From: an uncultured Actinomycetes bacterium
Lineage (GTDB): Bacteria > Actinomycetota > Thermoleophilia > Gaiellales > JALYLC01
Length of the DNA stretch: 64,000 bases
Direction of reading: 5' to 3'
Assembly: GCA_963794695.1 (NCBI GenBank)
Contig: CAWCFJ010000007.1
Span: 44,310-108,309 of the forward strand
The notes beneath the pieces are model-generated. The model saw only the letters and a list, made by a program, of their open reading frames with translations. It was not told the DNA's origin and did not search any database. Shown in pieces: positions 1 to 64,000 of this stretch. The position numbers were made by a program, and so were the translations under genes. The number at the start of each line of letters is the position of its first letter. The stretch's first letter is position 1.

Positions 1-308
1 CCCGAAGACGGCGCCGTACTACTCGATCCTGCTCGACGGCGGCGGCTCCGACGTCCGCTACAGCATCCTGTACGTCCCGTCGCGCGCACATGGTCCGGCT
101 CGCGCAGAACCGGGTGCCGCCGTACCGCGACACGGTCGGCGCGTACTGGGCCGCCGCTGTCTGCGACCGACGAGCAGGCGTTCCGCCGCGCCGTCGGCAG
201 CCTGCGCCCGCTCGCGGCGCCGCGGCGCTGGGGCTAGACATCGGCGGCATCCAGCTCTGACCCCAACGGGGCATTCCGGCGCAGGGCGGGTCCGTCGATG
301 GGCTCGTC

Positions 309-1290
309 ATGTTACAACATTTGCTATCTCGCCCGATGCTCGTTGGAATCTTGGCAATTGCGGGCCTGTCCGTCGCCGGCACCGCGAGCGCGCCGGCTGC
401 GACGACGGCTCCCCGGGTCTTCGCCTTCATCGACGAGTTTCCCGACGCCACCCAGCAGGCCCGGCTTGCTCGCGGTGGCCTCCCAGATCGGGGTGGCCGC
501 GCCGGAGTGGTGCAGCATCCGGGGCACGACCTTCGGCTGCGACGCCGTCGACCAGAACCTGCTGGCGCTCGGGGCGTCGAGCGGCTTCACGGTCTGGCCG
601 GTCGTCAACCGTGCCGACCCGGGCCCCGACGATGCGCTGCTGGCGACGGCCGCGTCCCGCCGTCAGGCGGCCGACTCGATCGCCGCCTGGGCGGCCGAGG
701 CCGGCGTCGGCGGCATCACCCTCGACGTCGAGGGCGTCGACCCCGGCCGGGCGAACGCGTTCACCAACTTCGTGAAGCTGCTCGGGCGCGACCTGCACGA
801 CGACGGCCGCTCGCTCGCGGTCTACGTGCCGCGCCGCACCGGGGCGAAGGCCTCGGCGTGGAGCGCCGCCTACCAGTGGGGCGCGCTGGCCGACGCCACC
901 GACCTCCTGCTGGCCTCGTCCTACAGCGAGTCCTGGGAGGCGCCGGGCCCGGTCATCACGACCGCCGGCTTCTCGGCGCTGCTCGACTGGGCGGCCCGCT
1001 ACGGGACCGACCGGGTCGCACCGGTGCTGCCGGCCTTCGCCCAGCGCTGGGCGGCCGGAGCCACGGCGCCGGACATCCTCCCGGCGGCGACGGCCGCCGC
1101 CCGGGGCGACGTGGTCGGGCTCGGCGCGCAGCGCGACGGCGAGGCCTCGTACGTGGACGGCGGCGCCGTCACCTGGTTCGAGACCGGAGAGGGCCTGGCC
1201 CAGCGCCGCGCCGCTGCCGGCCAGGCCGGGTTCTCGTGGGTCGCGCTCTTCCTGCTCGGCTGGGAGCCGGCGTCGTTCTGGGGCGCCTGA
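309..1290 (+). CDS. Secreted glycoside-hydrolase-family-18-like protein, frameshifted: signal peptide in frame of 309, catalytic region in frame of 298
   Basis: Frame 309 gives signal peptide MLQHLLSRPMLVGILAIAGLSVAGTASA...RVFAFIDEFPDATQQAR, then degenerates into Arg-rich junk. Frame 298 takes over at about 465-480 with LLAVASQIGVAAPEW...GGITLDVEGVD...SLAVYVP, a GH18-like DxxDxE-type block. A one-base indel near 470 is needed to join them. Confidence 0.5.
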
Positions 1291-1770
1291 TCAGCCGATG
1301 AGCGCGACGAGCGCCGCGACGCTGTCTGCGACCGGACGGTCGGTGTCGAGCTCGTGGTGGGCGATCCGGCGCAGCAGCGGCTCGACCGTGTCGACGAGTG
1401 CCACGGCGCGGGCCGCGTCCTCGGGCCGGCTGCCGTAGGACCCCGCGGGCCGGTCCGCGAGCCGCGCGGCGAGCACGTGGCGGGGCGCCGTGAGCAGCAC
1501 GACGAGGTCGAAGCGTCGGGCGAGGCGGCCCATGTTGGGCGCACAGCCGCTCGCGAACAGCTCGCGGGCGTCTCCGTCCAGGAGCTCGGCGACCCGCTGC
1601 TCGCGCCAGACCCAGTCGCGGCCCGGCTCCACGGTGTCGCCGGCGGCCTCGACCCACTCGGAGAACGCCGGTTGGTCGAGGTCGACGGCGCGCCGGCCGC
1701 TGGCCGCGAGCGCCGCCACCAGGGCCGACTTGCCCGTGCCCGAGACGCCCGTGAGCAGCACGCGCGGCAC
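1291..1770 (-). CDS. P-loop NTPase (AAA/NMP-kinase-like ATPase)
   Basis: N-terminal Walker A motif LLTGVSGTGKSAL. Compact 159-aa ORF with non-biased composition. Confidence 0.7.
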   Translation of the reverse strand: MPRVLLTGVSGTGKSALVAALAASGRRAVDLDQPAFSEWVEAAGDTVEPGRDWVWREQRVAELLDGDARELFASGCAPNMGRLARRFDLVVLLTAPRHVLAARLADRPAGSYGSRPEDAARAVALVDTVEPLLRRIAHHELDTDRPVADSVAALVALIG

Positions 1771-1775
1771 CCGAC

Positions 1776-2378
1776 TCAGCGCGCCGCGTGGGCCCGCAGC
1801 GCGTCGAGCGCCCCGCGCAGCAGCGCCAGCGCCTGCTCGAGCTCGGCCGGGTCGATCGCGAGCTGGCGGTCGGCGACGCGCGCGCCGAGCGTGGTGAGGA
1901 GGGTGATGACGGCGCCGGCGTAGGTGTGGGCGGCCAGGCTGTCCGGGGCCACGCCGGCGTCCTCGGCGACCGCCCGGGCGATGGCCTTCTCGGACTCGGC
2001 GAGCCGGTCCGTCGCCAGGCCGCGCAGGTGCGGGTCGTGCGCCACGGTCCGCTGGCGCAGCAGCGAGAGGTCCTCGACGTGGGACGCGCCCTCGGCCTCC
2101 AGCCAGCGCACGATCCGCTCGAGCACGTCGCCGTCGCTGCCGTCCAGGGCGGCCGCCAGCCGGTCGAGCGGCTGCACGAGCCCGCCGAGGACGATGTCCT
2201 CCTTCGAGGCGAACCAGGTGTGCACGGTGCGCGGGGCGACGTCGGCGCGCTCGGCGATCTGGGCGATGGTGGCGCCCTCGAAGCCGCGCTCGAGGATGAG
2301 CTCGCAGGCGGCGCGGGTGATCGCCTCGCGCGTCCTGGCGTTCTTCCGTTCCCGCAGTCCCACGTGCTCCTCGATCAT
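1776..2378 (-). CDS. TetR family transcriptional regulator
   Basis: N-terminal helix-turn-helix RKNARTREAITRAACELILERGFEGATIAQIAERADVAPRTVHTWF. The in-frame ATG at 2378 is preferred over the TTG at 2396. It sits divergent to an MMPL transporter gene. Confidence 0.8.
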   Translation of the reverse strand: MIEEHVGLRERKNARTREAITRAACELILERGFEGATIAQIAERADVAPRTVHTWFASKEDIVLGGLVQPLDRLAAALDGSDGDVLERIVRWLEAEGASHVEDLSLLRQRTVAHDPHLRGLATDRLAESEKAIARAVAEDAGVAPDSLAAHTYAGAVITLLTTLGARVADRQLAIDPAELEQALALLRGALDALRAHAAR

Positions 2379-2391
2379 GCTCGCAGCATAA

Positions 2392-2439
2392 CGCAAAGAC
2401 GCACAGAAGAGAAAACTTGCATAAGAATGCGACTTTGCG
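2392..2439. promoter_or_regulatory. Candidate TetR operator or divergent promoter: inverted repeat CGCAAAG...CTTTGCG enclosing TGCATAAGAATGCGA, in the AT-richer tetR/mmpL intergenic
   Basis: Seven-base arms at 2392-2398 and 2433-2439 are exact reverse complements. Local GC drops relative to the flanks. Confidence 0.3.
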
Positions 2440-2452
2440 CTAGGGTGCGTCC

Positions 2453-4600
2453 ATGGCCTCGCATCTTCAGGCGCTCGGACGCTTCTGCTTCCGCCGCCGC
2501 CGCTTCGTGCTCGTCTCCTGGATCGCCCTGCTCGCCGTGGTCGGCGCCGCCGCCGTCCTCGGGAACGGCTCCTTCGTGTCGTCCTTCTCGGTGCCCGGCA
2601 CCGAGTCGCAGAACGCCATGAACCTGCTCGAGCAGCGGCTGCCCAACGCAGGCGCCAACGGCGGCAGCGGCCGCGCGGTGTTCGCCGTCGACCAGGGGAA
2701 GACGTTCAGCGCAGCGCAGCAGCAGGCCATCCGCCGCACCGTCGCGGCGATCGAACAGCTGCCGTCCGTGGCGTCCGCGAGCGATCCGTTCGCCACCGGC
2801 GCGGTGTCGGCCGACAGGCGCGTCGCCTACACCCAGATCGGGTTCTCGAGGCCGTCGACCGACGTCAGCGGCGCTGACCGGACGGCCATCGAGCGGGCCG
2901 AGGCGTCCGCCCGGCAGGCCGGCGTCACGGTGCTCCTGGCCGGTGACGCCGCGCCTGTCCAGGCACAGGGAGGGATCCCGCCCGAGGCCATCGGGCTGCT
3001 CGTCGCGCTGGTGGTGCTGGCCATCACCTTCGGCACGATGACCGCCGCCGGCATGCCGCTCCTGACCGCGGCGATCGGCGTCGGCATCGGCCTCGCCGGG
3101 ATCCTCGGGCTGAGCGCCCTGACCGAGCTCTCGTCGGTCGTCACCAGCCTGGCCTCGATGCTCGGTCTGGCCGTCGGCATCGACTACGCGCTGTTCATCA
3201 TCTCCCGCTACCGCTCCCAGGCCCACGAGGGCATGGATCTCGAGGAGTCCGCCGGGCGCACCGTCGGCACCGCAGGCAGCGCCGTGGTGTTCGCCGGCGC
3301 GACCGTGATCATCGCCCTGGCAGCGCTCGCCGTCACCGGCGTCCCGTTCCTCACGGCGATGGGCCTCACGGCCGCCGCCACCGTGGCTGTCGCGGTGCTC
3401 GTGGCGCTCACCCTGGTCCCCGCCCTGCTGGGCTTCGCCGGCCGCCGCGCCGTCAAGGGCAAGCGCTTCAACGGCCCCGAGCACGAGCGGAAGGCCACGC
3501 TCGGCGCCCGCTGGGTGGCCCTCGTGGTGCGCCACCGCGTGGCCGCGATCGCCCTCACCGCCCTGACGACGCTCGCGCTCAGCCTGCCGCTGCTGCACCT
3601 GCACCTCGGCCTGCCCGACGACTCGACGGCGGCCAAGGGCACCCAGCAGCGCCAGGCCTACGACCTCCTCACCGAGGGCTTCGGCGCCGGGTTCAGCGGG
3701 CCGCTCACGATCGTCGCCGACGTTCCGAAGCAGGACGACGCCAACGCGGCCGCCGCGCAGATCCGCACCCGGCTGACCGCGCTCGCCGGCGTGACCGCGG
3801 TCACGCCCGCGAAGGTCACGCCCGACGGGTCGCTCGCGATCCTGTCGGTGATCCCGAAGAGCGGCCCGTCGACGAGCGCGACCGAGCACCTGGTCAACCA
3901 GATCCGCGGCCAGGAGGACGAGATCCGCGCGGCCACGGGGGCCCAGCTGTACGTGACCGGCCCGACCGCGGTCAACATCGACGTCACCAGCAAGATGGCC
4001 AGCGCCCTCCCGGTCTACCTGCTGGTCGTCGTCGGGCTGGCCCTGGTGCTGCTCACCATCGCGTTCCGCTCGGTGCTCGTCCCGCTCACCGCGGTCGGCG
4101 GCTTCCTGCTCTCGATCGGCGCCTCGCTGGGCGCGATGGTCGCGGTCTTCCAGGACGGGATCGGGGCCTCGCTGCTCGGCATCGAGCCCGCCCCCATCGT
4201 GAGCCTGCTCCCGGTGCTGATCATCGGGATCCTGTTCGGCCTGGCCATGGACTACCAGGTGTTCCTGGTCTCGCGGATGCACGAGGCCCACGCCCACGGC
4301 CAGGACCCGCAGGACGCCGTGCACCAGGGGTTCCGCCACTCGGCCCGGGTGGTGACGGCGGCGGCGCTGATCATGGGGAGCGTGTTCGCCGGGTTCATCC
4401 TGCCCGACGACGCGATCATCAGGTCGATCGGCTTCGGCCTCACCTTCGGGATCCTGATCGACGCGTTCCTCGTCCGCATGACGCTGATCCCCGCGCTGAT
4501 GAGCCTGCTCGGCTCGCGGGCCTGGCACCTGCCGCGCTGGCTCGACCGGCTCGTCCCGAACCTCGACCTCGAGGGCGCCGCGCTGGCCGACGAGCGCTGA
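2453..4600 (+). CDS. MMPL family RND-type membrane transporter (intact)
   Basis: Uninterrupted 715-aa ORF. N-terminal transmembrane segment, large periplasmic loops and a second transmembrane bundle with ...MDYQVFLVSRMHEAH..., the typical MmpL architecture. Confidence 0.85.
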   Translation: MASHLQALGRFCFRRRRFVLVSWIALLAVVGAAAVLGNGSFVSSFSVPGTESQNAMNLLEQRLPNAGANGGSGRAVFAVDQGKTFSAAQQQAIRRTVAAIEQLPSVASASDPFATGAVSADRRVAYTQIGFSRPSTDVSGADRTAIERAEASARQAGVTVLLAGDAAPVQAQGGIPPEAIGLLVALVVLAITFGTMTAAGMPLLTAAIGVGIGLAGILGLSALTELSSVVTSLASMLGLAVGIDYALFIISRYRSQAHEGMDLEESAGRTVGTAGSAVVFAGATVIIALAALAVTGVPFLTAMGLTAAATVAVAVLVALTLVPALLGFAGRRAVKGKRFNGPEHERKATLGARWVALVVRHRVAAIALTALTTLALSLPLLHLHLGLPDDSTAAKGTQQRQAYDLLTEGFGAGFSGPLTIVADVPKQDDANAAAAQIRTRLTALAGVTAVTPAKVTPDGSLAILSVIPKSGPSTSATEHLVNQIRGQEDEIRAATGAQLYVTGPTAVNIDVTSKMASALPVYLLVVVGLALVLLTIAFRSVLVPLTAVGGFLLSIGASLGAMVAVFQDGIGASLLGIEPAPIVSLLPVLIIGILFGLAMDYQVFLVSRMHEAHAHGQDPQDAVHQGFRHSARVVTAAALIMGSVFAGFILPDDAIIRSIGFGLTFGILIDAFLVRMTLIPALMSLLGSRAWHLPRWLDRLVPNLDLEGAALADER

Positions 4601-4770
4601 CCGTCTCCGCTGGCTCGTCGGCCGCGCGGCCCGCCTCACCCCGCGATCGGCGGCCCCACCACGCGCGCTGGGGCGTCGCACACGGTGAGACGGTACCGCG
4701 AACCGGTTGCAGCGCCGGCGGCCGCGGCCTAGTGTCGTCGGCGCGACAGCAGACGACAAGGAGGTACGTC

Positions 4771-5838
4771 GTGAAGTCGATTCGGATGGGTGTGGTCGCC
4801 GCAGTCCTGGGAGCCTCGCTCCTCGCCGGAGGAACGGCCGTTGCGGCCGAGCCGACGGTGTTCGCGAGCGGGCTCGACAACCCGCGCGGGCTCACCTTCG
4901 GGCCGGACGGCAACCTGTACGTCGCCGAGGCGGGGACTGGCGGCACCACCTCGACGATCGGCACGTGCCCGCAGGTCGGGGCGCCGATCGGGCCGTACAC
5001 CGGCGGCAACACCGCGAGCGTGACGCGCATCGCGCCGGACGGCGAGAAGACGATCGCGGCCGACGGGCTGCCGTCGGCGACCGAGGCGATCGGCGACATC
5101 GAGGGCGCGTCCGACGTCGCCTTCGTCGACGGCCAGCTGTACGTGCTCACCGCGGGCGGCGGCTGCTCGCACGGCCACACCGACGCGCCGAACGGCGTCT
5201 ACAAGGTCAACGGCGACGGCACCACCACGTTGGTCGCCGACCTCAGCGCCTTCCTGGCGGGCCACCCGGTGGCCAACCCCTCGGACGACTTCGAGCCGGA
5301 CGGCACCTGGTACTCGATGGCCGTGCGTGACGGTGCTCTGTACGCCGTCAACGCGAACCAGGGCGACGTCGAGAAGGTCTCGCTCGACGGCAGCGTGAGC
5401 CGGATCCTCGACGGCTCGGCCCGCTTCGGCCACGTCGTCCCGACGGCGATCGCGTCCTGGAACGGCCGCTTCTTCCTGGGCAACCTCGGCGTCTTCCCGA
5501 TCACCCCGGGCGCGCAGTCGCTGTGGAAGCTCACGGCCGGCGGACACGTCTCGCAGGTCGCCGGCGGGCTCACCACGGTGCTCGGCGTGGCGGTCACGAA
5601 GCACGGGCGGATCTACGTGCTCGAGTCGATGACCATGCCCGGCTTCCCCGGCCCCGACCAGCTCGGCTCGGGCGCGGTGCTGCAGGTCAAGAGCGACGGG
5701 ACGACCGTGCCGGTCGCAACGGGTCTGAGCTTCCCGACCGACCTGGCGCTCGGCCCCGACGGTGCGCTGTACGTGTCGAACCTCGGCTTCGGCGCCGGCG
5801 CCGGCGCGGGTCAGGTCGTCAGGATCCCGCTGGGCTGA
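4771..5838 (+). CDS. ScyD/ScyE-family secreted beta-propeller (NHL-repeat-like) protein
   Basis: GTG at 4771 is preceded by a perfect RBS AAGGAGGT (4758-4765). Signal peptide, then LDNPRGLTFGPDGNLYVAEAGTGG with repeated propeller blades. Confidence 0.75.
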   Translation: MKSIRMGVVAAVLGASLLAGGTAVAAEPTVFASGLDNPRGLTFGPDGNLYVAEAGTGGTTSTIGTCPQVGAPIGPYTGGNTASVTRIAPDGEKTIAADGLPSATEAIGDIEGASDVAFVDGQLYVLTAGGGCSHGHTDAPNGVYKVNGDGTTTLVADLSAFLAGHPVANPSDDFEPDGTWYSMAVRDGALYAVNANQGDVEKVSLDGSVSRILDGSARFGHVVPTAIASWNGRFFLGNLGVFPITPGAQSLWKLTAGGHVSQVAGGLTTVLGVAVTKHGRIYVLESMTMPGFPGPDQLGSGAVLQVKSDGTTVPVATGLSFPTDLALGPDGALYVSNLGFGAGAGAGQVVRIPLG

Positions 5839-6715
5839 GTGCGGCTGCACGAGGGACAGGAGGAGGTCGACGGCGAGCTCGTGGCGCGCCTGCTCTCGGA
5901 GCAGGCCCCCGGGCTCGCCGGCCTCCCCGTCCGCCGGCACGCCTCGACCGGGACGGTCAACGCGATCTTCCGGCTCGGCGACGAGCTGTACGCGCGGCTG
6001 CCGCTGCTGGCTGCGTGGGCGGACAGCCTGGCCAACGAGGAGCGGGTGCTGCCGCGCCTCGCGCCGCACCTGCCGCTCGAGACGCCGCAGGTGGTGCACC
6101 GGGGAAGGCCGGGTGCCGGCTACCCGCTGCCCTGGGCGGTGTACCGCTGGATCCGCGGCGAGCCGTACGACGACGGGCTGGTCGCGGACGAACGTGAGGC
6201 GGCCCACGACCTGGCGGCGTTCGTGCAGGCGCTGCGGGCGGTGCCGCTCGACGGCAGCGAGGTGCGCGCCGGCCGCCGGCCGCTGCCCGCGCTCGACCGT
6301 CAGACCCGCGAGAACATCGCCGCGCTCGGCCAGCACTTCGAGCTCGCCGAGGTCGAGGCGGCCTGGACACGGGCGCTCGAGGCGCCGCTCTGGGACGGCG
6401 TGCCGACCTGGATCCACGCCGACCTGCTGCGGCCGAACCTGCTGGTGCGCGACGGACGGCTCGCGGCCGTGCTCGACTTCGGCGGCACCGGTGCGGGCGA
6501 CCCGGCCACCGACCTGGTCGCGGCCTGGGCGGTGTTCGGCCCGCACGGCCGGGCGGCCTACCGCGAGGCGCTCGAAGCCCGACGACGGCGCCTGGGAGCG
6601 GGGGCGCGGCATCGCGCTGCACCAGGCCGCCGCGATCGTGCCGTACTACGCCGAGACGAACCCGGTCTTCGCGGCGCTCGGGCGGCGCACGATCGAGCAG
6701 GTGCTCATCAGCTAG
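5839..6715 (+). CDS. Aminoglycoside phosphotransferase (APH) family kinase, with a C-terminal frameshift near 6580
   Basis: NAIFRLGDELYARLP...WIHADLLRPNLLV...VLDFGGTGAGDPATDL matches APH motifs. The last ~45 aa (WERGRGIALHQAAAIVPYYAETNPVFAALGRRTIEQVLIS) are read in the frame that ends at 6715. Confidence 0.7.
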
Positions 6716-7147
6716 ACGCGCGGCCGTACTCGTCCACGAAGTCCCAGACCCGCAGGTGGCCGGGCTCGAGCCGGACGATCACGTCGCTGCCGCCGTGGGC
6801 GTCGGCGTAGGGCGGACCGTCCTGCGGCCCGAGGTAGCGGGCGGCGATGCGGCGGGCCGTCTCGTTGACGGCCTGCTCGACGAAGCGGGCGGTGGTGCGC
6901 AGCTCGACGCCGCGCAGCGGCCGCTCGGACTCGGCCACCACGATCGTCGCCCGCGGGTCGCGGCGGAGGTGGCGGGCCTTCGCGTCGAGGCCGTCGATCC
7001 ACAGGTTGAAGCCGCCGTCGCGCCACTCGTGCCAGACCGGTGAGAGCAGCACGCTGCCGTCCGCCCGCAGCGTCGCCAGCACCGCCACGCGCGGCTCGTC
7101 GAGGAACGAGCCGAGCTCCTCGATGGGGAGGTCCTTGCGCACGCGGC
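6708..7147 (-). CDS. PPOX-class (pyridoxamine 5'-phosphate oxidase-like, probably F420-dependent) family protein
   Basis: DLPIEELGSFLDEPRVAVLATLRADGSVLLSPVWHEWRDGGFNLWI... . The longer ORF upstream of about 7150 is Arg-rich junk. Confidence 0.65.
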
Positions 7148-7198
7148 CACGATAGGCCACGCCGGAAGGCGGACGGGCTGGCGGTCGTTGTCGTCCCC

Positions 7199-8114
7199 AT
7201 GAGCGTCGAAACGACCACGGCCGTCGTCGCGACGGCCTTCGGCGGCCCCGAGGTGCTCGAGCTCCGGGAGCTGCCGCTCGCCCCGCCCGGCCCCGACGAG
7301 GTGGTGCTCGAGGTCCGCGCCGCGGGCACCAACCCGATCGACTACAAGCAGTACAGCGGGGCGATGGGCCGGCCGGAGCTGCCGCTGCGGCTGGGCGCGC
7401 GAGGCGTCCGGGGTGGTGGTCGGCAGCGGCGCCGAGGTGATCGCGTACCCGCGAACGGCACGTACGCGACGCACGCTCGTCGTGCCGGCGTCGAGCCTGG
7501 TCGAGAAGCCCGCGGCGCTCGGGTTCGAGGAGGCCGCCGGGCTCCTGCTGGCCGGCGTGACGGCGACCCACGCGCTGGCGGTCGTCGAGGCCGCAGCCGG
7601 CGACACCGTCCTGCTGCACGGCGCCGCCGGCGGGGTCGGGCTGCTCGCGATCCAGCTCGCGGTGCTGCGCGGCGCCCGGGTGATCGGCACCGCGAGCCCG
7701 GGCAGCCACGACCTGCTGCGCGAGCTCGGCGCCGAGCCCGTGGCCTACGGCGAGGGCCTGGCCGAGCGGATCCGGGCGCTCGCGCCGGACGGGGTCGACG
7801 CCGTCGTGGACGCCGCCGGCGGAGACGAGGCGCTCGACATCTCGCTGGACCTGGTCCCGGACCGCGGCCGCATCGTCACGATGGTCGCCGGGCCACGCGC
7901 CTTCGAGGCCGGCGTCAAGGTGATCGGCGGCGCCCCGGGTGCCGACCCGGGCACCGAGATCCGCCGCAGCGCCCGGCCCGAGCTGGCGCGGCTCGCCGGC
8001 GAGGGCACGCTGCGGGTCGTCGTCGCCGGCTCGTACCCGCTGGCCGAGGCCGCCGAGGCCCACCGCCGGCTGGCCGAGCGCCACGCCCACGGCAAGCTCG
8101 TCCTCACGCCCTGA
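7199..8114 (+). CDS. NADPH:quinone oxidoreductase / zinc-type alcohol dehydrogenase (MDR) family, frameshift near 7390
   Basis: N-terminus (MSVETTTAVVATAFGGPEVLELRELPLAPPGPDEVVLEVRAAGTNPIDYKQ...LPLRLG) lies in the frame of 7040. The nucleotide-binding remainder (VVGSGAEV...GAAGGVGLLAIQLA...) lies in the frame of 7413. One indel in 'ctgggcgcgcgagg' separates them. Confidence 0.7.
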
Positions 8115-8195
8115 GAGCCGGTGGAAAACGACGGAAGCCCGCACGGGGCGGGCTTCGGTCATCGGAAGATCAGGCGGTAAATGGTCGGGGGACGT

Positions 8196-8795
8196 TCAGT
8201 TGAAGGTCTCACCCTCTGGTTGCCATCGCTGTCCGACGCCCATCTCATCGGCAGCGTCCGTCGCGGGCTTGAGCCTGCGCGACACCCAGCAGACGAGGAC
8301 CGCCGAGGCCACGCCCACGAGCGTCCCGGCGAGGACGTCGGTCGGGTAGTGGACGGCCGCCAGCAGCCGGCCGACCGCGACCATCGCGGCGACGGCGTAG
8401 GCGGGCACGGCGAGCCGCCGGTAGGAGAGCGCCACGACCGTGGCGATGGCGAAGGCCGCGGTCGCCCCGTCGCTCGGGAAGGACGGGTCGATGTTCGCCG
8501 AGCCGATCGGGTCGAACAGCAGCGGGTGGGCCACGAACGGCCGGGCGCGCCCGATCACGGGCTCGAGCAGCCGGGCGAGGCCCTCGGCCGCCACCAGCGC
8601 GAGCGGCACCTCGACCGCCAGCCGGCGAAGCCCGATCCGCCCCGACTGCCAGGCGTAGGCCACCGCCAGCCCGAGCAGCACCACGAACGCGAGCTCGGAC
8701 GAGACGTACAGGTGCTGCACGGCATCGACCACGCCGAGCCGGCGGACGACGCCGGCCAGCAGCACCTCGACGCGCAGGTCGGCAGCGTCGACCAC
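8196..8795 (-). CDS. PAP2 superfamily phosphatase (membrane)
   Basis: PSDGATAAFAIA...VHYPTDVLAGTLVG, the PAP2 catalytic motifs. In-frame protein-like sequence with another transmembrane helix continues upstream to about 8900 without a start codon, so the N-terminus is uncertain. Confidence 0.65.
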   Translation of the reverse strand: MVDAADLRVEVLLAGVVRRLGVVDAVQHLYVSSELAFVVLLGLAVAYAWQSGRIGLRRLAVEVPLALVAAEGLARLLEPVIGRARPFVAHPLLFDPIGSANIDPSFPSDGATAAFAIATVVALSYRRLAVPAYAVAAMVAVGRLLAAVHYPTDVLAGTLVGVASAVLVCWVSRRLKPATDAADEMGVGQRWQPEGETFN

Positions 8796-8997
8796 GTGGG
8801 TCGCGACCAGGCCGGTCAGGCAGACGAAGGCGCCGAGGCAGGCGACGGCGATGCGGCGCCGGGGCTGCAGGTGCGAGCGGCGCGGGGCGTGGCGTCGTGA
8901 GCTCCATGCGGCGACCGTACGCCGCGTCCGTCACGCCCCCGCGCCGCCTCGACCAGCGGCGCCGGCGGCCCGCTCAGCGGTGTCGCGGCTGGGCGTT

Positions 8998-9900
8998 CAG
9001 GGCAGATGGCGACGGCCCGGATGCGTCTCGTCGGTGAACGGCTGGCCGTTGTCCTCGTACACGTCCCAGAACGTGCCCTGCGGGAACGCAGCTGTTGAGG
9101 TCGACGGTCACCGAGCCCGAGCTGGACAGGGCGCCGCCGCCGAGCGGCGGCTGGCCGGCCGGGCAGGTGACGAAGCGCCCGGTTCTGGGACGACGGCGGG
9201 TTCATCACCGGCGCCCCGACCTGCACCGAAGTAGCCCTTCGGCTTCTTGGCGCAGATCGGCGAACACCTCGAACGTCGTGTCGAAGTTGGTGTTGGTCGT
9301 TCATGTCGGTGCGCCAGCCGTTGGCCTCGGGGAACGTGCTGTTGATCAGCACCGCAGTGCTGCCGGTGTTCGAGAGGCGAGCCGCCGCCGTACACCACGG
9401 TGTGCGCCGGACACGTCGAGCTGCCGCTGGCCTGCGTCTCGGCGGGGTCGGTGAACACCCCGCTCTCCACGATCGTCGTAGTTGCGGACGGCCTTGCCGC
9501 ACACCGCGTACACGGCGAACGTCGTCGGCGAGCTGACGTTGTTGACGTCGGCGACCCACGTGTTGCCGGCCGGGAAGGAGCTGTTCACGTTGGCGTTCAG
9601 CCCGCTCGAGGCGACACCACGCCGCCGCCGTAGGCCACCGTGCCGATCGGGCAGGCGACCGAGCCGCGGGTCTGGGTGAACTGGTCGAGGTGAAGAGCTG
9701 GGAGTGCACCTGGACGTAGCCCTTCGGCAGCTTGCCGGCAGCGCGGGTGCTGCCGGCAGGCCGTCTTGCCGGGCGCGGGCGCCGACGCCGGAACGCCCTG
9801 GACCGGGTTCTTGGGCTGGTCGGCCAGCGCGGCCGGGGCGGATGCGGCCAGCGCGACGCCGGCCAGGGCCGCTGCGAGCGGCCTCGCCTTCGAGGTCATG
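8998..9900 (-). pseudogene. Secreted repeat protein (signal peptide MTSKARPLAAALAGVALAASAPAALA), reading frame broken at least 4 times
   Basis: Pieces in all three minus frames are protein-like and repeat a module (CPxGTVAYGGG / CPAHTVVYGGG / FPAGNTWVADVNN / FPEANGWRTDMN). The DNA also carries an internal direct repeat (...acctgcaccgaagtagcccttcggc... at ~9210 and ...cacctggacgtagcccttcggc... at ~9700). C-terminal ...FWDVYEDNGQPFTDETHPGRRHLP ends at stop 8998-9000. Confidence 0.5.
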
Positions 9901-10032
9901 CGATCGGCTCCTTCGGAGGTCTCGCCGGCCAGGCGCTCGTCGGAGGCCGGCTGATCGACAGCCGCGACCCTACGGGCGCCGCTCGGATCCTGCGAACTGG
10001 CCGACCGGCCGAAATCAGTCTGGACGAAACGA

Positions 10033-10889
10033 TTAGGTAGGGCGGACCCCGTAGCGCGCCGCGTGGGCCACCGTCTGGCGCGCGCTGCGCACCAGCGCCG
10101 CGTCGACGAACGCGCCGTCGGCGAGGGCGATCGCGCCGACGTGCGCCCGCTCGGCGGCGGCGAAGCGGGCCAGGAGCTCGCGGGCCCGCACGACCTCGTC
10201 GGCGGCCGGCAGGTAGGCCGCCTCGATGACCGGGAGCTGGCGCGGGTGGATCGCCGACCGGCCCAGGTGGCCCAGCGCCCGGCCGCGCTCGCAGGAGCGG
10301 GCGAGGCCGGCGTCGTCGTCGCGGTGCGGGAAGACCGACTGCGGCGGGCGGGGGAGGCCCGCGGCGACGGCGGCGTTGACGATCCGGCTGCGGGCCCAGT
10401 CGAGCCCCTCCTCGGTGGCGCCGAGCTCGGCCCGAAGGTCGCTCTCGCCGAGCGAGAGGCCGGCCAGGCGCGGGCTGCACGACGCGATCTCGAACGCGGC
10501 CTCGACGCCGCGGGCGGACTCGACGAGGCAGTGCACCGCGAGCTCCGGCGCGCCGGCGGCGTCGAGCAGGTCGAGCACGGCCTCGACGTCGTCGGGGCTC
10601 TCGACCTTCGGAAGGTGGATCCGGTCGAGCTGGGGGAGCCGGGCCACCGCCTCGAGATCGGCCCGGCCGAACGCGTCGACAGCGGGTTGACGCGGACGCT
10701 GACCGGCTTCTCGGGGGCGTTGGTGAGCAGGCCGGAGAGCGCGTCGCGGGCGGCCTCCTTGAGCGACGGCGCCACCGCGTCCTCGAGGTCGACGATGACC
10801 GCGTGCGCCCGCGAGTCCAGCGCCTTGGCCACCAGCTCGGGCCGGCTCGCCGGGGCGTACAGCCAGGTCAGGGGCGGGAGCTCGGTCAC
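10033..10889 (-). CDS. HpcH/HpaI aldolase / citrate-lyase beta (CitE-like, citryl-/malyl-CoA lyase) family protein, frameshift near 10690
   Basis: N-terminal LTWLYAPASRPELVAKALDSRAHAVIVDLEDAV is in one frame. C-terminal ...DRIHLPKVESPDDVEAVLDLL...CLVESARGVEAAFEIA is in another. The GTG start at 10889 overlaps the stop of the upstream CoA-transferase gene (GTGA). Confidence 0.65.
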
Positions 10890-12081
10890 GCGACGACGCC
10901 GTCCCTGCGCAGCCGGTCGATCGCCTCGGCGTCGAGCCCGGCCTCGGCGAGCACGGCGTCGGTGTCGGCGCCGTGGGCCCGGCCGGTCCAGCGGATCGTG
11001 CCCGGCGTGTCCGAGAGCCGGGCCAGCACGTTCGGCATCCGCAGCGGGCCGAGCTGCTCGTCCTCGACCCGGGCGATGGCCCCGATCGCGGCGAGCTGGG
11101 GATCCTCGACGATGTCGCTCGCGTCGTACACCGGCGCCACCGCCGCGTCGGCCTCCTCGAACGCCTGCAGCACCTCGCTCGCGCGAGCGGGCGCCGATCC
11201 AGGCCGCCACCGCGCCGTCGATCTCCTCGACGTGGGCCACCCGGCCCGAGCCGGTGGCGAACCACGGCTGCGTCGACGAGGTCGCCGCGGCCGACGAGCC
11301 GCAGCACCCGGGCGGCGACGCTGTCGGCGCTCGAGGAGACGGCCACCCAGTGCCCGTCGGCGGTCGCGTAGACGTTGCGCGGCGCGTTGTGGCGCGAGCG
11401 GTTGCCGCTGCGCGGCTGCAGCACCCCGAGCTGGTCCCAGGCCGAGACCTGGGGCCCGAGCAGCCCGAGCAGCGGCTCGATCAGCGACACGTCGACCTCC
11501 TGGCCCTCGCCGCCGGCGTCGCGGGCCCGCAGCGCCGCCAGGATCGCGAACGCCGTCGCCAGCGCGGCCACGCCGTCGGCCAGCGCCAGCGGCGGCAAGA
11601 GCGGCGGGCCGTCGGCCTCGCCGTTCAGCGCAGCGAACCCGCTCATGGCCTCGGCCAGCGTCCCGAAGCCCGGCCGGCCGGCGTAGGGCCCGGTCTGGCC
11701 GAACCCCGTGACCCGGGCCAGGACGAGCCCGCGGTTGTCGCGCCTGAGCTCCGGAAAGCCGAGCCCCCAGCGCTCGAGCGTGCCGGGCCGGAAGTTCTCG
11801 ATGACCACGTCGGCCCGGCTCGCGAGCCGCAGGAACACGTCGCGCCCGGCGGGCTTCGACAGGTCGACCGCCGCGAGCCGCTTGTTGCGCCCGAGCATCT
11901 TGAACCACAGGCCTGCGCCGTCCTTGGCCGGGCCGTGGCCGCGCGCCGGGTCGGGTCGGGACGGGTGCTCGATCTTGACCACGTCCGCGCCGAGGTCGCC
12001 CAGGAACATGCCCGCCAGCGGTCCGGCGAACAGGGTCGCCGCCTCGACGACCCGGAGCCCTTCGAGAGGTCCGGCGCTCAC
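10886..12081 (-). CDS. CaiB/BaiF family (class III) CoA-transferase, two indels near 11200-11260
   Basis: LEGLRVVEAATLFAGPLAGMFLGDLGADVVKIE near the N-terminus. C-terminal ...EVLQAFEEADAAVAPVYDASDIVEDPQLAAIGAI.... The central block AHVEEIDGAVAAWIGARSRER is only found in the third frame. Confidence 0.7.
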
Positions 12082-14031
12082 GTCGGCGGCTCGAGGTCGA
12101 CGGCCAGCCGGAAGCCGATCCACGGCGAGCGCTGCAGCTCGCCGCCGAGCAGCAGCAGCTCGAGCGACCAGGACGGCTCCTGCGGGCCGCCGTCGACGTA
12201 CCAGTCGGAGCCCTCGGCGCGATACCCCGACCCGCCCTTGAGGATCGCGAAGCGCGTCCGCCCGTCGTGGTGCTCGCTCTCGGTCCAGTTCCAGACGCGG
12301 GGCTCGGCGCGCTCGAGGACGCCGGCCTCGGCGGCGAGCTGCCACTCGTCCTCGGTCGGCAGCCGGGCGCCGGCCCAGACGGCGTAGGCTCGGGCCTCGG
12401 CCAGCTCGACGTTCGTCGCCGGCGCGTCGGGCGGGCCGCTCGGAGGCCGCCCGCTGAACCGGGCGAGCTCGGCTGCGGTCACCTCGCGCGCGGCGACGGC
12501 GACCCGGCCGAAGAGCTGGTTGGGCCCGGGTCGCGGGACCTCGACCAGGTCGTGCAGCCGGGGCGGCAGCGGCTTCCACTCCTCGACGTACGGCGCGACC
12601 CCGTAGATGCCGGTCTCGCGGCGGCGGAACACGGCGGTGAGCGGACGCGGCTCGACCGCAGCGAACCCCGGCGGCGGCTGGCGCCAGGCCGCGCGCGGGG
12701 TCGGCAGGCGCACGACCTCGCGGGCCGGGAAGGCCCGGTCGCCGGGCGGGTCGGCACGCAGCGCGTCAAGGTCGACCGCCAGCTCGGGCGGGAGGGCCAG
12801 CAGCGCGCCCAGGCCGTGCTCCGGGAGCTCGACCGCGACCCGCTCGGCGGCGACCAGCTCGCGGCCGGCGAAGAGGTCGTACAGCCGGTGCCCCTCGGGC
12901 AGGCCGTCGAGCAGCAGCTCGCCGCGGAAGGCGCCCGCCGGCGCTCGTCGCGAGCGTCCACAGGACCCCGCCGGAGCCGGCGAAGCGGGAGCCGACGACC
13001 GCCGGCCGCGACGGCTCCGCCGAGCGCACCGCGAGCGGCTCCCAGTCGCCGTCGGTCAGCAGGTCGGCGAAACGGCGCTGCACCCGCAGCATCGAGCGCA
13101 GCAGCGAGGCGTCGCGCTCGCTCCAGCCGACCCACGAGCCGAACACGTTCTCCCACACGAGCACCCCGACGCCGTTCAGCCAGGCGCTCCGCAGCTCCTC
13201 GGCGTGGTCGCGGTTCCAGCGCCGGGTGTGGCGGAGCAGGTGGCGCTGCTCGAACCAGCGCGCCCGCAGCACGCCCGGCACCGGGCTGTCGGCGACCCAC
13301 TGGGCCCACGACAGGTGGTGGTCGGCGATCCGCTCGCACGGCACGCTCGACTCCCCCTCGAAGGCCACGCCCGGCCGGGCGGCGTCCACCGCGGCGCGGA
13401 GCTCCGGGCGGGCCTCGCGCAGCGTGTCGAGCATGACCCCGTCGGCGCCGAGCCAGGCCACGACGTCGGCCACCGCCTGCTCGTCGGGCATGCCGGAGCG
13501 CCGGGTGCCGACGTCCCACGGGTTGTAGTCCAGGAACACCCGCACCCCGTGGTCCTGCAGGTGGGCGACCAGCTCGGGCAGCCCCGGGACGCCGCGGTAC
13601 AGGTCGAACTGGTTGCGCTCGTCGATCCCGATGACCGGGTAGGCGTGCCACAGCACGATCCCGTCGTACCCGCCGAACCGCCGCTCGCCGTCGCGAAGGA
13701 AGCGATCGGGCGTGAACGTGCGCTCCTCGTGGTCGTACAGCAGCTCGTCCCACAGCCAGGCCAGGGCGACGCACAGGCAGCGCGGCGTCCAGGCGAAGGC
13801 CGGGTCGCGGTACGCGGCGCCGTCGTAGCCCGTGCGGGCCCGGGCCTCGTCGCGCCAGCGGCGGAGGGCCGCACGCCAGGCGGGCCAGTCGGCGACGGCG
13901 TCGGGTGCGGCCAGGATCTTGGCCCGGTCGAGCACCGCCAGGTCGGCGTCCGGCTCGAGCGGCACGGCCGTCGGCAGGTCGACCGGGCGCGGAACGAGCG
14001 GGTCGCGCGGGGCGTCCATGGCCAGGGTCAT
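12078..14031 (-). CDS. Two-domain protein: N-terminal hydrolase-like domain of unassigned family fused to a C-terminal FGE-sulfatase (SUMF1/EgtB/PvdO-like) domain, frameshift near 12770-12900
   Basis: The ATG at 14031 overlaps the stop of the upstream ARH gene (ATGA). N-terminal part ...GIVLWHAYPVIGIDERNQFDLYRGVPGLPELVAHLQDHGVRVFLDYNPWDVG...GVMLDTL... reads as a TIM-barrel-like hydrolase. C-terminal part AYAVWAGARLPTEDEWQLAAEAG...RVWNWTESEH...LKGGSGYRAEGSDWYVDGGP...WIGFRLAV matches the FGE C-terminal signature. Its stop overlaps the CaiB start. Confidence 0.55.
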
Positions 14032-15330
14032 GCGGCCACCAGCAGCGTCCGCTCGGCCAGCGCCGCGATGGACGCGCCGTCGAAGCCGGGGAGCGAGGTG
14101 GCGATGCGGTCGCGCAGCGGCGCCGTCCAGCACTCGGGGATGCCGGAGGCACCGACCCGGGCGCCGAGGATGGAGCCCACGGCGGCGCCGTTCGAGTCCG
14201 TGTCCCAGCCGGCCGCCACGGCGGCGCAGATCGCCGCCCGAGTAGTCGTCGCCGAAGCGGCACAGCACCGCCGCGACGAGCGCGGTGTTGTTGATCGCGT
14301 GCACCCAGTGCAGCTCGCCGAACGCCTGCTCGAGCCCGTCGACGACCCGCTCCCAGTCCGCGTCGCTCTCGGCCAGCGCGCGGGCCGTGCGGATCGCGCC
14401 GGCGAGCCGGGAGCGCGGCGGCACCGCCTCGAGCCCGGCCTCGACGCAGCTCGCGGGCGTCGCGCCGGCCACGGACGCCGCGCTCGCGGCAGCCATGAAG
14501 GTGGCCGCGGAGATCCCGTTGGCGGTGTGGCTCAGCCGCGCGTCGCGGTACGCCAGCGCGGCGGCTGCGCCCGGGTTGCCGGGGCGGGCCCAGCCGTACA
14601 GCTCGACCCGGATCCGGGCGCCGATCCACTCCCGGAACGGGTTCCTGTAGGTCGCCGTCTCGGGCGGCAGAAGGCCCAGCAGGAGGTTGCGGTAGGCGAG
14701 CCGCTCGGCGGTGAACGAGCGACCGGCCGGCATCAGGTCGAGCCACGCCTGGGCCACGTCCTCGGTCGTCAGCGCGTCGCCGTGCTGCTCGAGCAGGTGC
14801 AGCGCCAGCAGCGTGTAGTTGAGGTCGTCGTCCTCGGGCATGCCGTCGATCGTCTCGGCCAGGCTCGTCGCGGCGCTGCGGCGGTTCCAGGGCCAGCGGG
14901 CGGCGACCTCGGCGGGCAGGCCGCGGGCCGTGAACCAGCCGTCGAGCGGCCAGCGGCCCGACGCCTGGAGCAGCTCCCGGATGCCCTCGCGCGGGAGCTT
15001 CTCGACCGGCTTTCCGAGCAGGCAGCCGGCGGCCCGGCCGAGCCAGGCGCCGTGGATCCGGTCGCCGAGATCCGTCGGGGAGGAGCCGCCGGACGCCCCG
15101 GGAGAAGGGAGGTAGACACCCGGGGCGTCCGGCTCGTCGCCGGTCTCTGGGGAGGCTCCGGCGGCAAGCTCGTCGAGCAGCTGCTCGGCCAGGGGACGGA
15201 GGGAGCGGGAGGCGGGCGCAGACGACGCTCCGGCACGGACGGGCGCCTCGTGGCCGCCGGCGGCCCGCCAGCGCTCGGCGGCGTCGCCCACGTCGCGGCC
15301 CTCCTCGCGTGCCTGACGCAGGGCGTGGCC
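14028..15330 (-). CDS. ADP-ribosylglycohydrolase (ARH/DraG-like) family protein, copy 2, with an unusual ~100-aa Pro/Ala/Ser-rich N-terminal extension and a C-terminal frameshift near 14235
   Basis: DRIHGAWLGRAAGCLLGKPVE...NYTLLALHLLEQHGDALTTEDVAQAWL...HAINNTALVAAVLCRFGDDYS. The C-terminal end (AAGWDTDSNGAAVGSILGARVGASGIPECW...) is in the frame of ORF 14028..14219. The start is not resolved. Confidence 0.6.
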
Positions 15331-15356
15331 CACCAGGTCCTCGGGCTGGACCCAGG

Positions 15357-16580
15357 TCAGCCGCACCCGTCCCGCCCGTCGAGCGTCGCGAAGGACGCGG
15401 CGCGGGCCGCGTGCGCCGCGTCGTCGCGGGCGAAGATCTCGCGGGCCACCGCGGCCATCTCGCTGCCGGGGGCGTCGAGGTCGATCCGGCTGGCCGTCGC
15501 GACCTCGTCGGCCCAGTCGGCACGCACGCCGTCGCGCCCGGCCAGCGCGCCGGCGATCGCTCCGCCCATCGAGGCGATCGAGTCGGCGTCGCGGCCGTAG
15601 TTCACGCCGCCGAGCACCGTCTCGGCGAAGTCCCCGCCGGTGGCCACGAGCAGGCCGAGCGCCACCGGGAGCTCCTCGATCGCGTGCACCCGGCTCGGCC
15701 GTCGGGCGTCGAGCCCGGGCTGGAAGTACACCGGGCCGACGGTGTCGTACGGCTCGACCGCGGCGCGCAGCGCGGCGAGCCCGCCCTCGCGCCAGCCGTC
15801 GAGGTCGGCGGCCCGCTCGCACACGGCCTCGACGGCCGCACGGGTGCCGTCCTCGGCCCGGGCCAGGCAGGCCGTGACGACCGAGCCGACGTCGGCGCCG
15901 GGCCGCAGGGCCTCGGCGACCGCTGCGGCGAAGACGCCCGCCGCCTCGCGGCCGTAGCTCGACTGGTGCGCCCCGGCGATGTCGAGCGCCTCGCGGTAGG
16001 CGCCGGCGGCGTCTCCGGCGTTGGCGATCCCGACCGGCGCGCAGTACATCGCCGCGCCACAGTTGACGATGTTGCCGACCCCGGCCTCGCGCGGGTCGAC
16101 GTGCCCGTAGTGCAGCCGCAGGACGAGCCACTTCTCGGCCAGCGCCAGGCGGTGCAGCAGGAGCTCCTCGCGGCCGAGCTCGGGAATCCAGATTCGCTCT
16201 CCGATCAGCTCGGGCACCAGCAGCCGCTCGACGTCGTAGGCGCCCAGGTGGTCGCGCTTCTGCGCGTACACCCGCACCAGCGCGCGCGTCACCAGGGTGT
16301 CGTCGGTGACGTGCCCGTCGCCCTTGTGGAACGGCGCCAGCGGCCGGTCGTCGAGGGCGTGGGTCATCGACGGCACGACGCCTTCGACGAACCCGCCGTA
16401 GTGCTCGACGATGTCCGCCTGGCCCCGGCCCTCGGTGGCGCCGCCGAGGGCGTCGCCGATCGCCGCGCCGACGAGGCAGCCGCGGGCCCGACCCTCGAGG
16501 TCGAGCCCCGAACGAGCCTCGGTGGCGAGGGCCTTCACGCCCTCGCCACTCGTGTGGCTCCCGTTGCCGTCAGCCGGCAA
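15357..16580 (-). CDS. ADP-ribosylglycohydrolase (ARH/DraG-like) family protein, copy 1
   Basis: Intact 407-aa ORF. CLVGAAIGDALGGATEG, GNIVNCGAAMYCAPVG and VNYGRDADSIASMGGAIAGALAG are the ARH metal-binding motifs. Confidence 0.75.
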   Translation of the reverse strand: MPADGNGSHTSGEGVKALATEARSGLDLEGRARGCLVGAAIGDALGGATEGRGQADIVEHYGGFVEGVVPSMTHALDDRPLAPFHKGDGHVTDDTLVTRALVRVYAQKRDHLGAYDVERLLVPELIGERIWIPELGREELLLHRLALAEKWLVLRLHYGHVDPREAGVGNIVNCGAAMYCAPVGIANAGDAAGAYREALDIAGAHQSSYGREAAGVFAAAVAEALRPGADVGSVVTACLARAEDGTRAAVEAVCERAADLDGWREGGLAALRAAVEPYDTVGPVYFQPGLDARRPSRVHAIEELPVALGLLVATGGDFAETVLGGVNYGRDADSIASMGGAIAGALAGRDGVRADWADEVATASRIDLDAPGSEMAAVAREIFARDDAAHAARAASFATLDGRDGCG

Positions 16581-17850
16581 CCGAGTCCCATCCCGACTTC
16601 AGCTTCGCGCCGAGGTCGCTCAGGCTCATCTGGTTCTGGAAGTACTGCTGGAACGCGGGCGTGGCCGTGTCGTCCTTCCACTGCGGGTAGGCGGCGAGGT
16701 TCTGGAACGGCGCCACCTCCAGGGTCTTGAGCGAGGCGATCATGACACGCCAGGCGCCCCGGTTCTTGGTCGTCGCGAGCACCTTCTTGCCGGCCGCCGG
16801 GTTCGACGGGATGAGCCAGTCGCCCGTGGCCAGCTTGGCCATGTTCTGGGCGTTCAGGAAGTAGGCGATGAACTGCATCGCCTCGGCCTTGTGCTTGCTC
16901 TGCTGGGCGATCGAGAGCGTCTGCGGATCGGCCGCCTGGGCCTGGGTGACGCCCTTGAGCGGCGGCAGCATCACCCAGCCGAAGCCCGCGGGAGCCTGCT
17001 CGACCATCTGCTGCGCGGCGTAGGAGCCCTGCATGGTCATCGCCGTCTTGCTGGCGAAGAACGCGGGCAGCACCGCGCTGCCGGACGCGCCGACGCTGCT
17101 CGGGTCGACCGACTTGTCGGTCCAGATCATGTCGTGGATCAGCTGCGGCACCTTCTGCTCGGCCGCGCCCCACTTGAACTGGTACTTCGAGCCGCTCGGG
17201 TAGAAGAACTTGCCGTTGTAGTTCAGCGCCGTCGAGAGCACCGCGGCGGTCGGCGACTTGAGGCCCCAGCTGACGCCGTACACGCCGCTCCGGGTCAGCT
17301 TCTTGGCGTTCGCCCGGAACTGGGCCCAGGTCCAGGGATCGTTCTCCGTCGGCACGGCGATCCCGGCCTGCTTCAGGAGCGTCGCGTTCGCGAACAGGTT
17401 GTAGGTCTGCAGCAGGAACGGGACGCCCGCGACCTTGTGGTTGAAGGTCACCGACGACCAGATGTTCTGCGGGATGCTGGACGTCAGCTCGGACGAGCGC
17501 AGCTTGCTCAGATCGGCCAGGTAGCCCTGCTGGGCGAACCCGCGGATGTCGGCCGCCTCGTCGTGGATGATGTCCGGCGCAGAGCCGCCGACGAAGCTCG
17601 TCAGGAGCTTGTCGTGCACCGAGTCCCAGTCGCCCTGCACGTACTGCACCTGGATGCTCGGGTGGCTCTTGTTCCAGGCGTTGACGATCGCCTGGTTGGC
17701 GGCCACGGTCGGCTTCTGCCAGGCCAGGCTCTGGAAGGTCAGCTTGACCGTTGCCTGGCCGCTGGACGACGCGCCTTGAGCCGCCGTCACGACGCTGACC
17801 GCACACGCAAGCGCTGCGGCGGTCAGGCCGATCGTCCTCCTCCTCTTCAT
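16570..17850 (-). CDS. ABC transporter substrate-binding protein (extracellular solute-binding family 1, carbohydrate type)
   Basis: Signal peptide MKRRRTIGLTAAALACAVSVVTAAQGASSSGQ. Typical sugar-binding-protein length and composition. Heads the transporter block of this operon. Confidence 0.8.
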   Translation of the reverse strand: MKRRRTIGLTAAALACAVSVVTAAQGASSSGQATVKLTFQSLAWQKPTVAANQAIVNAWNKSHPSIQVQYVQGDWDSVHDKLLTSFVGGSAPDIIHDEAADIRGFAQQGYLADLSKLRSSELTSSIPQNIWSSVTFNHKVAGVPFLLQTYNLFANATLLKQAGIAVPTENDPWTWAQFRANAKKLTRSGVYGVSWGLKSPTAAVLSTALNYNGKFFYPSGSKYQFKWGAAEQKVPQLIHDMIWTDKSVDPSSVGASGSAVLPAFFASKTAMTMQGSYAAQQMVEQAPAGFGWVMLPPLKGVTQAQAADPQTLSIAQQSKHKAEAMQFIAYFLNAQNMAKLATGDWLIPSNPAAGKKVLATTKNRGAWRVMIASLKTLEVAPFQNLAAYPQWKDDTATPAFQQYFQNQMSLSDLGAKLKSGWDSVAG

Positions 17851-17899
17851 GTCTCCCCGTGCCCTTTCTGTCGGGCGGCGACCGGGTGGCCGCCGCCGA

Positions 17900-18751
17900 T
17901 TACCCCTTGACGGCCCCCGAGAGCAGCCCGCCGGTGAGCCAGCGCTGCATCACCCCGAAGAACACGAGGCTCGGCAGCGTCGCGAGCAGCGCGGCGGCTG
18001 CCAGCGGCCCGAGGCGCGGGATGCCCTCGATCCCCACGAACTGCGCGAGGGTGACGGGCAGGGTCGTCAGCGACGGGTCCTGCAGCAGCACCAGCGCGAA
18101 GAAGAACTCGTTCCAGGCCAGGACGAACGCGAACATCACCGTGACGATCACGCCCGGCAAGAGCAGCGGGGCGATCACGTGGATCAGGATCTGCATCCGC
18201 GACGCCCCGTCCACGGCGGCCGCGTCCTCGAGGTCGGTCGGGATCCCGCGGATGTAGGTCTGCAGCATCCAGAGCGTGAACGGCAGCGCCCAGACCAGGT
18301 ACACGAGCACGAGTCCGGTGTGGGTGTTCGTCAGCTGGAGCCGCCGCAGGAGCAGGAACAGCGGGATGATCACCAGGATCAGCGGGAAGACCTGGGTGAG
18401 CAGGATCCAGCCCGTGCCGAGCCGGCTCAGCAGCCCCTTGTGGCGCGCCAGGACGTACGCCGCCGGCAGGCCGAAGAGCGTCGTGAGGAGCGCGGTCGCG
18501 AGCGAGATCTTGGTGCTGTTGACGGCGCTCGTGACGAGCCGGTCGGTGTCGAGCGCCTCGCGGTAGTTCGCGAGCGACAGGCTGTCGGGCAGGAACGAGG
18601 GGTGCAGCTCGACGAGCTCCCGCGGCCCCTTGAACGAGATGGACAGCATCCACAGCAGCGGGAAGGCCAGGAACAGCATGTACACGGCCAGCAGCGCGTA
18701 CTGGCTGGTGCGCGCGGCGCGCCGTTGACGGCGGCTGGTGACGATCATGCC
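17900..18751 (-). CDS. Carbohydrate ABC transporter permease (MalG-like)
   Basis: Real part starts MIVTSRRQRRAARTSQYALLAVYMLFLAFPLLWML.... It carries the EAA-like loop DLEDAAAVDGASRMQILIHVIAPL. Confidence 0.8.
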   Translation of the reverse strand, partial: GMIVTSRRQRRAARTSQYALLAVYMLFLAFPLLWMLSISFKGPRELVELHPSFLPDSLSLANYREALDTDRLVTSAVNSTKISLATALLTTLFGLPAAYVLARHKGLLSRLGTGWILLTQVFPLILVIIPLFLLLRRLQLTNTHTGLVLVYLVWALPFTLWMLQTYIRGIPTDLEDAAAVDGASRMQILIHVIAPLLLPGVIVTVMFAFVLAWNEFFFALVLLQDPSLTTLPVTLAQFVGIEGIPRLGPLAAAALLATLPSLVFFGVMQRWLTGGLLSGAVKG

Positions 18752-19677
18752 GTCTCCCGGAAGCGCCGCCAGAGGTAGGCCGAGAGGATGATCGCGATGA
18801 CGATCACCATCAGATCGCCGAGCGCCGCGGCGTAGCCGAACTGGCCGTACTTGAAGGCCTCGTCGTAGGCGAACAGCATCGGCACCCGGGTCTTGCCGCC
18901 GGGCCCGCCGTCGGTGAGGACGTACAGCAGGCCGAACGAGTTGAAGTTCCAGACGAAGTCCAGCGTGGTGATGGCGACGATCACGCCGGCGAGCTGGGGG
19001 AGGGTCACGCTGCGGAAGCGGCGCAGCGCGCCGGCGCCGTCGACCGCGGCCGCCTCGTGCAGCTCGTCCGGCATCGTCTGCAGCCCGGCGAGCAGGGCGA
19101 CGGTGGTCTGCGGCATCCCGGCCCACACGCCGACCAGGATCGCCGCCGGCAGGGCCAGGCTGAAGTCGGCCAGCCAGTCGGTCGTCGAGCCCGGCAGGTG
19201 GGTGCGGAAGAGGATCTCGTTGAGGACGCCCGCCTGCTGCTGGTAGACGAGCTTCCACATGATCCCGACGATCACCGGCGGCATCGCCCAGGGCACCAGC
19301 GAGAGCGCCCGGGCGACCCCGCGGCCGCGCAGCGGGGCGTTCAGCAGGAGCGCCAGGCCGAGCGCCAGCACGAACTGGATCGCGGTCACCGAGAACGCCC
19401 AGATCAGGCCGATCTTGAACGACTCGACGAACTGGCTGTCGTTCAGGGCGGTGCGGAAGTTCTCGAGCCCGACGAAGTGCGTCTGCAGGCCGAGCCCTGC
19501 CTGGGAGTCGGTGAAGCCGAGGTAGATCCCGCGGATCAGCGGGATCGCGCTGAAGACCATGATCGGCAGCAGCGCCGGGACGACCAGCAGGATCGCCCCG
19601 CGCGACGAGAGACCGGAGCCGGCCCGGCTGCGGCGGCGGGTGCGGGGCACGCTGGCGTCGACGCCCGCGACGCTCAC
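18745..19677 (-). CDS. Carbohydrate ABC transporter permease (MalF-like)
   Basis: ...MPALLPIMVFSAIPLIRGIYLGFTDS...ELHEAAAVDGAGALRRFRSVTLP.... The GTG start at 19677 overlaps the lacI stop. Confidence 0.8.
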   Translation of the reverse strand: MSVAGVDASVPRTRRRSRAGSGLSSRGAILLVVPALLPIMVFSAIPLIRGIYLGFTDSQAGLGLQTHFVGLENFRTALNDSQFVESFKIGLIWAFSVTAIQFVLALGLALLLNAPLRGRGVARALSLVPWAMPPVIVGIMWKLVYQQQAGVLNEILFRTHLPGSTTDWLADFSLALPAAILVGVWAGMPQTTVALLAGLQTMPDELHEAAAVDGAGALRRFRSVTLPQLAGVIVAITTLDFVWNFNSFGLLYVLTDGGPGGKTRVPMLFAYDEAFKYGQFGYAAALGDLMVIVIAIILSAYLWRRFRETA

Positions 19678-20696
19678 GCGGGGATCCTGGGCGCGGAGTC
19701 GCGCACCACGAGGCGCGCCGGGTAGCGCACCCGCTGCGGCGTTCGGTCCGGCCGGCCGAGGCGGGCGAGCAGCAGGTCGGCGGCGATGCGGGCGCGATGG
19801 CCGGAGCCGAGGTCGACGCTGGTCAGCGCCGGCCAGCACAGCTCGGCGAGGTCGGTGTCGTCCATCCCGGCGATGGCCACGTCGTCGGGAACCGAGAGCC
19901 CGGCGCGGTGCAGGGCCCGCAGGCCACCTGCCGCCAGGAGGTCGTTGGCGAACAGGATCGCGTCCGGCTCGCCCCGGTGCAGGAGCCGCTCGGCGGCGGC
20001 GTAGCCGGCGTCGGCGGTGAAGTCGTCGGCGACCTCGACGAGGGCGTCGTCGCGCTCCTGGCCGGCGTCGCGCAGGCCCTCGAGGTAGCCGAGGCGGCGC
20101 TCGTGGCCTGGCAGCGTGGCGACGGGGCCGTTGACGAAGGCGATCCGGCGCCGGCCGAGCGCGTGCAGGTGGGCCACGGCCAGCCCGGCGCCGCGGCGCG
20201 AGTCGGCCTCGACGGCGTCGACGGCCAGGCCCTTCGGCAGCCGTCCGATGACCACCACCGGCGCCGCCGCCTCGCGCAGCGCCTCGGCGTGGGCCTCGGT
20301 CACGACCAGGGTGGCGATGATCAGCCCGTCGACGAAGCCCTGGCCGAGGTCGCGCACGATCTCGAGCTCGTCGGCCGCGTCGGAGCCCGTGGAGTGCAGC
20401 ACGAGCCGGCTGCCCGCCGCCGCCGCGGCTTCCTGGATGACCCGCACCATGCGCGTGTAGACCGGGTTCGCGACGTCGGGCATGGCGAACGCGATGTGGC
20501 CGGTACGCTGCGAGCGCAGGGAGCGGGCGGCGGCGTTCGGCATGTAGCCGACGCTCTCGGCGGCGGCGACGACCCGGGCGACGGTCTCGGGATGGGTCTG
20601 GATGCCGTTGAGCGCGCGGGAGGCGGTCGCGATCGAGACGTTCGCCGCGCGGGCGACGGTGCTGAGCGTGGGCTTGCGCTGGGAGGCGGCAGTCAT
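19674..20696 (-). CDS. LacI family transcriptional regulator
   Basis: N-terminal HTH TLSTVARAANVSIATASRALNG, followed by a periplasmic-binding-protein-like effector domain. Confidence 0.85.
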   Translation of the reverse strand: MTAASQRKPTLSTVARAANVSIATASRALNGIQTHPETVARVVAAAESVGYMPNAAARSLRSQRTGHIAFAMPDVANPVYTRMVRVIQEAAAAAGSRLVLHSTGSDAADELEIVRDLGQGFVDGLIIATLVVTEAHAEALREAAAPVVVIGRLPKGLAVDAVEADSRRGAGLAVAHLHALGRRRIAFVNGPVATLPGHERRLGYLEGLRDAGQERDDALVEVADDFTADAGYAAAERLLHRGEPDAILFANDLLAAGGLRALHRAGLSVPDDVAIAGMDDTDLAELCWPALTSVDLGSGHRARIAADLLLARLGRPDRTPQRVRYPARLVVRDSAPRIPA

Positions 20697-20721
20697 CGAC
20701 GGCGTCCTGTAAAGGATTCCA

Positions 20722-20733
20722 GTAATCGATTAC
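20722..20733. promoter_or_regulatory. Perfect 12-bp palindrome GTAATCGATTAC (LacI-type operator core) in the AT-rich region upstream of lacI
   Basis: The sequence reads ...cctgtaaaggattccaGTAATCGATTACagaggcgggatggttacag.... It resembles the TGNAANCGNTTNCA operator class. TGTAA-like half-sites also flank it at 20707 and 20746. Confidence 0.45.
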
Positions 20734-20790
20734 AGAGGCGGGATGGTTACAGACGCGACGGGCCGCCGTCAAGGCGTCAGGGGCGAGGGG

Positions 20791-21543
20791 TCACGCCCGC
20801 AGGACGGCCCGCAGGCCGTCGACCAGCGCGGGCTCCCAGGTCTCCCAGCCGTGGCCGCCGGCGTAGGAGCGCTGGGTCAGCGTCACGCCCGGCCGGCCGG
20901 CCAGGTCGGCGCCGACGACCAGCGCGTCGGCGGCCAGGCTCTCGTCCGTGCCGGCGGCCACGAAGGCCCGCAGGGGCAGGCCCGACGGCGGCAGGCGGCT
21001 CGGCAGCCAGGCGGCGTAGGCGTCCTCGTCGAACGGCGCGTCGCCGCGGCCGAACGCGCCGAACCGCCGGGCGTTCGAGTCGGCGTGCGGGAACGGGTCG
21101 TAGACCGCCGGGCTCAGCGCCACCAGGCCGCCGAACACCTCCGGGTGGGCCAGGGCCAGCCGCAGCGCACCGGCGCCGCCCATCGAGTAGCCGGCGGCCA
21201 CGCGGCCGTCGCGCTCGCGGAGCACCGGCCAGGCGTCCTCGACGTGGGCCACCAGATCGCGTACCAGCGCGGTCTCGACCGGCCGGCCGTGGCGGTGGGC
21301 CGAGTCGGTGTACCACGACGAGCGCTCGCTCCACGGGGCGTCGACCAGCACGCCCAGGAACGGCGGCAGGCCCGCCGCCTCGAGGGCCGGCAGCACCGGA
21401 GTCCAGCCGTGGGCGTCGTCGGTGCGCCCGTGCAGGAGGAGCACCCACGGCAGCCCCTCCCCGCCTCCGGCCGGCAGGACGGCGCGGTACGCGATCGCCT
21501 CCGAGAGGGTCGGCGAGGGAGCCTCGCAGTCGTGGACCCGCAT
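20791..21543 (-). CDS. Alpha/beta hydrolase (putative esterase family)
   Basis: LLLHGRTDDAHGW...GYSMGGAGALRLALAHPEVFGGLVALSPAV, the nucleophile-elbow GxSxG. Confidence 0.75.
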   Translation of the reverse strand: MRVHDCEAPSPTLSEAIAYRAVLPAGGGEGLPWVLLLHGRTDDAHGWTPVLPALEAAGLPPFLGVLVDAPWSERSSWYTDSAHRHGRPVETALVRDLVAHVEDAWPVLRERDGRVAAGYSMGGAGALRLALAHPEVFGGLVALSPAVYDPFPHADSNARRFGAFGRGDAPFDEDAYAAWLPSRLPPSGLPLRAFVAAGTDESLAADALVVGADLAGRPGVTLTQRSYAGGHGWETWEPALVDGLRAVLRA

Positions 21544-21618
21544 CGGCGCAGCCTACGTCCGTGTAGCCGGCTCCTACATCGATCCCACCCGAGCCGGACG
21601 CTCCTTACCGTCGGCGGC

Positions 21619-22083
21619 ATGACGACCCACCGGAGCGACTTCGACTTCTACGTCGGCACCTGGAAGATCCACAACCGCCGGCTGCGCCAGGCCCTCGCCG
21701 GCTCGACCGAGTGGTACGAGTTCGAGGCCACCGGCCGGGCCAGGAGCATCCTCGACGGCGGCGGCAACATCGACGAGTACGAGGCTCCGAGCGAGGGCCT
21801 CGTCGGCTTCACCCTGCGGGTCTTCGACCCGGAGCGGGACGAGTGGCTGCTGTACTGGGCCGGGCGCGCCGGCGGGCCGCTCGGCGCGCCCCAGGTCGGG
21901 CGGATGGAGAACGGCCGCGGCGACTTCTACGCCGACGACGTCTGGAACGGCATCCCCATCCGGGTCGTCTACCGCTGGACCGTGATCAGCCCGAACGAGG
22001 CCCGCTGGGAGCAGGCGTTCTCGACCGACGGCGGCGAGACCTGGGAGACGAACTGGATCATGGAGTCGACCCGGGTCGAGTGA
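21619..22083 (+). CDS. DUF1579-like hypothetical protein
   Basis: MTTHRSDFDFYVGTWKIHNRRL...WLLYWAGRAGG.... The family naming is tentative. Confidence 0.5.
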   Translation: MTTHRSDFDFYVGTWKIHNRRLRQALAGSTEWYEFEATGRARSILDGGGNIDEYEAPSEGLVGFTLRVFDPERDEWLLYWAGRAGGPLGAPQVGRMENGRGDFYADDVWNGIPIRVVYRWTVISPNEARWEQAFSTDGGETWETNWIMESTRVE

Positions 22084-23018
22084 GCTACGCGGCGCTGGCG
22101 CGGTGCTGCTGCGGGCTGACCCCGCGCACCCGCTTGAACGCGGTGCTCAGCGCGAACGGGCTGCCGTAGCCGACCTGCGCGGCGACCGAGCCGATGGTGG
22201 TCTCCGGGCTCGAGCAGCAGGTCGGCCGCCAGCGCCAGGCGCCAGCCGGTCAGGAACGCCATCGGCGGCTCGCCCACGAGCTCGGCGAAGCGCCGCGCCA
22301 GGGTGGCCCGCGAGACCCGGCAGGCCGTCGCCAGCGAGGCGACCGTCCAGGGGCGTTCGGGCTCCTCGTGCAGCAGCCGCAGCGCCGGGCCGACGATCGG
22401 GTCGGACGCCGCCCGGTACCAGCCGGGCGCCTCCGCCGCGGGGCGGGCGAACCAGGCGCGCAGGACGGCGATCAGGAGCAGGTCGAGCAGCCGGTCGAGC
22501 ACCGCCTCCTGCCCGGGCGCGTCCTTGACGACCTCGTCGGCGAGGAGCGGGATGAACGGGCAGTCCCACTCGTCCCGGCGCAGCACCACGAGCGGCGGAA
22601 GCGCCCGCAGGAGGCGCTGGCTGACGGCGCCGTCGAGCTGGTAGGTGCCCGTCAGCAGGACCGTCTGGCCGTCGAGCGTGTTGCCCCAGGAGCGCACGCC
22701 GAGGTCGCGCATCGACAGCTCCCGCCCGTCGGGCGTCGTGCAGCGCTGCCCGGGCAGGATCACGACCTGCGGCGGCGTCGACGGCTCGTCGGCCACCAGG
22801 TAGTGGCCCGGGCCGCGGACGACGGCCACGTCGTGCCCGGTGAGCCGCGTCCACGGGCCGTCGTCGAAGGCCAGGTGGGCGGAGCCGCGGACGACCGCCA
22901 CCAGCGTGAGCGGCGCCTCGTCCTCGATGCGCAACGACCACGGCGGCTCGAGGCTCGAGCGCAGCAGGAAGGCCCCGCGGGCCCGGGGCCCGTCGAGCAG
23001 GCCGGCGATGGCGTCCAT
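22084..23018 (-). CDS. AraC family transcriptional regulator (cupin N-domain), C-terminal frameshift near 22215
   Basis: The C-terminal HTH is restored by removing one g in 'cccggag': ...LEPETTIGSVAAQVGYGSPFALSTAFKRVRGVSPQQHRASAA*, ending at 22084. Confidence 0.7.
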
Positions 23019-23100
23019 GCCGCAGATCCTAGACGCTCGCGCATGCTTCTGCGGGATATGACTATGGACGGTCTCATTCGACGCTGCTCAACTTGCGGCA

Positions 23101-23642
23101 TGAGCACCATGACCTCCACCGCCACGCACCACACCGCGACCCGCTCGGCCGGCCGGGCACTGCCGCTCGCGACCACCACCGCGGCGGTCGGCGCCGCCGT
23201 CGTCGGCGGCGTGTTCTTCGCCTTCTCGACGTTCGTGATGCCGGCCCTCGACGAGCTGCCGGCCGCGCAGGGGATCGAGGCGATGCAGGCCGTCAACCGC
23301 ACCGCCGTCGGGCCCGGCCTGATGCTCGCCCTGTTCGGCACCGCGGCGGCCTGCGCCGGCCTCGGGATCGTCGCGCTTCGCCGCCGCGACCGGCCGGCCG
23401 CGCGCTGGCTGCTGGCCGGCTCGGCCGTCTACCTGGTCGGCGTGATCGGGGTGACGATGGCCGCCAACGTCCCGCTCAACGACTCCCTCGCCGCCGTCCA
23501 CCCGCACGCCGCCGGCGCCGCGGACACCTGGTCGGACTACCTGACGCGCTGGACGGCCTGGAACCACGTCCGCACCGTGGCCTCGGTCGCCGCCGCCGGC
23601 CTGCTGCTCGCCGGGCGCCGGCGGGTGCGCTCCGGCGAATAG
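23101..23642 (+). CDS. DUF1772 (anthrone-oxygenase-like) integral membrane protein
   Basis: Four predicted transmembrane helices. ...FSTFVMPALDELPAAQGIEAMQAVNRTAVGPGLMLALFG.... Confidence 0.55.
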
Positions 23643-23745
23643 ATGACCCGAACGGGGGTTTCATTAGATTCCGGTAGCTGTCATTTCGAGTAAGAGCGGT
23701 TGAACCCCCGACGACCGCGACCCCCACTCCTCGGAGGACCGTTCG

Positions 23746-23847
23746 ATGATCAAGTGGAACCCCCGTCTGTTCAAGGTCGCGAGCATCCTCGCCGCGATCG
23801 GCGCCTTCGCCGTCGCCTCGGGTGCCGGCACCCGCTGGATGACCTAG
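23746..23847 (+). CDS. Small ORF of 33 aa, MIKWNPRLFKVASILAAIGAFAVASGAGTRWMT: hydrophobic mini-protein or leader peptide
   Basis: Strong RBS GGAGGA 8 nt upstream of the ATG. It lies in a locally AT-richer intergenic stretch and is too short for the supplied ORF track. Confidence 0.4.
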   Translation: MIKWNPRLFKVASILAAIGAFAVASGAGTRWMT

Positions 23848-23869
23848 ACCCCTCAAGAGGACGAGGGGT
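23848..23869 (+). terminator. Perfect 7-bp stem hairpin (ACCCCTC-aagaggac-GAGGGGT) immediately after the small-ORF stop. Possible attenuator or intrinsic terminator, with no U-tract
   Basis: Inverted repeat read directly from the sequence. It lies between the small ORF and the GGDEF/HD-GYP gene. Confidence 0.35.
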
Positions 23870-23909
23870 CCGGCCGATAAGCCCGGAGACCCAGCCGTTT
23901 CCAGTGCCG

Positions 23910-25767
23910 AACGCCGCTCCCCGCCCAGCAGCGCACGTCTACGCGCCCCGACTCCAGTGGTACCTGCGCAGCGTCATCGCGATCGCAGCGCCGCTGGTGG
24001 TCGGGGCTGTCGTCGTTCTGGCGCGCGGCGACCACGCGTCGGGCGCGCTGCTCGGGTCCCTGGTCTTCACCGTGGCGGCCGCCGCCGCCGAGCTGAAGCC
24101 CGTCCCGCTCGACGACACCGGCGACCGCAGCGTCTCGCTGGCCTTCGTCTTCCTGCTGGCGAGCCAGATCCTGTTCGGCTGGCCCGTCGCCGTGGTCGGC
24201 GCCGTCGTCTGCATGGGCCTCAGCCAGGCGGTCGAGCGGACCCCGCTCCCGCGCGCGACGTTCAACACCAGCGTCTACGCGCTGTCGGCCTTCCTGTCAG
24301 CCGCGCCGGCGCTGCTCACCGGCTGGGACGGGACGAGCGCCCGCGGCGACTCGTACGCCCTGATCGTGTACGTGTTCGTCGGCGGCGCCACGTTCGTGCT
24401 GGCCAACGTCCTGCTGATCGCGATCGCCGTGTCGCTGTTCCAGGGCACGCCGCTGCGGACGATCGTCGAGGACTACATCGGCCACGCCGGGCCGGCGTTC
24501 GCGATCATGGCGTTCATCTCGGCGCTGGCGACGGCGCTGTGGAAGATCTGGCCGCCGCTCGAGGTGCTGCTCGCCGGGCCGCTGTTCGCGCTCGCGCTGT
24601 ACCAGAGCTACGCCTACCGCTCGCTGGTCGCGACCCGGGATGCCGAGACCGACGGCCTGACCGGCCTGCGCAACCACCGCACGTTCCAGACCGACCTGCA
24701 CGAGTCGCTCGAGGCGGCCGAGTCCGAGCAGGCCTGCCTGGCGCTGGTGATGCTCGACATCGACGACTTCAAGGGGATCAACGACCAGTACGGCCACCCG
24801 ATCGGCGACCAGGTGCTGCGGACGATCGCCGAGGTGCTGGGCGAGATCGCCGGCACCGAGCGGGTCTTCCGGGTCGGCGGCGAGGAGTTCGCGGTGCTCC
24901 TGCCCGAGCGCGGGCCGGCGGCGGCGAAGGAGCTGCTGGACGACGTCCACGCCAGGATCGGCGACACCACGTTCCCGCACGACGAGCGGGTCACGGTCAG
25001 CGCGGGCATCGCCGTCTTCCCCGAGATGGCCGACAGCCGCGACAGCCTGGTGCAGATGGCCGACAGCGCGCTGTACTGGGCCAAGAACCACGGCAAGGCC
25101 CACACCTGCGTCTACTCGAAGGGCATCGACAACGTGCGCCGGCCGAGCGAGATCGCGGTGCTCGCCGAGCGTCACGGGCGCCTGCGGGCGGCCGAGAGCC
25201 TGATCCGGATCGTCGACGCGAAGGACACCTACACCGGCGAGCACTCCCAGTCGGTGAGCCGGCTCGCGGAGGGCATCGCCCGCACCCACGGCCTCGACGC
25301 GAAGACGGTGGAGCAGGTGCGGCTGGCCGCGCTGCTGCACGACATGGGGAAGATCGCGGTGCCCGACCAGATCCTGCAGAAGCCCGGCAAGCTCGATCCC
25401 GACGAGCTCGCGGTGCTGCGCGAGCATCCCGAGCTCGGCTTCCAGCTGCTCGAGGGTCTCGGCGTGGCCCCGGTGGACGCGTGGGTGCGCCACCACCACG
25501 AGTTCTGGGACGGGAGCGGCTACCCGCACGGCCTGCAGGGCGAGGAGATCCCGCTCGGCTCGCGGATCATCCTGGTCGCCGACGCCTTCGACGCGATGAC
25601 CAGCGACCGGGCCTACCGCCGCGGCGGCAGCGTCCGGGACGCCGTCGCCGAGCTGCGGCGCAAGTCGTGGACGCAGTTCGACGCCCGCTTCGTGGCCGCC
25701 CTCGAGGCGTACCTCGGCCGAGCAGGGCATCGCCGACGATCCTCCGTCCACGGCGGCGGTCGGCTGA
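23910..25767 (+). CDS. Membrane-anchored diguanylate cyclase (GGDEF) + HD-GYP phosphodiesterase hybrid protein
   Basis: N-terminal multi-transmembrane domain. GGDEF block RNHRTFQTDL...LDIDDFKGINDQYGHPIGDQVL...RVGGEEFAVLL. HD-GYP block AALLHDMGKIAVPD...HHHEFWDGSGYPHGL. The start (GTG 23910) and end are uncertain. The frame runs on into the next gene, but a TGATG stop/start junction exists at 25765-25769 in the +1 frame. Confidence 0.7.
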
Positions 25768-26312
25768 TGGTGCTCGCCCTCGGAGCCGTGCTGGGCATCC
25801 TCGTCGGGTACGTCCTGGGCGGGAGCCTGCCCCGGCTCGCGGACCTGAAGCTGCGCGGCCTCCCGCTGTTCGGGATCGCGATCGGCCTGCAGCTCCTGGC
25901 CTATCCGCCGAGATGGGCGCCGCCGGACCGGGTCGCGACCTGGATGTGGCTGTCGAGCTACGGCGTGATCATCGTCGTGGCGGTGCTGAACCGGCGCGTC
26001 CGCGGCTTCCCGCTGGCGACGCTCGGGATGCTCTCGAACCTGGCCGCGGTCACGAGCAACGGCGGGCACATGCCGGCGCTGCGCAGCGCGATGGCCGACG
26101 CCGGGGTGGACTTCGGCGTCCGGGCCAACAGCGTGGCCGCGAGCTCGCCGAACCTCCCCTGGCTGATCGACCGCTGGGGCGCGCCGTGGTGGGTTCCCAT
26201 GGCCAACGTGTACTCGGTCGGCGACGTGCTCCTGGCCCTCGGCGCCGTGGTGATCGTGGCCGCCGGGATGGGTGCCCGGCTGCCGCGGCTGCCCCGCCGC
26301 CAGCCTGCCTAG
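25767..26312 (+). CDS. Small integral membrane protein (DUF5317-like?) downstream of GGDEF/HD-GYP
   Basis: MVLALGAVLGILVGYVLGGSLPRLADLKLRGLPLFGIAIGLQLLAY.... The ATG at 25767 overlaps an out-of-frame TGA. Confidence 0.45.
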   Translation: MVLALGAVLGILVGYVLGGSLPRLADLKLRGLPLFGIAIGLQLLAYPPRWAPPDRVATWMWLSSYGVIIVVAVLNRRVRGFPLATLGMLSNLAAVTSNGGHMPALRSAMADAGVDFGVRANSVAASSPNLPWLIDRWGAPWWVPMANVYSVGDVLLALGAVVIVAAGMGARLPRLPRRQPA

Positions 26313-26470
26313 GCCGGCGGGACGTCGAGTCCGGGCGAGCTGCAGCGCGGGTTGTCGCAGACGTATGGCCGGCCGCGGTCGCCGCCGTGGAAGTGCGGGT
26401 CGCCGTCGGGGCGGGCCGGGCGCAGCGCACGAGCGAGGACGTCGCGCAGCCGGATGGTGAGAGGGGTCAT
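26309..26470 (-). CDS. Hypothetical small protein (MTPLTIRLRDVLARALRPARPDGDPHFHGGDRGRPYVCDNPRCSSPGLDVPPA)
   Basis: Short ORF divergent from lysR. No recognisable family. Confidence 0.25.
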   Translation of the reverse strand: MTPLTIRLRDVLARALRPARPDGDPHFHGGDRGRPYVCDNPRCSSPGLDVPPA

Positions 26471-26541
26471 CGAGTGCTCCTGTGGTCGGGTGGTCGCTCC
26501 GACCATAGTGGCAAACGATGATTTGTGCGATGCTATAGCTC

Positions 26542-27469
26542 TTGACTATTGATCCTCGTCGCGTGCTGACTTTTCGGGAGGTCGCCCGCCAGCGCTCGTT
26601 CTCGCGCGCCGCCCGGGAGCTCTCGCTCTCGCAGCCGTCGGTCTCGAACCAGGTCGCACTGCTCGAGCGCGAGCTCGGCGTGCGTCTCTTCGAGCGGGCG
26701 CACGGCGGCGTGCGGCTCACGCCCGAGGGCGAGATCCTGCTGAACCACGCCGACGCCGTGGCCGAGCGCTTCGCGCTGGCCGAGGCGCAGCTCGCGGCCG
26801 CCGTCGAGGGCGCTCGGGCGCAGCTTCGGATCGGCGCGTTCCCGACGGCGCTCGCCGCGCTGGTGCCCGAGGCGATCGAGCGCCTGCGGCGCGACCACCC
26901 GGCTGCGCGGGTGACCGCAGACGAGGGCGGCGACGAGCTCGTGGGCCGGTTGCGGGACGGCGCGCTGCACCTGGTGCTGGCCTTCCAGGCGCACCGACGA
27001 GCCGCGCCAGGAGCCTGTCGGCCTCGAGCGCCGGGACCTCGTTCGTGAGGACTTCCTGGTGGCCCTGGCCCCGGACCATCCGTTGGCTGCGGAGCCGGCG
27101 ATCCCGCTCGCCGCCCTGGCCGATGCGGACTGGACGGCGGGTGCCGCGGACGGCGCGATCGTGCGGGCCTGTCGCGCCGCGGGGTTCGAGCCCCGGCTCG
27201 TCTCCCTCACGGACGACCCGCTCGCGGTGCGCGCCCTGGTGGCGCGCGGGCTGGCCGTCACGCTGGTGCCCGAGCTGCTCTTCGAGCCCGTCGAGGGGCT
27301 GGCGCTTCGGCCGCTTGCGGGTGCGGGTCCGGCGCGCGACGTGTACGCGCTGCTGCCGCCGGGCGGCCGTCACCCGCTGGCGTCCGAAGCGCTCGACGCA
27401 CTCGGCGAGAGCGCCGAACGTCTTCGGGACTCAAGGTTGCTGCCCCGTCGGCCGATGCGGGAGGTGTGA
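26542..27469 (+). CDS. LysR family transcriptional regulator, frameshift near 26990
   Basis: HTH LTFREVARQRSFSRAARELSLSQPSVSNQVALLERELGVRLFER. The co-inducer domain continues in the next frame: ...RTDEPRQEPVGLERRDLVREDFLVALAPDHPLA... Confidence 0.75.
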
Positions 27470-27955
27470 GAGCCGCAGCTCCCTCGCCCGACCAGAAGAC
27501 ACGCCGCATCAGCGCGCGGCGGGTGCGTCGGACGGCCTGGTGGCAGGCCTACGTCGAGCTGTCGGGTGGTCGCTGCTCCTACTGTCACGTGGCCGGGCGA
27601 GCCGTTGACGCTCGAGCACATCGAGCCGCTCTCGATCGGCGGCACGAATGCGCCGGACAACCTGCTCCCGGTGTGCGGCGACTGCAACCACGCGAAGGGC
27701 AGCCTGACGCTGCGGGCGTTCGTCGACGAGTGGACGTTCGCGGCCGCCGAGGGCAAGCCGCACCCGCTCGGCCAGATCGTGAACGGCGAGTGGGTGCTGT
27801 CGGACGCCGCCGCGGCGATCCAGGCGCGGCGCGAGCGGACGGCTCGCGGCCGGCTCGCGGGTGTGCGCGCGACGGCCGCGCGGGCGATCGCCCTGCCGCC
27901 GGTGCGCCGGCGGGTGCTGGGCGAGATCGCCTACGCGGCCGCGTACGACGCCTAG
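27466..27955 (+). CDS. HNH endonuclease, frameshift near 27590
   Basis: GGRCSYCHV is in one frame and LTLEHIEPLSIGGTNAPDNLLPVCGDCNHAKG in the next. Together they form the canonical HNH Cys/His motif. Confidence 0.6.
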
Positions 27956-29605
27956 CTTCCTGTCGTCAGCTCGAAGGCGCCCATGTCGCAGCCGGCGCCC
28001 TGCGGGCGCTTGATGCCGCGCTGGTCGGTCTTCGGGCAGCCGAGGCGCTTCTTCGCCGGGCCGGCGTCGACGGCGGGGCTCTCGGGGTCGAGGGCCATCG
28101 TCTGGGTCGGGCCGCCGTTGTCGGCCAGCGGGCCGAGCAGCGGGTCGAGTCCGAACAGCGAGCTCGTGCTCGTGGTGATGGTGCAGCCGGCGGAGTCCCG
28201 AGCAGGGAGTAGGCGAACACGCGCAGCGTGCCGGCGCAGTCGTTGCCGTTGGCGGCGGTGTTGTCGGCGACGATCGAGTCGGTGAGGCTCACCGAGCCGC
28301 CGAAGACCGCGATGCCGCCGCCGAAGATCGCCGCCGTGGTTGTCGGCGAGCGTGAGGCCGACTGCCCGAGGCTGCCGTCGCCGAAGTTGGCGATCCCGGC
28401 GCCGCCGTCGGTCGGGCACGGCAGGGGCGTCGGGTCGCCGATGCGGTGCAGGCGAAGTCGATGCGTGTTGCCCGAGACCGTCGTGTTCGTGATGTCGAGC
28501 ACGTGCCCTGTTGGCGATGCCGGCGCCGAAGCTCTGGTCGCACGCGCTGCGCCGAGTGTCGTGAAGCAGTGCTGCGTGAGCGTGTTCCCGGAGACGGTGC
28601 TCCCGGACAGGTGGAGCGTCCCCTGGTTCGTGATCCCCGCGCCCTGGACGCGGCGTGAACTCGTCGACGTCGGGTCGTGTCGGCACGCGCGGAGTTGTCG
28701 CTCACCGTGCTGTCGGTCAGCCACAGCTCGCCCGCGTTGACGATGCCCGAAGCGCGAACGTCGGAGGGTGTCCGCCCGCGGTAGCCGCTCGTTGCCGCTG
28801 ACCGTGCGTGCGCGTGAGCGTGCATCGAGCCGCCGTTCCCGAGGGCCGATCCCGGTGTTGCCGGTGATGCCGCTGTCGATGATCGTCGCGACCCCGGTCG
28901 TGGGCGTTGCCGCTGGCCGATGGCAGCCCGCTCTCAGGTCGTCCGGCGGATCACGAGCGTCCCGAGGTTGACGATCCGCCGAGCGCAGATCCTCGTCCTT
29001 GAACAGCGTCAGCTGCAGCTCGTTGTCACGCGAGCGTGCTGTCGCTGAGCGTGAACGTCCCGGTCGTCTCGGCGGCGATCGCCAGCTCCCACCGAGTGGT
29101 TGCCCACCATCGCCACGTGCGAGAGCGTCGCCGTGCCCGCGGTTCGATGATCGCGCCGCCGATCGAGCGTGCCCGGATCCTCGGGCCGGATAGCGCTCCG
29201 CCGGTGAGCGTGGCGTTCGACGAGCTTCAGGCTGCCGCCCGTGCGGACGTCGAGCACGCCGTCGAGCGCGTTCGCGTCGATCGTCGCGCCGTTGCCCTTG
29301 ATCGTCAGCGGGCCCGTGATGTCGAGGTCGCCCTGGCGCTCGCGTCCTCGTGCGGGCCGTCGATGCTGAACGAGTAGGTCGCGTCCTTCGCGAGCTTGAT
29401 GACGTCGGCGCCGGAGCCGGCCTTGCAGCCGCCGGCCGCCGCGTCGGTGTTGCTCGCGATCACCGCCGCGCGCAGCGAGCAGCCGCTCCGAACTCAGCGT
29501 GTCCGCCGTCGTCGTGACCTTGATGGTGGCGGCGGGCGCAGCCGGCGCCGCCACCGCGAGCACGACGATCGCGCGGACGATCGTCCTTCCCAGGCGTCGA
29601 GTCAT
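27952..29605 (-). pseudogene. CSLREA-type / choice-of-anchor Q right-handed beta-helix secreted protein, broken into at least 4 frames
   Basis: N-terminal signal plus TIKVTTTADTLSSE. Internal GDLDITGPLTIKGNGATIDANALDGVLDVRTGGSLKLVER. C-terminal ...LGPLADNGGPTQTMALDPESPAVDAGPAKKRLGCPKTDQRGIKRPQGAGCDMGAFE, the choice-of-anchor Q tail. Confidence 0.55.
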
Positions 29606-29694
29606 GGCGGCCGATCCTAACCAAAGCGCATGAATGCTCGCAACGAAAAGTGGAGAAAACCACCCACAATGGGAGCATCGGTCCACCCGCCACA

Positions 29695-30108
29695 ATGCGG
29701 CGGTGGCCGCCGACTCCGCGCTTCGTCATCCAGCTGCACCACGCGACGGCGCTGCACTACGACTTCCGGCTCGAGGCCGCCGGCGTGCTCAAGTCCTGGG
29801 CCGTCCCGAAGGGGCTCTCGACCAACCCTCGGGTCAAGCGGCTCGCCGTCGAGGTCGCCGACCACGACCTCGCCCACGCCGACTACGAGAACGAGCAGAC
29901 GGGGCGGGGGAGCGTCCGCATCTGGGACAGCGGCACCTACCGCAGCCTCACCGACGGGCCGGTCGAGGACGCGATCGCCGCCGGCCACCTCTCGTTCTGG
30001 CTCGAAGGTGCGAAGCTGCGCGGCGGCTGGACGCTGCAGCGCACCAGCGATGGCGAGAAGCCCCAGTGGATCCTGGTCAAGCGCCGCGACGAGGAGGCGG
30101 ACACATGA
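29695..30108 (+). CDS. LigD 3'-phosphoesterase (PE) domain protein
   Basis: RFVIQLHHATALHYDFRLEAAGVLKSWAVPKGLSTNP matches the LigD-PE signature. Confidence 0.75.
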   Translation: MRRWPPTPRFVIQLHHATALHYDFRLEAAGVLKSWAVPKGLSTNPRVKRLAVEVADHDLAHADYENEQTGRGSVRIWDSGTYRSLTDGPVEDAIAAGHLSFWLEGAKLRGGWTLQRTSDGEKPQWILVKRRDEEADT

Positions 30109-31079
30109 GCGACGACCCCTTCGCCAGCCTCTCGGCCGCCGAGCGCGAGCTGCTGCGGCCCGAGCCGCTCCCGGACCAGGTCGACGCCATGAAGGCGGTC
30201 CTGACCGACGAGCGCTTCTCCGACGACGCCTGGATCTACGAGCGAAAGCTCGACGGGATCCGCTGCATCGCCATCAAGGCCGACCAGCGGGTGCGGCTCC
30301 TGTCGCGCAACGACCTCAGCCTGAACAGCCGCTTCTCCGGGGTCGCCAGCGCGCTCGAGGAGGATCCCGGGACGCGCTTCGTGCTCGACGGCGAGGTCGT
30401 CGCGCTGGCCGACGGCCAGACCAGCTTCGAGCGGCTGCAACAGCAGGGCGAGCGGCCGGTCGAGATCTTCTACTACGTCTTCGACCTCCTGCACCTGGCC
30501 GGCCAGGACGTCACCGCGCTGCCGCTGCGGGCGCGCAAGTCGCTCCTGCGCCACGCCGTCGGCTGGCGCGGCCCGCTGCGGCTCACCCCGCACCGCAACG
30601 GCGACGGCGTGGCGTTCTACGAGGAGGCCTGCCGCAAGAGGTGGGAGGGCCTGATCGCCAAGCGGGCCGACGCTCCCTACGTGCACGGGCGCTCGCGCGA
30701 CTGGCTCAAGTTCAAGTGCTCGGCCGAGCAGGAGCTCGTCATCGGCGGCTACACCGCGCCGCGCGGCAGCCGCACCGACCTCGGCGCGCTGCTGCTCGGG
30801 GTCTACGAGGACGGCGCGCTGCGCTACGCCGGCAAGGTCGGCACCGGCTTCACCCGGGCCATCCTGAGCGACCTGGCGGCGCGTCTCGCGCCGCTGGTCC
30901 GCGACACCTCGCCGTTCGTCGACCGGGTCCGCGAGCCGCACTCCACCTGGGTCGAGCCGCGGCTCGTGGCCCAGGTCGGGTTCAGCGAGTGGACGCGCGA
31001 CGGGCGGCTCCGGCACCCGCGCTTCCTCGGCCTGCGCGACGACAAGGCCGCCGAGGAGGTCGTGAGGGAGTCCGGATAG
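30106..31079 (+). CDS. ATP-dependent DNA ligase (LigD ligase-domain type, NHEJ)
   Basis: The ATG overlaps the stop of the upstream PE gene. The ligase motif-I lysine is in YERKLDGIRC, followed by ...FVLDGEVV...LKFKCSAEQELVIGGY. Confidence 0.8.
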
Positions 31080-31106
31080 CCGCATCCGGGTAGGATCCGC
31101 GCCGAG

Positions 31107-31499
31107 ATGGGATTCGACCAGTATCACGAGCCGCCCGAGGAGCTCCCGAAGGAGACGAGGACGTTCGCCCGCCTGTGCGCGTCGCTGACCGAGGAGGCCG
31201 AGGCGATCGGCTGGTACCAGCAGCGCCTGGCCGTCGAGGCCGACAGCGAGGCCGCCGCGATCATGCGCGACGCCCAGGGCGAGGAGTTCAAGCACTTCTC
31301 CATGGACCTGGAGTTCCTGCTCCGGCGCACGCCGCTGTGGCGCGAGATCGCGAAGGGCATCCTCTTCCAGGAGGGCGACATCGTCGAGCACGGCGAGGAG
31401 GCCGAGGAGGCCGCCGTCGAGGGCGCCAGCGCCCGCGGCGAGCCGCTCGCCGGCAGCGAGTCGCTCGGGATCGGAAGCCTGCGAGGAGCCGCCCGATGA
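31107..31499 (+). CDS. Encapsulated ferritin-like protein (EncFtn-type cargo) with a C-terminal encapsulin targeting peptide
   Basis: YHEPPEELPKETRTF...SLTEEAEAIGWYQQRL...GEEFKHFSMDLEFL matches the EncFtn ExxH and EEAEAI motifs. The C-terminal GSESLGIGSLRGAAR fits the SLGIGSL cargo-loading peptide consensus. Confidence 0.75.
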   Translation: MGFDQYHEPPEELPKETRTFARLCASLTEEAEAIGWYQQRLAVEADSEAAAIMRDAQGEEFKHFSMDLEFLLRRTPLWREIAKGILFQEGDIVEHGEEAEEAAVEGASARGEPLAGSESLGIGSLRGAAR

Positions 31500-32300
31500 G
31501 CCACCTGCTGCGAAGCCACGCCCCGATCACCGAGGCCGGCTGGACCCTGATCGACGAGGAGGCCCGCGAGCGCCTCACGCCGGCGCTCGCCGCGCGCCGC
31601 TTCGTCGACTTCACCGGGCCGCTCGGCTGGGAGCACTCCGCGACCAACCTCGGCCGCGTCCAGGCCGCTCGCCGACGCGCCCGGCGACGGCGTCGAGGCG
31701 TTGCAGCGGCGCATCCTGCCCATCGTCGAGCTGCGCGCGCCGTTCTCGGTCTCCCGCAGCGAGCTGCGCGACGGCGACCGCGGCGCCGACGACGTCGACT
31801 TCGACGCCCTCGACCGGGCCGCCCACCAGATCGCGGTCGCCGAGAACCGGGCCGTGTTCCACGGCTGGTCGGCGGCGGGCATCACCGGGATCACCGAGGC
31901 CTCGAGCCAGAGCCCGATCGCCCTCGGCGACGACTGCGAGCACTACCCGCGGCACGTCGCGCTGGCGGTCGAGGCGCTGCTGCGCGCCGGCATCGACGGG
32001 CCGTACGGCCTGGCGCTCGGCCCGCGGGCCCACACCCGGGTGCTCGAGACCAGCGAGCACGGCGGCTACCCGCTCCTGAACCACCTGCGCGAGATCATCG
32101 GCGGCCCGCTGGTGTTCGCGCCGGGCGTCGAGGGCGCGGTGGTCGTCAGCCTGCGCGGCGGCGACTTCCTGTTCGAGAGCGGCCAGGACCTCTCGGTCGG
32201 CTACTGGGATCACGACGTCGAGGCCGTCAGCCTGTACCTCGAGGAGTCGTTCAGCTTCCGCGTGGTCACGCCCGAGGCGGCCGTCGCGCTCACGCCGTAG
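31496..32300 (+). CDS. Family 1 encapsulin shell protein (linocin M18-like), frameshift near 31665
   Basis: N-terminal MSHLLRSHAPITEAGWTLIDEEARERL. C-terminal ...LYLEESFSFRVVTPEAAVALTP. The start overlaps the EncFtn stop (ATGA). Confidence 0.8.
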
Positions 32301-32303
32301 GCG

Positions 32304-33962
32304 TCAGGGAACGAGCACTGCGGCGCTGGTCGCGCTGGCTCGAAGGCCGCTGGCCGCCGCCGTGACCCGGCAGGACAGCCGCGTGCCGGCGTCGGCGGCG
32401 ACGACGCTGTAGCGCGCCGCGCTCCCGCTGGCGACCGGCGTGCCGTTGCGCAGCCAGCGGTAGCTCAGGTGGAGCGTGCCGGAGTGCTTCCAGGTGCCGC
32501 CCGCGCAGGCCAGCCGCGCGCCGACGGCGGGCGAGCCCAGGATCCGCGGCGGCTTCGAGGCCACCAGCGGCACCGGCACCAGCTCGGAGGCGCTGCTCGC
32601 GTGGGTGGACGTGCCGCTGGCCGTCGCCAGGGTGACCAGGCACGAGAGGTGGTGCCCGGCGTCGGCCGTCACCGCGCGGTGGTGCAGGCTGGTCGCTCCC
32701 GGGATCCGGGTCGAGCCGCGCAGCCAGCGGTAGCTGAAGGTCCTCGCCCCGGGCCACGTCCAGGTGCCCTTGTTGCACGTCAGGTTCGCCCCGACGTGCG
32801 GCGTCCCGGTGAGCCGCGGGCGGTGCGTGTTGTGCGGCGGGGCCAGCGTGACCGGCGCCGACGCCGCGGGCGCGCTGGCTCCCCCGCCGGCGTAGGCCGC
32901 CGTGACGGTCGCCGTGTACACGCCCGGCTTGAGCGTCGGGAACGCGGCGCTCGTCGCGTCGGTCCCGAGGGAGGTCGTCCCGACCTCGGCGCCGTCGCGG
33001 GTCAGGGTGACGCTGTAGCCGGTCACGATCGTCGCCGGGTCGGCGACCGGCGCCGTGAACGAGGCCATCAAGCCGTCGCCCTGCAGCTGCGCCGTGACCG
33101 TGGCGGGCGCCGCGTACGGCGGGACGTACAGCGCCGCCGGCGCGACGCCGGCGACCTGGCTCGCGATCCAGGCGCTCATCGTCGAGACCCGGACGAAGAA
33201 GTCGGGGCTGTCGCCGCAGTTCGTGCCGACGAAGAAGCTCGTGATCCCGATCAGCACGAACCCGTTCGGGGTGCTCGCCACGAGCGGGCCGCCGCTGTCG
33301 CCGTGACACGCCGCGGGGCGGTTGCCCGGACCGCCGGAGCACAGCTGGACGGCCGGGGCGAAGCTCGCGAACGCGGCCAGGCAGGTGGTGTTCGGCTGCA
33401 CCGCCTGGGCGCCCTGCAGGAGCGTCGTGGTGCGGTCGCCGATGGTCGACGTCTGGCCCCAGCCGGCGAGGGCCGTCGGCGTGCCGGCCGCGTACAGCGC
33501 CGCGTCGGCCGGCGTCGCCAGGCGCACCGCCGGTGCCGTCGTCGCGGCGTCCAGGATCAGCACCGCCGCGTCGCCGCCGAACACGTCCGCCGCCGTGCTG
33601 TAGGCGTGCACGGCGGTGACGTGCAGGACCTCGGCGCCGCTGTCGGGCGGCGTCGAGTGCAGCGACTTCAGCGTGACCGTGAACGCCGAGGGCGCGAGCG
33701 GGACGTTGCCGGCGGTCGAGTTGTAGACGCAGTGGCTCGCCGTCAGCACCGCGTTCGGCGCGATCACCGAGCCGGTGCAGTTCTGGACGAGGGTGTCGCT
33801 CAGCCGGGCCGAGATGAACGCCGCGAACGGGAAGCCGCCCGCGGCCACCGGCGTGCCCCCGACGATCGACGGCGCCGCGCCGCCAGGCACCGCGGCGGAC
33901 GCGGAGGCCGCCTGGGTGGCCAGGATGGCAACGGCCGTGGCGAGCAGTGCCGGGGCGCGCAC
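32304..33962 (-). CDS. Secreted S1 (trypsin-like) serine protease with two C-terminal Ig-like repeats
   Basis: The GTG at 33962 begins VRAPALLATAVAILATQAASASA. Then IVGG...LTASHC...GDSGGP. Two ~70-aa repeats follow (GTWTWPGARTFSYRWLRGS... and GTWKHSGTLHLSYRWLRNG...). Confidence 0.8.
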   Translation of the reverse strand: MRAPALLATAVAILATQAASASAAVPGGAAPSIVGGTPVAAGGFPFAAFISARLSDTLVQNCTGSVIAPNAVLTASHCVYNSTAGNVPLAPSAFTVTLKSLHSTPPDSGAEVLHVTAVHAYSTAADVFGGDAAVLILDAATTAPAVRLATPADAALYAAGTPTALAGWGQTSTIGDRTTTLLQGAQAVQPNTTCLAAFASFAPAVQLCSGGPGNRPAACHGDSGGPLVASTPNGFVLIGITSFFVGTNCGDSPDFFVRVSTMSAWIASQVAGVAPAALYVPPYAAPATVTAQLQGDGLMASFTAPVADPATIVTGYSVTLTRDGAEVGTTSLGTDATSAAFPTLKPGVYTATVTAAYAGGGASAPAASAPVTLAPPHNTHRPRLTGTPHVGANLTCNKGTWTWPGARTFSYRWLRGSTRIPGATSLHHRAVTADAGHHLSCLVTLATASGTSTHASSASELVPVPLVASKPPRILGSPAVGARLACAGGTWKHSGTLHLSYRWLRNGTPVASGSAARYSVVAADAGTRLSCRVTAAASGLRASATSAAVLVP

Positions 33963-34003
33963 GGCACGAGTATAGGCGGACGTCGGGGAGCGTCCGGCCC
34001 CGA

Positions 34004-34873
34004 CTACCCCTTGATCGCGCCGCCCAGCCCCGCGCCGCGCAGGAACAGCCGCTGGAAGAGCAGGAACCCGATGATCGGCACCAGCGAGGCGATGAACAGC
34101 GCCGCCAGGAAGACGCCGAGCTCGGTCTGGGCCTGGATCGTCGGCAGGCGGACCGACAGCGGCTGGATGTCGGGGTTCGTCAACACCAGCAGGGGCCACA
34201 GGAAGTCCTTCCAGGAGGCCAGGATGGCGAACACCGAGACGACTCCCAGGATCGGCTTCGACATCGGCAGCACGACCGACCAGAACAGCCGGAACGCGCC
34301 GGCCCCTTCGAGCGAGGCGGCCTCGAAGATCTCGCGCGGCAGGTTGTCGAAGAACCGCTTCATCAGCACGACGTTGAACGCGCTCGCACCGGCTGGCAGC
34401 CAGATCGCCCAGTAGCTGTCGATGAACGTGTGGTGGATCAGCGGCGGGTGCACGATCTCGATGTACAGCGGCACCAGCAGCACCACCGCCGGCACGAACA
34501 GGGTCAGGAGCAGCAGCCAGTAGACGACCTTCGCGTAGCGCGGCCGCAGCACCGACAGCCCGTAGCCGCCGGTGGTCGCGACGATCATCTGCACGAGCCA
34601 CGACCCGAACGCCAGGACGACGGTGTTCAGGAAGTAGCGCCGCACCTCGACGTCGTTCCAGGCGGCGCCGAGGTTGCTCCAGGCGGTGCCGTTCGGGAAC
34701 AGCGACATCGGGTAGGCGATCGTGTCCCGGGTCGGCGTGATCGAGGACTTCGCGAGCCACAGGATCGGACCGAGCCCGATGACCACCAGCAGGACGAGCA
34801 GGGCGATCTGGGCCCCGCCGACGCCGAAGCGGACGGACGGGCGGTGCCACTCGGGCGGCGAGATGAGGCTCAC
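34004..34873 (-). CDS. Carbohydrate ABC transporter permease (MalG-like)
   Basis: The GTG at 34873 begins VSLISPPEWHRPS.... ...EAASLEGAGAFRLFWSVVLP. Confidence 0.8.
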   Translation of the reverse strand: MSLISPPEWHRPSVRFGVGGAQIALLVLLVVIGLGPILWLAKSSITPTRDTIAYPMSLFPNGTAWSNLGAAWNDVEVRRYFLNTVVLAFGSWLVQMIVATTGGYGLSVLRPRYAKVVYWLLLLTLFVPAVVLLVPLYIEIVHPPLIHHTFIDSYWAIWLPAGASAFNVVLMKRFFDNLPREIFEAASLEGAGAFRLFWSVVLPMSKPILGVVSVFAILASWKDFLWPLLVLTNPDIQPLSVRLPTIQAQTELGVFLAALFIASLVPIIGFLLFQRLFLRGAGLGGAIKG

Positions 34874-35868
34874 GTCGTGCTCCAGGAGCGCGTCAGGCGC
34901 AGGTAGACGAGCGAGAACAGCGCGAGGAACCCGGCCAGCATCAGGCTCAGGGCGGCCGCGGCGCCGTAGTCGCCGCCGAGCGAGTTCTCGAACGCGTAGT
35001 CGTAGATCAGGAGCAGCACCGTGAGCGTCGAGTTCGTCGGGCCGCCGGAGGTGAACAGGTACGGCTCGAGGAACACCTGGGCGGTCCCGATGATCTGCAG
35101 GATCATCGTCAGCAGCAGCACCCCGCGGAGCTGGGGCAGGGTGATGTGCCAGACCTTGCGCCACAGCGAGGCGCCGTCGACCCCGGCCGCCTCGTAGAGC
35201 TCGGTGTTCACCGAGGTGAGCGCGGCCAGGTAGATGATCACCGTGGCCCCGGCGTTGGCCCAGGTCGACTCGAGCACCAGCGACGGCATCGCCCACGTCG
35301 GCGACTGCAGCCACGGGTACGGCCCGAGGTGCACCCAGCCGAGGATCGTGTTGAAGACGCCGGTCGGGCCGCCGTAGTAGAACGTCTTCCACAGCAGCAC
35401 CGCCACCACCGGCGGGACGACCACCGGCAGGTATGCGAGCGCGGCGTAGATCCCGCGCACCCGCCGCACCTCGCTCATCAGCACCGCCGCCACCAGCGGC
35501 ACCGGATAGCCGAAGAGCAGCGCCAGGAGCGCGAAGTAGGCCGTGTTCTTGACCGCCGTCGGGAACAGCGGGTCGTCGAGCACGAAGCGGAAGTTGGCGA
35601 GGCCGACCCAGGTCGGGTCGGTCACGAGGTTCGTCTGCTGCAGCGACATGATGACCGCGCGCGAGATCGGGTACCACGAGAACGCCCCGAAGATCGCGAA
35701 CAGCGGCAGCAGGAACAGCAGGTTGGTGAGCCCGCCGCCGCGCATCCAGGTGACGGGCGTCCGCCCCTTTCGGCGGCGCACGCGGCCGGCCCGCGGGAGG
35801 GGAGCGGGCGCGACGGCCTCGTCGCCCTGGACGCGCTCGGCCGGCGTGACGGGATCGATCACGGTCAT
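34870..35868 (-). CDS. Carbohydrate ABC transporter permease (MalF-like)
   Basis: ...LYEAAGVDGASLWRKVWHITLPQL.... Confidence 0.8.
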   Translation of the reverse strand: MTVIDPVTPAERVQGDEAVAPAPLPRAGRVRRRKGRTPVTWMRGGGLTNLLFLLPLFAIFGAFSWYPISRAVIMSLQQTNLVTDPTWVGLANFRFVLDDPLFPTAVKNTAYFALLALLFGYPVPLVAAVLMSEVRRVRGIYAALAYLPVVVPPVVAVLLWKTFYYGGPTGVFNTILGWVHLGPYPWLQSPTWAMPSLVLESTWANAGATVIIYLAALTSVNTELYEAAGVDGASLWRKVWHITLPQLRGVLLLTMILQIIGTAQVFLEPYLFTSGGPTNSTLTVLLLIYDYAFENSLGGDYGAAAALSLMLAGFLALFSLVYLRLTRSWSTT

Positions 35869-35922
35869 GGAATTAGCAGCGTGCGTCCGGCGTTCGCGCC
35901 GGACGCACGCTCTCGGATGTGC

Positions 35923-37305
35923 CTACTTGCCCTGCGAGATGAGCCGCTGCGCCGTGCTGTTGGCCTCGGCGAGCAGCGCGTTGATGTCGGCGTTCTGGTC
36001 GGTCAGGACCGCCTGCACCACCGGGTCGAGCGCGTGGTACACGCTCTGCGTCGACGCGGCCGGCTCGGCGATCAGGGTCTGGCCGAAGATCCGGTTGGTG
36101 AAGGGCTTCATCTGGGTCTGGGGCACGTTGATGTACGGCTTGATCCAGGTGTTCGCCAGGTCGTACTGGGTCTTGTTGAAGATCGGCAGGGCCGGCACGC
36201 CGACGGGCTGCTTCTGCGCGATCAGGCTCTTGGCGTTGCGGATCGCCTGGTTCTTCGAGAGCAGCTTCTGCTCGTAGTAGAAGTCGATCCACTGCACCGC
36301 CGCGGCGGTCTCGTCAGCCGAGGCGTTCGGCTTGACCGCGGCGAGGGTGCCGCCGCCGAGCACGCCGGCCGTCTTGTTGCCGGCCAGCGGGAGGGTGGTG
36401 ACCCCGTAGATCGAGGCGTCGATGTTGCTCGCCTGCACCAGGTTCGTGAAGACGTCGGAGCCGCTGACGTACATGCCGACGGTGCCCGCCGCGAACGCCT
36501 GGTTGATGTCGCTCCAGCCGTAGTCGAAGTTCGAGCCCATCGAGTTGTCGGTCCAGCGCATCCGCTTCAGCATCTGCAGCGCCTGCGCCGTCTGCGGGTT
36601 GTTCAGGGTCGCCGTCGCGTGCTTGCCGCTGCCCTTCTCCATGCGGCCGCCGAGCGCGTAGGTCAGCGTCGTCAGGATCCAGCCGGCGGTGTTGTCGGCC
36701 TTGCCCATCTCGGCGTAGCCGGCCTGGCCGGTCTTCTGGGCGATCTGCCGGGCGTACTGCTCGACCTGGGCCCACGTCGTCGGCGGCTTGTTCGGGTCGA
36801 GGCCGGCGTCGGTGAACAGCTTGCGGTTGTAGTGCAGCGCCTGGGCGTAGGCCGCCGTCGGCAGCGCCACGACCTTGCCGTTCGAGGTCGTGCCTTCGGC
36901 GATGACCGCCGGGTTGTACTTCTTGAAGTACGGCAGCTGCTTGGCGTACGAGGTGATGTCTGCGAGCTGGCCGTTCTGGCCCAGCGTGCGGGCGTCGGTG
37001 AACGGCACGGTGAAGACCGTCGGCAGCGTGCCCGCCGCGAGCTTCGCGGCGAACGTCGGGCCGGTCCACTGGTACTCGACCGACTTCACCTTGATGTTCG
37101 GATGAGCGCGCTCGAACTGCGCCACCTCGTTCGCGAACTCGGTCTGCGCGGCCTTCGTGCTGCCCGGGATCAGCGAGGCGACGCTGATCGTCACGGACTT
37201 CTGCGCGTTGCCCTCGGCCACGGCGCCGAACAGAGCGCTCGTGGACACGGCAACGACGCTGGCCACGGCTACGGCGGCTGCCGTGACCTTGCGGGTGCTC
37301 CTCAT
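35923..37305 (-). CDS. ABC transporter substrate-binding protein (alpha-glucoside/maltose type)
   Basis: The ATG at 37305 has RBS AAGGGAGA. Signal peptide MRSTRKVTAAAVAVASVVAVSTSALFG. Confidence 0.8.
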   Translation of the reverse strand: MRSTRKVTAAAVAVASVVAVSTSALFGAVAEGNAQKSVTISVASLIPGSTKAAQTEFANEVAQFERAHPNIKVKSVEYQWTGPTFAAKLAAGTLPTVFTVPFTDARTLGQNGQLADITSYAKQLPYFKKYNPAVIAEGTTSNGKVVALPTAAYAQALHYNRKLFTDAGLDPNKPPTTWAQVEQYARQIAQKTGQAGYAEMGKADNTAGWILTTLTYALGGRMEKGSGKHATATLNNPQTAQALQMLKRMRWTDNSMGSNFDYGWSDINQAFAAGTVGMYVSGSDVFTNLVQASNIDASIYGVTTLPLAGNKTAGVLGGGTLAAVKPNASADETAAAVQWIDFYYEQKLLSKNQAIRNAKSLIAQKQPVGVPALPIFNKTQYDLANTWIKPYINVPQTQMKPFTNRIFGQTLIAEPAASTQSVYHALDPVVQAVLTDQNADINALLAEANSTAQRLISQGK

Positions 37306-39033
37306 CGTGTCTCCCTTTCGTTTACCTGTCGCGTGCTGTCGTTGCGGAACCAGACCGTGGTGTCGCTGGGAACCGCACCTCCTTCGACGTCGGAACTGGC
37401 GATGAGGACGTGCGCGCCGGCCGGCAGCTCCACCGGGTCCGGGCCGAAGTTGACGAGGCACGCGAAACCGTCGCCCCGCTCGAAGGCGAGGACGGTGTCG
37501 CTCGACGGCAGCCAGCGCAGGCCGTCGTCGTCGCCCCAGGGAGCCGTCCGGCGCAGGCGCAGGCCGGCGCGGTACAGCTCGAGCGTGGAGGAGGGCTGCC
37601 CGGTCTGGGCCGCGACCGTGAGCGCGGCCCAGCTGCCGGGCGGGTCGAGCCAGGGCCGGCCCGGCTCCCTGCGGGCTGAAGCCGTACGGCGGCTCGCCGC
37701 CGTCCCAGGGCATCGGGACGCGGCAGCCGTCGCGGCCGGGATCGACGCCGCCCGAGCGGATCCACATCGGGTCCTGGCGGCGCTCGTACGGGATGTCCTC
37801 GACCTCGGGCAGGCCGAGCTCCTCGCCCTGGTAGACGTACAGCGAGCCCGGCAGCGCCATCACCAGGAGCGCGGCGGCGCGGGCCCGGCGGGTGCCGAGC
37901 GCGAGGTCGGTGGGGGTCCCTTCGCGCCGGGTGGCGAACGCGAACGAGGTGTCCTCGCGGCCGTACCGGGTGACCGGCCGCGTGACGTCGTGGTTCGAGA
38001 GCACCCAGGTCGCGGGGGCGTCGACCGTGGCGTGCATCTCGAGGGTCGCGTCGATCGAGGCCCGCATCGGCGCCGGCTCGAAGGGGCAGGTGAGGAAGTC
38101 GAAGTTGAACGCGGTGTGCAGCTCGTCCTGGCGCAGGTAGCGGGCGAGCCGCTGCGGATCGGGCAGCCAGGCCTCGCCGATCAGGACCCGCGGCTCGACG
38201 TCGGCGTCGGCGATCGCGCGCCAGCGGCGGTAGATGTCGTGCACCTCGTCGCGGTCGACGAACGGGTGCTCGCCGGGCGCCGCGGCGGGATCCTCCTCGG
38301 ACAGCTCGGGATCCTTCACCAGCATCGCCGCGGAGTCGATGCGGATGCCGGCGACGCCCCGGGCGAACCAGAAGTGCAGGACGTCCTCGTGCTCGAGCCA
38401 GACGTCGGGATGCGTCCAGTTCACGTCGGGCTGCTCGGGCGCGAACAGGTGGAGGTACCACTCGCCCGGCGTGCCGTCGGGATTCGTCGTCCGGGTCCAG
38501 GCGGGGCCGCCGAAGATCGACCGCCAGGCGTTCGGCGGCTCGGCGCCGTCGACGCCCTTGCCCGCTCGGAACCAGAAGCGCCCGCGCTCGGGCGCGCCCG
38601 GGGCGGAGTCCAGCGCCGCCTGGAACCACGGGTGCTGGTCGGACACGTGGTTCGGCACGATGTCGACGATCGTCCGGATCCCCAGCGCGCGGGCCTCGGC
38701 GATCAGCCGCTCGGCCTGGGCGAGCGTGCCGAACGACGGCTCGATCGCCCGGTAGTCGGTCACGTCGTAGCCGGTGTCGGCCATCGGCGACGGGTACCAG
38801 GGGTTGAACCAGAGCGCGTCGACGCCCAGCTCGCGGAGGTACGGCAGACGGGCGAGAACGCCGTCGAGGTCGCCGGTGCCGTCGCCGTTCGCGTCGGCGA
38901 AGGAGCGGACGTAGACCTGGTAGACGACCGCGGTGCGCCACCAGCGGTCGGGAACGGGCGGCGCGGCGGGCGCCGCCGGCGCGGCCGCGGGAGGGGCCAG
39001 CGTGGTGCTCGTCGTGGAGCTCGTCTCGGTCAC
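37302..39033 (-). CDS. GH13 alpha-glucosidase / oligo-1,6-glucosidase family (AglA-like), at least 2 frameshifts in the C-terminal third
   Basis: WWRTAVVYQVYVRSFADANGDGTGDLDGV...GVDALWFNPWYPSPMADTGYDVTDYRAIEPSFG...IVDIVPNHVSDQHPWF. The C-terminal ...TTVWFRNDSTRQVNERETR* is only found in a third frame, and its stop overlaps the substrate-binding-protein start. Confidence 0.7.
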
Positions 39034-39062
39034 GGCGACGACGATCGCATACTTGACTTCCA

Positions 39063-39070
39063 CTTGCAAG
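39063..39070. promoter_or_regulatory. Self-complementary CTTGCAAG core upstream of the GH13 start, candidate LacI operator
   Basis: ...acttgacttccaCTTGCAAGgacttgacgaaaatcgtgcagg.... The same half-site TGCAAG recurs upstream of lacI at 41281, 41301 and 41331. Confidence 0.35.
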
Positions 39071-39229
39071 GACTTGACGAAAATCGTGCAGGATATCGGA
39101 TCGCGACGGCGCAGGAAGTGTGGGACGCGTGACGGGAAAGCGGCCTGCGGCGGGCTGTCAGCGCGACCGGAGAGGGGTCGGCAGGGCGGGTTGCGGGACG
39201 ACCAGCGCGACCGGCGCGGATGCGGCGGG

Positions 39230-39835
39230 CAGCGAAGGTGGCGCCTGCTCGAGCGCGCTCCGCCGGGCGCTGGTCGAGCCACGGCAAGCCGCCCGCGGCA
39301 CGTCCGAGCGCGACCGCGCCCCGGAGAGCGCTGGTAGCGAGGCCTGTAGTGCGCTGCGCAGCACGGGCCGCGGAGCTCGTCCCGCCAGGGACGAGCGCGG
39401 CCCTGCCGGTGATCCGACGCCAAGGAGCGCTCCGAACCCGAGGACGCGCTCGACCGGAAGTCGGATCACCGGCTTGAAAGGGCCGCCCCTCTCCACGGGT
39501 CCCAGGTGGCGCCCTGCTCGGACGGCGAGCGCTCCGCCCGGGCGGCTGGTCGAACCACGGCAAGCGGCACCGACGGCAAGTCCGAGCGCGACCACGCCCC
39601 GAAGAGCGCTGGTAGCGAGGCCTGTAGTGCGCTGCGCAGCACGGGCCGCGGAGCTCGTCCCGCCAGGGACGAGCGCGGCCCTGCCGGTGATCCGACGCCA
39701 AGGAGCGCTCCGAACCCGAGCACGCGCTCGACCGGAAGTCGGATCACCGGCTTGAAAGGGCCGCCCCTCTCCACGGGTCCCAGGTCGCGCCCTGCTCGGA
39801 CGGCGGGCGCTCCGCCAGGGCGCTGGTCGTAGTTC
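39230..39835. repeat. Tandem direct repeat of ~274 bp, about 2.2 copies, rich in internal long inverted repeats, inside the 1.25-kb noncoding region between the GH13 operon and its lacI
   Basis: Copies start near 39269 and 39543 (e.g. ...CTGGTCGA[G/A]CCACGGCAAGC...AGCGCTGGTAGCGAGGCCTGTAGTGCGCTGCGCAGCACGGGCCGCGGAGCTCGTCCCGCCAGGGACGAGCGCGGCCCTGCCGGTGATCCGACGCCAAGGAGCGCTCCGAACCCGAG...GTCGGATCACCGGCTTGAAAGGGCCGCCCCTCTCCACGGGTCCCAGGT...). Each copy has a 9-bp hairpin GCTCGTCCC/GGGACGAGC and an 11-bp-arm stem GGTGATCCGAC...GTCGGATCACC. Confidence 0.8.
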
Positions 39836-39954
39836 GGCTCGCCGCTCTCGTGCTTGCCGCGCCCGTGCCTGCCGTGCTCGTACGAACCATCGCTGCGCCT
39901 GAATCGGGGTCGGTACGCAGACCTCCCAAGCGACGAAGAACCGGGCCCAACCAC

Positions 39955-40018
39955 AGTCGGTGATCCGACTTCCCGTCGAGCGCGTCCTCAGGTTCGTTGC
40001 GTTGCCTTGGCGTCGGAT
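39955..40018. repeat. Third, inverted and diverged copy (~85% identity) of the 63-bp GGTGATCCGAC...GTCGGATCACC stem-loop module
   Basis: The reverse complement of the module in the tandem repeat aligns with ggtgatccgacttcccgtcgagcgcgtcctcaggttcgttgcgttgccttggcgtcggatcacc. Confidence 0.6.
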
Positions 40019-40059
40019 CACCGACAGGCCCGGTTGAGGGGCTTCGCCCTTCTTGCCGG

Positions 40060-40275
40060 GTCCTCTCCGGGTCGCGCTGGCTGCTTGCCGCTGTCCGGCC
40101 TGCCGGGACCGTTGCGGGTCGCGCTGGCCGGTCGCCTCGGCCCGGCCTGCCGGGTCCGCGTTGCGGGTAGCGCGCTGGCTGCTCACCGTCTGGCCCGGCT
40201 TGCCGAGACCTGCTCCGGGGTCGCGCTGGTCGCCCGCTGCAGCCGGGTACCTCTCCGGGTCGCGCTGGCCCCGCT
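40060..40275. repeat. Array of five GGGT(C/A)GCGCTGG(C/T) motifs at 40-55 bp spacing
   Basis: Motif copies lie near 40065, 40113, 40157, 40215 and 40253. The flanking sequences are themselves semi-repetitive (cggcctgccgggaccgttgc / cggcctgccgggtccgcgttgc). Confidence 0.5.
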
Positions 40276-40285
40276 CCTCGCGCCT

Positions 40286-41298
40286 CTACGCCGGCGCGGC
40301 GGTCCTGACCGGCGCGGCCGCGGTCGAGCCTCTCGCGACCAGCTCGGGGTCGAAGAACAGCTCCTCGGCCGCCACCTCGGCTCCCTCGATCTGGCTCGCC
40401 AGCATCGCCACCGCGGCCCGCCCGATCGCCTCGATCGGCTGCCGCACCGTCGTCAGCGGCGGGTCGGTGTAGTTCATCAACGCGGAGTCGTCGTACCCCA
40501 CCACCGAGACGTCGCCGGGCACCGACAGGCCGGCCCTGCGCACGGCCCGCATCGCACCGAGCGCCAGCGGGTCGCTCGCACAGATGATCCCGGTCGCGCC
40601 CTGGCGTATCAGCCGCGTCGCGGCGGCGTGGCCGCCCTCGAGCGAGAACATCGTCCGCTCGACGAGCTCGCCGTCATGGGCGTCGCCGTTCGCCGCCACC
40701 GCGTCCGCGAACGCCTCGAGCTTGCGCCGCGACGGCACGTGGTCCGACGGCCCGGTGATCACCCCGATCCGCTCGTGCCCGAGCGACACCAGGTGCCCGT
40801 ACGCCTGCTCCATCGCCACCGCGTCATCCGTCGACACCCGCGGGAACTGCAGGTGCTCGGCCGCCGCGTTCACCAGCACCACCGGCAGCCGCAGCTTCAG
40901 CAGCCGCAGGTAGTGGTCGTGCGGCGCGTCGGCCTCCGCGTACTGCCCACCCGCGAACACCATCCCCGACACCTGCCGGTCGAGCAGCATGTCGACGTAC
41001 TCGGCCTCCGAGATCCCGCCCGTCCTCGTGCACAGCACCGCGTTGAAGCCACGCTGGGCGAGCGCCCCGCCGACCACGTCCGCGATCGCCGGGAAGATCG
41101 GGTTCTGCAGCTCGGGGACGACCAGCCCGATCATCCGCCCGCGCCGCACCCGAAGGCGCGTCGGACGCTCGTAGCCGATGACGTCCAGCGCCGTGAGGAC
41201 GGCCGCACGCGTGGCGTCCGAGATCCCGGGCTTGTCGTTGAGGACACGACTGACCGTCGCCTCGCTCACCCCGGCCTGCTTCGCGACGTCTGCAAGGT
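40286..41298 (-). CDS. LacI family transcriptional regulator
   Basis: The GTG at 41298 begins VAGNLADVAKQAGVSEATVSRVLNDKPGISDATRAAVLTALDVIGYERP (HTH). A periplasmic-binding-protein-like effector domain follows. Confidence 0.8.
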
Positions 41299-41300
41299 TC

Positions 41301-41324
41301 CCGGCCACGCTGCAAGTGTATGGC
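41301..41324. promoter_or_regulatory. Palindrome TGCAAG-N12-CTTGCA immediately upstream of lacI, a candidate autoregulatory operator. TGCAAG half-sites also lie at 41281 and 41331
   Basis: tgcaagtgtatggcagcgcttgca lies in the 50-bp gap between lacI and the upstream ANT-like gene. Confidence 0.35.
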
Positions 41325-41349
41325 AGCGCTTGCAGGACAATGCAAGTTT

Positions 41350-42124
41350 TCAGCCGGAAGTCAGCTGGATCCGCGCCGTTATTGCGGCGGCCGCGGCGGC
41401 GGCCTGCCCCTGTCGGGCGTCCCAGTCGTCCTCGGCCTCGCCGCGGTACGCGGCGGCGGCAAGCTCCAGCACGCTCGCGCGCCTCGCCGGGCAGCTGGCC
41501 GGCGGCCCAGCTCGCCGCCTCGTCCTTCGGCCGGATCTCGCCCGTCTCGACCGTGTACCAGACGCGGGCCAGCGTGAGCAGGACGTTGCGGGTGTCGGGC
41601 TCGAGGTTCGCGAGCAGGTCGTCGACGCCCTCGGTCACGGCCTGCGCCAGGTCGGCGCCGGGGATCGGGTCGAGCAGGTCCCGCGGCGGCGGCCCGAGCA
41701 GCGGCACGCCGGCCATCAGCACGATCGCGATCAGCGTCGTCATGTCGGGACTCGGCTGGTGCCGGAACGGGGCGAGGTCGCCCGCCTCGAGGTCCCGGCG
41801 GAGCCACTCGCCGTAGAGCAGGTCGCGGTCCGCCGGGTGGCGCCACGGACGCACGTCGTCGTGCACGGCGACGCTGAGCTCGATCGGCCGTCCCGGGCGT
41901 TCGACCGAACGCACGCCCGAGGCGGCGAGGATCCGGGCCAGCAGGCGCGGGCGCTCGGCGTCGTCGAGCCGCCGCCGCGAGAGCGCCAGCAGGTCGAGGT
42001 CGCTCTCGGGCCGCAGGCCGCCGAGCACTGCCGAGCCGTACAGGTAGACGGCGAGCAGGTCGTCCCCGAGCGCCTCCCGCAGCGCGTCGACGACGTCGCC
42101 GAGCTGGCGCCGGTCGTCAGGCGA
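41350..42124 (-). CDS. Aminoglycoside nucleotidyltransferase, ANT(3'')/ANT(9) aadA-like (nucleotidyltransferase + DUF4111 domains), frameshift near 41475
   Basis: LGDDLLAVYLYGSAVLGGLRPESDLDLLAL is the nucleotidyltransferase motif. ...VLLTLARVWYTVETGEIRPKDEAASWA.... The C-terminus SVLELAAAAYRGEAEDDWDARQGQ...QLTSG* is in the alternate frame and ends at stop 41350. The start is uncertain. Confidence 0.6.
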
Positions 42125-43011
42125 GACGGATGGCGCGCTTGCCTCGCGTGTGCTGCCCGGCGAGGTCTGCGAGAGCCGCTCCGGCATCCGCGAGATCGTA
42201 GGTGCGCTGGATCGGGACCCGCAGATCGGGCAGCAACCGGGCGAGGCGCTGCAGGTTGTCGGTCGACGAGATCGCCATCACGTTCACCCGCCCCGGCCCG
42301 TCGCCGGCCGCGCCGAGCGGCGAGGAGGCGCGCCCGCCGGGCGTCAGGGCGGCGGCGTTGGCGGCGAAGTCCTCGCCGCTGGTGGCGGTGTCGATCAGCG
42401 CGTCGATCCCCGACGGGCAGCGCGCTCCCGCGGGCCACGAACTCGTCCGCGCCGAGCTCGAGCACGAACTCCTCGTCCTCCGGCGAGGCGACCGCGATGA
42501 CCGTCGCCCCGGCGCGGGCGGCGAGCTGCACCGCGAACGCGCCGACGCCGCCGTTCGCGCCGACCACGGCGACGCGCTCGCCGGCCGACGGCGCGACGCC
42601 CTCGACCAGCAGCAGCGCCGTGACGCCGGCGAGCACCGCCGCGCCGGCCGCGTCCATCCCGACGCCGTCGGGGATCGCGGCCACGAACCCGTCGGCGGAG
42701 ACGACGATGCGCTCGGCCCAGGCGCCGTCGTGGACGTCGGCCCCGACGTGCGGCACGAGGCCGAAGACCTGGTCGCCAACGGCGAACCCGCCGGCCGCGT
42801 GCTCGACGACGCCGGCGAAGTCGCGGCCGAGGGTCACCGGGAAGCGGTGCTCGGCCATGCTCTTCAGGTAGCCGGCGACGATCGCGTTGTCGACCGGGTT
42901 CGCGGAGGACGCCTGGACGCGCACCAGGAGCTCGCCGTCGCCGGGGACGGGATCGTCGAGGTCCTGCAGCGCGGGCGGGGCGTCGAACGCGGGGAGCACG
43001 AACGCCTTCAC
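42117..43011 (-). CDS. NADPH:quinone reductase / MDR-family oxidoreductase, frameshift near 42410
   Basis: The GTG at 43011 has RBS AAGGAGA. VKAFVLPAFDAPPALQDLDDPVPGDGELLVRVQASSANPVDN.... The C-terminal end IDALIDTATSGEDFAANAAALTPGG...GKRAIRLA is in the frame of ORF 42117..42779. Confidence 0.7.
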
Positions 43012-43080
43012 GGCGTCTCCTTCCGTAGCGGAACCGGTGAGCCTAGTCCGGCCTGGCGAACGGCGCCGTAGAGTCCGTGC

Positions 43081-44043
43081 GTGGCCACACGCCTCGAGCT
43101 CCGCCCGCTGGGCCGCTCCGGCCTTCGCGTCACCCGGATCGGGCTCGGCCTGGCCGCCGTCGGACGGCCCGCCTACATCAACCTCGGACACGGCAGCGAC
43201 GTGCGCGGCGCCACCGAGCACGCCGCGCTCGAGCGCCGGGCCCACGAGGTGCTCGATGCCGCCTACGAGGCCGGCGTCCGGTACGTCGACGCGGCCCGCT
43301 CGTACGGCGACGCCGAGGCGTTCCTGGCCGGCTGGCTCGCCGCGCGGGGACTCGAGCCGGGCGCGCTCTCGGTCGGCTCGAAGTGGGGCTACACCTACGT
43401 CGGCGGCTGGCGGATCGACGCCGAGCAGCACGAGGTCAAGGAGCTGTCCGCGACCACGCTCCGCCGCCAGCTCGCCGAGACCCGCGAGCTGCTGGGCCCG
43501 TACCTCGGCCTGTACCAGATCCACTCGGCGACGCTCGAGAGCGGCGTGCTCGACGACCATGAGGTGCTCGACGAGCTGCGGCGACTGCGCGAGAGCGGCG
43601 TCGCCGTCGGGCTCACGGTGACCGGCGCGCGCCAGGCCGACACGATCGAGCGGGCGCTCGAGGTCGGGCTGTTCGACACCGTCCAGGCCACGTTCAACGT
43701 GCTCGAGCGCTCCGCCGGACCGGCCCTGCAGGCGGCCCACGCCGCCGGGCTCGGGGTGATCGTCAAGGAGGCCCTGGCCAACGGCCGGCTGACCGAGCGC
43801 GGTGGGATCGAGCCCTTCCTGGCCGCCGCCCGCACCGACGGCGTCGCGCCGGACGCCCTGGCGCTGGCGTTCGTGCTGGCCCAGCCGTTCGTCGACGTCG
43901 CCCTGAGCGGGGCGGCGACCGCCGTCCAGCTCCGAAGCAACCTGCAGGCCCTCGACGTCGAGCCCGATCTCGCCGCCCTCGAAGGCCTGGCCGAGGACCC
44001 CGCCCGCTACTGGGAGGAGCGCTCGGCGCTCGCCTGGGGCTGA
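43081..44043 (+). CDS. Aldo/keto reductase
   Basis: Intact 320-aa ORF. ...[26 protein letters not shown].... Confidence 0.8.
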
Positions 44044-44116
44044 ACGCGCGAGAGGCGTCCCGGTCGGACAGCGACCGGAACGCCTCCTCGAACCCGTGCA
44101 GCGGAGCTGTGTTGGA

Positions 44117-44719
44117 CTAGGCGGCCTTCAGGACGACGTTGTCGACGGCCGGGCCGGCGCTGCCGACGGTGCCGCTGCGCAGGCACAGCTGGTAGTTGTC
44201 GGTGACCGGGGCGAGGACGCTGACCTTGACCTTCTTCCAGCCCGGGGAGGCCTGGGTGTGGCCGGTCGTGTCGAAGGTGTAGAGGCCCGAGAGGTCGGTG
44301 GTCGTGTTGTGGGCCAGGGTGATCGCGAGCCGCTTGATGGCCGGGCCGTAGCCCCCGCCCGAGAACGGGTTGCCGGCGAGGCTCAGCGACAGCTTGTAGG
44401 TGTGGCCGCCGCTCAGGACGACGGTCTGGCAGACGGCGCCGTAGGTCGTGCCGCTGAGGTCGACGGACTGCTTGCCCTTGGCCGCCTTCAGGTACACGCC
44501 GTTGATGACGTCGACGTTGCCGGTGCTGCCGACCTGCCACGCGCCGATCCAGGACAACGCGGGGAAGACGTGGAAGCTGTTGGTCGGCAGGAGCGGCGCC
44601 TCGAACGAGGGGTTGGCGATGATGTTCGGAGCCGCCTCGGCCGACGTGACGGCGGTGGCGCAGGCGCCGAGCGCGAGGGCTGTGGCGGCGGCGAGGCGGA
44701 TGCTGCGGGACCGGGACAT
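44117..44719 (-). CDS. Secreted choice-of-anchor C / DUF642-like protein
   Basis: Signal peptide MSRSRSIRLAAATALALGACATA, then NIIANPSFEAPLLP...GKQSVDLSG.... Confidence 0.55.
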   Translation of the reverse strand: MSRSRSIRLAAATALALGACATAVTSAEAAPNIIANPSFEAPLLPTNSFHVFPALSWIGAWQVGSTGNVDVINGVYLKAAKGKQSVDLSGTTYGAVCQTVVLSGGHTYKLSLSLAGNPFSGGGYGPAIKRLAITLAHNTTTDLSGLYTFDTTGHTQASPGWKKVKVSVLAPVTDNYQLCLRSGTVGSAGPAVDNVVLKAA

Positions 44720-45075
44720 GCTGAACTCCTTGCTCGCGGTGAGCGCCCCTCTGTCGGTGACGCCCGTCCGGCTGGTCGACCGGACGAGTGAGATCCTCGG
44801 AGGGGGCGCTGAAGAACCGCTGAAAGAGCGCTGAAGCTCATCGATACAGACGATACGACGCGTCGTATCGTCCATGGTGCCCGGCGGCCTGCAGACGCAG
44901 GCCCATCCGACGACGGTGGGCAGCGGCCTGGTCCGTGACCGTTACCTTTTCGCGCGGCCGCCGACAAGGAGTGCGAGGGCCGCGATCCGCCGCGGCCGCA
45001 GACTCACAGGGAGGGCCCGTGACGCTACGCGCACCCGATCGCTCGGCCGTTCTTCGAAACAGGGCATCCACGTCT

Positions 45076-45353
45076 TCAGTCGTCGTCGCGCAGGCGCGCC
45101 AGCTCGACCACCCGGAACCCGTTCGGCGTCGGCTTCAGAGCGAGCTCCGCGTTGACGAACCAACCCTGCGCAGTGTCCCAGACGTGCCCGTCGGCGTGCC
45201 ACGCGAGGACCTGCTCTCGCGGGACGACGTCGTCGTGCCGCAAGACGATGTCGCCTAGCCGGAAGCTCCCGTCGTGGGTCACATGGTGCTTATCGTCGCG
45301 AGGCGCCAGAGGTAACGACGTTTGCCATCGAGGCAACGGACGAACCGCCTCCA
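45076..45353 (-). CDS. Hypothetical protein (92 aa), divergent from the ECF sigma factor gene
   Basis: MEAVRPLPRWQTSLPLAPRDDKHHVTHDGSFRLGDIVLRHDDVVPREQVLAWHADGHVWDTAQGWF.... Non-biased composition but no recognisable family. Confidence 0.3.
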
Positions 45354-45395
45354 TTTCCTGTACCTTGGCGCCATGCCGCCACAGGCGGGAAGCGG

Positions 45396-45923
45396 ATGAC
45401 GGCACTGCGCGAGCGTGCGCGTCCGAAGGGCCAGGATGGCGTCGATGCTGCATACCGGCGCCATTCCGGCAGCGTGCGCGCGTTTCTCCTCCGCCAGACC
45501 GGCGACCGGGAGCGCGCCGAGGACCTGACACAGGAGGTCTTCCTGCGCGCCGCGTCGGCCCTCGAGGGCCTGGATCCTGGCAGCCCCACGCTGGCCCTGC
45601 TGTACACGGTCGCCCGCCGGCGGTTCATCGACGATCTGCGTGCGCGGGGCCGCTATCCGACGGAGTCGCTGGAGCCGAGCCTCCATCCGGCCGGCCCGGC
45701 GCCGGAGTACAGCGGGATGCAGCGCGAGGCGATTGCCGCTGGCATCGCCGCCCTGCCGTACGACCAGCGCCAGGTCGTGGTGTTGAAGCTGCTGCAGGGC
45801 CACTCGTTCCGCGACGTCGCCAGCATGGTCGACTCGACCGAGGACGCCGTGAAGATGCGGTTCTCGCGGGCGCTGGGGACGCTGCGGGAGTTCCTCCGCG
45901 AGGCCGGGGTGGTGGAGCCGTGA
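45396..45923 (+). CDS. ECF-type RNA polymerase sigma-70 family factor
   Basis: Region 2 ...AEDLTQEVFLRAASAL.... Region 4 ...QRQVVVLKLLQGHSFRDVASMVDSTEDAVKMRFSRAL.... Confidence 0.8.
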   Translation: MTALRERARPKGQDGVDAAYRRHSGSVRAFLLRQTGDRERAEDLTQEVFLRAASALEGLDPGSPTLALLYTVARRRFIDDLRARGRYPTESLEPSLHPAGPAPEYSGMQREAIAAGIAALPYDQRQVVVLKLLQGHSFRDVASMVDSTEDAVKMRFSRALGTLREFLREAGVVEP

Positions 45924-47119
45924 TCGACGATCCCGAGATCCTCGAGCTGCTGCGGAACGACCCCGAGCTCCTGGCGATCGCCGACGCGATCCAGCAGACC
46001 CAGAAGACCGAACAGACCCAGCAGCCGCTGTCGGCCCGGCGCCGTCCCTTCGGCCGGTCGCGCGCGGGGCTCGGGCTGGCGGCCTGCCTGGCCATCGTCG
46101 CGGCGGCGGGCGCGTTCGTGCTGCGGCCGGCGGCCACCGCCGGGATCCCGGGCGACAAGTACGTCCACGTCGTCCTGCAGCGGAACGACCCGTCGTCGTG
46201 GCTCGTCTCGCTGGCCGACGGCAGCGAACGGCAGTCGGTCTATCGGGATGACCTGTGGATCCGCGCCGACGGCGGCCTCGCCCTCGGCGAGCACTCGTTG
46301 AACGGCCACCTGCTCGACACGACGAAGGACACCGCCAGCGCGAGCACCTCGAGCCGCGGGCCGACGAAGCTCAGCCCCGACCTTCGCACCGGTGAGGGCG
46401 TCGAGCCGCTCGTCGGCATCTACGACGGCGTTCAGGCCGCGCTGAGGAATGGCGGCCGGCTCGTCCGCGGGCCCACGACGATCTTCGGGCATCGCGTGCG
46501 CTGGATCGGGTTCGATCGCGCCGTCGGCTCGCCACGGATGATCGCGGTCGACGCCGACACGGGTGACGCGGTCGCGCTGCGGGAGGGCGGTGACGGGTCT
46601 CTCGCGCGCATCGTCGGCTACACCCTGTCCGACCGGCCGACGCTGCCGAAGCCGCTCGGGAAGCCTGTCGGGGGTCACAGCCTGAGCGTCGCCAGGGTGT
46701 CCGCCTCCGGCGCGGCCGCCGCGCTGCCGGGCGTGCTCTCGGCCGGCCAGTCCGTCGCCGGCCTGTCGCTGAAGCGCATCGTGCTCCAGCGCCTGACCCA
46801 GGACGACCTGAAAGGCTCCCGGCGGGGCATCACGCTCCGCTACGGCCAGGGCGTCGTCCTCCCGGAGCTGTTCTCCCCGTACCTGTACATCTCGCAGGCC
46901 CGGAAGCCCGAGATCGGATACGAGTTCCCCGGGATCGGCGGGATCGGTGCGCTACCCCCTCCCGGGTTCATCGAGGTGAGGGCATCGTCGGCGCCGGAGG
47001 TGCGCCCGAGGCAGCTGTCGGCGTTCGTCCACGTCCAGGGCATGTACCTGTGGATCCAGACGAACCTGCCCGACCACGAGCTGGCAGCCATCGTGCGACA
47101 CCTCCGGCCCCTCCGCTAG
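45920..47119 (+). CDS. Putative membrane-anchored anti-sigma factor
   Basis: The GTG overlaps the sigma-gene stop (GTGA). A short cytoplasmic N-terminus, one transmembrane helix (GLGLAACLAIVAAAGAFVL) and a large extracytoplasmic domain. Confidence 0.5.
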   Translation: MIDDPEILELLRNDPELLAIADAIQQTQKTEQTQQPLSARRRPFGRSRAGLGLAACLAIVAAAGAFVLRPAATAGIPGDKYVHVVLQRNDPSSWLVSLADGSERQSVYRDDLWIRADGGLALGEHSLNGHLLDTTKDTASASTSSRGPTKLSPDLRTGEGVEPLVGIYDGVQAALRNGGRLVRGPTTIFGHRVRWIGFDRAVGSPRMIAVDADTGDAVALREGGDGSLARIVGYTLSDRPTLPKPLGKPVGGHSLSVARVSASGAAAALPGVLSAGQSVAGLSLKRIVLQRLTQDDLKGSRRGITLRYGQGVVLPELFSPYLYISQARKPEIGYEFPGIGGIGALPPPGFIEVRASSAPEVRPRQLSAFVHVQGMYLWIQTNLPDHELAAIVRHLRPLR

Positions 47120-47125
47120 GTCACG

Positions 47126-47500
47126 CTAGGACGAGCAGACGAGGTCCCAGTGCGCCGCGACGGTGCCCTGGTTCTGCACCTTCCAGTAGTGCACCCCGCC
47201 GGCGACGACGGTGCTGCTGCCGGAGCCGTTGTTCACCTGGCCGTCCGCCAGGAGCACGTTCGAGGAGTTGAAGACGTACCAGTGGTACGCCTGGCCGCTG
47301 CTCGAGCCGCCCCACGACCAGCTCGTGGACGACCGGCTCGACGACTGGGCGTACACGGTCGGTCCGATGTTCCCGGACGTCGGCACGCTGGTGCACGTGG
47401 ACGCGGCGCGGTTCGGGGTGGCCAGGGACGACGCCCCGCCGGCCGCGAGCATGCAGCCGACGGCGGCGCAGACGAGCGTCTGCCGCTTCGTGAACGACAT
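47126..47500 (-). CDS. Small secreted Ser/Gly-rich hypothetical protein
   Basis: Signal peptide MSFTKRQTLVCAAVGCMLAAGGASS. Ser-rich composition that differs from GC-driven junk. Confidence 0.4.
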   Translation of the reverse strand: MSFTKRQTLVCAAVGCMLAAGGASSLATPNRAASTCTSVPTSGNIGPTVYAQSSSRSSTSWSWGGSSSGQAYHWYVFNSSNVLLADGQVNNGSGSSTVVAGGVHYWKVQNQGTVAAHWDLVCSS

Positions 47501-47627
47501 CTGTGTTACCCCCAAGGCAACTGGTGGCTTTACCGGCTGCCGCGGTCAGCCGCCTGTACCGGTTAAGTCGTCAGGCGCCGTTGGAGGTAACTGGAGAATT
47601 CCGCGGGCCTGCGCCCGCCGAGCGGTG

Positions 47628-48638
47628 CTAGACCAGGGTCCGGAACCAGCGCAGCGAGAACGCGAAGCCGAGCAGCGCGAGGGCGCCGCCGCCGGCGATG
47701 AACAGCCGGCTCAGGTCCTGGTTCTGCTTCTGCGTGCCGACGGTCTTGCCGATCTGGCCGTAGACCGACTTCAGCCTGCTCGCGTTCTGGGCGGTGTAGG
47801 TCTTGCCGCCGGCGGCCTTGGCGATCTTCGCCAGGGCGGCCGGATCCGGCGGCACGGCGATCGTCTTGCCCGTTCCCGGGTCGACGACGCTGCCCGCCGG
47901 CGTTCCGAGCGAGATGGTGTAGATCGGGATCTTGCGGGCCTTCGCCATGCGGGCGGCCGCGAGCGGCGAGACCTTGCCCTCGGTGCTCGTGCCGTCGGTG
48001 AGCACCACGATCGCCGCCGGCGCGCGGGTCGACTTCGTCGCGGTGCCGGTCTGCTTCGGCACCAGCGACAGGCCGCGCACCAGGCCGTCGCCGAGAGCGG
48101 TGCCGCCGCCGACCTGCAGCGAGCGGAGCGAGCCCTCGATCACGGTGCGGTCGTCGGTGGGGGCGTTCAGCGCGTGGGCCACGCGGGTGAAGGCCACGAT
48201 GCCGACGCGGCCGTCGTCGGGCAGCGCCGACACCAGCGTGCGGGCGGCGGCCTTGGCCGCCTCGAGCCGGGTCGGCTTGACGTCGGTCGCCGACATCGAG
48301 CGGGAGGTGTCGATGACCAGGATCACCGTCGCCTGGTGGCGCGGCACGGTCGTCTCGCGCTGCGGCTTCGCGGCGCCGCCGACCAGCGCGGCCAGCGCGA
48401 GCAGCATGATCACCGGCGCGACGTGGCGGCGCCAGCTGGCCCGCCGGGGGATCAGGTTCGGCAGCAGCGCCGGGTTCGCGAAGCGTGCGATCGTCCGCCC
48501 CTGACGCCGCTCGTGGATCGCGTAGAGCACCAGCGCGACGGGCAGGGCGAACAGGATCAGGAGCACCAGCGGGGCGGCGAACTCCACCTGCCTCACGTAG
48601 TGCATGGCGCTGTGGTACCAGCTCTCGACGGTGTTCAC
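47628..48638 (-). CDS. VWA domain-containing protein (BatB-like)
   Basis: N-terminal transmembrane helix. VWA block ...VILVIDTSRSMSATDVKPTRLEAAK...TALGDGL.... C-terminal transmembrane helix. Confidence 0.8.
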   Translation of the reverse strand: MNTVESWYHSAMHYVRQVEFAAPLVLLILFALPVALVLYAIHERRQGRTIARFANPALLPNLIPRRASWRRHVAPVIMLLALAALVGGAAKPQRETTVPRHQATVILVIDTSRSMSATDVKPTRLEAAKAAARTLVSALPDDGRVGIVAFTRVAHALNAPTDDRTVIEGSLRSLQVGGGTALGDGLVRGLSLVPKQTGTATKSTRAPAAIVVLTDGTSTEGKVSPLAAARMAKARKIPIYTISLGTPAGSVVDPGTGKTIAVPPDPAALAKIAKAAGGKTYTAQNASRLKSVYGQIGKTVGTQKQNQDLSRLFIAGGGALALLGFAFSLRWFRTLV

Positions 48639-49618
48639 GTCAGGGCGCTCCGGGAGGCGACGGTCAGGATCCCGGCCAGCGCGAGCAGCGCGGCGCCGGC
48701 GGCGGCGAAGTCGTACGAGACGTCCTGGTGCTGGCGCTGCGAGCCGACCCGGGTGCCGATCTTGTCGTACACCTTGCTCAGGGCGTTCTCGTCGGCCGCG
48801 GCGAAGAACTCGCCGCCCGTCTCGCGGGCGACCGCCTGCAGCGTCGACGGATCCGGCGGCACCGGCGTGGAGTTGCCGAGCCCGCCGAGGTCGACCGTGC
48901 CGTACGGCGTGCCGAAGGAGATCGTGTAGATGCGGACGCCGAGCGCCTTCGCCCGGGCTGCGGCCTCCATCGGGTCGGTGCCGTCGGTGTTGGCGCCGTC
49001 CGACAGCAGCAGGATCACGCGGCCGCTCGGGTTGACCGTGCCGCCCGTGGTGCGGGCCGCCGCGGCGCCCTGGCCGGTGACCTGCAACGCGAGGTTGATG
49101 CCGTCGCCGATCGCCGTCCCGCCGTCGGCGTTCAGGTTCGCGAGCGCGCTCTTCACCGGCGCGCGGTCACGGGTCGGGGCGACGGCCACCGAGGCGGTCG
49201 AGTTGAACGGCACCAGGCCGACCTCGAACTGCGAGGGCAGACGGTTCACGAAGTCGGTGGCGGCCTTCGTGGCCGCGGCGATGCGCGACGGCGGCACGTC
49301 GGCGGCGACCATCGAGCCCGAGGTGTCCATCACGAGCATCACCGAGGCGCGCTTCTTGGCCACGGTCTTGTCCACCTGCGGGCGGGCCAGGCCGAGGATC
49401 AGCGCGCCGAGGGCGGCGAGCAGCACGCCCCAGCGCAGGAAGCGCCGCCACGACGTCACCGGCGTGGCCACGGAGCGCAGGAGCTCGACGTTCGAGAAGG
49501 CGACCGCGTAGCGGGCCCGGCGCTTGCGCGACCACAGCTCGAGCAGGACGAGCAGCGGCAGGAGCACGAGCGCCAGCAGCACCAGCGGCTCGGCGAAGCT
49601 GATTCCGTGGAAGGTCAC
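48635..49618 (-). CDS. VWA domain-containing protein (BatA-like)
   Basis: ...VMLVMDTSGSMVAADVPPSRIAAATKA...TAIGDGINLAL.... Confidence 0.8.
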   Translation of the reverse strand: MTFHGISFAEPLVLLALVLLPLLVLLELWSRKRRARYAVAFSNVELLRSVATPVTSWRRFLRWGVLLAALGALILGLARPQVDKTVAKKRASVMLVMDTSGSMVAADVPPSRIAAATKAATDFVNRLPSQFEVGLVPFNSTASVAVAPTRDRAPVKSALANLNADGGTAIGDGINLALQVTGQGAAAARTTGGTVNPSGRVILLLSDGANTDGTDPMEAAARAKALGVRIYTISFGTPYGTVDLGGLGNSTPVPPDPSTLQAVARETGGEFFAAADENALSKVYDKIGTRVGSQRQHQDVSYDFAAAGAALLALAGILTVASRSALT

Positions 49619-50550
49619 CGGCCACGCCTCCGGCGGGCCATCGCCGCCAGCAGCGGCTTCAGCCACTCGCCCTCGGTGGGCAGGACCAGGTGCTCGGCGC
49701 CGGCGCGGCGCACGGCCGCGGCCTGCCGGGCCCGGTCGTCGGCGGCGGCCTGCGCGAAGCGCTCGCGCAGACGCTTGCTGCGGGTGTCGACGCGCAGCTG
49801 CTTGCCGGTCTCGGGGTCGACCAGGGCGAGCTCGCCGACGTTCGGCAGCTCGTCCTCGCGCGGGTCGCGCATCTCGATCACCAGGACGTCGTGGCGCGCC
49901 GCGAGGCGAGCCAGCGGCATCGCCCAGTCGGTCGGGCCGCGCAGGTCGGTCAGGATCGAGAGGTGCGACGTCTGGCGCGCGTACTTGAAGGTGCGCTCGA
50001 GCGCGTCGCCCAGGGAGGTCGCGCCGTTCTCGCCGGGGTCGGCCTCCTGGCGCAGCGTCAGCAGCGTGCCGACCAGACCGGCGCGCCCCTGCCGGGGCCG
50101 GACCATCGCCGGCGAGGCGCCGCCGAAGGTCACCAGGCCGAGCCGGTTGCCGCGGCGGCTGGCGACGTTGCCGAGCGCCAGCACCACGCCCTCGGCGACG
50201 TCCGCCTTGCGCCGGTCGGCCGAGCCGAAGTGCATGGAGGCGGAGGTGTCGAGCACGAGCCACGCGGTGAGGGCCCGCTCGGCGACGTCGACCCGGACGT
50301 GCGTCTCGCCCGTGCGGGCGGTGGCGTTCCAGTCGATCCGGCGGACGTCGTCGTCACCGGGCACGTACGCCCGGAGCTGGGCCAGCTCGGTGGCCTCGCC
50401 GAGCTGCGCCGAGCGGAACTCGCCTGCCAGCAGCGCGGTGATCCGGCGGCGCACGGCCAGGTCGAGGGCCCGCAGCGCCCCTTCGGGCAGCGGGCCGGGA
50501 CCCGGCCGGGCGGCGGTGCGGACGGGCGTGAGGGCGGCGAGACCGGACAC
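49615..50550 (-). CDS. DUF58 domain-containing protein
   Basis: ...VRRIDWNATARTGETHVRVDVAERALTAWLVLDTSASMHFG.... Confidence 0.75.
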   Translation of the reverse strand: MSGLAALTPVRTAARPGPGPLPEGALRALDLAVRRRITALLAGEFRSAQLGEATELAQLRAYVPGDDDVRRIDWNATARTGETHVRVDVAERALTAWLVLDTSASMHFGSADRRKADVAEGVVLALGNVASRRGNRLGLVTFGGASPAMVRPRQGRAGLVGTLLTLRQEADPGENGATSLGDALERTFKYARQTSHLSILTDLRGPTDWAMPLARLAARHDVLVIEMRDPREDELPNVGELALVDPETGKQLRVDTRSKRLRERFAQAAADDRARQAAAVRRAGAEHLVLPTEGEWLKPLLAAMARRRRGR

Positions 50551-50553
50551 GGG

Positions 50554-51594
<1,041 letters not shown>

Positions 51595-51683
51595 CGGTTC
51601 CTGCAGGGTGCGGGCCCTACATAAGAAGACGATCAACGTCGCCGGGAGTTCCCGCGAACTCCAAGTTAAACTCTGATCCCGTT

Positions 51684-52250
51684 TCAGTCCACCTCGAGCG
51701 CCAGCGCGTCGAGGTCGATGTCCGCTCCCATGCCGCCGGACAGGTGGCCCTCGGCGTCGCGCGGCCACTCCGAGAACGGCCGGTCCCACATCAGCTCGAG
51801 GTCGTTCCCGTCGGGGTCCGACAGGTAGAGCGCGAGGTGGGTGCCGTGGTCGGTGTGCTGGCGGATCGGCCAGTCGACCTCGCGCAGCCGCCGCAGGGCG
51901 TCGGCCAGCCCTCCGCGGGTCGGGTAGCGGATGGCCACGTGATGCAGGCCGGCCACGCCGTCGGGCTGGGGCGGCCCGCCGGCGGACTTCCAGGTGTTGA
52001 AGCCGAGGTGGTGGTGGTAGCCGCCGGCGCTCAGGAACAGCAGGTCGCCGGTCGTGCCCCAGCCGGGGACGTCCCGCATCTCGGCCACCACGTCGAAGCC
52101 GAGCAGGTCCACGTAGAAGGCCCGGACCCGGTCGATGTCCGACGTGCGCAGGTGGACGTGGCCGATCGTGACCCCGGGGTCGATCGGGCGCGGCGCGCGG
52201 GCGCGGGGCGCGACGCTGCCCTGGACGTTCGGGGCGGCGGTGTCGGTCAT
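51684..52250 (-). CDS. VOC (glyoxalase/bleomycin-resistance/dioxygenase) family protein
   Basis: ...IGHVHLRTSDIDRVRAFYVDLLGFDV...GLHHVAIRY.... Confidence 0.7.
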   Translation of the reverse strand: MTDTAAPNVQGSVAPRARAPRPIDPGVTIGHVHLRTSDIDRVRAFYVDLLGFDVVAEMRDVPGWGTTGDLLFLSAGGYHHHLGFNTWKSAGGPPQPDGVAGLHHVAIRYPTRGGLADALRRLREVDWPIRQHTDHGTHLALYLSDPDGNDLELMWDRPFSEWPRDAEGHLSGGMGADIDLDALALEVD

Positions 52251-52310
52251 GCGGGCCTCCTGCGAGATGTTCCCACCGAAGCACGCAGGATGGCACGCGC
52301 GCGAGGCGCG

Positions 52311-53210
52311 TCAGCGTTCGGCTGGCAGCCGGGCCACGGCCGCCTCGGCCTCGGCCCGCGTGGGCAGGGCGCCGCGGGCCCCCAGCGCGCGGGTGGCGAG
52401 CCCGCCCACAGCGGTGGCCAGGCGCAGCGCCCGGAGCTCGTCCTCGCCGGCCGCGAGGGCCACGGCCAGGCCGGCGGTGAACGCGTCGCCGGCGCCGGTC
52501 GTGTCGACCACCTCGACCGGGATCACCGGCACGTGCAGCGGCGCCGCGCCGGGCCGGTGGAGGGTGCAGCCGCGCGCGCCGGCCGTGACGACGACCGCGC
52601 GGGCCCCGGCCTCGAGCAGCGCGTCGGCACCCTCCGAGAGCGCTGCGACCTCGTGCTCGTTCAGCGTCAGGACAGGGCGCGCCTCGAAGAGCTCGGGCAC
52701 CAGCGGACGCACCGGCGCGGCGTTGACCACCAGCGTGGCACCCGTCCGCCGGGCACCCTCGGCGGCCGCGGCGACCGCGTCGTCGAGGAGCTCCAGGTTG
52801 ACCACCACCACCGTGTCCGGCCCACCCAGCGCGTCGAGGGCCGCGGCGACCTCGCCCGCCGGCACGTCGGCGTTGGCCCCGGAGGCCACCGCGATCAGGT
52901 TCTCGCCGCGTGCGTCCACCAGGATCTCGGCGACCCCGGTCGGCAGGTCGCTCCGGCCCAGGTGCTGCAGGTGGACGCCACCGGCGTCGAGGTCGGCGTG
53001 GCAGGCCTCGCCGTGGTCGTCGCGCCCGATCCGGCCGACGAGGTGCGTCTCGGCGCCGAGCCGCGCGGCAGCCGCCGCGCAGTTCGCGCCCTTGCCGCCG
53101 AAGTGGCGCGCGAACGTGCCGCCGATCACCGTCTCGCCGGGCCGCGGCAGCGTCGGCACCTGCACGACCAGGTCCACGTTGACCGAGCCCACGACGACGA
53201 CGCGGCTCAC
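52311..53210 (-). CDS. PfkB-family carbohydrate kinase (ribokinase-like)
   Basis: The GTG at 53210 begins VSRVVVVGSVNVDLV.... ...GGKGANCAAAAARLG...VDTTGAGDAFTAG. Confidence 0.75.
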   Translation of the reverse strand: MSRVVVVGSVNVDLVVQVPTLPRPGETVIGGTFARHFGGKGANCAAAAARLGAETHLVGRIGRDDHGEACHADLDAGGVHLQHLGRSDLPTGVAEILVDARGENLIAVASGANADVPAGEVAAALDALGGPDTVVVVNLELLDDAVAAAAEGARRTGATLVVNAAPVRPLVPELFEARPVLTLNEHEVAALSEGADALLEAGARAVVVTAGARGCTLHRPGAAPLHVPVIPVEVVDTTGAGDAFTAGLAVALAAGEDELRALRLATAVGGLATRALGARGALPTRAEAEAAVARLPAER

Positions 53211-53214
53211 GCGC

Positions 53215-53898
53215 TCAGGCCGGCGTGCCGTGGACGGGGTCGACCTGGAAGGGGCGCGGCGGCGGCAGGAGCGCCTCGTCCACGCCGATCCCGAGCAGCG
53301 TCGTGCGCAGCACCGCGTCGAGCGCGCCCCGCCGGAAGCAGTCGGCACCGGCGTCGGTCTCCTTGCCCGCCATCCCCTCGACCAGCAGGAACCCCAGGCC
53401 GTAGACCCCGGCCCAGGCAGCGATCAGGCCCCGGTCGCGTTGCGACGCCTCGATGATCCCGAGCTCGATCAGCTCGTCGAAGGCCTCGAGCGCCAGGCTG
53501 CCGGCATCGGTCTGCGGCCGCCGGCGGTCCTTGCACACCGCCATGACCCGCCAGTGGGCCGAGTTGCGGACGGCGAAGTCCAGCACCGCGTCGGCGTACG
53601 CCCAGAGCACGGCGACCGTCGCGCAGGCCCCCTCGCGGCCCGCCCGGGCGGCGCTCCCGGCGACCTTCATCTCCTCGGCCAGGCGGCGCGTGCCGTCGTC
53701 CGCGACGGCGTCGAGGAGCGCCTCCTTGTCGGTGAAGTGTCGGTAGGCTGCGCTCGGCGACACACCGATCTCGCGCGCTGCCTCGCGCAGCGAGAACGCG
53801 TGCACGCCACGGGTCGACACGAGTCCCAGCGCCGCACGCATGAACGCGTTGCGGAGGTCGCCGTGGTGGTAGCTCGCTCGTGGTGCGGTGGAAGCCAT
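53215..53898 (-). CDS. TetR family transcriptional regulator
   Basis: HTH ...RAALGLVSTRGVHAFSLREAAREIGVSPSAAYRHF.... Divergent to the degraded MMPL gene. Confidence 0.8.
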   Translation of the reverse strand: MASTAPRASYHHGDLRNAFMRAALGLVSTRGVHAFSLREAAREIGVSPSAAYRHFTDKEALLDAVADDGTRRLAEEMKVAGSAARAGREGACATVAVLWAYADAVLDFAVRNSAHWRVMAVCKDRRRPQTDAGSLALEAFDELIELGIIEASQRDRGLIAAWAGVYGLGFLLVEGMAGKETDAGADCFRRGALDAVLRTTLLGIGVDEALLPPPRPFQVDPVHGTPA

Positions 53899-54029
53899 GG
53901 TCTTGTCAGCAAGTCAACGCGTTCGTAACCGACACGTCCAGATCAAGGGTGGCACGGTTCGCGACCCTCCGCTACCTTCTTCGTGAGCGACGTTCACATA
54001 CAACCGACGAGAGCGGTGGAGACCCCAGC

Positions 54030-56325
54030 ATGACTGCCCACGGCAACGACGTCGCGGAAGAAGCGCGTCGCATCGCCCACAGCGGGTGGCTAGCCCGCTT
54101 CGCAGGAACCTGTGCCCGCCACCCGTGGCGGGTGATCAGCTCGTGGCTCGTGATCATCGTGGCGCTGATCGGCCTGAACGCCGCCTTCCACGGCGAGCTG
54201 ATCAACGACTTCAAGGTCCCGGGCACCGACTTCCAGAAGGCCACGGACCTGATCAACGCGAAGTTCGGCGCTCAGAAGGGTGCCGCGCTGCGCGTGGTGC
54301 ATCGCCGCGCCCGACGGGACAGCGGCTCGACTCGCCGGCCAACAAGGCCGTCGTCGAGAAGCTGCGCGCGCGCGCCGACCAGGCCATCAAGACGATCGAC
54401 AAGAGCCCGAAGAACTTCGTGCCCGTCGGCAACCCGCTGGCCGACGACACCGGCCAGCTCTCGAAGGACGGGCGGATCGCGTTCTTCGACACCCAGTTCG
54501 ACCAGACGAGCTGGGAGCTCAAACGGCCGCGACATCGTCAAGCTCGAGGACTCGCTGCGGGCCATCGGCGCGAGCCAGAACCTGCAGGTCGAGTTCACCG
54601 GGGAGGCCGAGGGCGGGCAGCCGAACTCGGGCGCCAGCGAGATCCTCGGCATCATCGCGGCCTTCTTCGTGCTGCTGATCCTGTTCCGGGCGCTCGTGCC
54701 CGACCTTCATTCCAATCATCTTCGCGATCGTCGCCGTGGTGACGGCGTTCCTGTTGCTCTACCTCGGCGCCCGGTTGACCAACTTCAACACGGTCGTCGA
54801 GATCCTCGTGCCGATGATCGGCCTCGGCGTCGGCATCGACTACACGCTGTTCATCGTCACGCGCTTCCGCCAGCTCCTGCACGACGGGCTGACGCCGCAG
54901 GAGGCCGCCGCGGCCGCCGGCGCCACCGCCGGCCGCGCGGTGATCTTCGCCGGCCTGACGGTGGCGATCTCGATCACCGGCCTGGCCCTGATCGGGATCG
55001 ACTTCATCACGAAGCTCGGCATCGGCAGCGCCCTCGGCGTGGTCACCGCGGTGTGCCTGGCGAACTCCCTGCTGCCGGCGGTGCTGTCCCTGCTCGGCCA
55101 CAAGGTCGATCGCTGGCGCCTCCGCCTGAAGCCGACCGACGACTCCCGCGAGGGCCAGTCCCGCACCTGGGTCGCGGCCTGGGGCCGGCTGGTCACGAAG
55201 TCGCGGCGCGCTGTTCCTGACCCTGTGCATCGTCCTGCTCCTGATCATCGCCTCGCCGGTGCTGCAAGGTGCGCCTCGGCCTGGCCGACTCCGGCACCGC
55301 GCCGAAGCAGCAGACCACCCGCAAGGCCTACGACCTGCTCTCGCAGGGCTTCGGGCCCGGGCTTCACCTCGCCGATCCCGACGGTCGTCGACATGCGCGG
55401 CGACGCCCAGGCGCCGCAGAAGCTGGCGGACGCCTTCAAGGGCCTGCCGGGCGTCGCCCGGGTCGTGCCGCCGATCTACAACGCCAAGGACGCCGACGCG
55501 GCCTCGGTGGCCATCATCAACGTCTACTCGAAGTTCAAGCCGCAGGACCACGAAGACCGACCACATCGTCTCGCTCCTGCGCAACGACGTGATCCCGAAG
55601 ACCCTCGACGGGTCGACAGGCCAGGGCCTACGTGTCGGGCCAGAACGCGGCCTTCACGGACATCGGCGACAAGATCATCGAGCAACATGCCGTGGTTCCT
55701 GCTGTACGTCATCGGCGTGACGTTCGTGCTGCTGGCGATGGCCTTCCGCTCGCTGGTGATCGCGGCCAAGGCCTCGCTCACGACGCTGGCGTCGGCCTGT
55801 GTCGGGTTCGGCTTCCTGACCCTCACGGTCCAGCTGGGCCACGGGCTCGGGGTGGTCGGCCTCGACCGCACGGGCCCGATCGAGAGCTTCGTGCCGCCGA
55901 TCGCCTTCGCGATCCTGTTCGGCCTCTCGATGGACTACGAGGTCTTCCTGATGAGCCGCATCCGCGAGGAGCACGTCCACGGCAAGGACACGATCCAGGC
56001 GGTGCGCGACGGCGTGGCCGGCGTCGGCCGGGTCATCGTGGCCGCCTCGCTGGTCATGTCGATCGTGTTCTTCGCGTTCATCCTCACGCCCGACCGGATC
56101 TCGAAGGAGTTCGGCATCCTGCTCGGCATCGCGATCCTGACGGACGCGTTGATCGTCAGGATGACGCTCGTGCCGGCGCTGCTCTCGCTGCTCGGCGAGC
56201 GCTCGTGGTACATGCCGGCGTGGCTCGACCGGATCCTGCCGAACCTGACCATCGAGCCGCCCGTCCCGCAGGAGTCGCAGGAGCCGCCGCGGCGGCCCGC
56301 AGCGCCCGCCTCGGAACCGGCGTAG
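54030..56325 (+). pseudogene. MMPL family transporter, reading frame broken at least 7 times (near 54290, 54520, 54710, 55210, 55360, 55560 and 55640-55690)
   Basis: All MmpL segments are present but spread over three frames: MTAHGNDVAEEARRIAHSGW...; ...LDSPANKAVVEKLRARADQAIKTIDKSPKNFVPVGNPLADDTG...; ...MIGLGVGIDYTLFIVTRFRQLLHDG...; ...MPWFLLYVIGVTFVLLAMAFRSLVIAAK...FGLSMDYEVFLMSRIREEHVHG.... Confidence 0.6.
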
Positions 56326-56733
56326 ACGCGTGGTGGCCGGCCTCCGCCGCGGGTGGAGGCCGGCCACCTAATCGCCCCCTGTCTAGGGATGCGCACGTAC
56401 TCCTTTCACGTACCCTCCGTGCGATGGTCTCCGCGATCCGCCACCACGGCGTGCACGCCGACTGGTCGGGTGGGGCGATCAACGCCCACCTCGACGCGAA
56501 CCTGAAGGCTCAGGCTGCCGGCACGCGTGCCCAGATCCAGCAGCGAGCGGACTCGGAGACCCTGCAGGACATGTGGCGAAGCCAGCGGAGCCTGCTGGAT
56601 CTTCTCGCGTAGGGCGGCTACGCTCCGCGCCGCCGATCCAGCCTCGGCACGGTGACACCACAAGCAAGGGTGACAATAGGTCTTTCTTGCCCCGTGCGGG
56701 AAGGATGGGCGGCATGACGAGGATGCAGCTGCT

Positions 56734-59136
56734 GTGAGGACCGGGCAGCGTCGGGTTCGAGGGGTCGAGACCGAAGGACGAGAGCGGGCCGAGGGCGTGC
56801 TCGTGCTGCGCGCGGTCCGAGACCGTCAGGGTCGGGTGACCGACTTCCAGCACGTCCAGGTGGACGCCGGAGCGGCGGACCTGCTCGGCCGCTCGGCCAG
56901 CGAGCTCGAGGGCAGCAGGCTGCTCGAGGCGGCAGACGTCGCCTCCAGCGACCGCTTCGCGACGTACCGCCGGCTCCTGCTCACCCGCGAGTCGATCACC
57001 GGCGACCTCGTCGTGCGCACCACGAGCGGAGCCGAGCGCCGGCTGTCCCACGAGGCCTCGGCCAGCGGCGACCACGTCCTCGTGACGCTGCGCGAGCGGC
57101 GCGGCGAGGCAGACACCCAGCCGCACGTCGACGATGCGCCGTTCCTGCTGATCGGCTCGCTGCCGGACGCCCTCCTGGCGTACACCCCCGAGGGCCTGAT
57201 CGAGTGGGCCAACCCGGCCGCCGAGGTGCTGTTCGACGTGCCCGCCGCGAAGCTCCGCCACCAGCCGCTCGACACGGTGATCGCGTCGCGCAGCGGGGCG
57301 AGCCTGCTCGAGCCGGCGCACCTCGTCCCGGGCATCCACGAGGTGCTCGGCCGCCGGCCCGACGGGACCAGCTTCCCGGCCCGGCTGGCGGTGGCCCGGC
57401 TGCAGGACCGCGGACGCGTCCTGCTCGGGGCGACGGTGCAGGACATCTCCGAGCAGAAGCGGGCCGAGCGCGAGTACCGGCTGCGCGAGGAGGCGCTGCG
57501 CCAGCTGGCCGACGAGCAGTCCCAGCTGCACGTGGCCCAGGCGGCGCTGTCCCACGAGCAGGCCACGCTGCGGCGGATCGCGACCCTGGTCGCCTCGACG
57601 ACCGACCCGGACGTCGTCATGCACGGCGTGGCCCACGAGGTCGCCCGGCTCGTCGGCGCCGACGTCGGCCTGGTGGTGCGCTTCGACGGCGAGCGCGGCA
57701 CGGTCGCCGGCCTGCACGGAGAGGACCTGCTGCCCGGCGGCCTGGTGGGCGCGACCGCGCCGCTGCGCGGCGACGGCATGCTGGCCCGGATCGCCGAGCG
57801 CGACGGGCCGGTGCGCGGCGAGCTCCTCGAGCTGGTCGTCGCGGACTCGCTGCGCATGCTCGAGGTCGCCGCCGTCGGCGCGCCGGTGCGGCTCGGCGGT
57901 CGCGCCTGGGGCGCCGTGGTCGCCGTGAGCAAGCGCCGTGACGTCTTCGCGCGCGAGACGGAGCCGCGGCTGGCGCGTGCCGCCGAGCTCGTCGGGGTGG
58001 CCATCTCGAACGCCGAGGCCTGGCAGGCGCTCTCGCGCCAGGCCGCCAGCGACCCGCTGACCGGGCTGGCGAACCACCGCACGTTCCACGAGCAGCTCCG
58101 GCTCGAGGTCACCCGCGCGCGGCGCTACGACCGGCCGCTGGCGCTGGTGCTGCTCGACCTCGACCACTTCAAGCAGATCAACGACACCTACGGGCACGCC
58201 GCCGGCGACCAGGTGATCCAGGAGATCGCGCGCCGCCTGCGCGGCCAGGCCCGCGACGGCGAGCTCGTCGCCCGGATCGGTGGCGAGGAGTTCGCCTGGC
58301 TCCTGCCGGAGTCGGACGACGAGGGCGCCCGCACCGCGGCCGAACGCGTCCGCCAGGTGGTCATCGCGGCGCCGTTCTCGGCCGCCGGGCGGCTGACGAT
58401 CTCGGCCGGCGTCGCCGACCTGGCCCACGCGGGCACGCCCGAGCAGCTCTTCCAGCTCGCCGACGCCGCGCTCTACGCGGCCAAGGCCCGGGGCCGCAAC
58501 AACGTCATCCGGGCGAGCGAGGTCGGGTCGCGTCCGAGGCCCCAGCCACGCATCGACCGCTTCAACGCCCTCGCCGGCCTGCGGGCCCTGGCCCGGGCGG
58601 TGGACGCCAAGGATCCGTCGACCCAGCGCCACTCCGAGCGGGTCGCCGAGCTCGCCTGCCGGCTGGCCCAGGTGCGCGGCTGGCCGTCGGCCCGCTGCGA
58701 GCAGCTGCGCGAGGCGGGCCTGGTGCACGACGTCGGCAAGATCGGCGTGCCCGACGCGGTGCTCTACAAGTCGGGCGGGCTGACGTCGGACGAGCGGGCC
58801 CAGATCATGCTGCACGCGGCGCTCGGCGCGGCGATCGTGTCGGAGGTGCTGTCGCTCGAGCAGGTGCGCTGGATCCGCCACCACCACGAGCGCTTCGACG
58901 GCCGCGGCTACCCCGACAGCCTGGGCGGCGACGACATCGACGAGGGCGCCCGGCTGCTCGCGCTGGCCGACGCCTGGGACGCGATGACGGTGGCCCGGCA
59001 CTACGCGCCGCGGATCCCGCCGTCCGAGGCGATCGAGCTGTGCGGGACGCTCTCGGGCACGCAGTTCGCGCCGGAGGCCGTCGACGCCCTGCGCGAGCTC
59101 TGGGACGCCGGCGAGCTGCGCGACGAGCTGAGCTAG
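56734..59136 (+). CDS. Cytoplasmic PAS-PAS-GAF-GGDEF-HD-GYP multidomain c-di-GMP signalling protein
   Basis: Intact 800-aa ORF. ...DPLTGLANHRTFHEQL...LDLDHFKQINDTYGHAAGDQVI...RIGGEEFAWLL (GGDEF). ...GLVHDVGKIGVPD...HHHERFDGRGYPDSL (HD-GYP). Confidence 0.85.
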   Translation: MRTGQRRVRGVETEGRERAEGVLVLRAVRDRQGRVTDFQHVQVDAGAADLLGRSASELEGSRLLEAADVASSDRFATYRRLLLTRESITGDLVVRTTSGAERRLSHEASASGDHVLVTLRERRGEADTQPHVDDAPFLLIGSLPDALLAYTPEGLIEWANPAAEVLFDVPAAKLRHQPLDTVIASRSGASLLEPAHLVPGIHEVLGRRPDGTSFPARLAVARLQDRGRVLLGATVQDISEQKRAEREYRLREEALRQLADEQSQLHVAQAALSHEQATLRRIATLVASTTDPDVVMHGVAHEVARLVGADVGLVVRFDGERGTVAGLHGEDLLPGGLVGATAPLRGDGMLARIAERDGPVRGELLELVVADSLRMLEVAAVGAPVRLGGRAWGAVVAVSKRRDVFARETEPRLARAAELVGVAISNAEAWQALSRQAASDPLTGLANHRTFHEQLRLEVTRARRYDRPLALVLLDLDHFKQINDTYGHAAGDQVIQEIARRLRGQARDGELVARIGGEEFAWLLPESDDEGARTAAERVRQVVIAAPFSAAGRLTISAGVADLAHAGTPEQLFQLADAALYAAKARGRNNVIRASEVGSRPRPQPRIDRFNALAGLRALARAVDAKDPSTQRHSERVAELACRLAQVRGWPSARCEQLREAGLVHDVGKIGVPDAVLYKSGGLTSDERAQIMLHAALGAAIVSEVLSLEQVRWIRHHHERFDGRGYPDSLGGDDIDEGARLLALADAWDAMTVARHYAPRIPPSEAIELCGTLSGTQFAPEAVDALRELWDAGELRDELS

Positions 59137-59149
59137 CGGGCAGGGCCGG

Positions 59150-59653
59150 CTAGAAGCGCCCGGGGCGGCTGTCGCGCTCTTCGCGCACGCCCCGGATGAG
59201 CGCGTTCAGCGCGTCGATCCGCTCGTCGTCCTGGGCCCGGTCGCGCGCGGCCTCGGCGGCCCGCTCGGCGTTCCCGTCGCTCGAGCGCTCCCACCAGGCG
59301 TGCCACTCGTGGATCCGCAGCCGGTCGGTCGGCGCGAGCCGGTCGAACGTGAACGCCACCTCGCTGCGGCCGCCGTCGGCCTGCTCGCTGCGCACGACCC
59401 GGGCGCGGATGCCCGCGTCGCCGCGCATGGTCGGCGTGAAGACGATCCGCAGCACGTCGCCGACGCTGAGCACCCGGCCGACGCTGAGCGCGCGGCAGCC
59501 GTGCTCCGAGACGTCGAGGCAGACGAGCTTGACCGCCTCCTTCGGGGCGACCGAGCCGTCCTCGCCGTGCGCGTGCATGAACACGCGGTTGACGGCGACG
59601 CGGCGCGCGCTGCGCCGGTCCGTCAGGCGGCGGAAGCCGAGCCCACGGCTCAT
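59150..59653 (-). CDS. PilZ domain protein (c-di-GMP receptor)
   Basis: FRRLTDRRSARRVAVNRVFMHAHGEDG...CLDVSEHGCRAL matches the PilZ RxxxR and (D/N)xSxxG motifs. Convergent with the GGDEF/HD-GYP gene. Confidence 0.55.
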   Translation of the reverse strand: MSRGLGFRRLTDRRSARRVAVNRVFMHAHGEDGSVAPKEAVKLVCLDVSEHGCRALSVGRVLSVGDVLRIVFTPTMRGDAGIRARVVRSEQADGGRSEVAFTFDRLAPTDRLRIHEWHAWWERSSDGNAERAAEAARDRAQDDERIDALNALIRGVREERDSRPGRF

Positions 59654-59775
59654 CGGTCCGCCTCGCAGCGGAGCTGGGTCGTCGCGAGGTGCTGCATGGG
59701 ACCAGGATCTCGCATCCGGGAGGCCGCGGCAGTCCCTCAGGGGGGTGATCCGGAGCGTGACCTACAGTTGCCGGG

Positions 59776-60225
59776 ATGCATGCGGCCCCGCCTCCTGCCT
59801 CCTGCCTGAGCTCGCAGCTTCGCGTCCAGCGCGGTCGCGGCAGCGCCGCGTTGGGCACCACCTACGTCGAGCTGGTCTTCACGAACCGCTCGACCCGGAC
59901 GTGCACGCTGCGCGGGTACCCGGGCGTGTCGGCGGTCGCAGGGGACGACGGCCACCAGGTCGGCGCGCCGGCGGCGCGCGACCGCGGTTTCCGCGTCGTC
60001 ACGGTCGTCCTGCGGCCGGGCCGCGTCGCCAGCGCGGCGTACGGTCAGGCCAACCCGCTGAACTACCCGAAGGCCCGCTGCAGGCCGGTGCACGTGCGCG
60101 GGCTGCGGATCTACCCGCCGAACGCGCGCGCTGCGCTGTACCTGCCCTGGGCGCACCTGGCCTGCTCGACACGCGTCGTCGCGACCCACGTCCACCCGGT
60201 GCAGGCGGGTGCTGGCAACCCGTAG
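59776..60225 (+). CDS. DUF4232 domain protein
   Basis: ...TNRSTRTCTLRGYPGVS...VVLRPGRVASAAYGQANPLNYPKARCRPVHVRGLRIYPPN.... The N-terminus may be in another frame, as no clean signal peptide is seen. Confidence 0.45.
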   Translation: MHAAPPPASCLSSQLRVQRGRGSAALGTTYVELVFTNRSTRTCTLRGYPGVSAVAGDDGHQVGAPAARDRGFRVVTVVLRPGRVASAAYGQANPLNYPKARCRPVHVRGLRIYPPNARAALYLPWAHLACSTRVVATHVHPVQAGAGNP

Positions 60226-60955
60226 GGCGACCGAGACCACGCTGCCTCTGGCGCTCGACGGCGGCGTGCTCGACGTGACGCTGCGCCGCTCGCCCCGGGC
60301 GCGCATGCTCCGGCTCACGGTCGACCCGCGCGGGAACGTCACCCTGATCGTCCCGCGGCGCACCACCCGGCAGGCCGCGGAGCTGGTGCTGGCCGAGCGC
60401 TCGGGCTGGGTGCAGCGCCAGCTCGCCCGCATCGAGGCCCGCCGGGCGGCGCCCCGGGCGCTGGTGCGCGCGCCCGGCTGGCTGCCGCTGGCCGGCGGCG
60501 CGCTGGCGCTCGAGCGCGACCCCTCGGGGCCCGCGCGGGTGCGTGAGGCGGGCGACCGACTCGTCGTCGCCGGTGAGGATCGCGACGCGGCCGCTGCAGC
60601 GCTCGAGCGCTGGTACCGGCGCGAGGCCCGCCGCCGGCTCGAGGACGCCGTCGCCGAGCAGGCGCCGCGCGTCGGCGCGCGTCCGGCGCGGATCGCGGTG
60701 CGCGACCAGCGCACCCGCTGGGGCTCGTGCTCGCGCAGCGGCACGCTGTCGTTCTCGTGGCGGCTCGCCCTGGCCCCGCCGGAGGTGCTCGAGTACGTCG
60801 TCGTGCACGAGCTCTGCCACCTGCACGAGCACAGCCACCGGCCGCGTTTCTGGCGGCTCGTCGAGACCCACTGGCCGGGCTGGCGGGCCCAGGCCGCCTG
60901 GCTCCGCGAGCACGGCGAGGAGCTCGCGGCCTTCGACCCGGGAGACGTCGTCTGA
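60209..60955 (+). CDS. M48-family / YgjP-like (DUF45) zinc metallohydrolase
   Basis: ...VVVHELCHLHEHSHRPRFWRLVE... HExxH-type motif. Confidence 0.7.
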   Translation: MLATRRATETTLPLALDGGVLDVTLRRSPRARMLRLTVDPRGNVTLIVPRRTTRQAAELVLAERSGWVQRQLARIEARRAAPRALVRAPGWLPLAGGALALERDPSGPARVREAGDRLVVAGEDRDAAAAALERWYRREARRRLEDAVAEQAPRVGARPARIAVRDQRTRWGSCSRSGTLSFSWRLALAPPEVLEYVVVHELCHLHEHSHRPRFWRLVETHWPGWRAQAAWLREHGEELAAFDPGDVV

Positions 60956-61314
60956 TGGAGGTCCGCAACCTCGACAAGGCCGTCCCGTTCACCACCAAGG
61001 ACGGCAGCACCATCCGCGAGCTGCTCGGCCCGCGCACCGCGCCGGTGCAGAACCAGAGCCTGGCCGAGGCCACGCTCGGCCCCGGCCAGGCCACCGAGCG
61101 CCACTACCACGCGGTCTCGGAGGAGCTGTACTACGTCGTCGAGGGCGAGGGCGAGATGGAGGTCGACGGCCAGCGAGCCCGGGTCGGGCCCGGCGACGCC
61201 ATCCTCATCCCGCCCGGCGCCTGGCACCAGCTGCGCGCGTCAGCCGGCGGCCAGATCCGGATCCTGTGCTGCTGCGCGCCGCAGTACAGCGATGCGGACA
61301 CCTACTTCAGCTGA
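60955..61314 (+). CDS. Cupin domain protein
   Basis: The ATG overlaps the preceding stop (TGATG). ...HYHAVSEELYYVVEGEGEMEVDGQRARVGPGDAILIPPGAWHQL.... Confidence 0.65.
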   Translation: MEVRNLDKAVPFTTKDGSTIRELLGPRTAPVQNQSLAEATLGPGQATERHYHAVSEELYYVVEGEGEMEVDGQRARVGPGDAILIPPGAWHQLRASAGGQIRILCCCAPQYSDADTYFS

Positions 61315-61572
61315 TCAGACGCAGGCCAGCTCCGGCGCGATCGAGCGGAGCGCGACGTGCAGCTCCTCGACCCGCGACGGCCCGACGCGGCCGGCGTCCT
61401 CGAGCCGGGCCAGCAGGCGCTCGGCGCGAGCCAGGCGGGCGTCGGCGTCGTCGTCGCCGAACAGCAGGGCGTCGGCGGCGCTTCGCAGCGTGTAGACCTC
61501 GCGCTCGGACAGCGGCTCGAGCGCTCGCTCGAGCAGCCGTGCATACGTGCTGTACGCCATCGTGGCGGTCAT
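61315..61572 (-). CDS. Hypothetical small helical protein
   Basis: MTATMAYSTYARLLERALEPLSEREVYTLRSAADALLFGDDDADARLARAERLLARLEDAG.... Confidence 0.3.
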   Translation of the reverse strand: MTATMAYSTYARLLERALEPLSEREVYTLRSAADALLFGDDDADARLARAERLLARLEDAGRVGPSRVEELHVALRSIAPELACV

Positions 61573-61707
61573 CAGAGAGGACTCCCTTCCTCGTCTTGCC
61601 CGGTTCGACGCCGAGGCGCCGGTGAACATCCGTGTTCAGAGGAGAAATCGGCGGATTGGGGCCGCCCTTGATAGATGTCCGAGCGTGCGGGAAGAACTGC
61701 AAAACTC

Positions 61708-62926
61708 CTACAGGTGGAGGAGGCGGGTGACGGTCCTCGTCCGCCCGCGTCCGTCCTTGAGCCGGAGCTGCAGCGTGGAGCGGCCGTGCGCCGCCTTCGG
61801 AAGCGTCAGCGCCACCACACGGAGCCCGGCGCGCACCGACACCGTCCGGCCGGCCACCACGCGGGTGCCCTTCAGCAGCCGCAGCCGGGCGCTCGCCGCC
61901 AGCGAGACCCGGAACGTCACCGTCACGCGCCGGCCGCCCTTCGGGTGGAGGAGCTTCCAGCGGACCGCGCCGACCGTCAGCGCGACCGCCGGCCGCTGGG
62001 CTGCCGTCCGGTTGAACGTGGCGGTCGCGTCGGCGGCGCTCGAGAGCGTGACCCGACAGGTCGCGGTCGAGCCGCTGCAGGCGCCGCTCCAACCGGCGAA
62101 CGTCGAGCCGGCGTCGGCCACGGCGGTGAGCGTCACCTCGCTCCCGCGGGCGAACGTCCCGGTGCAGGCCGCGCCGCAGGCGATCCCGCCGGGGCTGCTG
62201 GTCACGCGTGCCGCTGCCGGAGCCGTCGCGATGGACGCTCAGGGCCACGACGGCGCCGCCGGGCGTGCCGGGCGGCGGGGTGGGCGGCGCCGGCGGGGTG
62301 GGCGAGCCCGGCAGGGCCATGAAGCCGGCGCTCACCTGCGCGTCGCCGTTCAGGGCCACCTGGCAGCCGCCCGTCCCCGAGCAGGCGCCGCTCCAGCCGC
62401 CGAACGAGGCCGACGCGCCGGGCGTCGCCGAGAGCGTGACGACCGTGCCGAGCGGGAGCGCCGCGCTGCAGGTGCCCGGACAGGCGATCCCGCCGCTGTC
62501 CGACGTCACCCGTCCGTCGCCGGTCACGGCGACCGTCAGCGTCGCCGTGGGCGGCGCCGCCGCGGTGACGGTGAGCTGCCCGTGCATCACCGAGGCGTGC
62601 GGGTCGCACACGAACGAGTACGTGCCGGCCTGGAACGTGACCGTCCAGGTCACCGTGGTGACGTCGTCCACGCCCGTCGTCTCGTTCACGCCCGGCCCGC
62701 TCAGGTGGAAGTCGTGGATCGCGGAGTTGTCGTGCACCTCGATCTGGTACGTCCCGGCTGTGAGCGAGGTCACCGCCGAGCCGTCCTGGTGCTTCAGCGA
62801 GATCGAGTACGCGTCGTTCGTGCCGACGACCCCGACGAGCGTCTCGGCCCGTGCCGCGGCGGGGCCGAGCAGGGTCGCAAGGATGGCCGAGAGCACCAGC
62901 AGGCAGCGTCGCAGGGTCGCAGGCAC
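61708..62926 (-). CDS. Secreted cupredoxin-like domain protein with two InlB-B-repeat (bacterial Ig-like) modules, frameshift near 62200
   Basis: The GTG at 62926 has RBS GAAGGAGC. Signal, then ...SISLKHQDGSAVTSLTAGTYQIEVHDNSAIHDFHLSGPGV...TYSFVCDPHASVMHGQLTV (cupredoxin). Two repeats follow, ...GIACPGTCSAALPLGTVVTLSATPGASASFGGWSGACSGTGGC... and ...GIACGAACTGTFARGSEVTLTAVADAGSTFAGWSGACSGSTATC.... The second is in the alternate frame. Confidence 0.6.
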
Positions 62927-63093
62927 GGGACGAGCTCCTTCGGGGGAGGCGGGTCGGGCTCGCCCGGTCGTACGCCGCCCTCCGGCCTGCGGATTGTGTG
63001 CCGGACCGCCGCCCGTCCGGACAACGCGGCCCCGGGCAATCCGCCGCGAGCCGCTCCGCGTAGCGCGGTCGTCCTCGAGGAAAGGGAACGTCA

Positions 63094-63726
63094 TGACCCC
63101 GCGTTCGCTCCTGCTGGTGGCGCCGGCCGCTGCCGCGGTTGCCGCACTCGTGATCCCGGTCACGGCCTCGGCCGTCCGGGCGCCGTCGAAGACCGGCCGC
63201 CAAGAACGTCGCCGTCTCGGTGCAGAACTTCGCGTTCACCCCGGCGAACGCCAAGATCGGCCTCGGCGCGACGGTGACCTGGACGTTCAGGGACGCCGTG
63301 GCCCACACCGCCTGCGACTCGAGCGGCATGGGCCTGTGGTCGTCGGGCCCGAAGAGCGGGGGCGCCACGTTCGCGTTCACCTTCAAGGCGGCCGGCACCT
63401 ACGCGTACATCTGCCAGATCCACACGACGATGAGGGGCACCGTCAGCGTGCCCATGAAGTTCAAGCCCAAGAAGGGCGGAACGGCCACGAGCTACACGAT
63501 CACCTGGGCCACGGCGGCGCCGCCGGCAGGGTTCGTGTTCGACGTCCAGATCAAGCGCCCCGGCGCGGCCGCGTTCAGCAACTGGCAGACCGGGGTGGCC
63601 AGCCTCAGCGCCGCGTTCCACCCGGATGCCGGCACCGGCAGCTACCAGTTCCAGGCCCGCCTGCGCAAGACCTCGAGCGGCGCCGCCAGCGGCTACTCGG
63701 CGGCCAAGGGCATCAAGGTCTCCTGA
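63094..63726 (+). CDS. Secreted cupredoxin (plastocyanin/azurin-like) domain protein, frameshift near 63205
   Basis: Signal peptide MTPRSLLLVAPAAAAVAALVIPVTASA is in one frame. ...VQNFAFTPANAKIGLGATVTWTFRDAVAHT...GTYAYICQIHTTMRGTV is in the next. Confidence 0.6.
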
Positions 63727-63747
63727 GGAGCGCCTGAGTATCATCGG

Positions 63748-64000
63748 GCGGTGCGCCTGCCGTTGAAGCCGCCCGTCCTGCCCCAGCTCGCCCGGCCGGC
63801 GAAGACGCTGCCGGCCGGCGCGGGCTGGGCCTACGAGCCGAAGTGGGACGGCTTTCGGGCCGTCGTCTTCCAGGACGGGGACGAGTCCTACGTCCAGTCC
63901 AGGAGCGGCAAGCCGCTCAGCCGCTACTTCCCCGAGCTGCGCCTGCCGCCGGGGCGGTTCGTGCTCGACGGAGAGATCGTCGTGCTCGACGCAGACGGCG
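63748..64000 (+). CDS. ATP-dependent DNA ligase (LigC/LigD-ligase-like), 5' partial and truncated by the window end
   Basis: VRLPLKPPVLPQLARPAKTLPAGAGWAYEPKWDGFRAVVF...FVLDGEIVVLD, ligase motif I KxDGxR. Confidence 0.65.

Follow-up and report, generated by a model that had tools for sequence, protein, structure and literature searches.

When alleles with variants close to one another are collapsed, a long-read consensus sequence acquires INDEL errors and apparent frameshifts, and the density of such variants is very uneven (PMC8445201). In the case described by Cosentino, Brink and Siegel in 2021 (PMC8445201), a diploid eukaryote sequenced with PacBio, a two-allele consensus made frameshifts that were uneven along the genome, followed variant density, and vanished once the alleles were separated. 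A second source of broken frames has been described for Nanopore-only assemblies of bacteria and of metagenome-assembled genomes (MAGs) by Sereika et al. in 2022 (PMC9262707). Long-read MAGs below about 40x coverage retain gene-breaking indels (PMC9262707); these errors are single-base indels that sit in homopolymers and fragment the gene calls, and they are worse at low coverage. Mass pseudogenization of the Mycobacterium leprae type, finally, leaves dense disrupted open reading frames (ORFs) in still recognizable genes, and such true pseudogenes show stops, multibase and large deletions, relaxed selection, and disruptions shared between strains.

The 64-kb stretch of DNA analyzed here (the window) resembles each of these cases in part. 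Its frameshifts are uneven in the manner of the two-allele consensus, but the alleles would be those of co-assembled soil strains rather than of a diploid, and the serial third-position doublet signature is drawn from the window and not from the eukaryotic study. As in the Nanopore MAGs, single-base indels fragment the gene calls, but the events avoid homopolymers and are insertion biased at variable third codon positions. The window also has dense disrupted ORFs in recognizable genes, as in M. leprae, whereas none of the marks of true pseudogenes listed above was seen in it. On comparative sequence evidence, we consider it probable (roughly 80%) that the frame breaks are a collapsed-strain consensus artifact in a long-read soil metagenome assembly.

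MATERIALS AND METHODS

All genes that an earlier note on this DNA had listed as frameshifted were reexamined by codon-usage Viterbi segmentation, by Pfam searches with frame-corrected models, and with a frameshift-aware protein-to-DNA aligner run against intact homologues; DNA alignments were made to the related sequences L081, L162, and L163. Segmentation by codon usage was used because, at 73% G+C, neither unfiltered lists of ORFs nor a simple plot of GC3 by frame was informative or free of noise. The events in the MMPL-2 gene were also read by DNA alignment to the intact L081 sequence and by a three-way comparison with L162, and the encapsulin site was inspected in the DNA of ten orthologues. 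Frame changes between LigD-PE and ligase and between EncFtn and encapsulin proved to be plain gene boundaries with no frameshift, and the segment at 39.0 to 40.3 kb, which had been flagged as noncoding, is a repeat region rather than a shattered gene.

RESULTS

Number, form, and spacing of the frame breaks

About 60 single-base frame breaks were counted across 19 genes, so that the earlier figure of at least 35 was sound as a minimum but too low. Insertions predominated (about 47, versus 13 deletion-type events; P = 1.2e-5), and every event was 1 nt in length except for one net -1/+2 site in the secreted repeat protein gene. A model with insertions only was rejected, since the CitE, quinone oxidoreductase 1 (QOR1), CSLREA, and repeat protein genes have real single-base deletions. 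The 13 deletion-type events are not a specific prediction of a model in which both alleles are retained.

Three genes, encoding the secreted repeat protein, the CSLREA protein, and MMPL-2, carried 41 of the 60 events, and the variance-to-mean ratio of events per kilobase was 6.3, compared to a maximum of 1.96 in 20,000 simulations, which bears out the strong clustering described in the earlier note. Within these hot patches, each of which corresponds to a single gene and measures 0.9 to 1.6 kb, the error rate was 0.7 to 1.3%. The remaining 19 events, which are sporadic, fit uniform placement (P = 0.37). The longest event-free stretch (positions 42412 to 54298; 11.9 kb) had a P value of 3e-4 under uniform placement, and segmentation found only gene boundaries with stops within it. 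In the first clean stretch (positions 14300 to 21600), seven alignments over six genes with the L083 and L090 orthologues gave no frameshifts; this check used the same aligner as for the broken genes and covered 15.4 to 21.5 kb. Codon-usage segmentation likewise found no in-gene frame switches at 43 to 54 kb and 56.7 to 61.3 kb. The three regions described earlier as clean are thus clean, and the contrast drawn between the MMPL paralogues also held, with MMPL-1 (positions 2453 to 4597) unbroken and MMPL-2 carrying ten events rather than the minimum of seven.

Three densely broken genes

The gene for the MMPL-2 transporter (positions 54030 to 56325, plus strand) had ten single insertions (54299, 54315, 54529, 54698, 55198, 55264, 55356, 55551, 55617, and 55680) and no deletions. 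In the frameshift-aware alignment, the corrected protein was identical to the intact orthologue P0001 at 688 of 760 residues, with no stops, and identity to the homologue remained level throughout the patch, with no excess of mismatches.

The gene for the CSLREA-domain beta-helix protein (positions 27958 to 29605, minus strand) had about 18 events, comprising about 11 insertions (29488, 29221, 29074, 29028, 28985, 28936, 28896, 28844, 28503, 28466, and 28332) and about 7 deletion-type events (29334, 29145, 28672, 28550, 28438, 28364, and 28202). The protein was aligned to P0121, an intact orthologue of 535 amino acids that, like the CSLREA gene in the window, lies next to a divergent LigD_N gene; 351 of 527 residues were identical, there were no stops, and the frames obtained matched the codon-usage segmentation. 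Positions in the middle region depend on a homologue that is 57 to 67% identical, and the short excursions at 28466/28438 and 28364/28332 may be aligner artifacts. A chimeric query made of the CSLREA and repeat proteins matched CSLREA only.

The gene for the secreted three-module repeat protein of 298 amino acids (positions 8999 to 9899, minus strand) had about 13 events. Nine single insertions (9476, 9377, 9298, 9258, 9227, 9176, 9092, 9024, and 9002) were placed by DNA alignment to L163, to which the gene is 89.3% identical; the four deletion-type events comprised single deletions at 9735, 9686, and 9616 and the net -1/+2 site at about 9758 to 9764. The three single-base deletions, verified at the DNA level, fall in two-base runs (CC, AA, and GG). 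Frameshift-aware alignment to P0286 to P0290 gave 244 of 295 identical residues, again with no stops. Deletion-type events were concentrated in the CSLREA gene and in the 5' portion of the repeat gene, and both genes far exceed the minimum of four shifts each that had been put forward for them.

Genes with one to three events

The other genes named in the earlier note were also broken at or near the positions given there, with the qualifications that the shifts in the first two are only probable and that GH13 has one demonstrable shift rather than at least two. For the GH18-like secreted protein (positions 309 to 1290, plus strand), an extra base is probable at about 470, where the signal peptide lies in frame +2 and the remainder in frame +0; the Pfam GH18 match is weak and does not cross the junction. 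In the APH phosphotransferase gene (positions 5839 to 6715, plus strand; true stop at 6713 to 6715), codon usage moves from frame +0 to +1 and points to a probable extra base at about 6574, and correction extended the domain match from 231 to 238 of 239 model positions, a gain of 7 positions and 2 bits. QOR1 (positions 7199 to 8114, plus strand) had an extra base at about 7399 (GCG[C]GAG), a missing base that is only bracketed at about 7430 to 7452, and an extra base at about 7478 (CAC[G]CTC); the last is confirmed by a PDB alignment in which GTYATHLVVPASS aligns gap free, and the three-event model did not lengthen the Pfam ADH_N match.

Among the adjoining genes on the minus strand, that of the CitE/HpcH-like lyase (positions 10054 to 10890) had a 1-nt deletion at about 10672 (ACG C-G TTC), where the window has 26 nt for a segment that measures 9 residues (27 nt) in five homologues, and the Pfam domain is unbroken over the junction. 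The family III CoA-transferase CaiB (positions 10889 to 12090) had single insertions at about 11178 and 11271, the latter an example of a site that parses in more than one way; the Pfam match (1 to 366 of 366) runs over both junctions, six homologues were aligned, and there were no amino acid gaps relative to L083 and L084. Single insertions were also found at about 12828 in the X-FGE fusion gene (positions 12081 to 14033), both parts of which lie in one ORF in the L083 orthologue, and at about 14236 in the ADP-ribosylglycohydrolase 2 gene (ARH-2; positions 14031 to 15368), with a Pfam match of 1 to 286 of 287 over the junction.

An extra base at about 22208 in the AraC regulator gene (positions 22097 to 23027, minus strand) lies within an HTH_18 match of 1 to 78 of 80, and one at about 26990 to 27014 in the LysR regulator gene (positions 26542 to 27469, plus strand), where the alignment segments are divided between frames 1 and 2, lies within a LysR_substrate match of 3 to 206 of 209. 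The HNH endonuclease gene (positions 27442 to 27955, plus strand) had an extra base at about 27597 (GGG[C]GAG), and its model match, which began at position 12 when uncorrected, covered 1 to 46 of 47 after correction. The encapsulin gene (positions 31490 to 32300, plus strand) had one extra base within 31652 to 31658 (GC[C][G]CTC); the Linocin_M18 match (1 to 252 of 253) spans the junction, and 80 of 80 orthologues matched the corrected protein over residues 1 to 260 or more. Synteny at these 80 loci did not extend past the EncFtn-encapsulin pair, so they could not be used for other genes.

The GH13 alpha-glucosidase-like gene (positions 37305 to 38980, minus strand) had one demonstrable extra base, at about 37650, with the alpha-amylase domain (1 to 440 of 446) over the junction. 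The second shift was dropped, as the -2 frame reads on to a genuine stop at 37305, with the ATG of the following gene at 37305 to 37307. Extra bases were also found at about 41473 in the aminoglycoside nucleotidyltransferase gene (ANT; positions 41362 to 42119, minus strand; AadA_C 2 to 100 of 103 over the junction) and at about 42411 in the gene for quinone oxidoreductase 2 (QOR2; positions 42120 to 43018, minus strand), where ADH_zinc_N and ADH_zinc_N_2 span the junction. Cupredoxin-1 (positions 61711 to 62950, minus strand; extra base at about 62210) changes frame between its two InlB-B-repeat-like domains, and Flg_new_2 was matched twice in the corrected model. In cupredoxin-2 (positions 63087 to 63726, plus strand; extra base at about 63190), frame +2 encodes the signal peptide and frame +0 the copper-binding domain, and the corrected model matched Cupredoxin_1 at 6 to 103 of 104.

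Extra bases lie beside variable third codon positions

The sister assembly L162 (ENA contig_4254), 91.6% identical to the window over 9.9 kb, carries its own set of 56 single extra bases, many of them in genes without events in the window. In MMPL-2, 3 of the 10 window sites coincide with L162 insertions, and about 23 sites are private to L162. At positions 54299, 54529, 55356, and 55551, the two bases that the window holds at the third codon position are that of L162 and that of L081, and at 54315 and 55264, the third position that is doubled in the window is a doublet in L162 too. Overall, 15 of 19 window insertions lay beside a third-position base that differed (P = 0.027), a modest result by itself, as did 27 of 31 L162 insertions in window-clean genes (null, 0.55; P = 1.4e-4), for which a context-matched null gave an expectation of 20.0 (P = 0.0015); combined, the association held for 42 of 50 (P = 1.4e-5). 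G/C doublets accounted for 23 of the 31 L162 insertions (P = 2.9e-6). A codon-slot test on MMPL-2 alone (6/3/1) was not significant (P of about 0.15), and the power came from the L162 events. Since the extra bases track variable third positions, collapsed strain variation is favored over simple low coverage.

Under this explanation, co-assembled strains would differ by single-nucleotide polymorphisms (SNPs), usually a silent G/C difference at the third codon position, and the consensus or polishing step would mistake the two alleles for an inserted and a deleted base and retain both in a row (N1 N2 [X][Y]). The minority of missing bases would reflect the same confusion resolved in the opposite direction, or a base lost from a two-base run. 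Events would be dense where the strains carry divergent alleles and absent where the population is homogeneous, giving kilobase-scale hot patches and long clean stretches.

Plain low-coverage long-read noise, in which few reads over the dense patches leave residual random indels unrelated to strains, appears unlikely, although the error rates in the patches are like those of one or a few reads, retained indels are known from long-read MAGs of low coverage (PMC9262707; PMC12313526), and the sporadic events are compatible with uniform placement. Random noise would be blind to the reading frame, yet third positions are tracked under the context-matched null and in the combined test above; doublets match the alleles of relatives, two sites recur in L162, homopolymers are depleted of events, and the patch has no visible excess of mismatches. 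Patches confined to single genes are, moreover, short beside long-read lengths. The earlier attribution to indel sequencing error with varying coverage or quality was right as to the kind of event, but its argument from homopolymer-type errors, with coverage as the cause of the clustering, does not agree with the data; the events avoid homopolymers.

The breaks are not inherited, and purifying selection acts on the genes

The corrected genes were all full length, and none had an in-frame stop. On a 47-kb syntenic JGI contig from an independent close relative, eight of eight tested genes were intact (AraC, 310 amino acids; ARH-2, 445; X-FGE, 665; CaiB, 397; CitE, 285; repeat protein, 298; QOR1, 312; APH, 291), and the lengths of ARH-2 and AraC equaled the corrected window lengths. 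Intact orthologues exist at 83 to 90% identity, those of MMPL-2 being P0001 to P0004. The CSLREA orthologue P0121, the repeat protein orthologues P0286 to P0290, and the 80 encapsulins are likewise intact. The dN/dS ratio of MMPL-2 was 0.21 overall (0.25 within the patch versus 0.21 in the clean 3' part), and its GC3 was 0.975, compared to 0.977 to 0.985 in intact paralogues, with no sign in this gene of relaxed selection or compositional decay. The frame breaks are not inherited, and the broken genes are under purifying selection.

It had also been proposed that a subset of transporter, surface, and secreted protein genes are genuine decaying pseudogenes; the candidates would be MMPL-2, CSLREA, and the repeat protein, over a background of sequencing error. 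The three densest genes do encode envelope or secreted proteins, a class that is often lost or variable, and MMPL-2 is broken up in L162 as well. Bacterial pseudogenes show a deletional bias, whereas MMPL-2 has ten insertions and no deletions. Nonsense codons and truncations were absent from the 41 events in the three genes, with only one site other than a single base, and the lesion spectrum of pseudogenes (nonsense, multibase indels, deletional bias, and truncations) was not found among the roughly 60 events. The comparison with orthologues suggested in the earlier note as a check for conserved disruptions found the orthologues intact and the related assembly broken at different positions: 7 of the 10 MMPL-2 sites are in the window only, and L162 breaks lie mostly elsewhere, including in genes that the window has unbroken. 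With selection on MMPL-2 as given above, the pseudogene proposal is unsupported and very improbable, and the broken frames are almost certainly single-base consensus errors.

Homopolymers, motifs, and recoding

The shifts had been said to fall in short G/C runs, and the three single-base deletions of the repeat gene do fall in two-base runs, with those of CitE and QOR1 open to the same parse. However, location in short G/C runs is uninformative, because the DNA is 73% G+C, and where the claim was tested it was wrong: the inserted base did not extend its neighbor in 8 to 9 of 10 cases in MMPL-2 and 25 of 31 in L162, where homopolymer-like insertions were in fact depleted (6 of 31; null, 0.53; P = 1.3e-4). 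Dense genes had 1.4 to 5.5 runs of at least 4 bases per kb and none of at least 5, compared to 4.8 to 6.4 runs of at least 4 per kb in clean stretches, and no common motif was evident at the sites. Classical homopolymer or methylation-motif basecalling errors of the Nanopore R9, 454, or Ion Torrent type can thus hardly account for the events. Nor was there a simple-sequence repeat tract, as in phase-variable contingency loci, at the shift sites, the contexts being unique sequence. Recoding that restores the frames, by either programmed +1 ribosomal frameshifting or editing of the transcript, would suit the strong excess of +1-type events in genes kept under purifying selection, but its probability is negligible, as a conserved slippery or stimulatory motif is absent, orthologues read through these positions in one frame to give the same proteins, L162 has different sites, and we know of no precedent in bacteria for 10 to 18 recoding sites in one gene.

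DISCUSSION

The explanation by collapsed strains is consistent with three sets of observations, namely, the absence of the disruptions from independent orthologues, purifying selection on the broken genes, and the coincidence of sites with polymorphic third positions. The window belongs to a contig of a Solirubrobacterales/Thermoleophilia soil bacterium, and eight of its intact proteins are encoded together on an NCBI/ENA contig of 534,986 bp. It is most likely part of a long-read (Nanopore, Flye-type) MAG, a platform and polishing step that we infer; most of its closest relatives are Nanopore MAGs of Microflora Danica, named in the contig_N style, from a catalogue of microdiverse soils built with metaFlye and one round of Medaka (PMC12313526). 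True inactivation of genes in single strains, as the source of some of the events, is a more remote reading.

The frame breaks are a data quality warning and, as such, of low biological interest. Gene calling would wrongly return about one-third of the genes in the window as fragments or pseudogenes, among them those for encapsulin, an MMPL transporter, and several regulators, and a search of this contig for pseudogenes, for recoding, or for small ORFs that are new would be misled. The pattern of gene-clustered, homopolymer-avoiding single-base insertions with two different bases at the third position offers a read-free diagnostic of collapsed strain variation, and where it is met it calls for haplotype-aware or short-read polishing. 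More tentatively, and with less than even likelihood, the error pattern might be read as a fossil record of population structure, in which each doublet marks a strain SNP and the hot genes, for a CSLREA surface protein, a secreted Cys-repeat protein, and one MMPL transporter, hold divergent alleles in this uncultured population through diversifying selection or recombination. If so, hot spots of microdiversity would be readable from unpolished long-read MAGs without the reads.

Frame-breaking events across the window

The G+C content of the window is 69 to 77%, so that long open reading frames occur in all six frames. Coding regions were delimited by a seven-state Viterbi segmentation with a codon-usage model trained on the window itself, same-strand pieces lacking a terminal stop were grouped, and each suspected junction was then tested by homology. 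Nucleotide-level maps of events were obtained by aligning the DNA to intact homologues with a frameshift-aware protein-to-DNA dynamic-programming aligner. Over the whole window, segmentation, Pfam searches and frameshift-aware alignment placed approximately 60 events in 19 genes, in keeping with an earlier note that had claimed at least 35 single-base frameshifts. All but one of the events involved a single base, the exception being a site of net -1/+2 at approximately 9758 to 9764. Two large genes of 784 aa (23957 to 26309, + strand) and about 390 aa (45917 to 47116, + strand) had a very strong coding signal (GC3 of about 0.97) and no Pfam match at all.

A Pfam domain continued unbroken over the predicted junctions in CitE, CaiB (two junctions), the ADP-ribosylglycohydrolase ARH-2, AraC, LysR, encapsulin, ANT, the quinone oxidoreductase QOR2, GH13, and MMPL-2 (the first domain across four junctions), and the HNH domain was whole only in the frame-corrected model. 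At least two shifts had been claimed for GH13; one was demonstrable and a second was not. Between GH13 and the next gene lies 1.2 kb without coding signal (39250 to 39850 and 40054 to 40290), with no tRNA or Rfam matches in these stretches; it contains a tandem duplication of approximately 277 nt (39296 to 39544 versus 39574 to 39822, 97% identical) and, after it, degenerate repeats of 47 nt around GGGTCGCGCTGG.

Frameshift-aware alignment gave two events in CaiB, one net -1 event in CitE, and one event each in X-FGE (at 12828) and ARH-2 (at 14236); three events were mapped in the quinone oxidoreductase QOR1 and one in each of the two cupredoxins. The shifts previously claimed in GH18 and APH (the latter at approximately 6580) are probable only, at approximately 470 and 6574, respectively. 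In a gene truncated at the window edge (1 to 219, + strand), the frame apparently changes twice, from +1 to +2 to +0, at approximately 80 and 162; these are possibly two further +1 events, and no Pfam or homologue support was found for the frame changes in this gene. X-FGE itself (12081 to 14033, - strand) encodes a conserved fusion of about 665 aa with a C-terminal FGE-sulfatase domain and an N-terminal portion of about 430 residues with no Pfam match. It is flanked by two ADP-ribosylglycohydrolase genes and the CaiB/CitE pair, an arrangement also seen in a related locus (L083) and in a 47-kb JGI contig.

Most events fell in three genes. In MMPL-2 (54030 to 56322), alignment to three intact homologues (P0001, P0002 and P0004) gave ten events, and the corrected protein was identical at 688 of 760 residues with no stops; at least seven had been claimed, together with an intact MMPL-1, and MMPL-1 (2453 to 4597) is indeed intact. 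The secreted repeat gene (exactly 8999 to 9899, - strand) had 12 events relative to an intact homologue, P0286 (8 insertions and 4 of deletion type), or approximately 13 counting an additional insertion near the stop (9002), with 244 of 295 residues of the corrected protein identical. The CSLREA gene (27958 to 29605) had approximately 18 events relative to its intact orthologue P0121, although a few brief frame excursions midway along the gene depend on a homologue only 57 to 67% identical. For both genes, the earlier estimate had been at least four. The repeat protein belongs to a secreted family of about 298 aa, frequent in JGI soil metagenomes, with three Cys-containing modules (CP.GT..YGGG ... 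NS.FP..N.W ... VYA.C); it has no Pfam domain, and PF27479 occurs in a few distant homologues. The P0121 gene has the same LigD_N neighbor as the CSLREA gene, and in the window LigD 3'-phosphoesterase, ATP-dependent DNA ligase, EncFtn and encapsulin genes follow in a row (29722 to 32300, + strand), the EncFtn-encapsulin pair being kept in 80 Thermoleophilia MAG loci.

The strong clustering that had been noted was confirmed. The variance-to-mean ratio of events per kb was 6.3, whereas 20,000 simulations of uniform placement never exceeded 1.96; of 64 one-kb bins, 44 had no event (25 expected), and the longest event-free gap was 11,888 nt (P = 3e-4). The repeat, CSLREA and MMPL-2 genes make up 7.6% of the window yet hold 41 of the 60 events, and the remaining 19 fit a uniform scatter (P = 0.37). 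In agreement with the reported clean region at 14.3 to 21.6 kb, the same aligner found no frameshifts in seven alignments over six genes at 15.4 to 21.5 kb.

Evidence for errors rather than pseudogenes

The earlier note had considered that some of the disrupted genes might be genuine decaying pseudogenes. Alignments of the corrected genes to intact homologues revealed no stops or truncations. Extra-base events outnumbered missing-base-type events by 47 to 13 (P = 1.2e-5), and MMPL-2 had ten insertions and no deletions. Bacterial pseudogenes show a deletional bias, and both the insertion-only pattern of MMPL-2 and the overall excess of insertions are the opposite of this. Moreover, the dN/dS of corrected MMPL-2 relative to the intact coding sequence of a related locus (L081) was 0.21 (0.25 within the patch versus 0.21 in the clean 3' part), its GC3 of 0.975 matched that of intact paralogues (0.977 to 0.985), and nucleotide identity to L081 was flat over the patch.

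Comparison with orthologs for conserved disruptions, which had been proposed as a check, gave the same answer. The JGI contig, from a close relative (at least 90% identity at the SBP gene), has the gene order of the window, and in it AraC (310 aa), ARH-2 (445), X-FGE (665), CaiB (397), CitE (285), the repeat protein (298), QOR1 (312) and APH (291) are each encoded by one intact gene, with lengths that agree with the corrected models. A contig with a Flye-style name from a sister assembly (L162; ENA ERZ25039572 contig_4254) is 91.6% identical to window positions 51513 to 61312 and contains 56 one-base insertions within 9.8 kb, a higher density than that of the window. These fragment its MMPL, TetR and PAS-GAF-GGDEF-HD genes, and many interrupt genes that have no event in the window (for example, the PAS-GAF-GGDEF-HD gene and 51.6 to 52.7 kb); conversely, 7 of the 10 MMPL-2 insertions of the window are missing from L162. 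Since L162 and the window are broken at mostly differing sites and the JGI relative is intact, the disruptions belong to each assembly and not to the lineage. Everything in these sequence comparisons points to the disruptions in the window being errors rather than pseudogenes.

Doublets at the third codon position

The shifts had been ascribed to short G/C runs. Homopolymer slippage does not account for them: wherever the flanking sequence is conserved, the extra base matches neither neighbor (for example, ggt[G]cat, cga[C]ggg, gct[G]caa, cca[C]gaa and atc[G]agc) and the three dense genes have no runs of 5 or more and fewer runs of 4 or more (1.4 to 5.5 per kb versus 4.8 to 6.4 in clean stretches).

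Rather, almost every affected codon, with its four bases, fits the form N1 N2 [X][Y], in which two differing bases compete for the third position. In a three-way alignment of MMPL-2, the doublets combine the alleles of the two relatives: the window has GT[G][C] at 54299 and CC[G][C] at 54529, where L162 has G and L081 has C; GG[G][C] at 55356, where L081 has G and L162 has C; and CA[C][G] at 55551, where L162 has C and L081 has G. At 54315 and 55264, L162 has a doublet at the identical third position. The same pattern occurs in the repeat gene relative to another related locus, L163, with GC[C][G] and AG[C][T] as well as AC[G][C] opposite a C in L163; it is also present in encapsulin, QOR1 and HNH.

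The association with codon position was quantified for 31 single insertions of L162 in genes for which the window gives a clean reading frame. The inserted base adjoined an unlike third-position base in 27 of the 31 (random-insertion null, 0.549; P = 1.4e-4), compared to 20.0 expected when the flanking dinucleotide and inserted base of each event were fixed (P = 0.0015). G/C doublets accounted for 23 (null, 0.328; P = 2.9e-6), and only 6 were homopolymer-like (null, 0.53; P = 1.3e-4). Among the window's own DNA-verified insertions, 15 of 19 showed the association (P = 0.027), giving 42 of 50 for both sets combined (P = 1.4e-5). Since a sequencer is blind to reading frame, this association indicates that the events fall at natural polymorphic sites, most of them silent.

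Collapsed strains as a putative source

Frame-corrected encapsulin retrieves, from soil MAGs, 80 orthologues with identities of up to 79%; Microflora Danica Nanopore MAGs, with contigs named contig_N, supply many of these. That long-read catalogue, for which metaFlye and a single Medaka round were applied to microdiverse soils (PMC12313526), holds many of the closest relatives of the window, and the window itself was not placed in it. The window most likely derives from a long contig of the type made by long-read metagenome assemblies. The organism belongs to Solirubrobacterales/Thermoleophilia.

Plain low coverage is a possible source of the sporadic events, as gene-breaking indels persist in long-read MAGs below approximately 40x (PMC9262707), but it leaves the codon-position signal unexplained. 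We propose instead that the assembly merged reads of at least two co-occurring strains into a single contig. A SNP mismatch might then be rendered as an insertion plus a deletion in the pile-up or partial-order alignment, and a consensus or polisher that retained both bases would yield +1. An occasional -1 could arise if neither base were kept or if one were lost from a two-base run; the -1 type was seen in CitE, QOR1, three repeat-gene sites and approximately seven CSLREA sites, and collapsed strains fit these events less specifically. Event density would track local strain divergence, which would give hot patches of 0.9 to 1.6 kb on single genes beside event-free stretches of 5 to 12 kb. An artefact of this kind has been described: in a long-read assembly with collapsed alleles, nearby allelic variants misaligned reads, adding indel errors and apparent frameshifts, and variant density was very uneven (PMC8445201). 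The frameshifts in the window are almost certainly a technical artefact and not a biological feature, which is a strong warning for downstream interpretation of the contig.

Follow-up and report, generated by a model that had tools for sequence, protein, structure and literature searches.

Among the described systems closest to the locus analyzed here are the rus loci of Bacteroidetes, in which ribokinase and regulator (a LacI protein in some loci) are coupled to a variable set of ribose-freeing hydrolases that includes ADP-ribosylglycohydrolases, esterases, and glycoside hydrolases (Glowacki et al., bioRxiv 10.1101/574913). The present operon family shares with them the regulator, hydrolases meant to release ribose from conjugates, and, in most loci, a ribokinase-like gene. 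The rus loci differ in using SusC/D uptake and in having no CoA-transferase, no lyase, and no counterpart of the fusion protein that we call X-FGE, whereas in the operon described here the enzyme set is fixed and strictly conserved, with a branch that would degrade an acid.

The individual enzymes likewise have known relatives. ADP-ribosylglycohydrolases (ARHs) such as DraG, ARH1, ARH3, and Tri1 share the PF03747 fold and conserved di-metal ligands, and ARH3 cuts O-glycosidic α-ribosyl bonds. Fold and ligands are kept in our locus, which differs in carrying a tandem pair of paralogues (here also named ARH1 and ARH2), one with a conserved 100-aa N-terminal extension, in a sugar-catabolic context. 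Citrate lyase (CitF/CitE) and the Ict/Ccl pair of itaconate degradation (RipA/RipC) have in common with the operon the transfer of an acyl group or CoA onto a hydroxy-polycarboxylate and CitE-family cleavage to acetyl-(CoA/ACP) and a 2-oxo acid. The operon differs from citrate lyase in having neither an ACP subunit nor CitF, from Ict/Ccl in having no itaconyl-CoA hydratase and a CitE-like protein that scores far under the RipC_Ccl cutoff, and from both in that its pair is wired to glycoside import and hydrolysis. Like the α-glucosidases of GH13 (clan GH-H) and their relatives, the X part of X-FGE has a (β/α)8 barrel followed by a β-sandwich and a region-II-like motif, but it has no Pfam or HHalign link to GH13, apparently lacks the Arg at −2, and invariably comes joined to an FGE-fold domain. 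That domain differs from FGE, EgtB, SenA, and PvdO in lying C-terminal to a glycosidase-like barrel and in having neither a Cys pair nor a DinB partner.

Results

Within the window, a 64,000-nt stretch of DNA from an uncultured Actinomycetes bacterium, GC3 periodicity indicates unbroken minus-strand coding from 10033 to ~20716. In minus-strand order, an operator is followed by lacI, two permeases, a binding protein, ARH1, ARH2, X-FGE, a family III CoA-transferase (CaiB), and a CitE-like lyase (Table 1); gene positions and order given in the earlier note are borne out by Pfam and GC3. That note counted ten genes within 10033-20733. All nine genes that it described lie inside these coordinates, and a tenth, functionally linked gene, an esterase, lies just outside them. 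Because four of the nine genes are frameshifted and the interval holds nine genes, not ten, the observation as a whole is only partly confirmed: the layout stands, and four genes are not intact as sequenced.

Table 1. Features of the operon and its flank
Feature	Coordinates	Strand	Assignment and remarks
Esterase, 250 aa	20791..21543	-	PF00756 'putative esterase'; directly 5′ of lacI, same strand; accessory member
LacI operator (predicted)	20709..20733	.	Palindrome and adjacent 2-mismatch copy
LacI-family repressor, 340 aa	19674..20696	-	PF00356 and PF13377; intact
ABC permease 1	18745..19677	-	PF00528 (BPD_transp_1); GTG start; GTGA overlap with lacI stop
ABC permease 2	17900..18748	-	PF00528 (BPD_transp_1); ATG 18748, to which tblastn residue q1 maps
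CUT1-type extracellular solute-binding protein, 426 aa	16570..17850	-	PF01547 (SBP_bac_1), E 4.6e-38; intact
ARH1	15357..16580	-	PF03747, E 1e-40; intact; start TTG 16580 or GTG 16538
ARH2	14028..15366	-	PF03747, E 2.1e-32; +1 frameshift ~14232-14234
X-FGE	12078..14031	-	GH13-like (β/α)8 barrel, β-sandwich, C-terminal FGE-fold domain; +1 frameshift ~12928-12932
Family III (CaiB/BaiF) CoA-transferase	10886..12081	-	PF02515 (CoA_transf_3), E 7.6e-91; two +1 frameshifts (~11271, ~11178)
CitE-like β-hydroxyacyl-CoA lyase	10033..10889	-	PF03328 (HpcH_HpaI), E 1.9e-16; one frameshift ~10680-10700

The stop/start overlaps previously reported at 19674-19677 (lacI/permease 1, GTGA), 14028-14031 (ARH2/X-FGE, ATGA), 12078-12081 (X-FGE/CaiB, GTGA), and 10886-10889 (CaiB/CitE, GTGA) are confirmed. 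The two permease genes also overlap, through an ATGA that spans 18745-18748 rather than 18745-18751, and a 49-nt gap separates permease 2 from the binding protein gene. The overlap placed at 16570-16580, between the binding protein gene and ARH1, holds for the TTG 16580 start and is absent with other starts; GTG 16538 is an equally good start, and the alignment of ARH1 with its orthologues begins at 16511. The GTG of ARH2 at 15366 overlaps the ARH1 stop codon. Close or overlapping junctions recur across orthologous loci, with X-FGE and CaiB overlapping in 70% and CaiB and CitE in 89%.

The operon is conserved among hundreds of soil actinobacteria, down to the individual genes. Of 80 genome loci, drawn from at least three actinobacterial classes, 67 carry the full nine-gene string in collinear order, and contig ends truncate the other 13. 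An absence of co-localization elsewhere had been named as an outcome that would count against the operon; the string instead stays collinear in all 80 loci, up to the contig ends where these cut it short. These loci span Gaiellaceae, other Thermoleophilia, Micromonosporaceae, Catenulispora, Kribbella, Actinophytocola, and one Limnocylindria metagenome-assembled genome (MAG), and X-FGE is encoded by at least 541 species genomes.

Two accessory genes recur with the string. In 47 loci a ribokinase-like gene directly precedes X-FGE, in another 4 it closely follows CitE, and 29 of the 80 lack it. Its products score best against TIGR02152 (264-283 bits against a cutoff of 299.65, with all non-ribokinase families under 100 bits); because they fall just under that cutoff, the sugar phosphorylated may be a related pentofuranose. 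The same operon context also holds PfkB-X-FGE fusions (P0133, found in two samples, and P0134). The window's own operon has no ribokinase gene, and a ribokinase-like PfkB gene lies at 52314-53216. The esterase matches the Pfam Esterase profile over positions 2-249 of 251 (E 1.5e-15), with metagenomic and ferulic-acid esterases as its closest solved structures. Of the 80 loci, 29 have a homologue in or beside the operon, in one of three places, and P0124 is an esterase-X-FGE fusion. Neither the ribokinase and esterase members nor the window-wide nature of the frameshifts described below figured in the earlier note.

An analogue is present in another phylum, on the Sphingopyxis plasmid pSFD01, where two divergent operons encode the same activities with partly non-orthologous proteins. 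One encodes a TonB receptor, a ribokinase, X-FGE, a GH127-like furanosidase, and a CoA transferase, and the other a CoA ester lyase, a symporter, a LysR regulator, and a carboxylesterase; PGAP names the Sphingopyxis kinase copy 'ribokinase'.

At 20722-20733, 26 nt 5′ of the lacI ATG, is the perfect 12-bp palindrome GTAATCGATTAC, next to a 2-mismatch copy at 20709-20720; this is the sole place in the window matching the palindrome at two or fewer mismatches. Of 68 orthologous loci, 58 have GTAA(A/T)CG(A/T)TTAC-like sites 5′ of lacI. The repressor, with a LacI HTH and a sugar-binding domain, has RbsR as its best NCBIfam match, under the RbsR cutoff. Together with the palindromic operator, the SBP_bac_1 protein, and the two BPD_transp_1 permeases, it defines a LacI-regulated CUT1 importer. 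The closest solved structure to the binding protein is YesO, at only E 1e-19. No MalK homologue, as cognate ATPase, is encoded within the window, and a divergent MalK gene is present only in Gaiellales-type loci.

ARH1 is full-length against PF03747 (profile positions 1-285 of 287), and the match of ARH2 (Table 1) comes from its first frame piece alone. Both retain the di-metal ligands (ARH1: E29, T72-D-D-T75, D311/D313/S314; ARH2: E118, E174-D-D-D177, D384-T-D386), each set at least 97% conserved among 68 and 69 orthologues, respectively. ARH2 carries the conserved N-terminal extension of ~100 aa. Similarity to solved ARH structures is confined to the C-terminal DxDT motif, and scores lie far under the NCBIfam equivalog cutoffs (Tri1, 40 versus 490 bits; DraG, 28 versus 337 bits). 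The substrate of the operon ARHs is probably not a nucleotide.

The X-FGE product proposed for 12078-14031 is recovered only after correction, the gene being frameshifted as sequenced. In a predicted model of moderate confidence (pLDDT 70.5, with residues 227-272 under 50), the barrel and β-sandwich of X have the fold seen in GH13, and the best structural matches are GH13 enzymes. In a set of 30 members the X domain drew no Pfam hit, to PF00128 (GH13) or any other family, and GHL6 alone appeared, at E 0.09 in 4 of 30; hhalign of X against the window's own GH13 gave a probability of 0.35%. Assignment of this domain to a known glycoside hydrolase family had been named as evidence against the earlier reading; the domain falls into none of the Pfam glycoside hydrolase families, and among those scanned none matched any of the 1,516 50%-identity cluster representatives of X-FGE. 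X carries the region-II-like motif GxDGxxxDTxK, and its invariant residues include D201 (in GADGVFLDT), E224/E226, and residues of the D273 region, which an alignment made by eye offers as candidate counterparts of the GH13 nucleophile, Glu acid/base, and Asp transition-state stabilizer. By the same comparison, the invariant GH13 Arg at −2 from the nucleophile is apparently Phe or Met in X (motif GADGVxLDT). The C-terminal domain has the FGE fold (Pfam FGE-sulfatase, 8.6e-12). FGE-type C-S-bond or oxygen chemistry, which the earlier note attributed to it, is unsupported because the domain has no invariant Cys (pair) and no DinB iron domain as partner, the N-terminal region being a TIM barrel; matches to the SenA and EgtB equivalogs reach 41 and 28 bits, where the cutoffs are 420 and 360. 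The FGE-fold domain is probably non-catalytic.

CaiB is closest to C4-C5 dicarboxylate CoA-transferases, with PDB matches that include 4ed9, BbsF, Frc, YfdE, and SUGCT. Its best named equivalog, succinate-glutarate CoA-transferase, scores 231 bits against a cutoff of 750, and all others are also under cutoff. The closest solved structures to CitE are RipC (3qll, 5e-32), an acyl-CoA lyase β chain, and malyl-CoA lyase, and its PDB matches also include 8khl and 4l9y. None of the loci carries a gene for itaconyl-CoA hydratase. The itaconate pathway (Ict-Ich-Ccl) is ruled against by this missing hydratase and by the score of CitE against RipC_Ccl, its best NCBIfam match (161.8 bits versus a cutoff of 375).

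Discussion

The gene set and its order, conservation, accessory members, gene fusions, fold assignments, and conserved operator are all shown by computation. On these grounds, we lean toward a catabolic operon that is induced by its substrate, a ribofuranose-containing glycoconjugate of a β-hydroxy polycarboxylic acid. The LacI repressor would sit on the GTAATCGATTAC palindrome until freed by a substrate-derived effector, and the intact compound would be taken in by the CUT1 binding protein and two permeases, with an ATPase supplied in trans here and by the divergent MalK gene in Gaiellales relatives. In the cytoplasm, D-ribose would be released by three glycosidase-type enzymes, ARH1, ARH2, and X-FGE, the last through a GH13-like barrel to which a non-catalytic FGE-fold domain is obligatorily joined, and phosphorylated by a ribokinase, which is operon-encoded in most lineages and would be encoded elsewhere in this genome. 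The accessory serine esterase may take off an ester or open a lactone. The family III CoA-transferase would then place CoA on the freed acid, and the CitE-like lyase would yield acetyl-CoA and a 2-oxo acid, making CaiB/CitE the free-CoA counterpart of the citrate lyase CitF/CitE steps and of the final reaction in itaconate breakdown; we infer this cleavage direction for the pair. The earlier note had read the locus as importing a ribosylated compound, de-ribosylating it, and passing an acid through CoA activation and lyase cleavage, a reading that gains independent support because ribokinase-like genes are embedded or fused, the esterase is recurrent and fused, and a cross-phylum analogue exists. 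Its statement that this combination maps to no described pathway also holds, as no NCBIfam equivalog and no paper found covers the system; our searches of curated families and the literature returned no description of this operon. The most specific candidate substrate, a speculative one, is a ribocitrin-type oligo-ribofuranosyl homocitrate. Ribocitrin is the tririboside of (S)-homocitrate, and ribocitrin-type metabolites, made by Streptomyces, are oligo-α-D-ribofuranosyl (S)-homocitrates.

The genes could be divided differently. CaiB/CitE-like pairs are common in actinobacteria and the nearest match of CitE is RipC/Ccl of the itaconate pathway, so that sugar import and hydrolysis might merely adjoin an independent, generic C4-C5 dicarboxylate module of the itaconate, citramalate, or malyl-CoA type. 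This is improbable: CaiB/CitE follows X-FGE in every locus, mostly with stop/start overlap, esterase and ribokinase insertions between and around the genes leave the string unbroken, Sphingopyxis too pairs a CoA transferase and CoA ester lyase with ribokinase and X-FGE, and the hydratase is missing. Malyl-CoA lyase is among the nearest CitE structures and such lyases are reversible, as established for Mcl-type enzymes, which would allow CitE to join acetyl-CoA to glyoxylate or another aglycone-derived 2-oxo acid while CaiB recycles CoA, a malate-synthase-like assimilation or detoxification. No operon gene would make glyoxylate, however, and the esterase better fits release of a preformed acid, leaving condensation hardly likely. 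PF03747 membership and intact metal motifs would also suit a regulatory or antitoxin role in which ADP-ribosylation of proteins or small molecules is reversed, with the transporter context incidental. Against this, which we consider very improbable, solved ARHs are matched at the DxDT motif only, scores are far under the Tri1 and DraG cutoffs, the ARHs always lie between the sugar-binding protein and the ribokinase or X-FGE, a GH127-like furanosidase takes their place in Sphingopyxis, and no ADP-ribosyltransferase gene is nearby. We give equally little credence to a biosynthetic cluster making a ribosylated hydroxy acid such as ribocitrin. The ribocitrin biosynthesis pathway is stated to be unknown (PMC12381216, PMC13136089), and CitE could in principle make homocitryl-CoA, but the binding-protein-dependent importer, LacI repressor, hydrolase folds, and ribokinase speak against synthesis, as does the lack of any glycosyl-, phosphoribosyl-, or ADP-ribosyl-transferase in the locus.

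A separate question is whether the catabolic operon is functional in this genome. As sequenced, five frameshifts affect four genes (ARH2, X-FGE, CaiB twice, and CitE); the tblastn match of ARH2 splits at 14233/14231, that of CaiB falls into three pieces in three frames, and that of CitE into two pieces in two frames. If all five are real, the ARH2-to-CitE half would be a recently decayed pseudogene cluster, the operon being dead here and intact in relatives. The clustering points that way: all five lie within the 5.3 kb of 10033-15366, the adjoining 5.3 kb upstream has none, and the rest of the window has ~4-11 in ~53 kb, a 5- to 12-fold local excess. We nevertheless regard decay as unlikely. 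Unrelated window genes are shifted too (GH13 at ~37668, Zn-ADH at ~42406 and ~7393, AraC at ~22205), nearly all shifts are of the same +1 insertion type, and past each one the GC3 signal and protein identity are undiminished. The 93.5%-identical relative L092 has no extra base at four of four testable sites, among them the G at 14234 in ARH2 and both CaiB sites, and long-read MAG contigs of the same family are split likewise (L032, L092). Because other window genes are also shifted and a close relative is without the extra bases, the frameshifts are probably assembly indels.

Applied to ribocitrin, the catabolic reading can be made specific, although we hold this version to be doubtful. ARH1, ARH2, and X-FGE would each cut one of the three ribofuranosidic bonds, with ribokinase salvaging the ribose and the esterase opening homocitrate lactone, and CaiB/CitE would act as a free-CoA '(S)-homocitrate lyase' that yields acetyl-CoA (or acetate) and 2-oxoglutarate. 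Were it true, the operon ARHs would give the ARH fold its first non-nucleotide riboside substrate, and X-FGE would be the founding member of a new glycoside hydrolase family.

Results

At a G+C content of 69-77%, lists of open reading frames are uninformative for the window, and the extent of the operon is better seen from the periodicity of GC at third codon positions, together with a seven-state segmentation, by which minus-strand coding is unbroken from 10033 to ~20716. Pfam bears out the assignments made from sequence in the earlier note, namely a LacI repressor, two permeases, a solute-binding protein (SBP), two ADP-ribosylglycohydrolase paralogues (ARH1 and ARH2), an FGE domain at the C-terminus of a fusion protein (X-FGE), a CoA-transferase (CaiB) and a lyase (CitE). 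The locus described there is real, with corrections needed for its frameshifts and gene count. Overlapping stop/start junctions, said to occur at nearly every boundary, are found as GTGA at lacI/permease 1, X-FGE/CaiB and CaiB/CitE, as ATGA at permease 1/permease 2 (18745-18748) and ARH2/X, and through the GTG at 15366 at ARH1/ARH2; the SBP/ARH1 overlap requires a TTG start, and GTG 16538 is an equally plausible start for ARH1. The perfect palindrome GTAATCGATTAC, the sole copy within the window, lies 26 nt 5′ of lacI. A promoter and terminator scan was uninformative, Rfam and tRNA scans gave no matches, and an exact-protein look-up with the window's binding protein returned no match. Directly 3′ of the CitE stop, the ~1.1 kb at 8893-10040 contain no tRNA, Rfam match or terminator-like site, nor is any reading frame marked by a clear codon pattern.

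Features of the operon and of other loci in the window
Feature	Position	Strand	Basis and remarks
LacI repressor	19674-20696	-	Pfam
Two permeases		-	Pfam BPD_transp_1
SBP	16570-17850	-	Pfam SBP_bac_1
ARH1	15357-16580	-	Pfam ADP_ribosyl_GH
ARH2	14028-15366	-	Pfam ADP_ribosyl_GH
X-FGE	12078-14031	-	Pfam FGE-sulfatase domain, C-terminal
CaiB	10886-12081	-	Pfam family III CoA-transferase
CitE	10033-10889	-	Pfam HpcH/CitE-type lyase
Esterase	20791-21543		PF00756; directly 5′ of lacI
Ribokinase-like PfkB gene	52314-53216	-	TIGR02152, 232 bits; the window's only one
Zn-dependent dehydrogenase gene	7145-8183	+	split at ~7393
Zn-dependent dehydrogenase gene	42198-43008	-	split at ~42406
Cupin_6/AraC regulator gene	22082-23033	-	split at ~22205
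GH13 gene	37311-39078	-	split at ~37668; PF00128 cut at 399/446, DUF3459 in the other frame
Second sugar operon	33991-41300	-	LacI regulator, frameshifted GH13 oligo-1,6-glucosidase-like enzyme, SBP_bac_1, ABC permeases; looks like an ordinary alpha-glucoside utilisation locus
Large signalling protein	23934-26309	+	GGDEF and HD-GYP-type (HD_5)
Large signalling protein	56782-59133	+	GGDEF and HD-GYP-type (HD_5), with PAS and GAF domains in addition
Bat-like aerotolerance-type cluster	47631-51663	-	MoxR AAA_3 ATPase, then two BatA/VWA proteins

The gene order is strongly conserved. X-FGE is encoded in at least 541 species in a scan of one genome per species, and among the best 80 loci the full collinear string of LacI, two permeases, SBP, ARH1, ARH2, X-FGE, CaiB and CitE is present in 67, the other 13 being collinear as far as they reach before contig ends interrupt them; the neighbourhood check proposed in the earlier note for the ARH-ARH-X-FGE-CaiB-CitE part of the string thus came out in its favor. 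The operon occurs in Gaiellaceae and other Thermoleophilia, Micromonospora, Plantactinospora, Phytohabitans, Asanoa, Catenulispora, Kribbella, Actinophytocola and one Limnocylindria MAG, and the same string is found on three metagenomic contigs. Overlaps recur at CaiB/CitE in 89% of loci and at X-FGE/CaiB in 70%, the operator GTAA(A/T)CG(A/T)TTAC stands 5′ of lacI in 58 of 68, and the di-metal ligands of both ARHs are kept across orthologues (at least 97% conserved). On a Limnocylindria (Chloroflexota) contig (L047, 48-3534), the gene directly 5′ of a ribokinase and X-FGE resembles ARH1, not ARH2, and the contig end would hide any second ARH.

A first clustering of flanking ORFs gave no conserved extra genes; the membership of an esterase and a ribokinase was picked up through fusion proteins and targeted tblastn. 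The esterase recurs in 29 loci (18 between X-FGE and CaiB, 6 after CitE and 5 upstream), and in the homologue P0124 X-FGE continues at its C-terminus into the esterase, in the same operon. The position immediately 5′ of X-FGE is taken by a ribokinase-like PfkB gene in 47 loci, and in 4 loci such a gene comes just behind CitE; it is fused to X-FGE, in operon context, in P0133 and P0134, the former found in two independent samples. The operon kinases score 264-283 bits on TIGR02152, just below its cutoff of 299.65, and all non-ribokinase families score below 100 bits. The window's own kinase gene, at a distance of 32 kb from the operon and beside a TetR regulator, may supply the activity for which the operon here has no gene. 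In Sphingopyxis sp. FD7, the same set of activities is provided by two divergent operons of plasmid pSFD01, one encoding a TonB receptor, ribokinase, X-FGE (38% identity), a beta-L-arabinofuranosidase-domain protein and a CoA transferase, and the other a CoA ester lyase, Na:solute symporter, LysR and carboxylesterase. Because non-orthologous proteins stand in for the ARHs, esterase, transporter and regulator, this analogy argues for a single pathway that would require furanosidase(s), X-FGE, ribokinase, esterase, CoA-transferase and CoA-ester lyase.

Joining its two frames gives X-FGE a length of 650 aa, and its full-length homologues (590-620 aa), which number more than 2,337, align to it at 61-65% identity and 99% coverage, so that by sequence comparison the fusion protein is genuine. 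An AlphaFold model of one homologue, P0002 (pLDDT 70.5), is built of a (beta/alpha)8 barrel, a beta-sandwich and, at the C-terminus, a third domain. Searched up to E = 5, sequence profiles assigned the barrel to no Pfam glycoside hydrolase family, and an hhalign comparison with the GH13 of the window gave no placement. The earlier note had invoked FGE-type chemistry; the FGE-like domain has neither an invariant cysteine nor a DinB partner, and FGE or EgtB chemistry is therefore unsupported. A phmmer search of 1.84 billion cluster representatives returned 1,516 relatives of the barrel. Ten of these were scanned against Pfam: nine have the FGE domain, and P0157 gives an ARH match only. An apparent ARH/X-FGE fusion, P0009, holds an arginine-rich out-of-frame stretch and was rejected as a frameshift artefact. 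More remote contexts of X-FGE (P0162, P0212 and Spirosoma) were uninformative on substrate. One contig (L089, 1002-5642) encodes an extracellular homologue of X-FGE that is 1,546 aa long and has CHB_HEX_C, Fn3_assoc and dockerin-like repeats, adjoined by a Macro-domain gene (286-801). Macro domains bind ADP-ribose, and this neighbor may likewise point to ribose chemistry, or be a chance placement on a single short contig.

As sequenced, ARH2, X-FGE, CaiB (twice) and CitE change frame mid-gene. We read these frameshifts as indels of the assembly because unrelated genes of the window (GH13, two Zn-dependent dehydrogenases and an AraC regulator) show the same defect; because almost all shifts are in the +1-insertion direction, a bias across the window that suggests systematic indel error; because coding signal and identity to orthologues continue undiminished after each shift; and because L092, a contig from a relative (93.5% identical) that is itself error-rich and long-read, has no extra base at 14234, 12932, 11272 or 11178, the four sites open to this test. 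Real, recent decay of the operon is kept as a rival because frameshift density in 10033-15366 is 5- to 12-fold above that of the rest of the window; each of these four observations speaks against decay, which we regard as unlikely.

At 40289-42193 (-), a complete LacI regulator shares one stop-free stretch with an AadA_C aminoglycoside-adenylyltransferase-type domain; the two are linked by an arginine-rich, apparently out-of-frame segment and are probably separate genes merged through another indel. In two metagenomic relatives (L001, 3240-5207; L002, 3287-5251), the gene caller fused LacI and permease 1 into a ~655-aa product; in the window these are two genes in separate frames joined by GTGA, and the fused product probably reflects indels in the relatives' long-read assemblies.

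Discussion

Comparative sequence evidence supports a reading of the system as an inducible, importer-linked catabolic operon that would scavenge ribose, largely with enzymes of uncharacterised families. The core proposal of the earlier note, in which a ribosylated compound is imported and de-ribosylated and its acid passes through CoA activation and a lyase, is strengthened by the comparison. LacI would repress from the palindrome, and the CUT1 system would bring in the intact compound, with its ATPase acting in trans in this genome; in Gaiellales loci the ATPase is a divergent MalK gene. Glycosidic bonds would then be hydrolysed by ARH1, ARH2 and X-FGE to release D-ribose for phosphorylation by a ribokinase, and the esterase may remove an ester or open a lactone. 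CaiB would load CoA onto the freed hydroxy acid, and CitE would cleave the product to acetyl-CoA and a 2-oxo acid. CaiB is nearest to C4-C5 dicarboxylate and formyl/oxalate CoA-transferases and CitE to RipC/Ccl and malyl-CoA lyases, both below curated equivalog cutoffs.

We speculate, with considerable doubt, that the substrate could be ribocitrin, "a tririboside of (S)-homocitric acid" from Streptomyces whose biosynthesis is unknown (PMC12381216, PMC13136089). Its three ribosidic bonds would need three glycosidases, and a ribokinase would be needed for the released ribose. The product of homocitrate synthase is the (R) form, which makes (S)-homocitrate the non-physiological enantiomer; a CoA-transferase/CitE route dedicated to it, with acetyl-CoA and 2-oxoglutarate as products, would therefore be plausible. 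Ribocitrin inhibits dextransucrase, a clan GH-H enzyme, which echoes the GH13-like fold of X. Scavenging of mycothiol or bacillithiol, RG-II apiose or aceric acid, feruloylated arabinofuranosides, methanopterin fragments, and succinylated or malonylated glycans were dropped for want of a supporting gene. Itaconate was likewise dropped as a substrate, and the operon lies outside the itaconate pathway, because a hydratase gene is absent.

None of the five enzymes reaches cutoff on an NCBIfam equivalog, and full-text literature searches turned up no account of the operon. Among described systems, the nearest in concept are the ribose utilization systems of Bacteroidetes, in which ribokinases are paired with variable hydrolases, ARHs among them. 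The CaiB/CitE pair is functionally like the established CitF/CitE steps of citrate lyase, but the absence of an ACP subunit and of CitF sets the operon apart from that enzyme. If the proposed pathway is correct, the large bacterial ARH family would have a metabolic role beyond ADP-ribosylation, X-FGE would found a new family of glycosidases in which an FGE-fold domain is obligatory, with 1,516 cluster representatives (50% identity) and members in several phyla, and CaiB and CitE would degrade an unusual hydroxy-polycarboxylic acid by way of CoA. Strict conservation across so many species, including the very abundant soil Gaiellales, would then imply a widespread, unrecognised ribose-based metabolite in soil carbon turnover.

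Follow-up and report, generated by a model that had tools for sequence, protein, structure and literature searches.

Glycoside hydrolases of family GH13 and clan GH-H, such as maltogenic amylase (1SMA) and cyclic maltosyl-maltose hydrolase (5ZXG), are built from a (β/α)8 barrel followed by a β-sandwich. The copper-dependent formylglycine-generating enzyme (FGE, SUMF1-type) and the sulfoxide or selenoxide synthases EgtB, OvoA and SenA carry the domain PF03781 with the core motifs RLPTExEW, a WEWT-like motif, KGGS and GFR. One protein with the FGE fold, pFGE, is catalytically inactive and lacks the catalytic cysteine pair of FGE. Together with PvdO, CalU17, PorK/GldK and ToxD, pFGE/SUMF2 (1Y4J) forms a group of non-catalytic FGE-fold proteins. 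Gene clusters combining ribokinase(s), ADP-ribosylglycohydrolases, esterases, glycoside hydrolases and LacI-type regulators are described as rus loci of Bacteroidetes, and their functions include genes labelled 'FGE' (Glowacki et al., bioRxiv 10.1101/574913).

The target gene was located at positions 12078–14031 on the minus strand of the window, the whole stretch of 64,000 nucleotides that was analysed. It is one gene, encoding a cytoplasmic three-domain protein of about 650 amino acids once a single extra base is removed. Structure prediction showed a (β/α)8 barrel at residues ~85–330 (13042–13779) and a β-sandwich at residues ~331–413 (12792–13041), which is placed like the C-domain of α-amylases and holds the frameshift site. 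The order of barrel and β-sandwich is that of GH13. A cysteine-free FGE-fold (C-type-lectin-like) domain followed at residues ~441–650 (12081–12710). It shared PF03781 and the core motifs with FGE, EgtB, OvoA and SenA. With rus loci, the operon around the gene had a catabolic gene mix in common; this is a loose parallel, the rus 'FGE' genes being matched by label, and the SusC/D-based outer-membrane system of rus loci contrasts with an ABC importer in the target operon.

Barrel, operon and proposed function

The AF2 model of the target protein reached a pLDDT of 82 and a pTM of 0.86; two loops of invariant sequence, 232–261 and 479–491, were modelled with low confidence. Its barrel and β-sandwich resembled GH13 enzymes (Foldseek E 3.5e-11) at only 10–14% identity. 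The N-terminal 355 amino acids had no match in Pfam (E up to 1) or NCBIfam, and the N-domain had none among PDB sequences (phmmer and profile search, E up to 10). The predicted barrel and these empty searches agree with the sequence-only reading of the window, which had described the N-terminal part as TIM-barrel-like and outside the named families. Besides the low identity and the missing sequence matches, the target differed from GH13 in having Glu instead of Asp after β7, in its obligatory C-terminal FGE-fold domain and in genomic partners suggesting a pentose rather than α-glucans.

Conservation in the target family was concentrated in the barrel, where D123, Y131, D137, W172, D197, D202, E227, W242, R271 and W293 were conserved family-wide. 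Across 40 sequences with identities of 27–59%, D202 was invariant and E227 reached at least 90% conservation. In the comparison with GH13, D202 was the conserved Asp at the end of predicted β4, within the motif DGVMLDT, and E227 the conserved Glu at the end of predicted β5. This motif resembles GH13 region II, DGFRxDA. On the basis of predicted strand ends and conservation, D202 is the candidate nucleophile and E227 the candidate acid/base. E294 occupied the position matching the third GH13 carboxylate at the end of β7; it was conserved in the actinobacterial subfamily and below 90% in the broad alignment. A link to carbohydrates came from secreted relatives, in which CHB_HEX_C, Fn3_assoc, dockerin or a weak GH2_N domain below threshold was present.

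The gene was translationally coupled within a nine-gene cluster of LacI regulator, ABC importer, two ADP-ribosylglycohydrolase (ARH) family genes, target, CoA-transferase and CitE-like lyase, all on the minus strand. Upstream of the target lay ARH1 (14028–15366), which has a conserved N-terminal extension of ~100 amino acids and is broken by an extra G at ~14234, and the intact second ARH-family gene, ARH2 (15357–16580). The ABC sugar importer (16570–19677) comprised an SBP_bac_1 solute-binding protein (16570–17850) and two permeases (17900–18748 and 18745–19677). Further upstream lay the LacI-family regulator (19674–20696), whose best NCBIfam match, RbsR, stayed below the model cut-off, and a PF00756 esterase (20791–21543). 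In 32 of 80 relatives this esterase adjoined the cluster, and in P0123 it was fused to a target homologue. Downstream, the family III CoA-transferase (10886–12081) was coupled to the target and showed frameshifts at ~11177 and ~11270. The HpcH/CitE-like acyl-CoA C–C lyase (10033–10883) had a frameshift at ~10680; citramalyl-CoA lyase RipC was its best match, below cut-off.

The order of the nine genes on the same strand was kept in ~67–78 of 80 loci, with ARH1 present in 78, CoA-transferase in 75, HpcH in 74, ARH2 in 73, the solute-binding protein in 71 and LacI in 67. This conserved LacI/ABC importer neighbourhood confirmed the earlier placement of the gene inside a sugar-uptake operon. When all ORFs of the 80 loci were clustered de novo, antisense ORFs of the high-GC DNA swamped the result, and no further conserved partner emerged. 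In the comparison with the PDB, ARH1 and ARH2 had diverged so far from the characterised ARHs that no substrate was suggested.

A link to ribose came from a PfkB gene resembling ribokinase (270 bits with TIGR02152, whose cut-off is 300), which was found in 57 of the 80 loci and mostly directly upstream of the target. It was fused to the target homologue in P0134 and P0135 and adjoined it in Sphingopyxis pSFD01 and in metagenome locus L090; a PfkB kinase again stood beside the gene of the distant homologue P0200. The cluster in the window had no ribokinase gene, and the nearest PfkB homologue was ~30 kb away. Shared neighbours were not found for the distant homologues P0228, P0164, P0181 and P0148. 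The Bacteroidota homologues examined had unrelated neighbours and were not in rus-type loci.

On the best reading, the target is a cytoplasmic glycosidase of an unclassified family, releasing a pentose, probably ribose. The ABC importer would take up a glycoside, which the target and the two ARH-family hydrolases would break apart. Catalysis would reside in the barrel, acting as a retaining glycosidase with D202 as nucleophile and E227 as acid/base. The FGE-fold domain may serve as a permanently attached ligand-binding or lid module that helps to form the substrate pocket, and not as an oxidase. The freed pentose, most likely D-ribose, would be phosphorylated by the ribokinase-like partner, and the CoA-transferase would activate a hydroxy-dicarboxylic acid moiety for cleavage by the CitE-like lyase. 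Speculative candidates for the substrate were acylated plant glycosides, rhamnogalacturonan-II furanosides (apiose, aceric acid), D-arabinan fragments and bacillithiol-like GlcN-malate.

The barrel might also be catalytic without being a hydrolase, functioning as glycoside phosphorylase, transglycosylase, isomerase (as TreS and GlgE in GH13) or lyase, with the FGE-fold domain binding the substrate. Transferases and isomerases occur on GH13-like folds, TreS, GlgE and branching enzymes were among the structural matches, and the conserved D/E pattern would suit any retaining double-displacement chemistry. However, the operon is catabolic (importer, kinase, CoA lyase) and a phosphomutase was absent; therefore, hydrolysis fits best, and a non-hydrolytic barrel is considered unlikely.

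The frame switch at position ~12932

The target start ATG at 14031 shared ATGA (14028–14031) with the TGA stop of ARH1, an overlap already recognised by the sequence-only reading. At the other end, the stop at 12078–12080 shared GTGA with the GTG start of the CoA-transferase gene. The N-terminus of the product, MTLAMDAPRDPLVPRPVDLPT, agreed with those of the homologues, and the peptides cited earlier for this protein were all found in its translation. GC3 was 0.95–0.98 in both halves of the gene, with one phase change between ~12961 and 12991.

At the frame switch, the minus strand read GCC GGC GGG C[G]C CTT CCG. The extra G, a single-base insertion in GGGC[G]CC at 12932–12933, was absent from contig L081 and from all homologues. 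Its removal gave TSAGGPFRGELLLDG, with the counterparts TSAGGPFRGDVLLDG in L081 and TSAGGSWRGELLLDG in P0001. The apparent split of the gene is thus due to a single extra G at ~12932. The switch had previously been placed at 12770–12900, which is 30–160 nt too far downstream; position 12766 is merely where the wrong-frame ORF meets a stop. L081 was 93.5% identical to the window at the DNA level and had its own indel 38 nt away. Upstream of the shift the pN/pS ratio was 0.12 and downstream of it 0.25, with values of 12 and 1.4 in the wrong frames. Because the G is missing from L081 and purifying selection acts on both halves, the extra base is most probably an error of sequencing or assembly rather than a real mutation. 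A programmed frameshift was ruled out, as a slippery heptamer was absent at the site and the ORF was continuous in all relatives.

ARH1, the CoA-transferase and the lyase showed similar single-base breaks, as did an unrelated AraC gene. Five frameshifts fell inside 5 kb of the operon and none in the next 6 kb, a clustering that is also compatible with real decay. The G at 12932 and the breaks in ARH1, CoA-transferase and lyase would then be real, and the downstream half of the operon would be decaying in this genome. Such a true pseudogene would account for five frame breaks within 10.0–15.3 kb beside intact genes of the same operon at 15.4–21.5 kb, and for the broken state of the relative L081, in which ARH1 lies in three pieces. 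The indels of the window and L081, however, are at different positions and therefore represent independent events. Further evidence against decay was the absence of in-frame stops and deletions, the low pN/pS downstream of the shift and a GC3 holding at 0.95. The same kind of break in the AraC gene, 9 kb away, and 81 gap positions between window and L081 over 5.3 kb, typical of error-prone assemblies, also pointed to error, making a pseudogene improbable. The window sequence serves as a warning that single-base indels split genes and create false fusions.

The FGE-fold domain

PF03781 matched at 12270–12464, where its 45.3 bits exceeded the gathering score of 23.3 but only profile positions 76–138 of 255 aligned. 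The C-terminal part thus passed the FGE-sulfatase HMM threshold, as the sequence-only reading implied, with a partial profile alignment. Structural comparison of the predicted model confirmed the FGE fold. The closest match was pFGE (1Y4J), designated in its PDB entry as a paralogue of human FGE, and the other neighbours were PorK, PvdO, CalU17 and ToxD. This range of neighbours did not fit the earlier statement that FGE domains are normally standalone or fused to DinB-like domains. Like pFGE, the target domain was without the catalytic Cys pair. It differed from the pFGE group in being shorter (~210 amino acids), in being always fused behind a glycosidase-like barrel and in its own conserved motifs FRRRETGxYG, EWKPLPPRLH and WNWTESEHxDGRTRF.

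With PF03781 above its gathering score, the fold confirmed and weak partial matches to the SenA and EgtB models, the target might be read as a genuine FGE or EgtB-type oxidative enzyme, in which the C-terminal domain is the catalyst and the barrel an accessory. FGE has two catalytic Cu(I)-binding cysteines, arranged as CxxxxC between the GGS and GFR motifs. The only cysteines of the target were 85, 87 and 232, leaving the C-terminal 285 amino acids Cys-free, and CxxxxC was found at the FGE position in none of 42 close and 28 distant family members (0/70). Conservation of these residues had been named earlier as a check on the FGE assignment; no family member examined has the pair. The N-terminal DinB-type domain of EgtB-type enzymes, which carries the iron-binding His triad, had no match in the target, and the N-terminal 413 amino acids are taken up by barrel and β-sandwich. 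The equivalog models scored about one tenth of their cut-offs (SenA NF041186, 47.6 against 420; EgtB TIGR03440, 31.8 against 360). The conserved cluster neighbours included no sulfatase gene, and ergothioneine genes were likewise absent near the target. Since both the CxxxxC pair and the DinB domain are absent, the target belongs neither to the FGEs nor to the EgtB-type enzymes, and the SUMF1/EgtB-like label of the sequence-only reading does not hold for function. With an inactive paralogue of FGE as the best structural match and conservation focused on the barrel, an oxidative enzyme is very improbable. The RefSeq name 'nonheme iron enzyme' is unsupported.

Family architecture and significance

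The best 120 homologues were all contiguous (120/120), with 577–859 amino acids, 61–85% identity and E values of 0 to 1e-235. They covered 98–100% of the query, which was the stitched product, except for one at 93%. This agreed with the sequence-only reading of one two-part protein with one frameshift, and no homologue had a stop between the halves. A frame-0 ORF ending at 12766 and a GTG-started ORF in another frame (12078–12713) would allow separate genes, one for the barrel and one for an FGE-like protein, with a true gene boundary at the junction. This reading is already contradicted and hardly credible: all homologues are single polypeptides conserved across the junction, coding signal and conserved β-sandwich sequence carry on in frame 2 from 12932, and the 50%-identity representatives included no convincing N-domain protein standing alone (P0219 was uncertain).

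Full-length homologues were present in at least 521 species genomes (tblastn), and 1,524 clusters at 50% identity matched the N-domain of the target. PF03781 was present in 19 of 20 diverse N-domain relatives examined. Five short representatives (P0131, P0140, P0152, P0154 and P0179) appeared truncated; P0152, P0154 and P0179 extended into the beginning of the FGE-like part. Intact orthologues are encoded, for example, by Plantactinospora endophytica NBRC 110450 (L016) and Micromonospora sp. CA-244673 (L050). The family is thus large, uncharacterised and mostly actinobacterial, with a fixed order of GH13-like (β/α)8 barrel, β-sandwich and FGE-fold domain without catalytic cysteines. What had been called an unusual fusion is the invariant architecture of this family, and since the operon is widely conserved, the fusion is ordinary in distribution. 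ARH–FGE fusions in P0009 and P0157 were rejected as Rosetta-stone evidence, both being artefacts of read-through after a +1 error in ARH1, the N-terminal part of which is in the same frame as the target. A full-text literature search found no published characterisation of any family member.

As a whole, the explanation by one gene with an error frameshift, a retaining-glycosidase barrel and a non-oxidase FGE-fold module in a pentose-releasing operon is regarded as somewhat probable. Counting against it are the low identity to GH13, the absence of a ribokinase gene from the cluster in the window, the unrelated neighbours of the Bacteroidota homologues and the clustering of the frameshifts. A more far-reaching proposal is tentative and rather doubtful: the target may represent a new glycoside-hydrolase family, one that lacks a Pfam model, a solved structure and a characterised member, with an active site completed by the permanently fused Cys-free FGE-fold domain, freeing D-ribose or a related pentofuranose from a natural glycoside. 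It may be central to a widespread undescribed pathway of soil Actinomycetota that includes two divergent ARH-family sugar-catabolic hydrolases and processes an organic-acid moiety via CoA-transferase and CitE-like lyase.

Family members are named 'SUMF1/EgtB/PvdO family nonheme iron enzyme' in RefSeq and 'sulfatase modifying factor 1' at JGI; 'formylglycine-generating enzyme' is a further database name. Thousands of database entries bear such names, which the evidence indicates are wrong, since the family has neither the catalytic cysteines of FGE nor the iron domain of EgtB. What is conserved is the amylase-like barrel, which is covered by no family model. If it is a glycosidase, it would found a new family of the CAZy type, unusual in its obligatory accessory domain. 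The family marks a nine- to eleven-gene catabolic pathway that is common among soil actinomycetes, including Gaiellaceae and Micromonosporaceae, and in which ARH-family proteins would take part in breaking down nutrients.

Reading frame and frame break of the gene at 12078-14031

Three-frame translation showed the region 12078-14031 to be coding on the minus strand. The N-terminal frame started with an ATG at 14031 (first residues MTLAMDAPRDPLVPRPVDLPT) and continued to …GGVLWTLATSAGG at approximately 12934. The second frame ran over …FRGELLLDGLPEGHRLYDL… to …WIGFRLAVDLEPPT and ended with a stop codon at 12078-12080. The start ATG overlapped the TGA stop of the upstream ADP-ribosylglycohydrolase (ARH) family gene (ATGA), and the stop shared bases with the GTG start codon of the CoA-transferase gene that follows (GTGA). 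GC3 was 0.95-0.98 in both halves, with a single phase change near 12961-12991. All peptides quoted in the sequence-only reading of this DNA were present in the translation. Its single frame switch was also recovered, but at 12932-12933 instead of 12770-12900; position 12766 was merely the stop met by the wrong frame.

The minus-strand text at the frameshift was GCCGGCGGGC[G]CCTTCCGC. The extra G was absent from L081, a metagenomic contig with 93.5% identity to 10832-16148, which read in frame as TSAGGPFRGDVLLDG; the homologue P0001 (85% identity) read TSAGGSWRGELLLDG at this site. L081 had a different insertion, one additional A located 38 nt upstream of the extra-G site. The upstream gene ARH1 (14028-15366, minus) was broken by one extra G at approximately 14234 (TACTCGGGCG[G]CGATC), also absent from L081, where the in-frame reading was YSGAICAAVAAGWDTD. 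Further single-base breaks on the minus strand were located in the CoA-transferase gene at approximately 11177 and 11270, with all three frames traversed in about 100 nt, and in the CitE-like lyase gene at approximately 10680. These five breaks lay in 10000-15300, the 5 kb of highest GC (76-79%). The spread was uneven, as the adjoining 6 kb of this operon (15400-21500) had none. Indels were not limited to the operon, since an unrelated AraC-family regulator gene outside it (21969-23018, minus) had a single-base break at approximately 22190, removing the C-terminal HTH region (…TTIGSVAAQVGYGSPFALSTAFKRVRGVSPQQHR).

The pN/pS ratio between the window and L081 was 0.12 upstream and 0.25 downstream of the frameshift, compared with 12 and 1.4 in wrong-frame controls, indicating that the C-terminal half was kept under purifying selection. 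Judged from these sequence comparisons, a sequencing or assembly error is the most likely cause of the frameshift, because the indels were independent between close relatives and the alignment with L081 had 81 gap positions in 5.3 kb. The grouping of five of the six breaks in 5 kb is a point for the alternative that the frameshift may be a real, recent decay. With the extra G removed, the stitched product had 650 amino acids.

Family architecture, fold and candidate active site

Over 2,300 homologues of the stitched protein were found, of which the top 120 had lengths of 577-859 aa, 61-85% identity and 93-100% query coverage. Most of them carried PF03781, the Pfam FGE-sulfatase domain, and JGI names were 'sulfatase modifying factor 1' or 'formylglycine-generating enzyme'; the RefSeq family name was 'SUMF1/EgtB/PvdO family nonheme iron enzyme'. 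Relatives were present in at least 521 genomes in a scan with one genome per species, and the hosts among the genomes listed were Gaiellaceae, other Thermoleophilia, Micromonosporaceae, Pseudonocardiaceae, Kribbella, Leifsonia and Nocardiopsis. A search with only the N-terminal 366 aa gave 1,524 matches with E < 1e-3 among 1.84 billion cluster representatives. In 19 of 20 diverse matches to this N-domain (33-61% identity), PF03781 was located on the C-terminal side; the 20th was a frameshift artefact. Short matches were considered as standalone N-domain proteins and looked truncated instead. Since N-domain matches consistently carried PF03781, the architecture of barrel and FGE-fold domain is the rule in a large family and not the unusual fusion proposed from sequence. 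A full-text literature search found no characterisation of this family.

Two apparent fusions of ARH with barrel and FGE-fold domain, P0009 (859 aa) and P0157 (847 aa), were read-through artefacts in public collections, because a +1 error brings the N-terminal part of ARH1 into frame with the gene that follows it. In the window, the ORF at 12766-16131 would be a false fusion of the same kind. Genuine fusions with a PfkB domain were found in two separate clusters (P0134 and P0135), and P0123 carried an esterase at the C-terminus of the homologue.

By sequence, the N-domain had no match in Pfam, NCBIfam or PDB, even by profile at E up to 10, in agreement with its earlier description as unassigned. 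An AlphaFold2 model from an alignment of 50 sequences (mean pLDDT 82, pTM 0.86) comprised three domains: a (β/α)8 barrel at residues ~85-330, as the TIM-barrel-like appearance had suggested, a β-sandwich at 331-413 and an α/β domain of FGE fold at ~441-650. Structural neighbours of the latter were pFGE/SUMF2 (14.4), CalU17 and PorK (both 13.2), PvdO and SenA (both 12.8) and EgtB (12.3).

Assignment as FGE or EgtB was ruled out by cysteine, domain, HMM-score, structural-neighbour and gene-context evidence. The copper ligands of FGE are a CxxxxC between the KGGS and GFR motifs. The only cysteines of the protein were 85, 87 and 232, and the catalytic pair, for which a check had been proposed, was present between these anchors in none of the 42 close and none of the 28 distant family members compared. 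A DinB domain was absent from the protein, and equivalog scores were 47.6 for SenA (cut-off 420) and 31.8 for EgtB (cut-off 360). The best structural neighbour, pFGE, is the non-catalytic paralogue of FGE, and the conserved cluster contained no sulfatase gene. The FGE label is misleading and the family name in databases is probably wrong.

Across 40 aligned members with 27-59% identity, G120, D123, W128, Y131, G135, D137, W172, D197, D202, W242, R271 and W293 were invariant, and D95, R139, Q141, D173, T203, E227 and N295 were at least 90% conserved. D202, inside GADGVMLDT, followed predicted β4 (198-201), E227 followed β5 (223-226) and E294 followed β7 (289-293). This predicted layout corresponds to that of retaining clan GH-H enzymes, on which basis D202 is the putative nucleophile and E227 the putative acid/base. 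Conservation of the FGE-fold domain was mainly structural in the wide family. In the actinobacterial subfamily, two invariant motifs coincided with the only low-confidence loops of the model, residues 232-261 (with D237, H238, S241, W242, Q244, W245 and E261) and 479-491 (PYVEEWKPLPPR). Such a pattern would be consistent with loops becoming ordered around a ligand at a domain interface.

Gene cluster and proposed pathway

The cluster, annotated with Pfam and NCBIfam, was encoded on the minus strand in the order PF00756 esterase (20791-21543), LacI regulator with best match RbsR (19674-20696), two permeases (17900-19677), SBP_bac_1 binding protein (16570-17850), ARH2 (15357-16580), ARH1 (14028-15366), the barrel protein (12078-14031), Family III CoA-transferase (10886-12081) and HpcH/CitE-like lyase (10033-10883). 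Order and strand were kept in 67-78 of 80 related loci (tblastn of cluster proteins). Homologues of the esterase gene, which in the window lies just upstream of the LacI regulator, adjoined the cluster at 32 of the 80 loci; the one in the Micromonospora locus L050 appears to be secreted and carries a long repeat region fused at its C-terminus. ARH1 had no detectable relative among solved structures. Its N-terminal extension of ~100 aa (residues 1 to ~105), ahead of the Pfam ARH domain (RLTWVQPEDL…), was also present in the L050 homologue.

A ribokinase-like PfkB gene (TIGR02152, 270 bits vs cut-off 300) was present in 57 of the 80 loci, in most cases as the gene immediately upstream of the barrel gene. 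The window's own cluster contained no kinase gene. A PfkB homologue at ~52476-53261 (minus), ~30 kb from the operon, had 46% identity to the Micromonospora cluster ribokinase.

Outside Actinomycetota, the Sphingopyxis plasmid pSFD01 carried a TonB receptor, ribokinase, barrel homologue, GH127-like gene and CoA-transferase, and at the locus of a metagenomic relative (39% identity) the order was AraC, PfkB, barrel homologue. Secreted relatives carried the domains CHB_HEX_C, Fn3_assoc and dockerin, matched GH2_N weakly and below its threshold, or adjoined GH28 or GH106 genes.

In the proposed pathway, a glycoside would be taken up by the ABC importer and its glycosidic bond cleaved in the cytoplasm by the barrel of the protein, which has no signal peptide, while the FGE-fold domain may help to hold the substrate. 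The two ARH-family hydrolases, both of them divergent, would cleave further linkages, probably ribosyl. The sugar released would be a pentose, most likely ribose, and the PfkB kinase would phosphorylate it. An acid moiety would be converted to its CoA thioester, which the CitE-like lyase would then split. The closest published parallel is provided by ribose-utilisation loci of Bacteroidetes, in which ribokinase, ARH, esterase and glycosidase genes occur together with genes labelled 'FGE' (bioRxiv 10.1101/574913).

A new activity, as suggested by the sequence-only reading, is plausible. The observation behind that reading was confirmed with a corrected frameshift position, and its interpretation was partly supported. 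The protein is a typical member of its family, which is large, uncharacterised and probably misnamed, and the interest lies in the family and the operon, not in the window's own copy of the gene.

Follow-up and report, generated by a model that had tools for sequence, protein, structure and literature searches.

The 1.25-kb gap between lacI, a sugar-regulator gene, and a GH13 glucosidase gene (39034-40285) in the window, a stretch of 64,000 nucleotides of DNA from an uncultured high-GC soil bacterium of the Gaiellales, is a non-coding, hairpin-rich repeat locus that probably belongs to a lineage-specific family of modular, non-coding repeats forming non-autonomous mosaics of the REP/BIME/REPIN or BOX kind. 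The cassettes from which it is built are paralogous modules of a dispersed family and are not peculiar to this operon, and the element is a previously undescribed repeat family. Much has been published on dispersed structured repeats of Proteobacteria and Firmicutes and hardly anything on those of uncultured soil Actinobacteria, for which this family provides an alignable example.

In the window, one minus-strand cassette and 2.1 tandem plus-strand cassettes face each other, with arrays of a box plus a linker on both flanks (Table 1). A cassette of about 210-280 nt consists of a CAGCGCGACC box, one or two small hairpins, the long hairpin H2, the weak hairpin H3 and a CGGCAAG-rich linker. H2 is a very stable structure of 90-100 nt with a conserved 14-bp lower stem and an outer stem of 7-10 bp. 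The array of 47-nt units is made of the box and the linker without hairpins.

Table 1. Features of the repeat locus and its surroundings in the window, and loci of homologous cassettes on other contigs.
Feature	Position	Strand	Remarks
GH13 promoter/operator region (context, outside the element)	39034..39100	-	ACTTGAC, ACTTGCA, ACTTGAC at 39051-39078
Two box-plus-linker units beside the GH13 promoter	39141..39229	+	CAGCGCGACC at 39159-39168 and 39203-39212
Tandem unit A, 278 nt	39255..39532	+	linker, box-like GAGCGCGACC at 39307, then H0, H1, H2, H3
Hairpin H0, unit A	39341..39369	+	GGCCUGU-AG-UGCG-CUG-CGCA-GC-ACGGGCC; z = -2.2; second copy 39619-39647
Hairpin H1, unit A	39375..39396	+	perfect 9-bp stem; z = -5.9; second copy 39653-39674
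Long hairpin H2, unit A	39397..39486	+	-64 kcal/mol; z = -8.0; second copy 39675-39764
Weak hairpin H3, unit A	39508..39533	+	in unit B, GCGCCC...GGGCGC at 39787-39810
Tandem unit B	39533..39810	+	core 97% identical to unit A, seven substitutions
Junction and linker of the facing cassettes	39811..39891	-	begins the third partial unit
Module I, paralogous cassette	39868..40053	-	covariance model 140.6 bits
47-nt box-plus-linker array	40054..40269	-	about five units; the first lies 17 nt past the lacI stop codon
MalR-type LacI-family regulator gene (context)	40286..41308	-	GTG start at 41308
Locus L013			adjoins guaA and a membrane protein
Locus L010			adjoins an ABC-2 permease and a small secreted protein
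Locus L019			upstream of an M16 peptidase
Locus L020			between a PhdYeFM/PIN toxin-antitoxin pair and a hydrolase
P0126 locus			adjoins the atp operon

A first-pass annotation of this DNA had recognized the tandem repeat and assigned it a period of 274; the repeat is present, with a period of 278 (TRF: 39255-39829, 2.1 copies, 95% matches), and the ungapped core shared by the two units (39296-39544 and 39574-39822) is 97% identical. Unit A as a whole folds with a z of -4.99 as RNA and -4.25 as DNA. Within it, GTAG in H0 precedes a short palindrome, TGCGC-T-GCGCA, and H3 is thermodynamically not significant (z = +0.6). The 9-bp hairpin GCTCGTCCC-GCCA-GGGACGAGC, which had been noticed beforehand, stands exactly at both H1 positions, against an expectation of about 0.02 chance matches. 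The stems of H2 are the outer GCGGCCC/GGGCCGC and the 14-bp lower GCCGGTGATCCGAC/GTCGGATCACCGGC, and its apical part is variable. The 11-nt arms GGTGATCCGAC/GTCGGATCACC described earlier are real but too short, the perfect arms actually being 14 nt; as exact inverted pairs the 11-nt arms occur three times (39408/39460, 39686/39738 and 39959/40012), and they have no other exact occurrence in the 64 kb.

The inverted third copy of the stem-loop also exists, its arms (39955-40001 and 40005-40032) being 87-93% complementary to the units, and the homology is wider than had been claimed, reaching from about 39868 to 40053. This module I comprises H1' (40036-40052), H2' with its outer stem (39939-40035; z of the H2' fold = -4.2), H3' (39893-39920) and a tail (39877-39891). 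The junction toward the tandem units carries 15-nt CGGCAAG-type repeats (39837-39874) and a near-palindrome, TTCGTACGAG, at the conserved tail GATGGTTCGTACGAG. On the lacI side, CCAGCGCGACCC is found at 40069-40080, 40116-40127, 40218-40229 and 40257-40268 and a variant of it near 40165. Of the five motifs previously listed there, GGGTCGCGCTGG is exact in four (40069, 40116, 40218 and 40257), and the fifth carries an insertion. TRF assigns this array a period of 47 and 3.6 copies. CAGCGCGACC is the reverse complement of the array motif, and the units beside GH13 are inverted relative to the lacI-side array. The copies of CAGCGCGACC at 39159 and 39203, which lie beyond the tandem units, had been overlooked. 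A CRISPR array has exact repeats of 23-47 nt with unique spacers between them; such an array was rejected here, as the exact match is only 12 nt and the whole 47-nt units, including the would-be spacers, are about 75% alike.

The earlier statement that no protein-like frame survives in the region is borne out in substance. Long open reading frames (ORFs) do occur, one of 342 aa on the minus strand among them. However, a coding region was rejected on the basis of the GC3 profile, which never exceeds 0.88 and shows no stable frame inside 39034-40285 as against 0.94-1.00 in the flanking genes, of the repeat period of 278, which is not divisible by 3, and of the lack of any Pfam match for the translated ORFs of the region. 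Public gene callers nevertheless put ORFs across it, and the database entry P0124 is exactly the window ORF 39030-39701(-). The family yields spurious "hypothetical protein" entries of 200-400 aa (P0121-P0131), and recognizing it would improve the annotation of the metagenome-assembled genomes (MAGs) that carry it.

Searches for further copies of the module, which the first-pass annotation had called for, found more loci both on other contigs and on the source contig. Homologous cassettes of 80-96% identity with unrelated neighbors are present on five other metagenomic contigs, and the position is intergenic at all seven loci of known context. The copies score 100-143 bits with a covariance model for which the same copies were the training set; scanning the window and all retrieved loci with this model found no further diverged copies, leaving one locus per 64 kb in the window. 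The translated long ORF of the element matches P0121, P0122 and P0124, all on one contig of 534,986 bp, and P0123 on a 287-kb contig. Since P0124 is the window ORF itself, the source contig has at least two more element loci, and these show the same arrangement, the module I tail followed by two or three units. This amounts to at least three loci per 535 kb, plus one on the 287-kb contig. The facing orientation, with module I on the minus strand against units on the plus strand, recurs in L005, L020, P0121, P0122 and P0123, and box arrays are found in both orientations.

The family is rare in public data. The ORF of the element has 11 matches among 1.84 billion representative proteins, the arms are intact in two contigs among 241 million metagenome records, and no copies of the family were found in 185,579 species-representative genomes. 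The four loci returned by the arm scan of genomes are all non-family: three (L001, L003 and L004) share another hairpin, of Streptomycetaceae, and the fourth (L002) is unrelated. Among the nine loci from metagenomes, only L010 and L013 are family members; L016 and L017 lie at the ends of contigs and are fold-back palindromes, and the others look like chance or unrelated hairpins. A plasmid or phage origin was rejected, as blastn against plasmid and phage collections gave no match to the element. The family also breaks short-read assemblies: the contigs of L005, L010 and L013 end within the element, as expected of a repeat.

At the orthologous site, the element is missing in more distant relatives, and its copy number varies among close ones. 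The lacI-GH13 spacer is 185 bp in L006 and L007 and 51 bp in L009 (86% LacI identity), compared with 1.25 kb in the window. In L005, a close relative (98% identity), the spacer is longer than that of the window, the box array differs in length and composition, and an IS3-family element is inserted at the foot of H3. In another close relative (L021, 96% identity), the sequence terminates in array-like sequence 72 nt past the lacI stop codon. Compared with L005, the window shows 89% identity in the element and 98.5% in the adjacent lacI.

Despite this divergence, the hairpins keep their pairing via compensatory changes. The covariance analysis of the stem-loops that had been suggested beforehand was performed on a set of ten sequences, which represent few independent events: 94.7% of the cells of H2 are paired compared with 87.7% in shuffles, and compensatory double changes are found in 13 of its 40 pairs compared with 6.2 in shuffles, none of 500 shuffles reaching 13. 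Slid controls are 28-43% paired. In L020, the variant arms CCGGTGTTTCGGC/GCCGAGACACCGG contain three compensated pairs. H1 has another sequence in L005 and L020 with the pairing kept (T-A to A-T), and in L010 and L005 the apical part of H2 is replaced and still folds, with z = -6 to -8. Inverted repeats can also acquire compensatory changes in the absence of selection, when the template switches from one arm to the other. As the pairing is kept in an element that diverges several times as fast as the neighboring gene, the family is a useful case for weighing selection on structure against template-switch mutagenesis.

In the model that we favor, the element would be selfish and non-autonomous, a repeat of the same kind as REP/BIME/REPIN or BOX sequences. 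It would have spread into intergenic DNA, often directly past stop codons, with H2 as the structure that is recognized or propagated, and it may then have grown by slippage and unequal recombination and exchanged sequence with its paralogues. At the present site it would act at most as a transcriptional insulator or as an RNA-stabilizing 3′ structure for lacI. A mobilizing enzyme was sought in the window, and neither a transposase nor a Y1/RAYT protein was found among about 40 surveyed gene-like ORFs.

The element shares much with the REP, BIME and REPIN sequences of Proteobacteria, which are associated with RAYT (Y1) transposases (PMC2817692, PMC3333891, PMC3116915): all are extragenic, GC-rich palindromic modules that form mosaic clusters in both orientations with variable linkers and a variable number of tandem copies, inverted pairs are the commonest arrangement, and complementary mutations preserve the pairing. 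They are also targets of insertion sequences (PMC1525189), as is the copy in L005. However, a classical REP is an imperfect palindrome of 20-40 nt with a GT(A/G)G head (PMC2817692), whereas the cassette here is 210-280 nt with a hairpin of 90-100 nt, and H2 has no such head and has its 14-bp arms 41 nt apart, GTAG being found only in the small H0, possibly by chance. From the loci recognized, their density appears far lower than the more than 100 copies per genome of REPs. The host is an actinobacterium. No RAYT was seen among the surveyed ORFs, and one of the three studies cited first found RAYT/REP homologues in no other major bacterial lineage. A literature search for REPIN/RAYT in Actinobacteria and for repeats of Gaiellales found no papers.

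Likeness to other repeat classes is partial. The BOX elements of Streptococcus pneumoniae consist of boxA, boxB repeated n times and boxC; they are AT-rich, measure about 100-200 nt and number more than 100 copies. Modularity, a variable number of internal modules, intergenic position, a predicted stable structure and the lack of an encoded protein and of a known mobilization mechanism are common to both; in contrast, there is no sequence relationship, and here facing cassettes are flanked by separate arrays of short units. MIRUs of Mycobacterium have their own consensus, short overlapping ORFs and no long hairpin cassettes. The 47-nt array shares with MIRU/VNTR loci a tandem repeat of 40-100 bp that lies past a stop codon in a co-directional cluster and varies in copy number, and it qualifies as a MIRU-type VNTR by position and variability, the comparison being with the general description of MIRUs. 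With MITEs such as Correia/NEMIS the element has in common that it is non-coding and dispersed, is present or absent at orthologous sites and has large-scale inverted symmetry, which would give long double-stranded RNA if transcribed; it differs as a composite of 0.7-1.25 kb with internal tandem repeats. The earlier suggestion of a MITE/REP-like element is thus supported in substance, by the unrelated loci, the further sites on the source contig, the empty site in relatives and the compensatory changes, but not in the strict sense of a MITE: inspection by eye revealed neither terminal inverted repeats nor a target-site duplication, and no parent insertion sequence was identified. No duplication was seen at the insertion junctions; the empty sites of relatives have diverged too far to be compared base by base, and the boxes at the two ends are inverted in the window and direct in L020.

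More speculatively, the cassette of four hairpins, and above all the facing pair, could be the transposing unit of a new actinobacterial hairpin-dependent element, or else a new class of multi-copy structured RNA of about 250 nt, an idea to which we give only a small share of the probability; the enzyme of such a transposing unit would be at most a distant relative of the proteobacterial RAYTs. The possibility that the cassettes are a multi-copy structured RNA, transcribed in neighboring mRNAs or from a promoter of their own, with H2 acting as RNA, is likewise rather unlikely. H2 may then be a 3′-end stabilizer or terminator, an RNase III substrate, or a sponge for small RNAs or proteins. The conserved pairing with compensatory changes and the very stable folds are in keeping with a structured RNA, as are the start of module I 0-17 nt past the stop codon of a co-directional upstream gene (window, L005 and L013), its co-directionality with at least one neighboring gene in most loci, and the C(UUCG)G-type loop that arises on one strand in some variants. 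On the other hand, the units and module I are on opposite strands, so that any one transcript would have them in opposite senses; counts of G-U versus A-C pairs (6 versus 3 in H2 and the outer stem) pick no strand; the opposite strand gives the better fold for H1' and for module I as a whole; and the apical part of H2 is freely replaced. A scan for promoter and terminator consensus sequences found no such site, a scan of little value at 73% GC. The search of RNA families that had been called for also spoke against this, and a known RNA family was rejected: Rfam 15 returned nothing relevant for the window region at E <= 10, and for the other copies only sub-threshold matches to miRNA precursors, the hairpin of L010 reaching 35 bits against a gathering score of 83.

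The 95-97% identity of the units, which points to a recent duplication, could also be taken, together with signs of indel errors in the assembly and the ORFs called over the region, for the remains of a decayed gene, a recent and purely local duplication without a wider family or an assembly artifact of a repeat. This is very unlikely, because the locus is built alike in the independent assembly of L005, the cassettes occur in other contexts, the period does not fit codons, and the 11 ORF matches are all Arg/Ala/Gly/Pro-rich like the query and none has a Pfam domain. Both copies elsewhere and compensatory changes were found, contrary to the mere duplication that the first-pass annotation had named as a refuting outcome, and its other such outcome, the emergence of a real ORF, did not occur either.

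That the GGGTCGCGCTGG array and the arms are a local regulatory scaffold, with sites for LacI or another regulator of the GH13/ABC-transporter operon, is scarcely credible: the motifs recur at regular intervals of about 47 bp, the inverted arms of 11-14 nt lie 52 bp apart and the region separates a regulator gene from the operon that it probably controls, but boxes and arms adjoin unrelated genes on other contigs, the orthologous lacI-GH13 loci of relatives are wholly without them, and the canonical together with compensated variant arms in L020 fit pairing better than the half-site of one protein. The LacI scaffold suggested earlier fails also on the position of the likely operators. The core motif of MalR is CTTGCAG in direct or inverted repeats, and MalR and AcrC bind CTTGCAG/CTGCAAG motifs (PMC5526262). 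Neither GGGTCGCGCTGG nor GGTGATCCGAC resembles this core, whereas CTTGCA, CTGCAAG and CTTGCAG stand as putative operators at the lacI promoter (41311-41347) and a near-match, ACTTGCA, at the GH13 promoter (39062-39068), and these promoter motifs are conserved in the relatives without the element. For this operon, then, the element is an insertion that has an intact promoter/operator downstream of it and lies outside the regulatory logic of LacI. The lacI gene itself, earlier delimited as 40286..41298, is real with a different start, the GTG listed in Table 1, and its nearest named homologues are in Gaiellales MAGs.

The 1.25-kb spacer between the lacI and GH13 genes of the window (73% GC) is most likely occupied by a mosaic repeat, non-autonomous and selfish, of the same kind as REP/BIME/REPIN or BOX repeats. 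The two flanking genes are both on the minus strand, and GH13 is followed by a gene for a sugar-binding protein and at least one ABC permease gene. The first-pass annotation saw no protein-like frame in the spacer, and this holds: third-position GC reaches at most 0.88 with no stable frame (0.94-1.00 in the flanking genes), and the translated long ORFs, the longest of 342 amino acids on the minus strand, gave no match in a Pfam search. The tandem repeat described there is likewise real (39255-39829, 2.1 copies with 95% matches in Tandem Repeats Finder), with a period of 278 rather than 274 nt. Its 9-bp hairpin is exact in both tandem units (A and B), the arms GGTGATCCGAC/GTCGGATCACC form three exact inverted pairs absent elsewhere in the 64-kb window, and the inverted third copy is complementary to the units at 87-93%. 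Of the five arrayed motifs, four are exact copies of GGGTCGCGCTGG and the fifth is a variant copy; two copies of the reverse complement, the box CAGCGCGACC, had been overlooked on the GH13 side (39159 and 39203).

Alignment of the copies in the window to those of other contigs reveals two paralogous cassettes of a common design, the plus-strand 278-nt unit and the inverted minus-strand copy (module I). Each comprises a CAGCGCGACC box, small hairpins, of which a unit has two (H0 and H1) and module I one (H1'), a long hairpin named H2, a weak one named H3, and a CGGCAAG-rich linker. The parts of H2 are its outer stem (7-10 bp), an internal loop, a lower stem of 14 bp that is conserved, and an apical part that varies. 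The 47-nt array detected by Tandem Repeats Finder at 40054-40229 consists of box and linker with the hairpins absent. At 39877-39891, a near-palindrome with a CGTACG core, TTCGTACGAG, is conserved at every module I tail, including those of three other contigs (L010, L019 and L020); it occupies the middle of the facing composite, is its most AT-rich conserved spot, and is a candidate recognition or cleavage site.

Features of the lacI-GH13 region in the window
Feature	Position	Strand	Remarks
GH13 alpha-glucosidase gene	starts 39033	-	Pfam Alpha-amylase, E = 5.5e-88
Box units	39141-39229	+	
Units A and B	39255-39810	+	
Linker	39811-39891		
Module I	39868-40053	-	
About five box units	40054-40269	-	
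LacI-family regulator gene	40286-41308	-	GTG start; Pfam LacI and Peripla_BP_1/3

Against dinucleotide shuffles, H2 is exceptionally stable in all variants (-51 to -65 kcal/mol, z = -4.2 to -8.1); H1 of the units has z = -5.9 and H0 z = -2.2, and the fold stability of H3 is not significant. Covariance analysis of the stem-loop copies, as the first-pass annotation had proposed, brought out compensation: RNAalifold on ten copies gave 40 pairs with double changes in 13, compared with 6.2 in shuffles (none of 500 reached 13), although ten sequences hold few independent events. Paired cells amounted to 94.7%, compared with 87.7% in shuffles (the observed value was reached in 0/500) and 28-43% in slid controls, for a structure derived from the same alignment data. 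Compared with the canonical arms, the variant arms CCGGTGTTTCGGC/GCCGAGACACCGG of L020 have one wobble and changes at three pairs, each of them compensated; from units to module I, G-C in the outer stem becomes C-G and C-G at the junction becomes U-A, and H1 changes from T-A in the window to A-T in L020. The apical H2 sequences of L010 and L005 are wholly different, with folding retained. Arm-to-arm template switching can produce such a compensatory pattern without selection.

Does the element act as RNA? A whole unit folds best as plus-strand RNA (z = -5.0; minus strand -3.5; DNA -4.3). The canonical strand of whole module I is not significantly structured (z = -0.6; -2.1 for the opposite strand), H1' favours the opposite strand, and wobble counts in H2 and the outer stem (six G-T vs three A-C) pick no functional strand. 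We regard a role as RNA as a less likely but serious rival reading. The binding scaffold for the adjacent LacI that had also been suggested is not supported. The core bound by MalR and AcrC regulators is CTTGCAG, in direct or inverted repeats (PMC5526262), and motifs of this type sit at the promoters, as ACTTGCAttgtcCTGCAAG...ACTTGCAG immediately upstream of lacI (41311-41347) and as ACTTGAC, ACTTGCA and ACTTGAC ahead of GH13 (39051-39078), and related ones persist where relatives lack the element; neither boxes nor arms resemble this core, and both adjoin unrelated genes elsewhere. For lacI itself, the start had been put at 41298 instead of the GTG at 41308. Lying between the lacI stop codon and an intact GH13 promoter/operator, the element would probably have little regulatory effect beyond a possible block of read-through from lacI.

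To judge from comparison with relatives, the element is an insertion at the lacI-GH13 locus. The LacI homologues are from soil metagenomes; Gaiellales MAGs, at 84-86% identity, are the only ones with a name, and these names would suggest a Gaiellales source. The spacer is only 185 bp in L006 and L007 and 51 bp in L009 (LacI identity 86% in each), with the same gene order and with CTGCAA/CTTGCA promoter motifs retained. L005 (LacI identity 98%) carries the same element plus an IS3-family insertion, and L021 (96%) ends in array-like sequence 72 nt past the lacI stop. While lacI is 98.5% identical between the window and L005, the element is only about 89-90% identical (about 89% in the comparison that also covers lacI), with a longer and different box array in L005; the differences are concentrated in the hairpin tops as multi-base replacements that keep pairing. 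The IS3-family insertion (L005 about 6517-7950; rve and HTH_21, itself frameshifted) lies at the 3' foot of H3 in the module I tail; a 3-bp sequence (CAG) is apparently duplicated, and the ends read TGGGAGTTACC... / ...GGCAACTCCA. In L006 (about 7015-7030) and L007 (about 3566-3581), the box 10-mer CAGCGCGACC occurs within the last lacI codons, which could reflect chance, an array seed or a preferred target.

The proposed search for further copies of the module found them beside unrelated genes. An exact-arm scan of metagenome contigs gave two family members, L010, adjoining an ABC-2 permease and a small secreted protein, and L013, after guaA and a membrane-protein gene. With the 342-aa ORF translation as bait for spurious gene calls, eight proteins were obtained, among them P0121, P0122 and P0124 from one 534,986-bp NCBI/ENA contig and P0123 from another of 287 kb. 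P0124 matches the window ORF 39030-39701(-) exactly, so the window belongs to the 534,986-bp contig, which hence holds at least two further loci. P0121, P0122 and P0123 each read through a module I tail and then two to three units; thus the facing composite is the repeated entity. L019 has one module I ahead of a peptidase M16 gene, in L020 one unit and a variant module I face each other between a PhdYeFM/PIN pair and a hydrolase, and the P0126 locus, by gene context only, adjoins the atp operon. Public data contain few members: among 1.84 billion representative proteins, a full HMMER scan picked up only 11 ORFs of this type, an intact H2 of the family occurred in none of 185,579 species-representative genomes, and searching the 64-kb window with a covariance model of H2 and H3 yielded no further copies. 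Contigs L005, L010, L013 and L021 terminate inside the element, as expected of an assembly-breaking repeat. In public protein databases, the gene calls P0121-P0131, 'hypothetical proteins' of 98-403 aa with much arginine, alanine, glycine and proline, are annotation artefacts of gene callers reading through the repeat. Three Streptomycetaceae genomes (L001 3467-3533, L003 5249-5315, L004 244-310; L001 and L003 are the same locus, since their flanks match once one is reversed) share another long hairpin, nearly perfect, whose 11-nt arms are likewise GGTGATCCGAC, probably by coincidence.

With copies at unrelated loci, the MITE/REP-like dispersed element among the earlier suggestions fits best, as the REP/BIME/REPIN or BOX kind. 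According to PMC2817692, REP/BIME sequences are extragenic and modular, occur in both orientations and variable tandem copy number, undergo complementary changes and are IS targets. The element is alike in every one of these traits, the L005 insertion at H3 paralleling the targeting of REP by IS elements. It differs in its palindromic module of 90-100 nt (20-40 nt in REP), in an H2 without the GT(A/G)G head and in low copy density; falling outside REP in the strict sense, it is therefore filed as a family that is new but of a known kind. No RAYT or transposase was found among the surveyed ORFs of the 64-kb window, and the mechanism by which the element would spread is one that we infer. The finding is real and non-trivial, yet of a familiar kind.

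Several other observations concern the surrounding genes. GH13 (37341-38946, -) is broken across two reading frames near 37590-37655, to which the L006 orthologue aligns with residues 13-467 (frame -3) and 443-547 (frame -1); it is either a frameshifted pseudogene or carries an indel error. Further overlapping high-GC3 ORFs on the same strand (12078-16598 and 47628-50553) suggest indel errors in the assembly. At 40286-42187 (-), an AadA-like nucleotidyltransferase (AadA_C, NTP_transf_2) and lacI form a single ORF with no stop between them, as in L005 (4243-5985, called as the 580-aa protein P0001); this probably reflects a frameshift or an artefact of gene calling, not a true fusion. An EncFtn-like gene followed by an encapsulin shell gene (Linocin_M18) at 31080-32297 (+) constitutes a ferritin-type encapsulin nanocompartment pair. 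Two large GGDEF and HD-GYP-type (HD_5) proteins (23694-26309 and 56680-59133, +) and a PilZ-domain protein (59153-59761, -) point to cyclic-di-GMP signalling.
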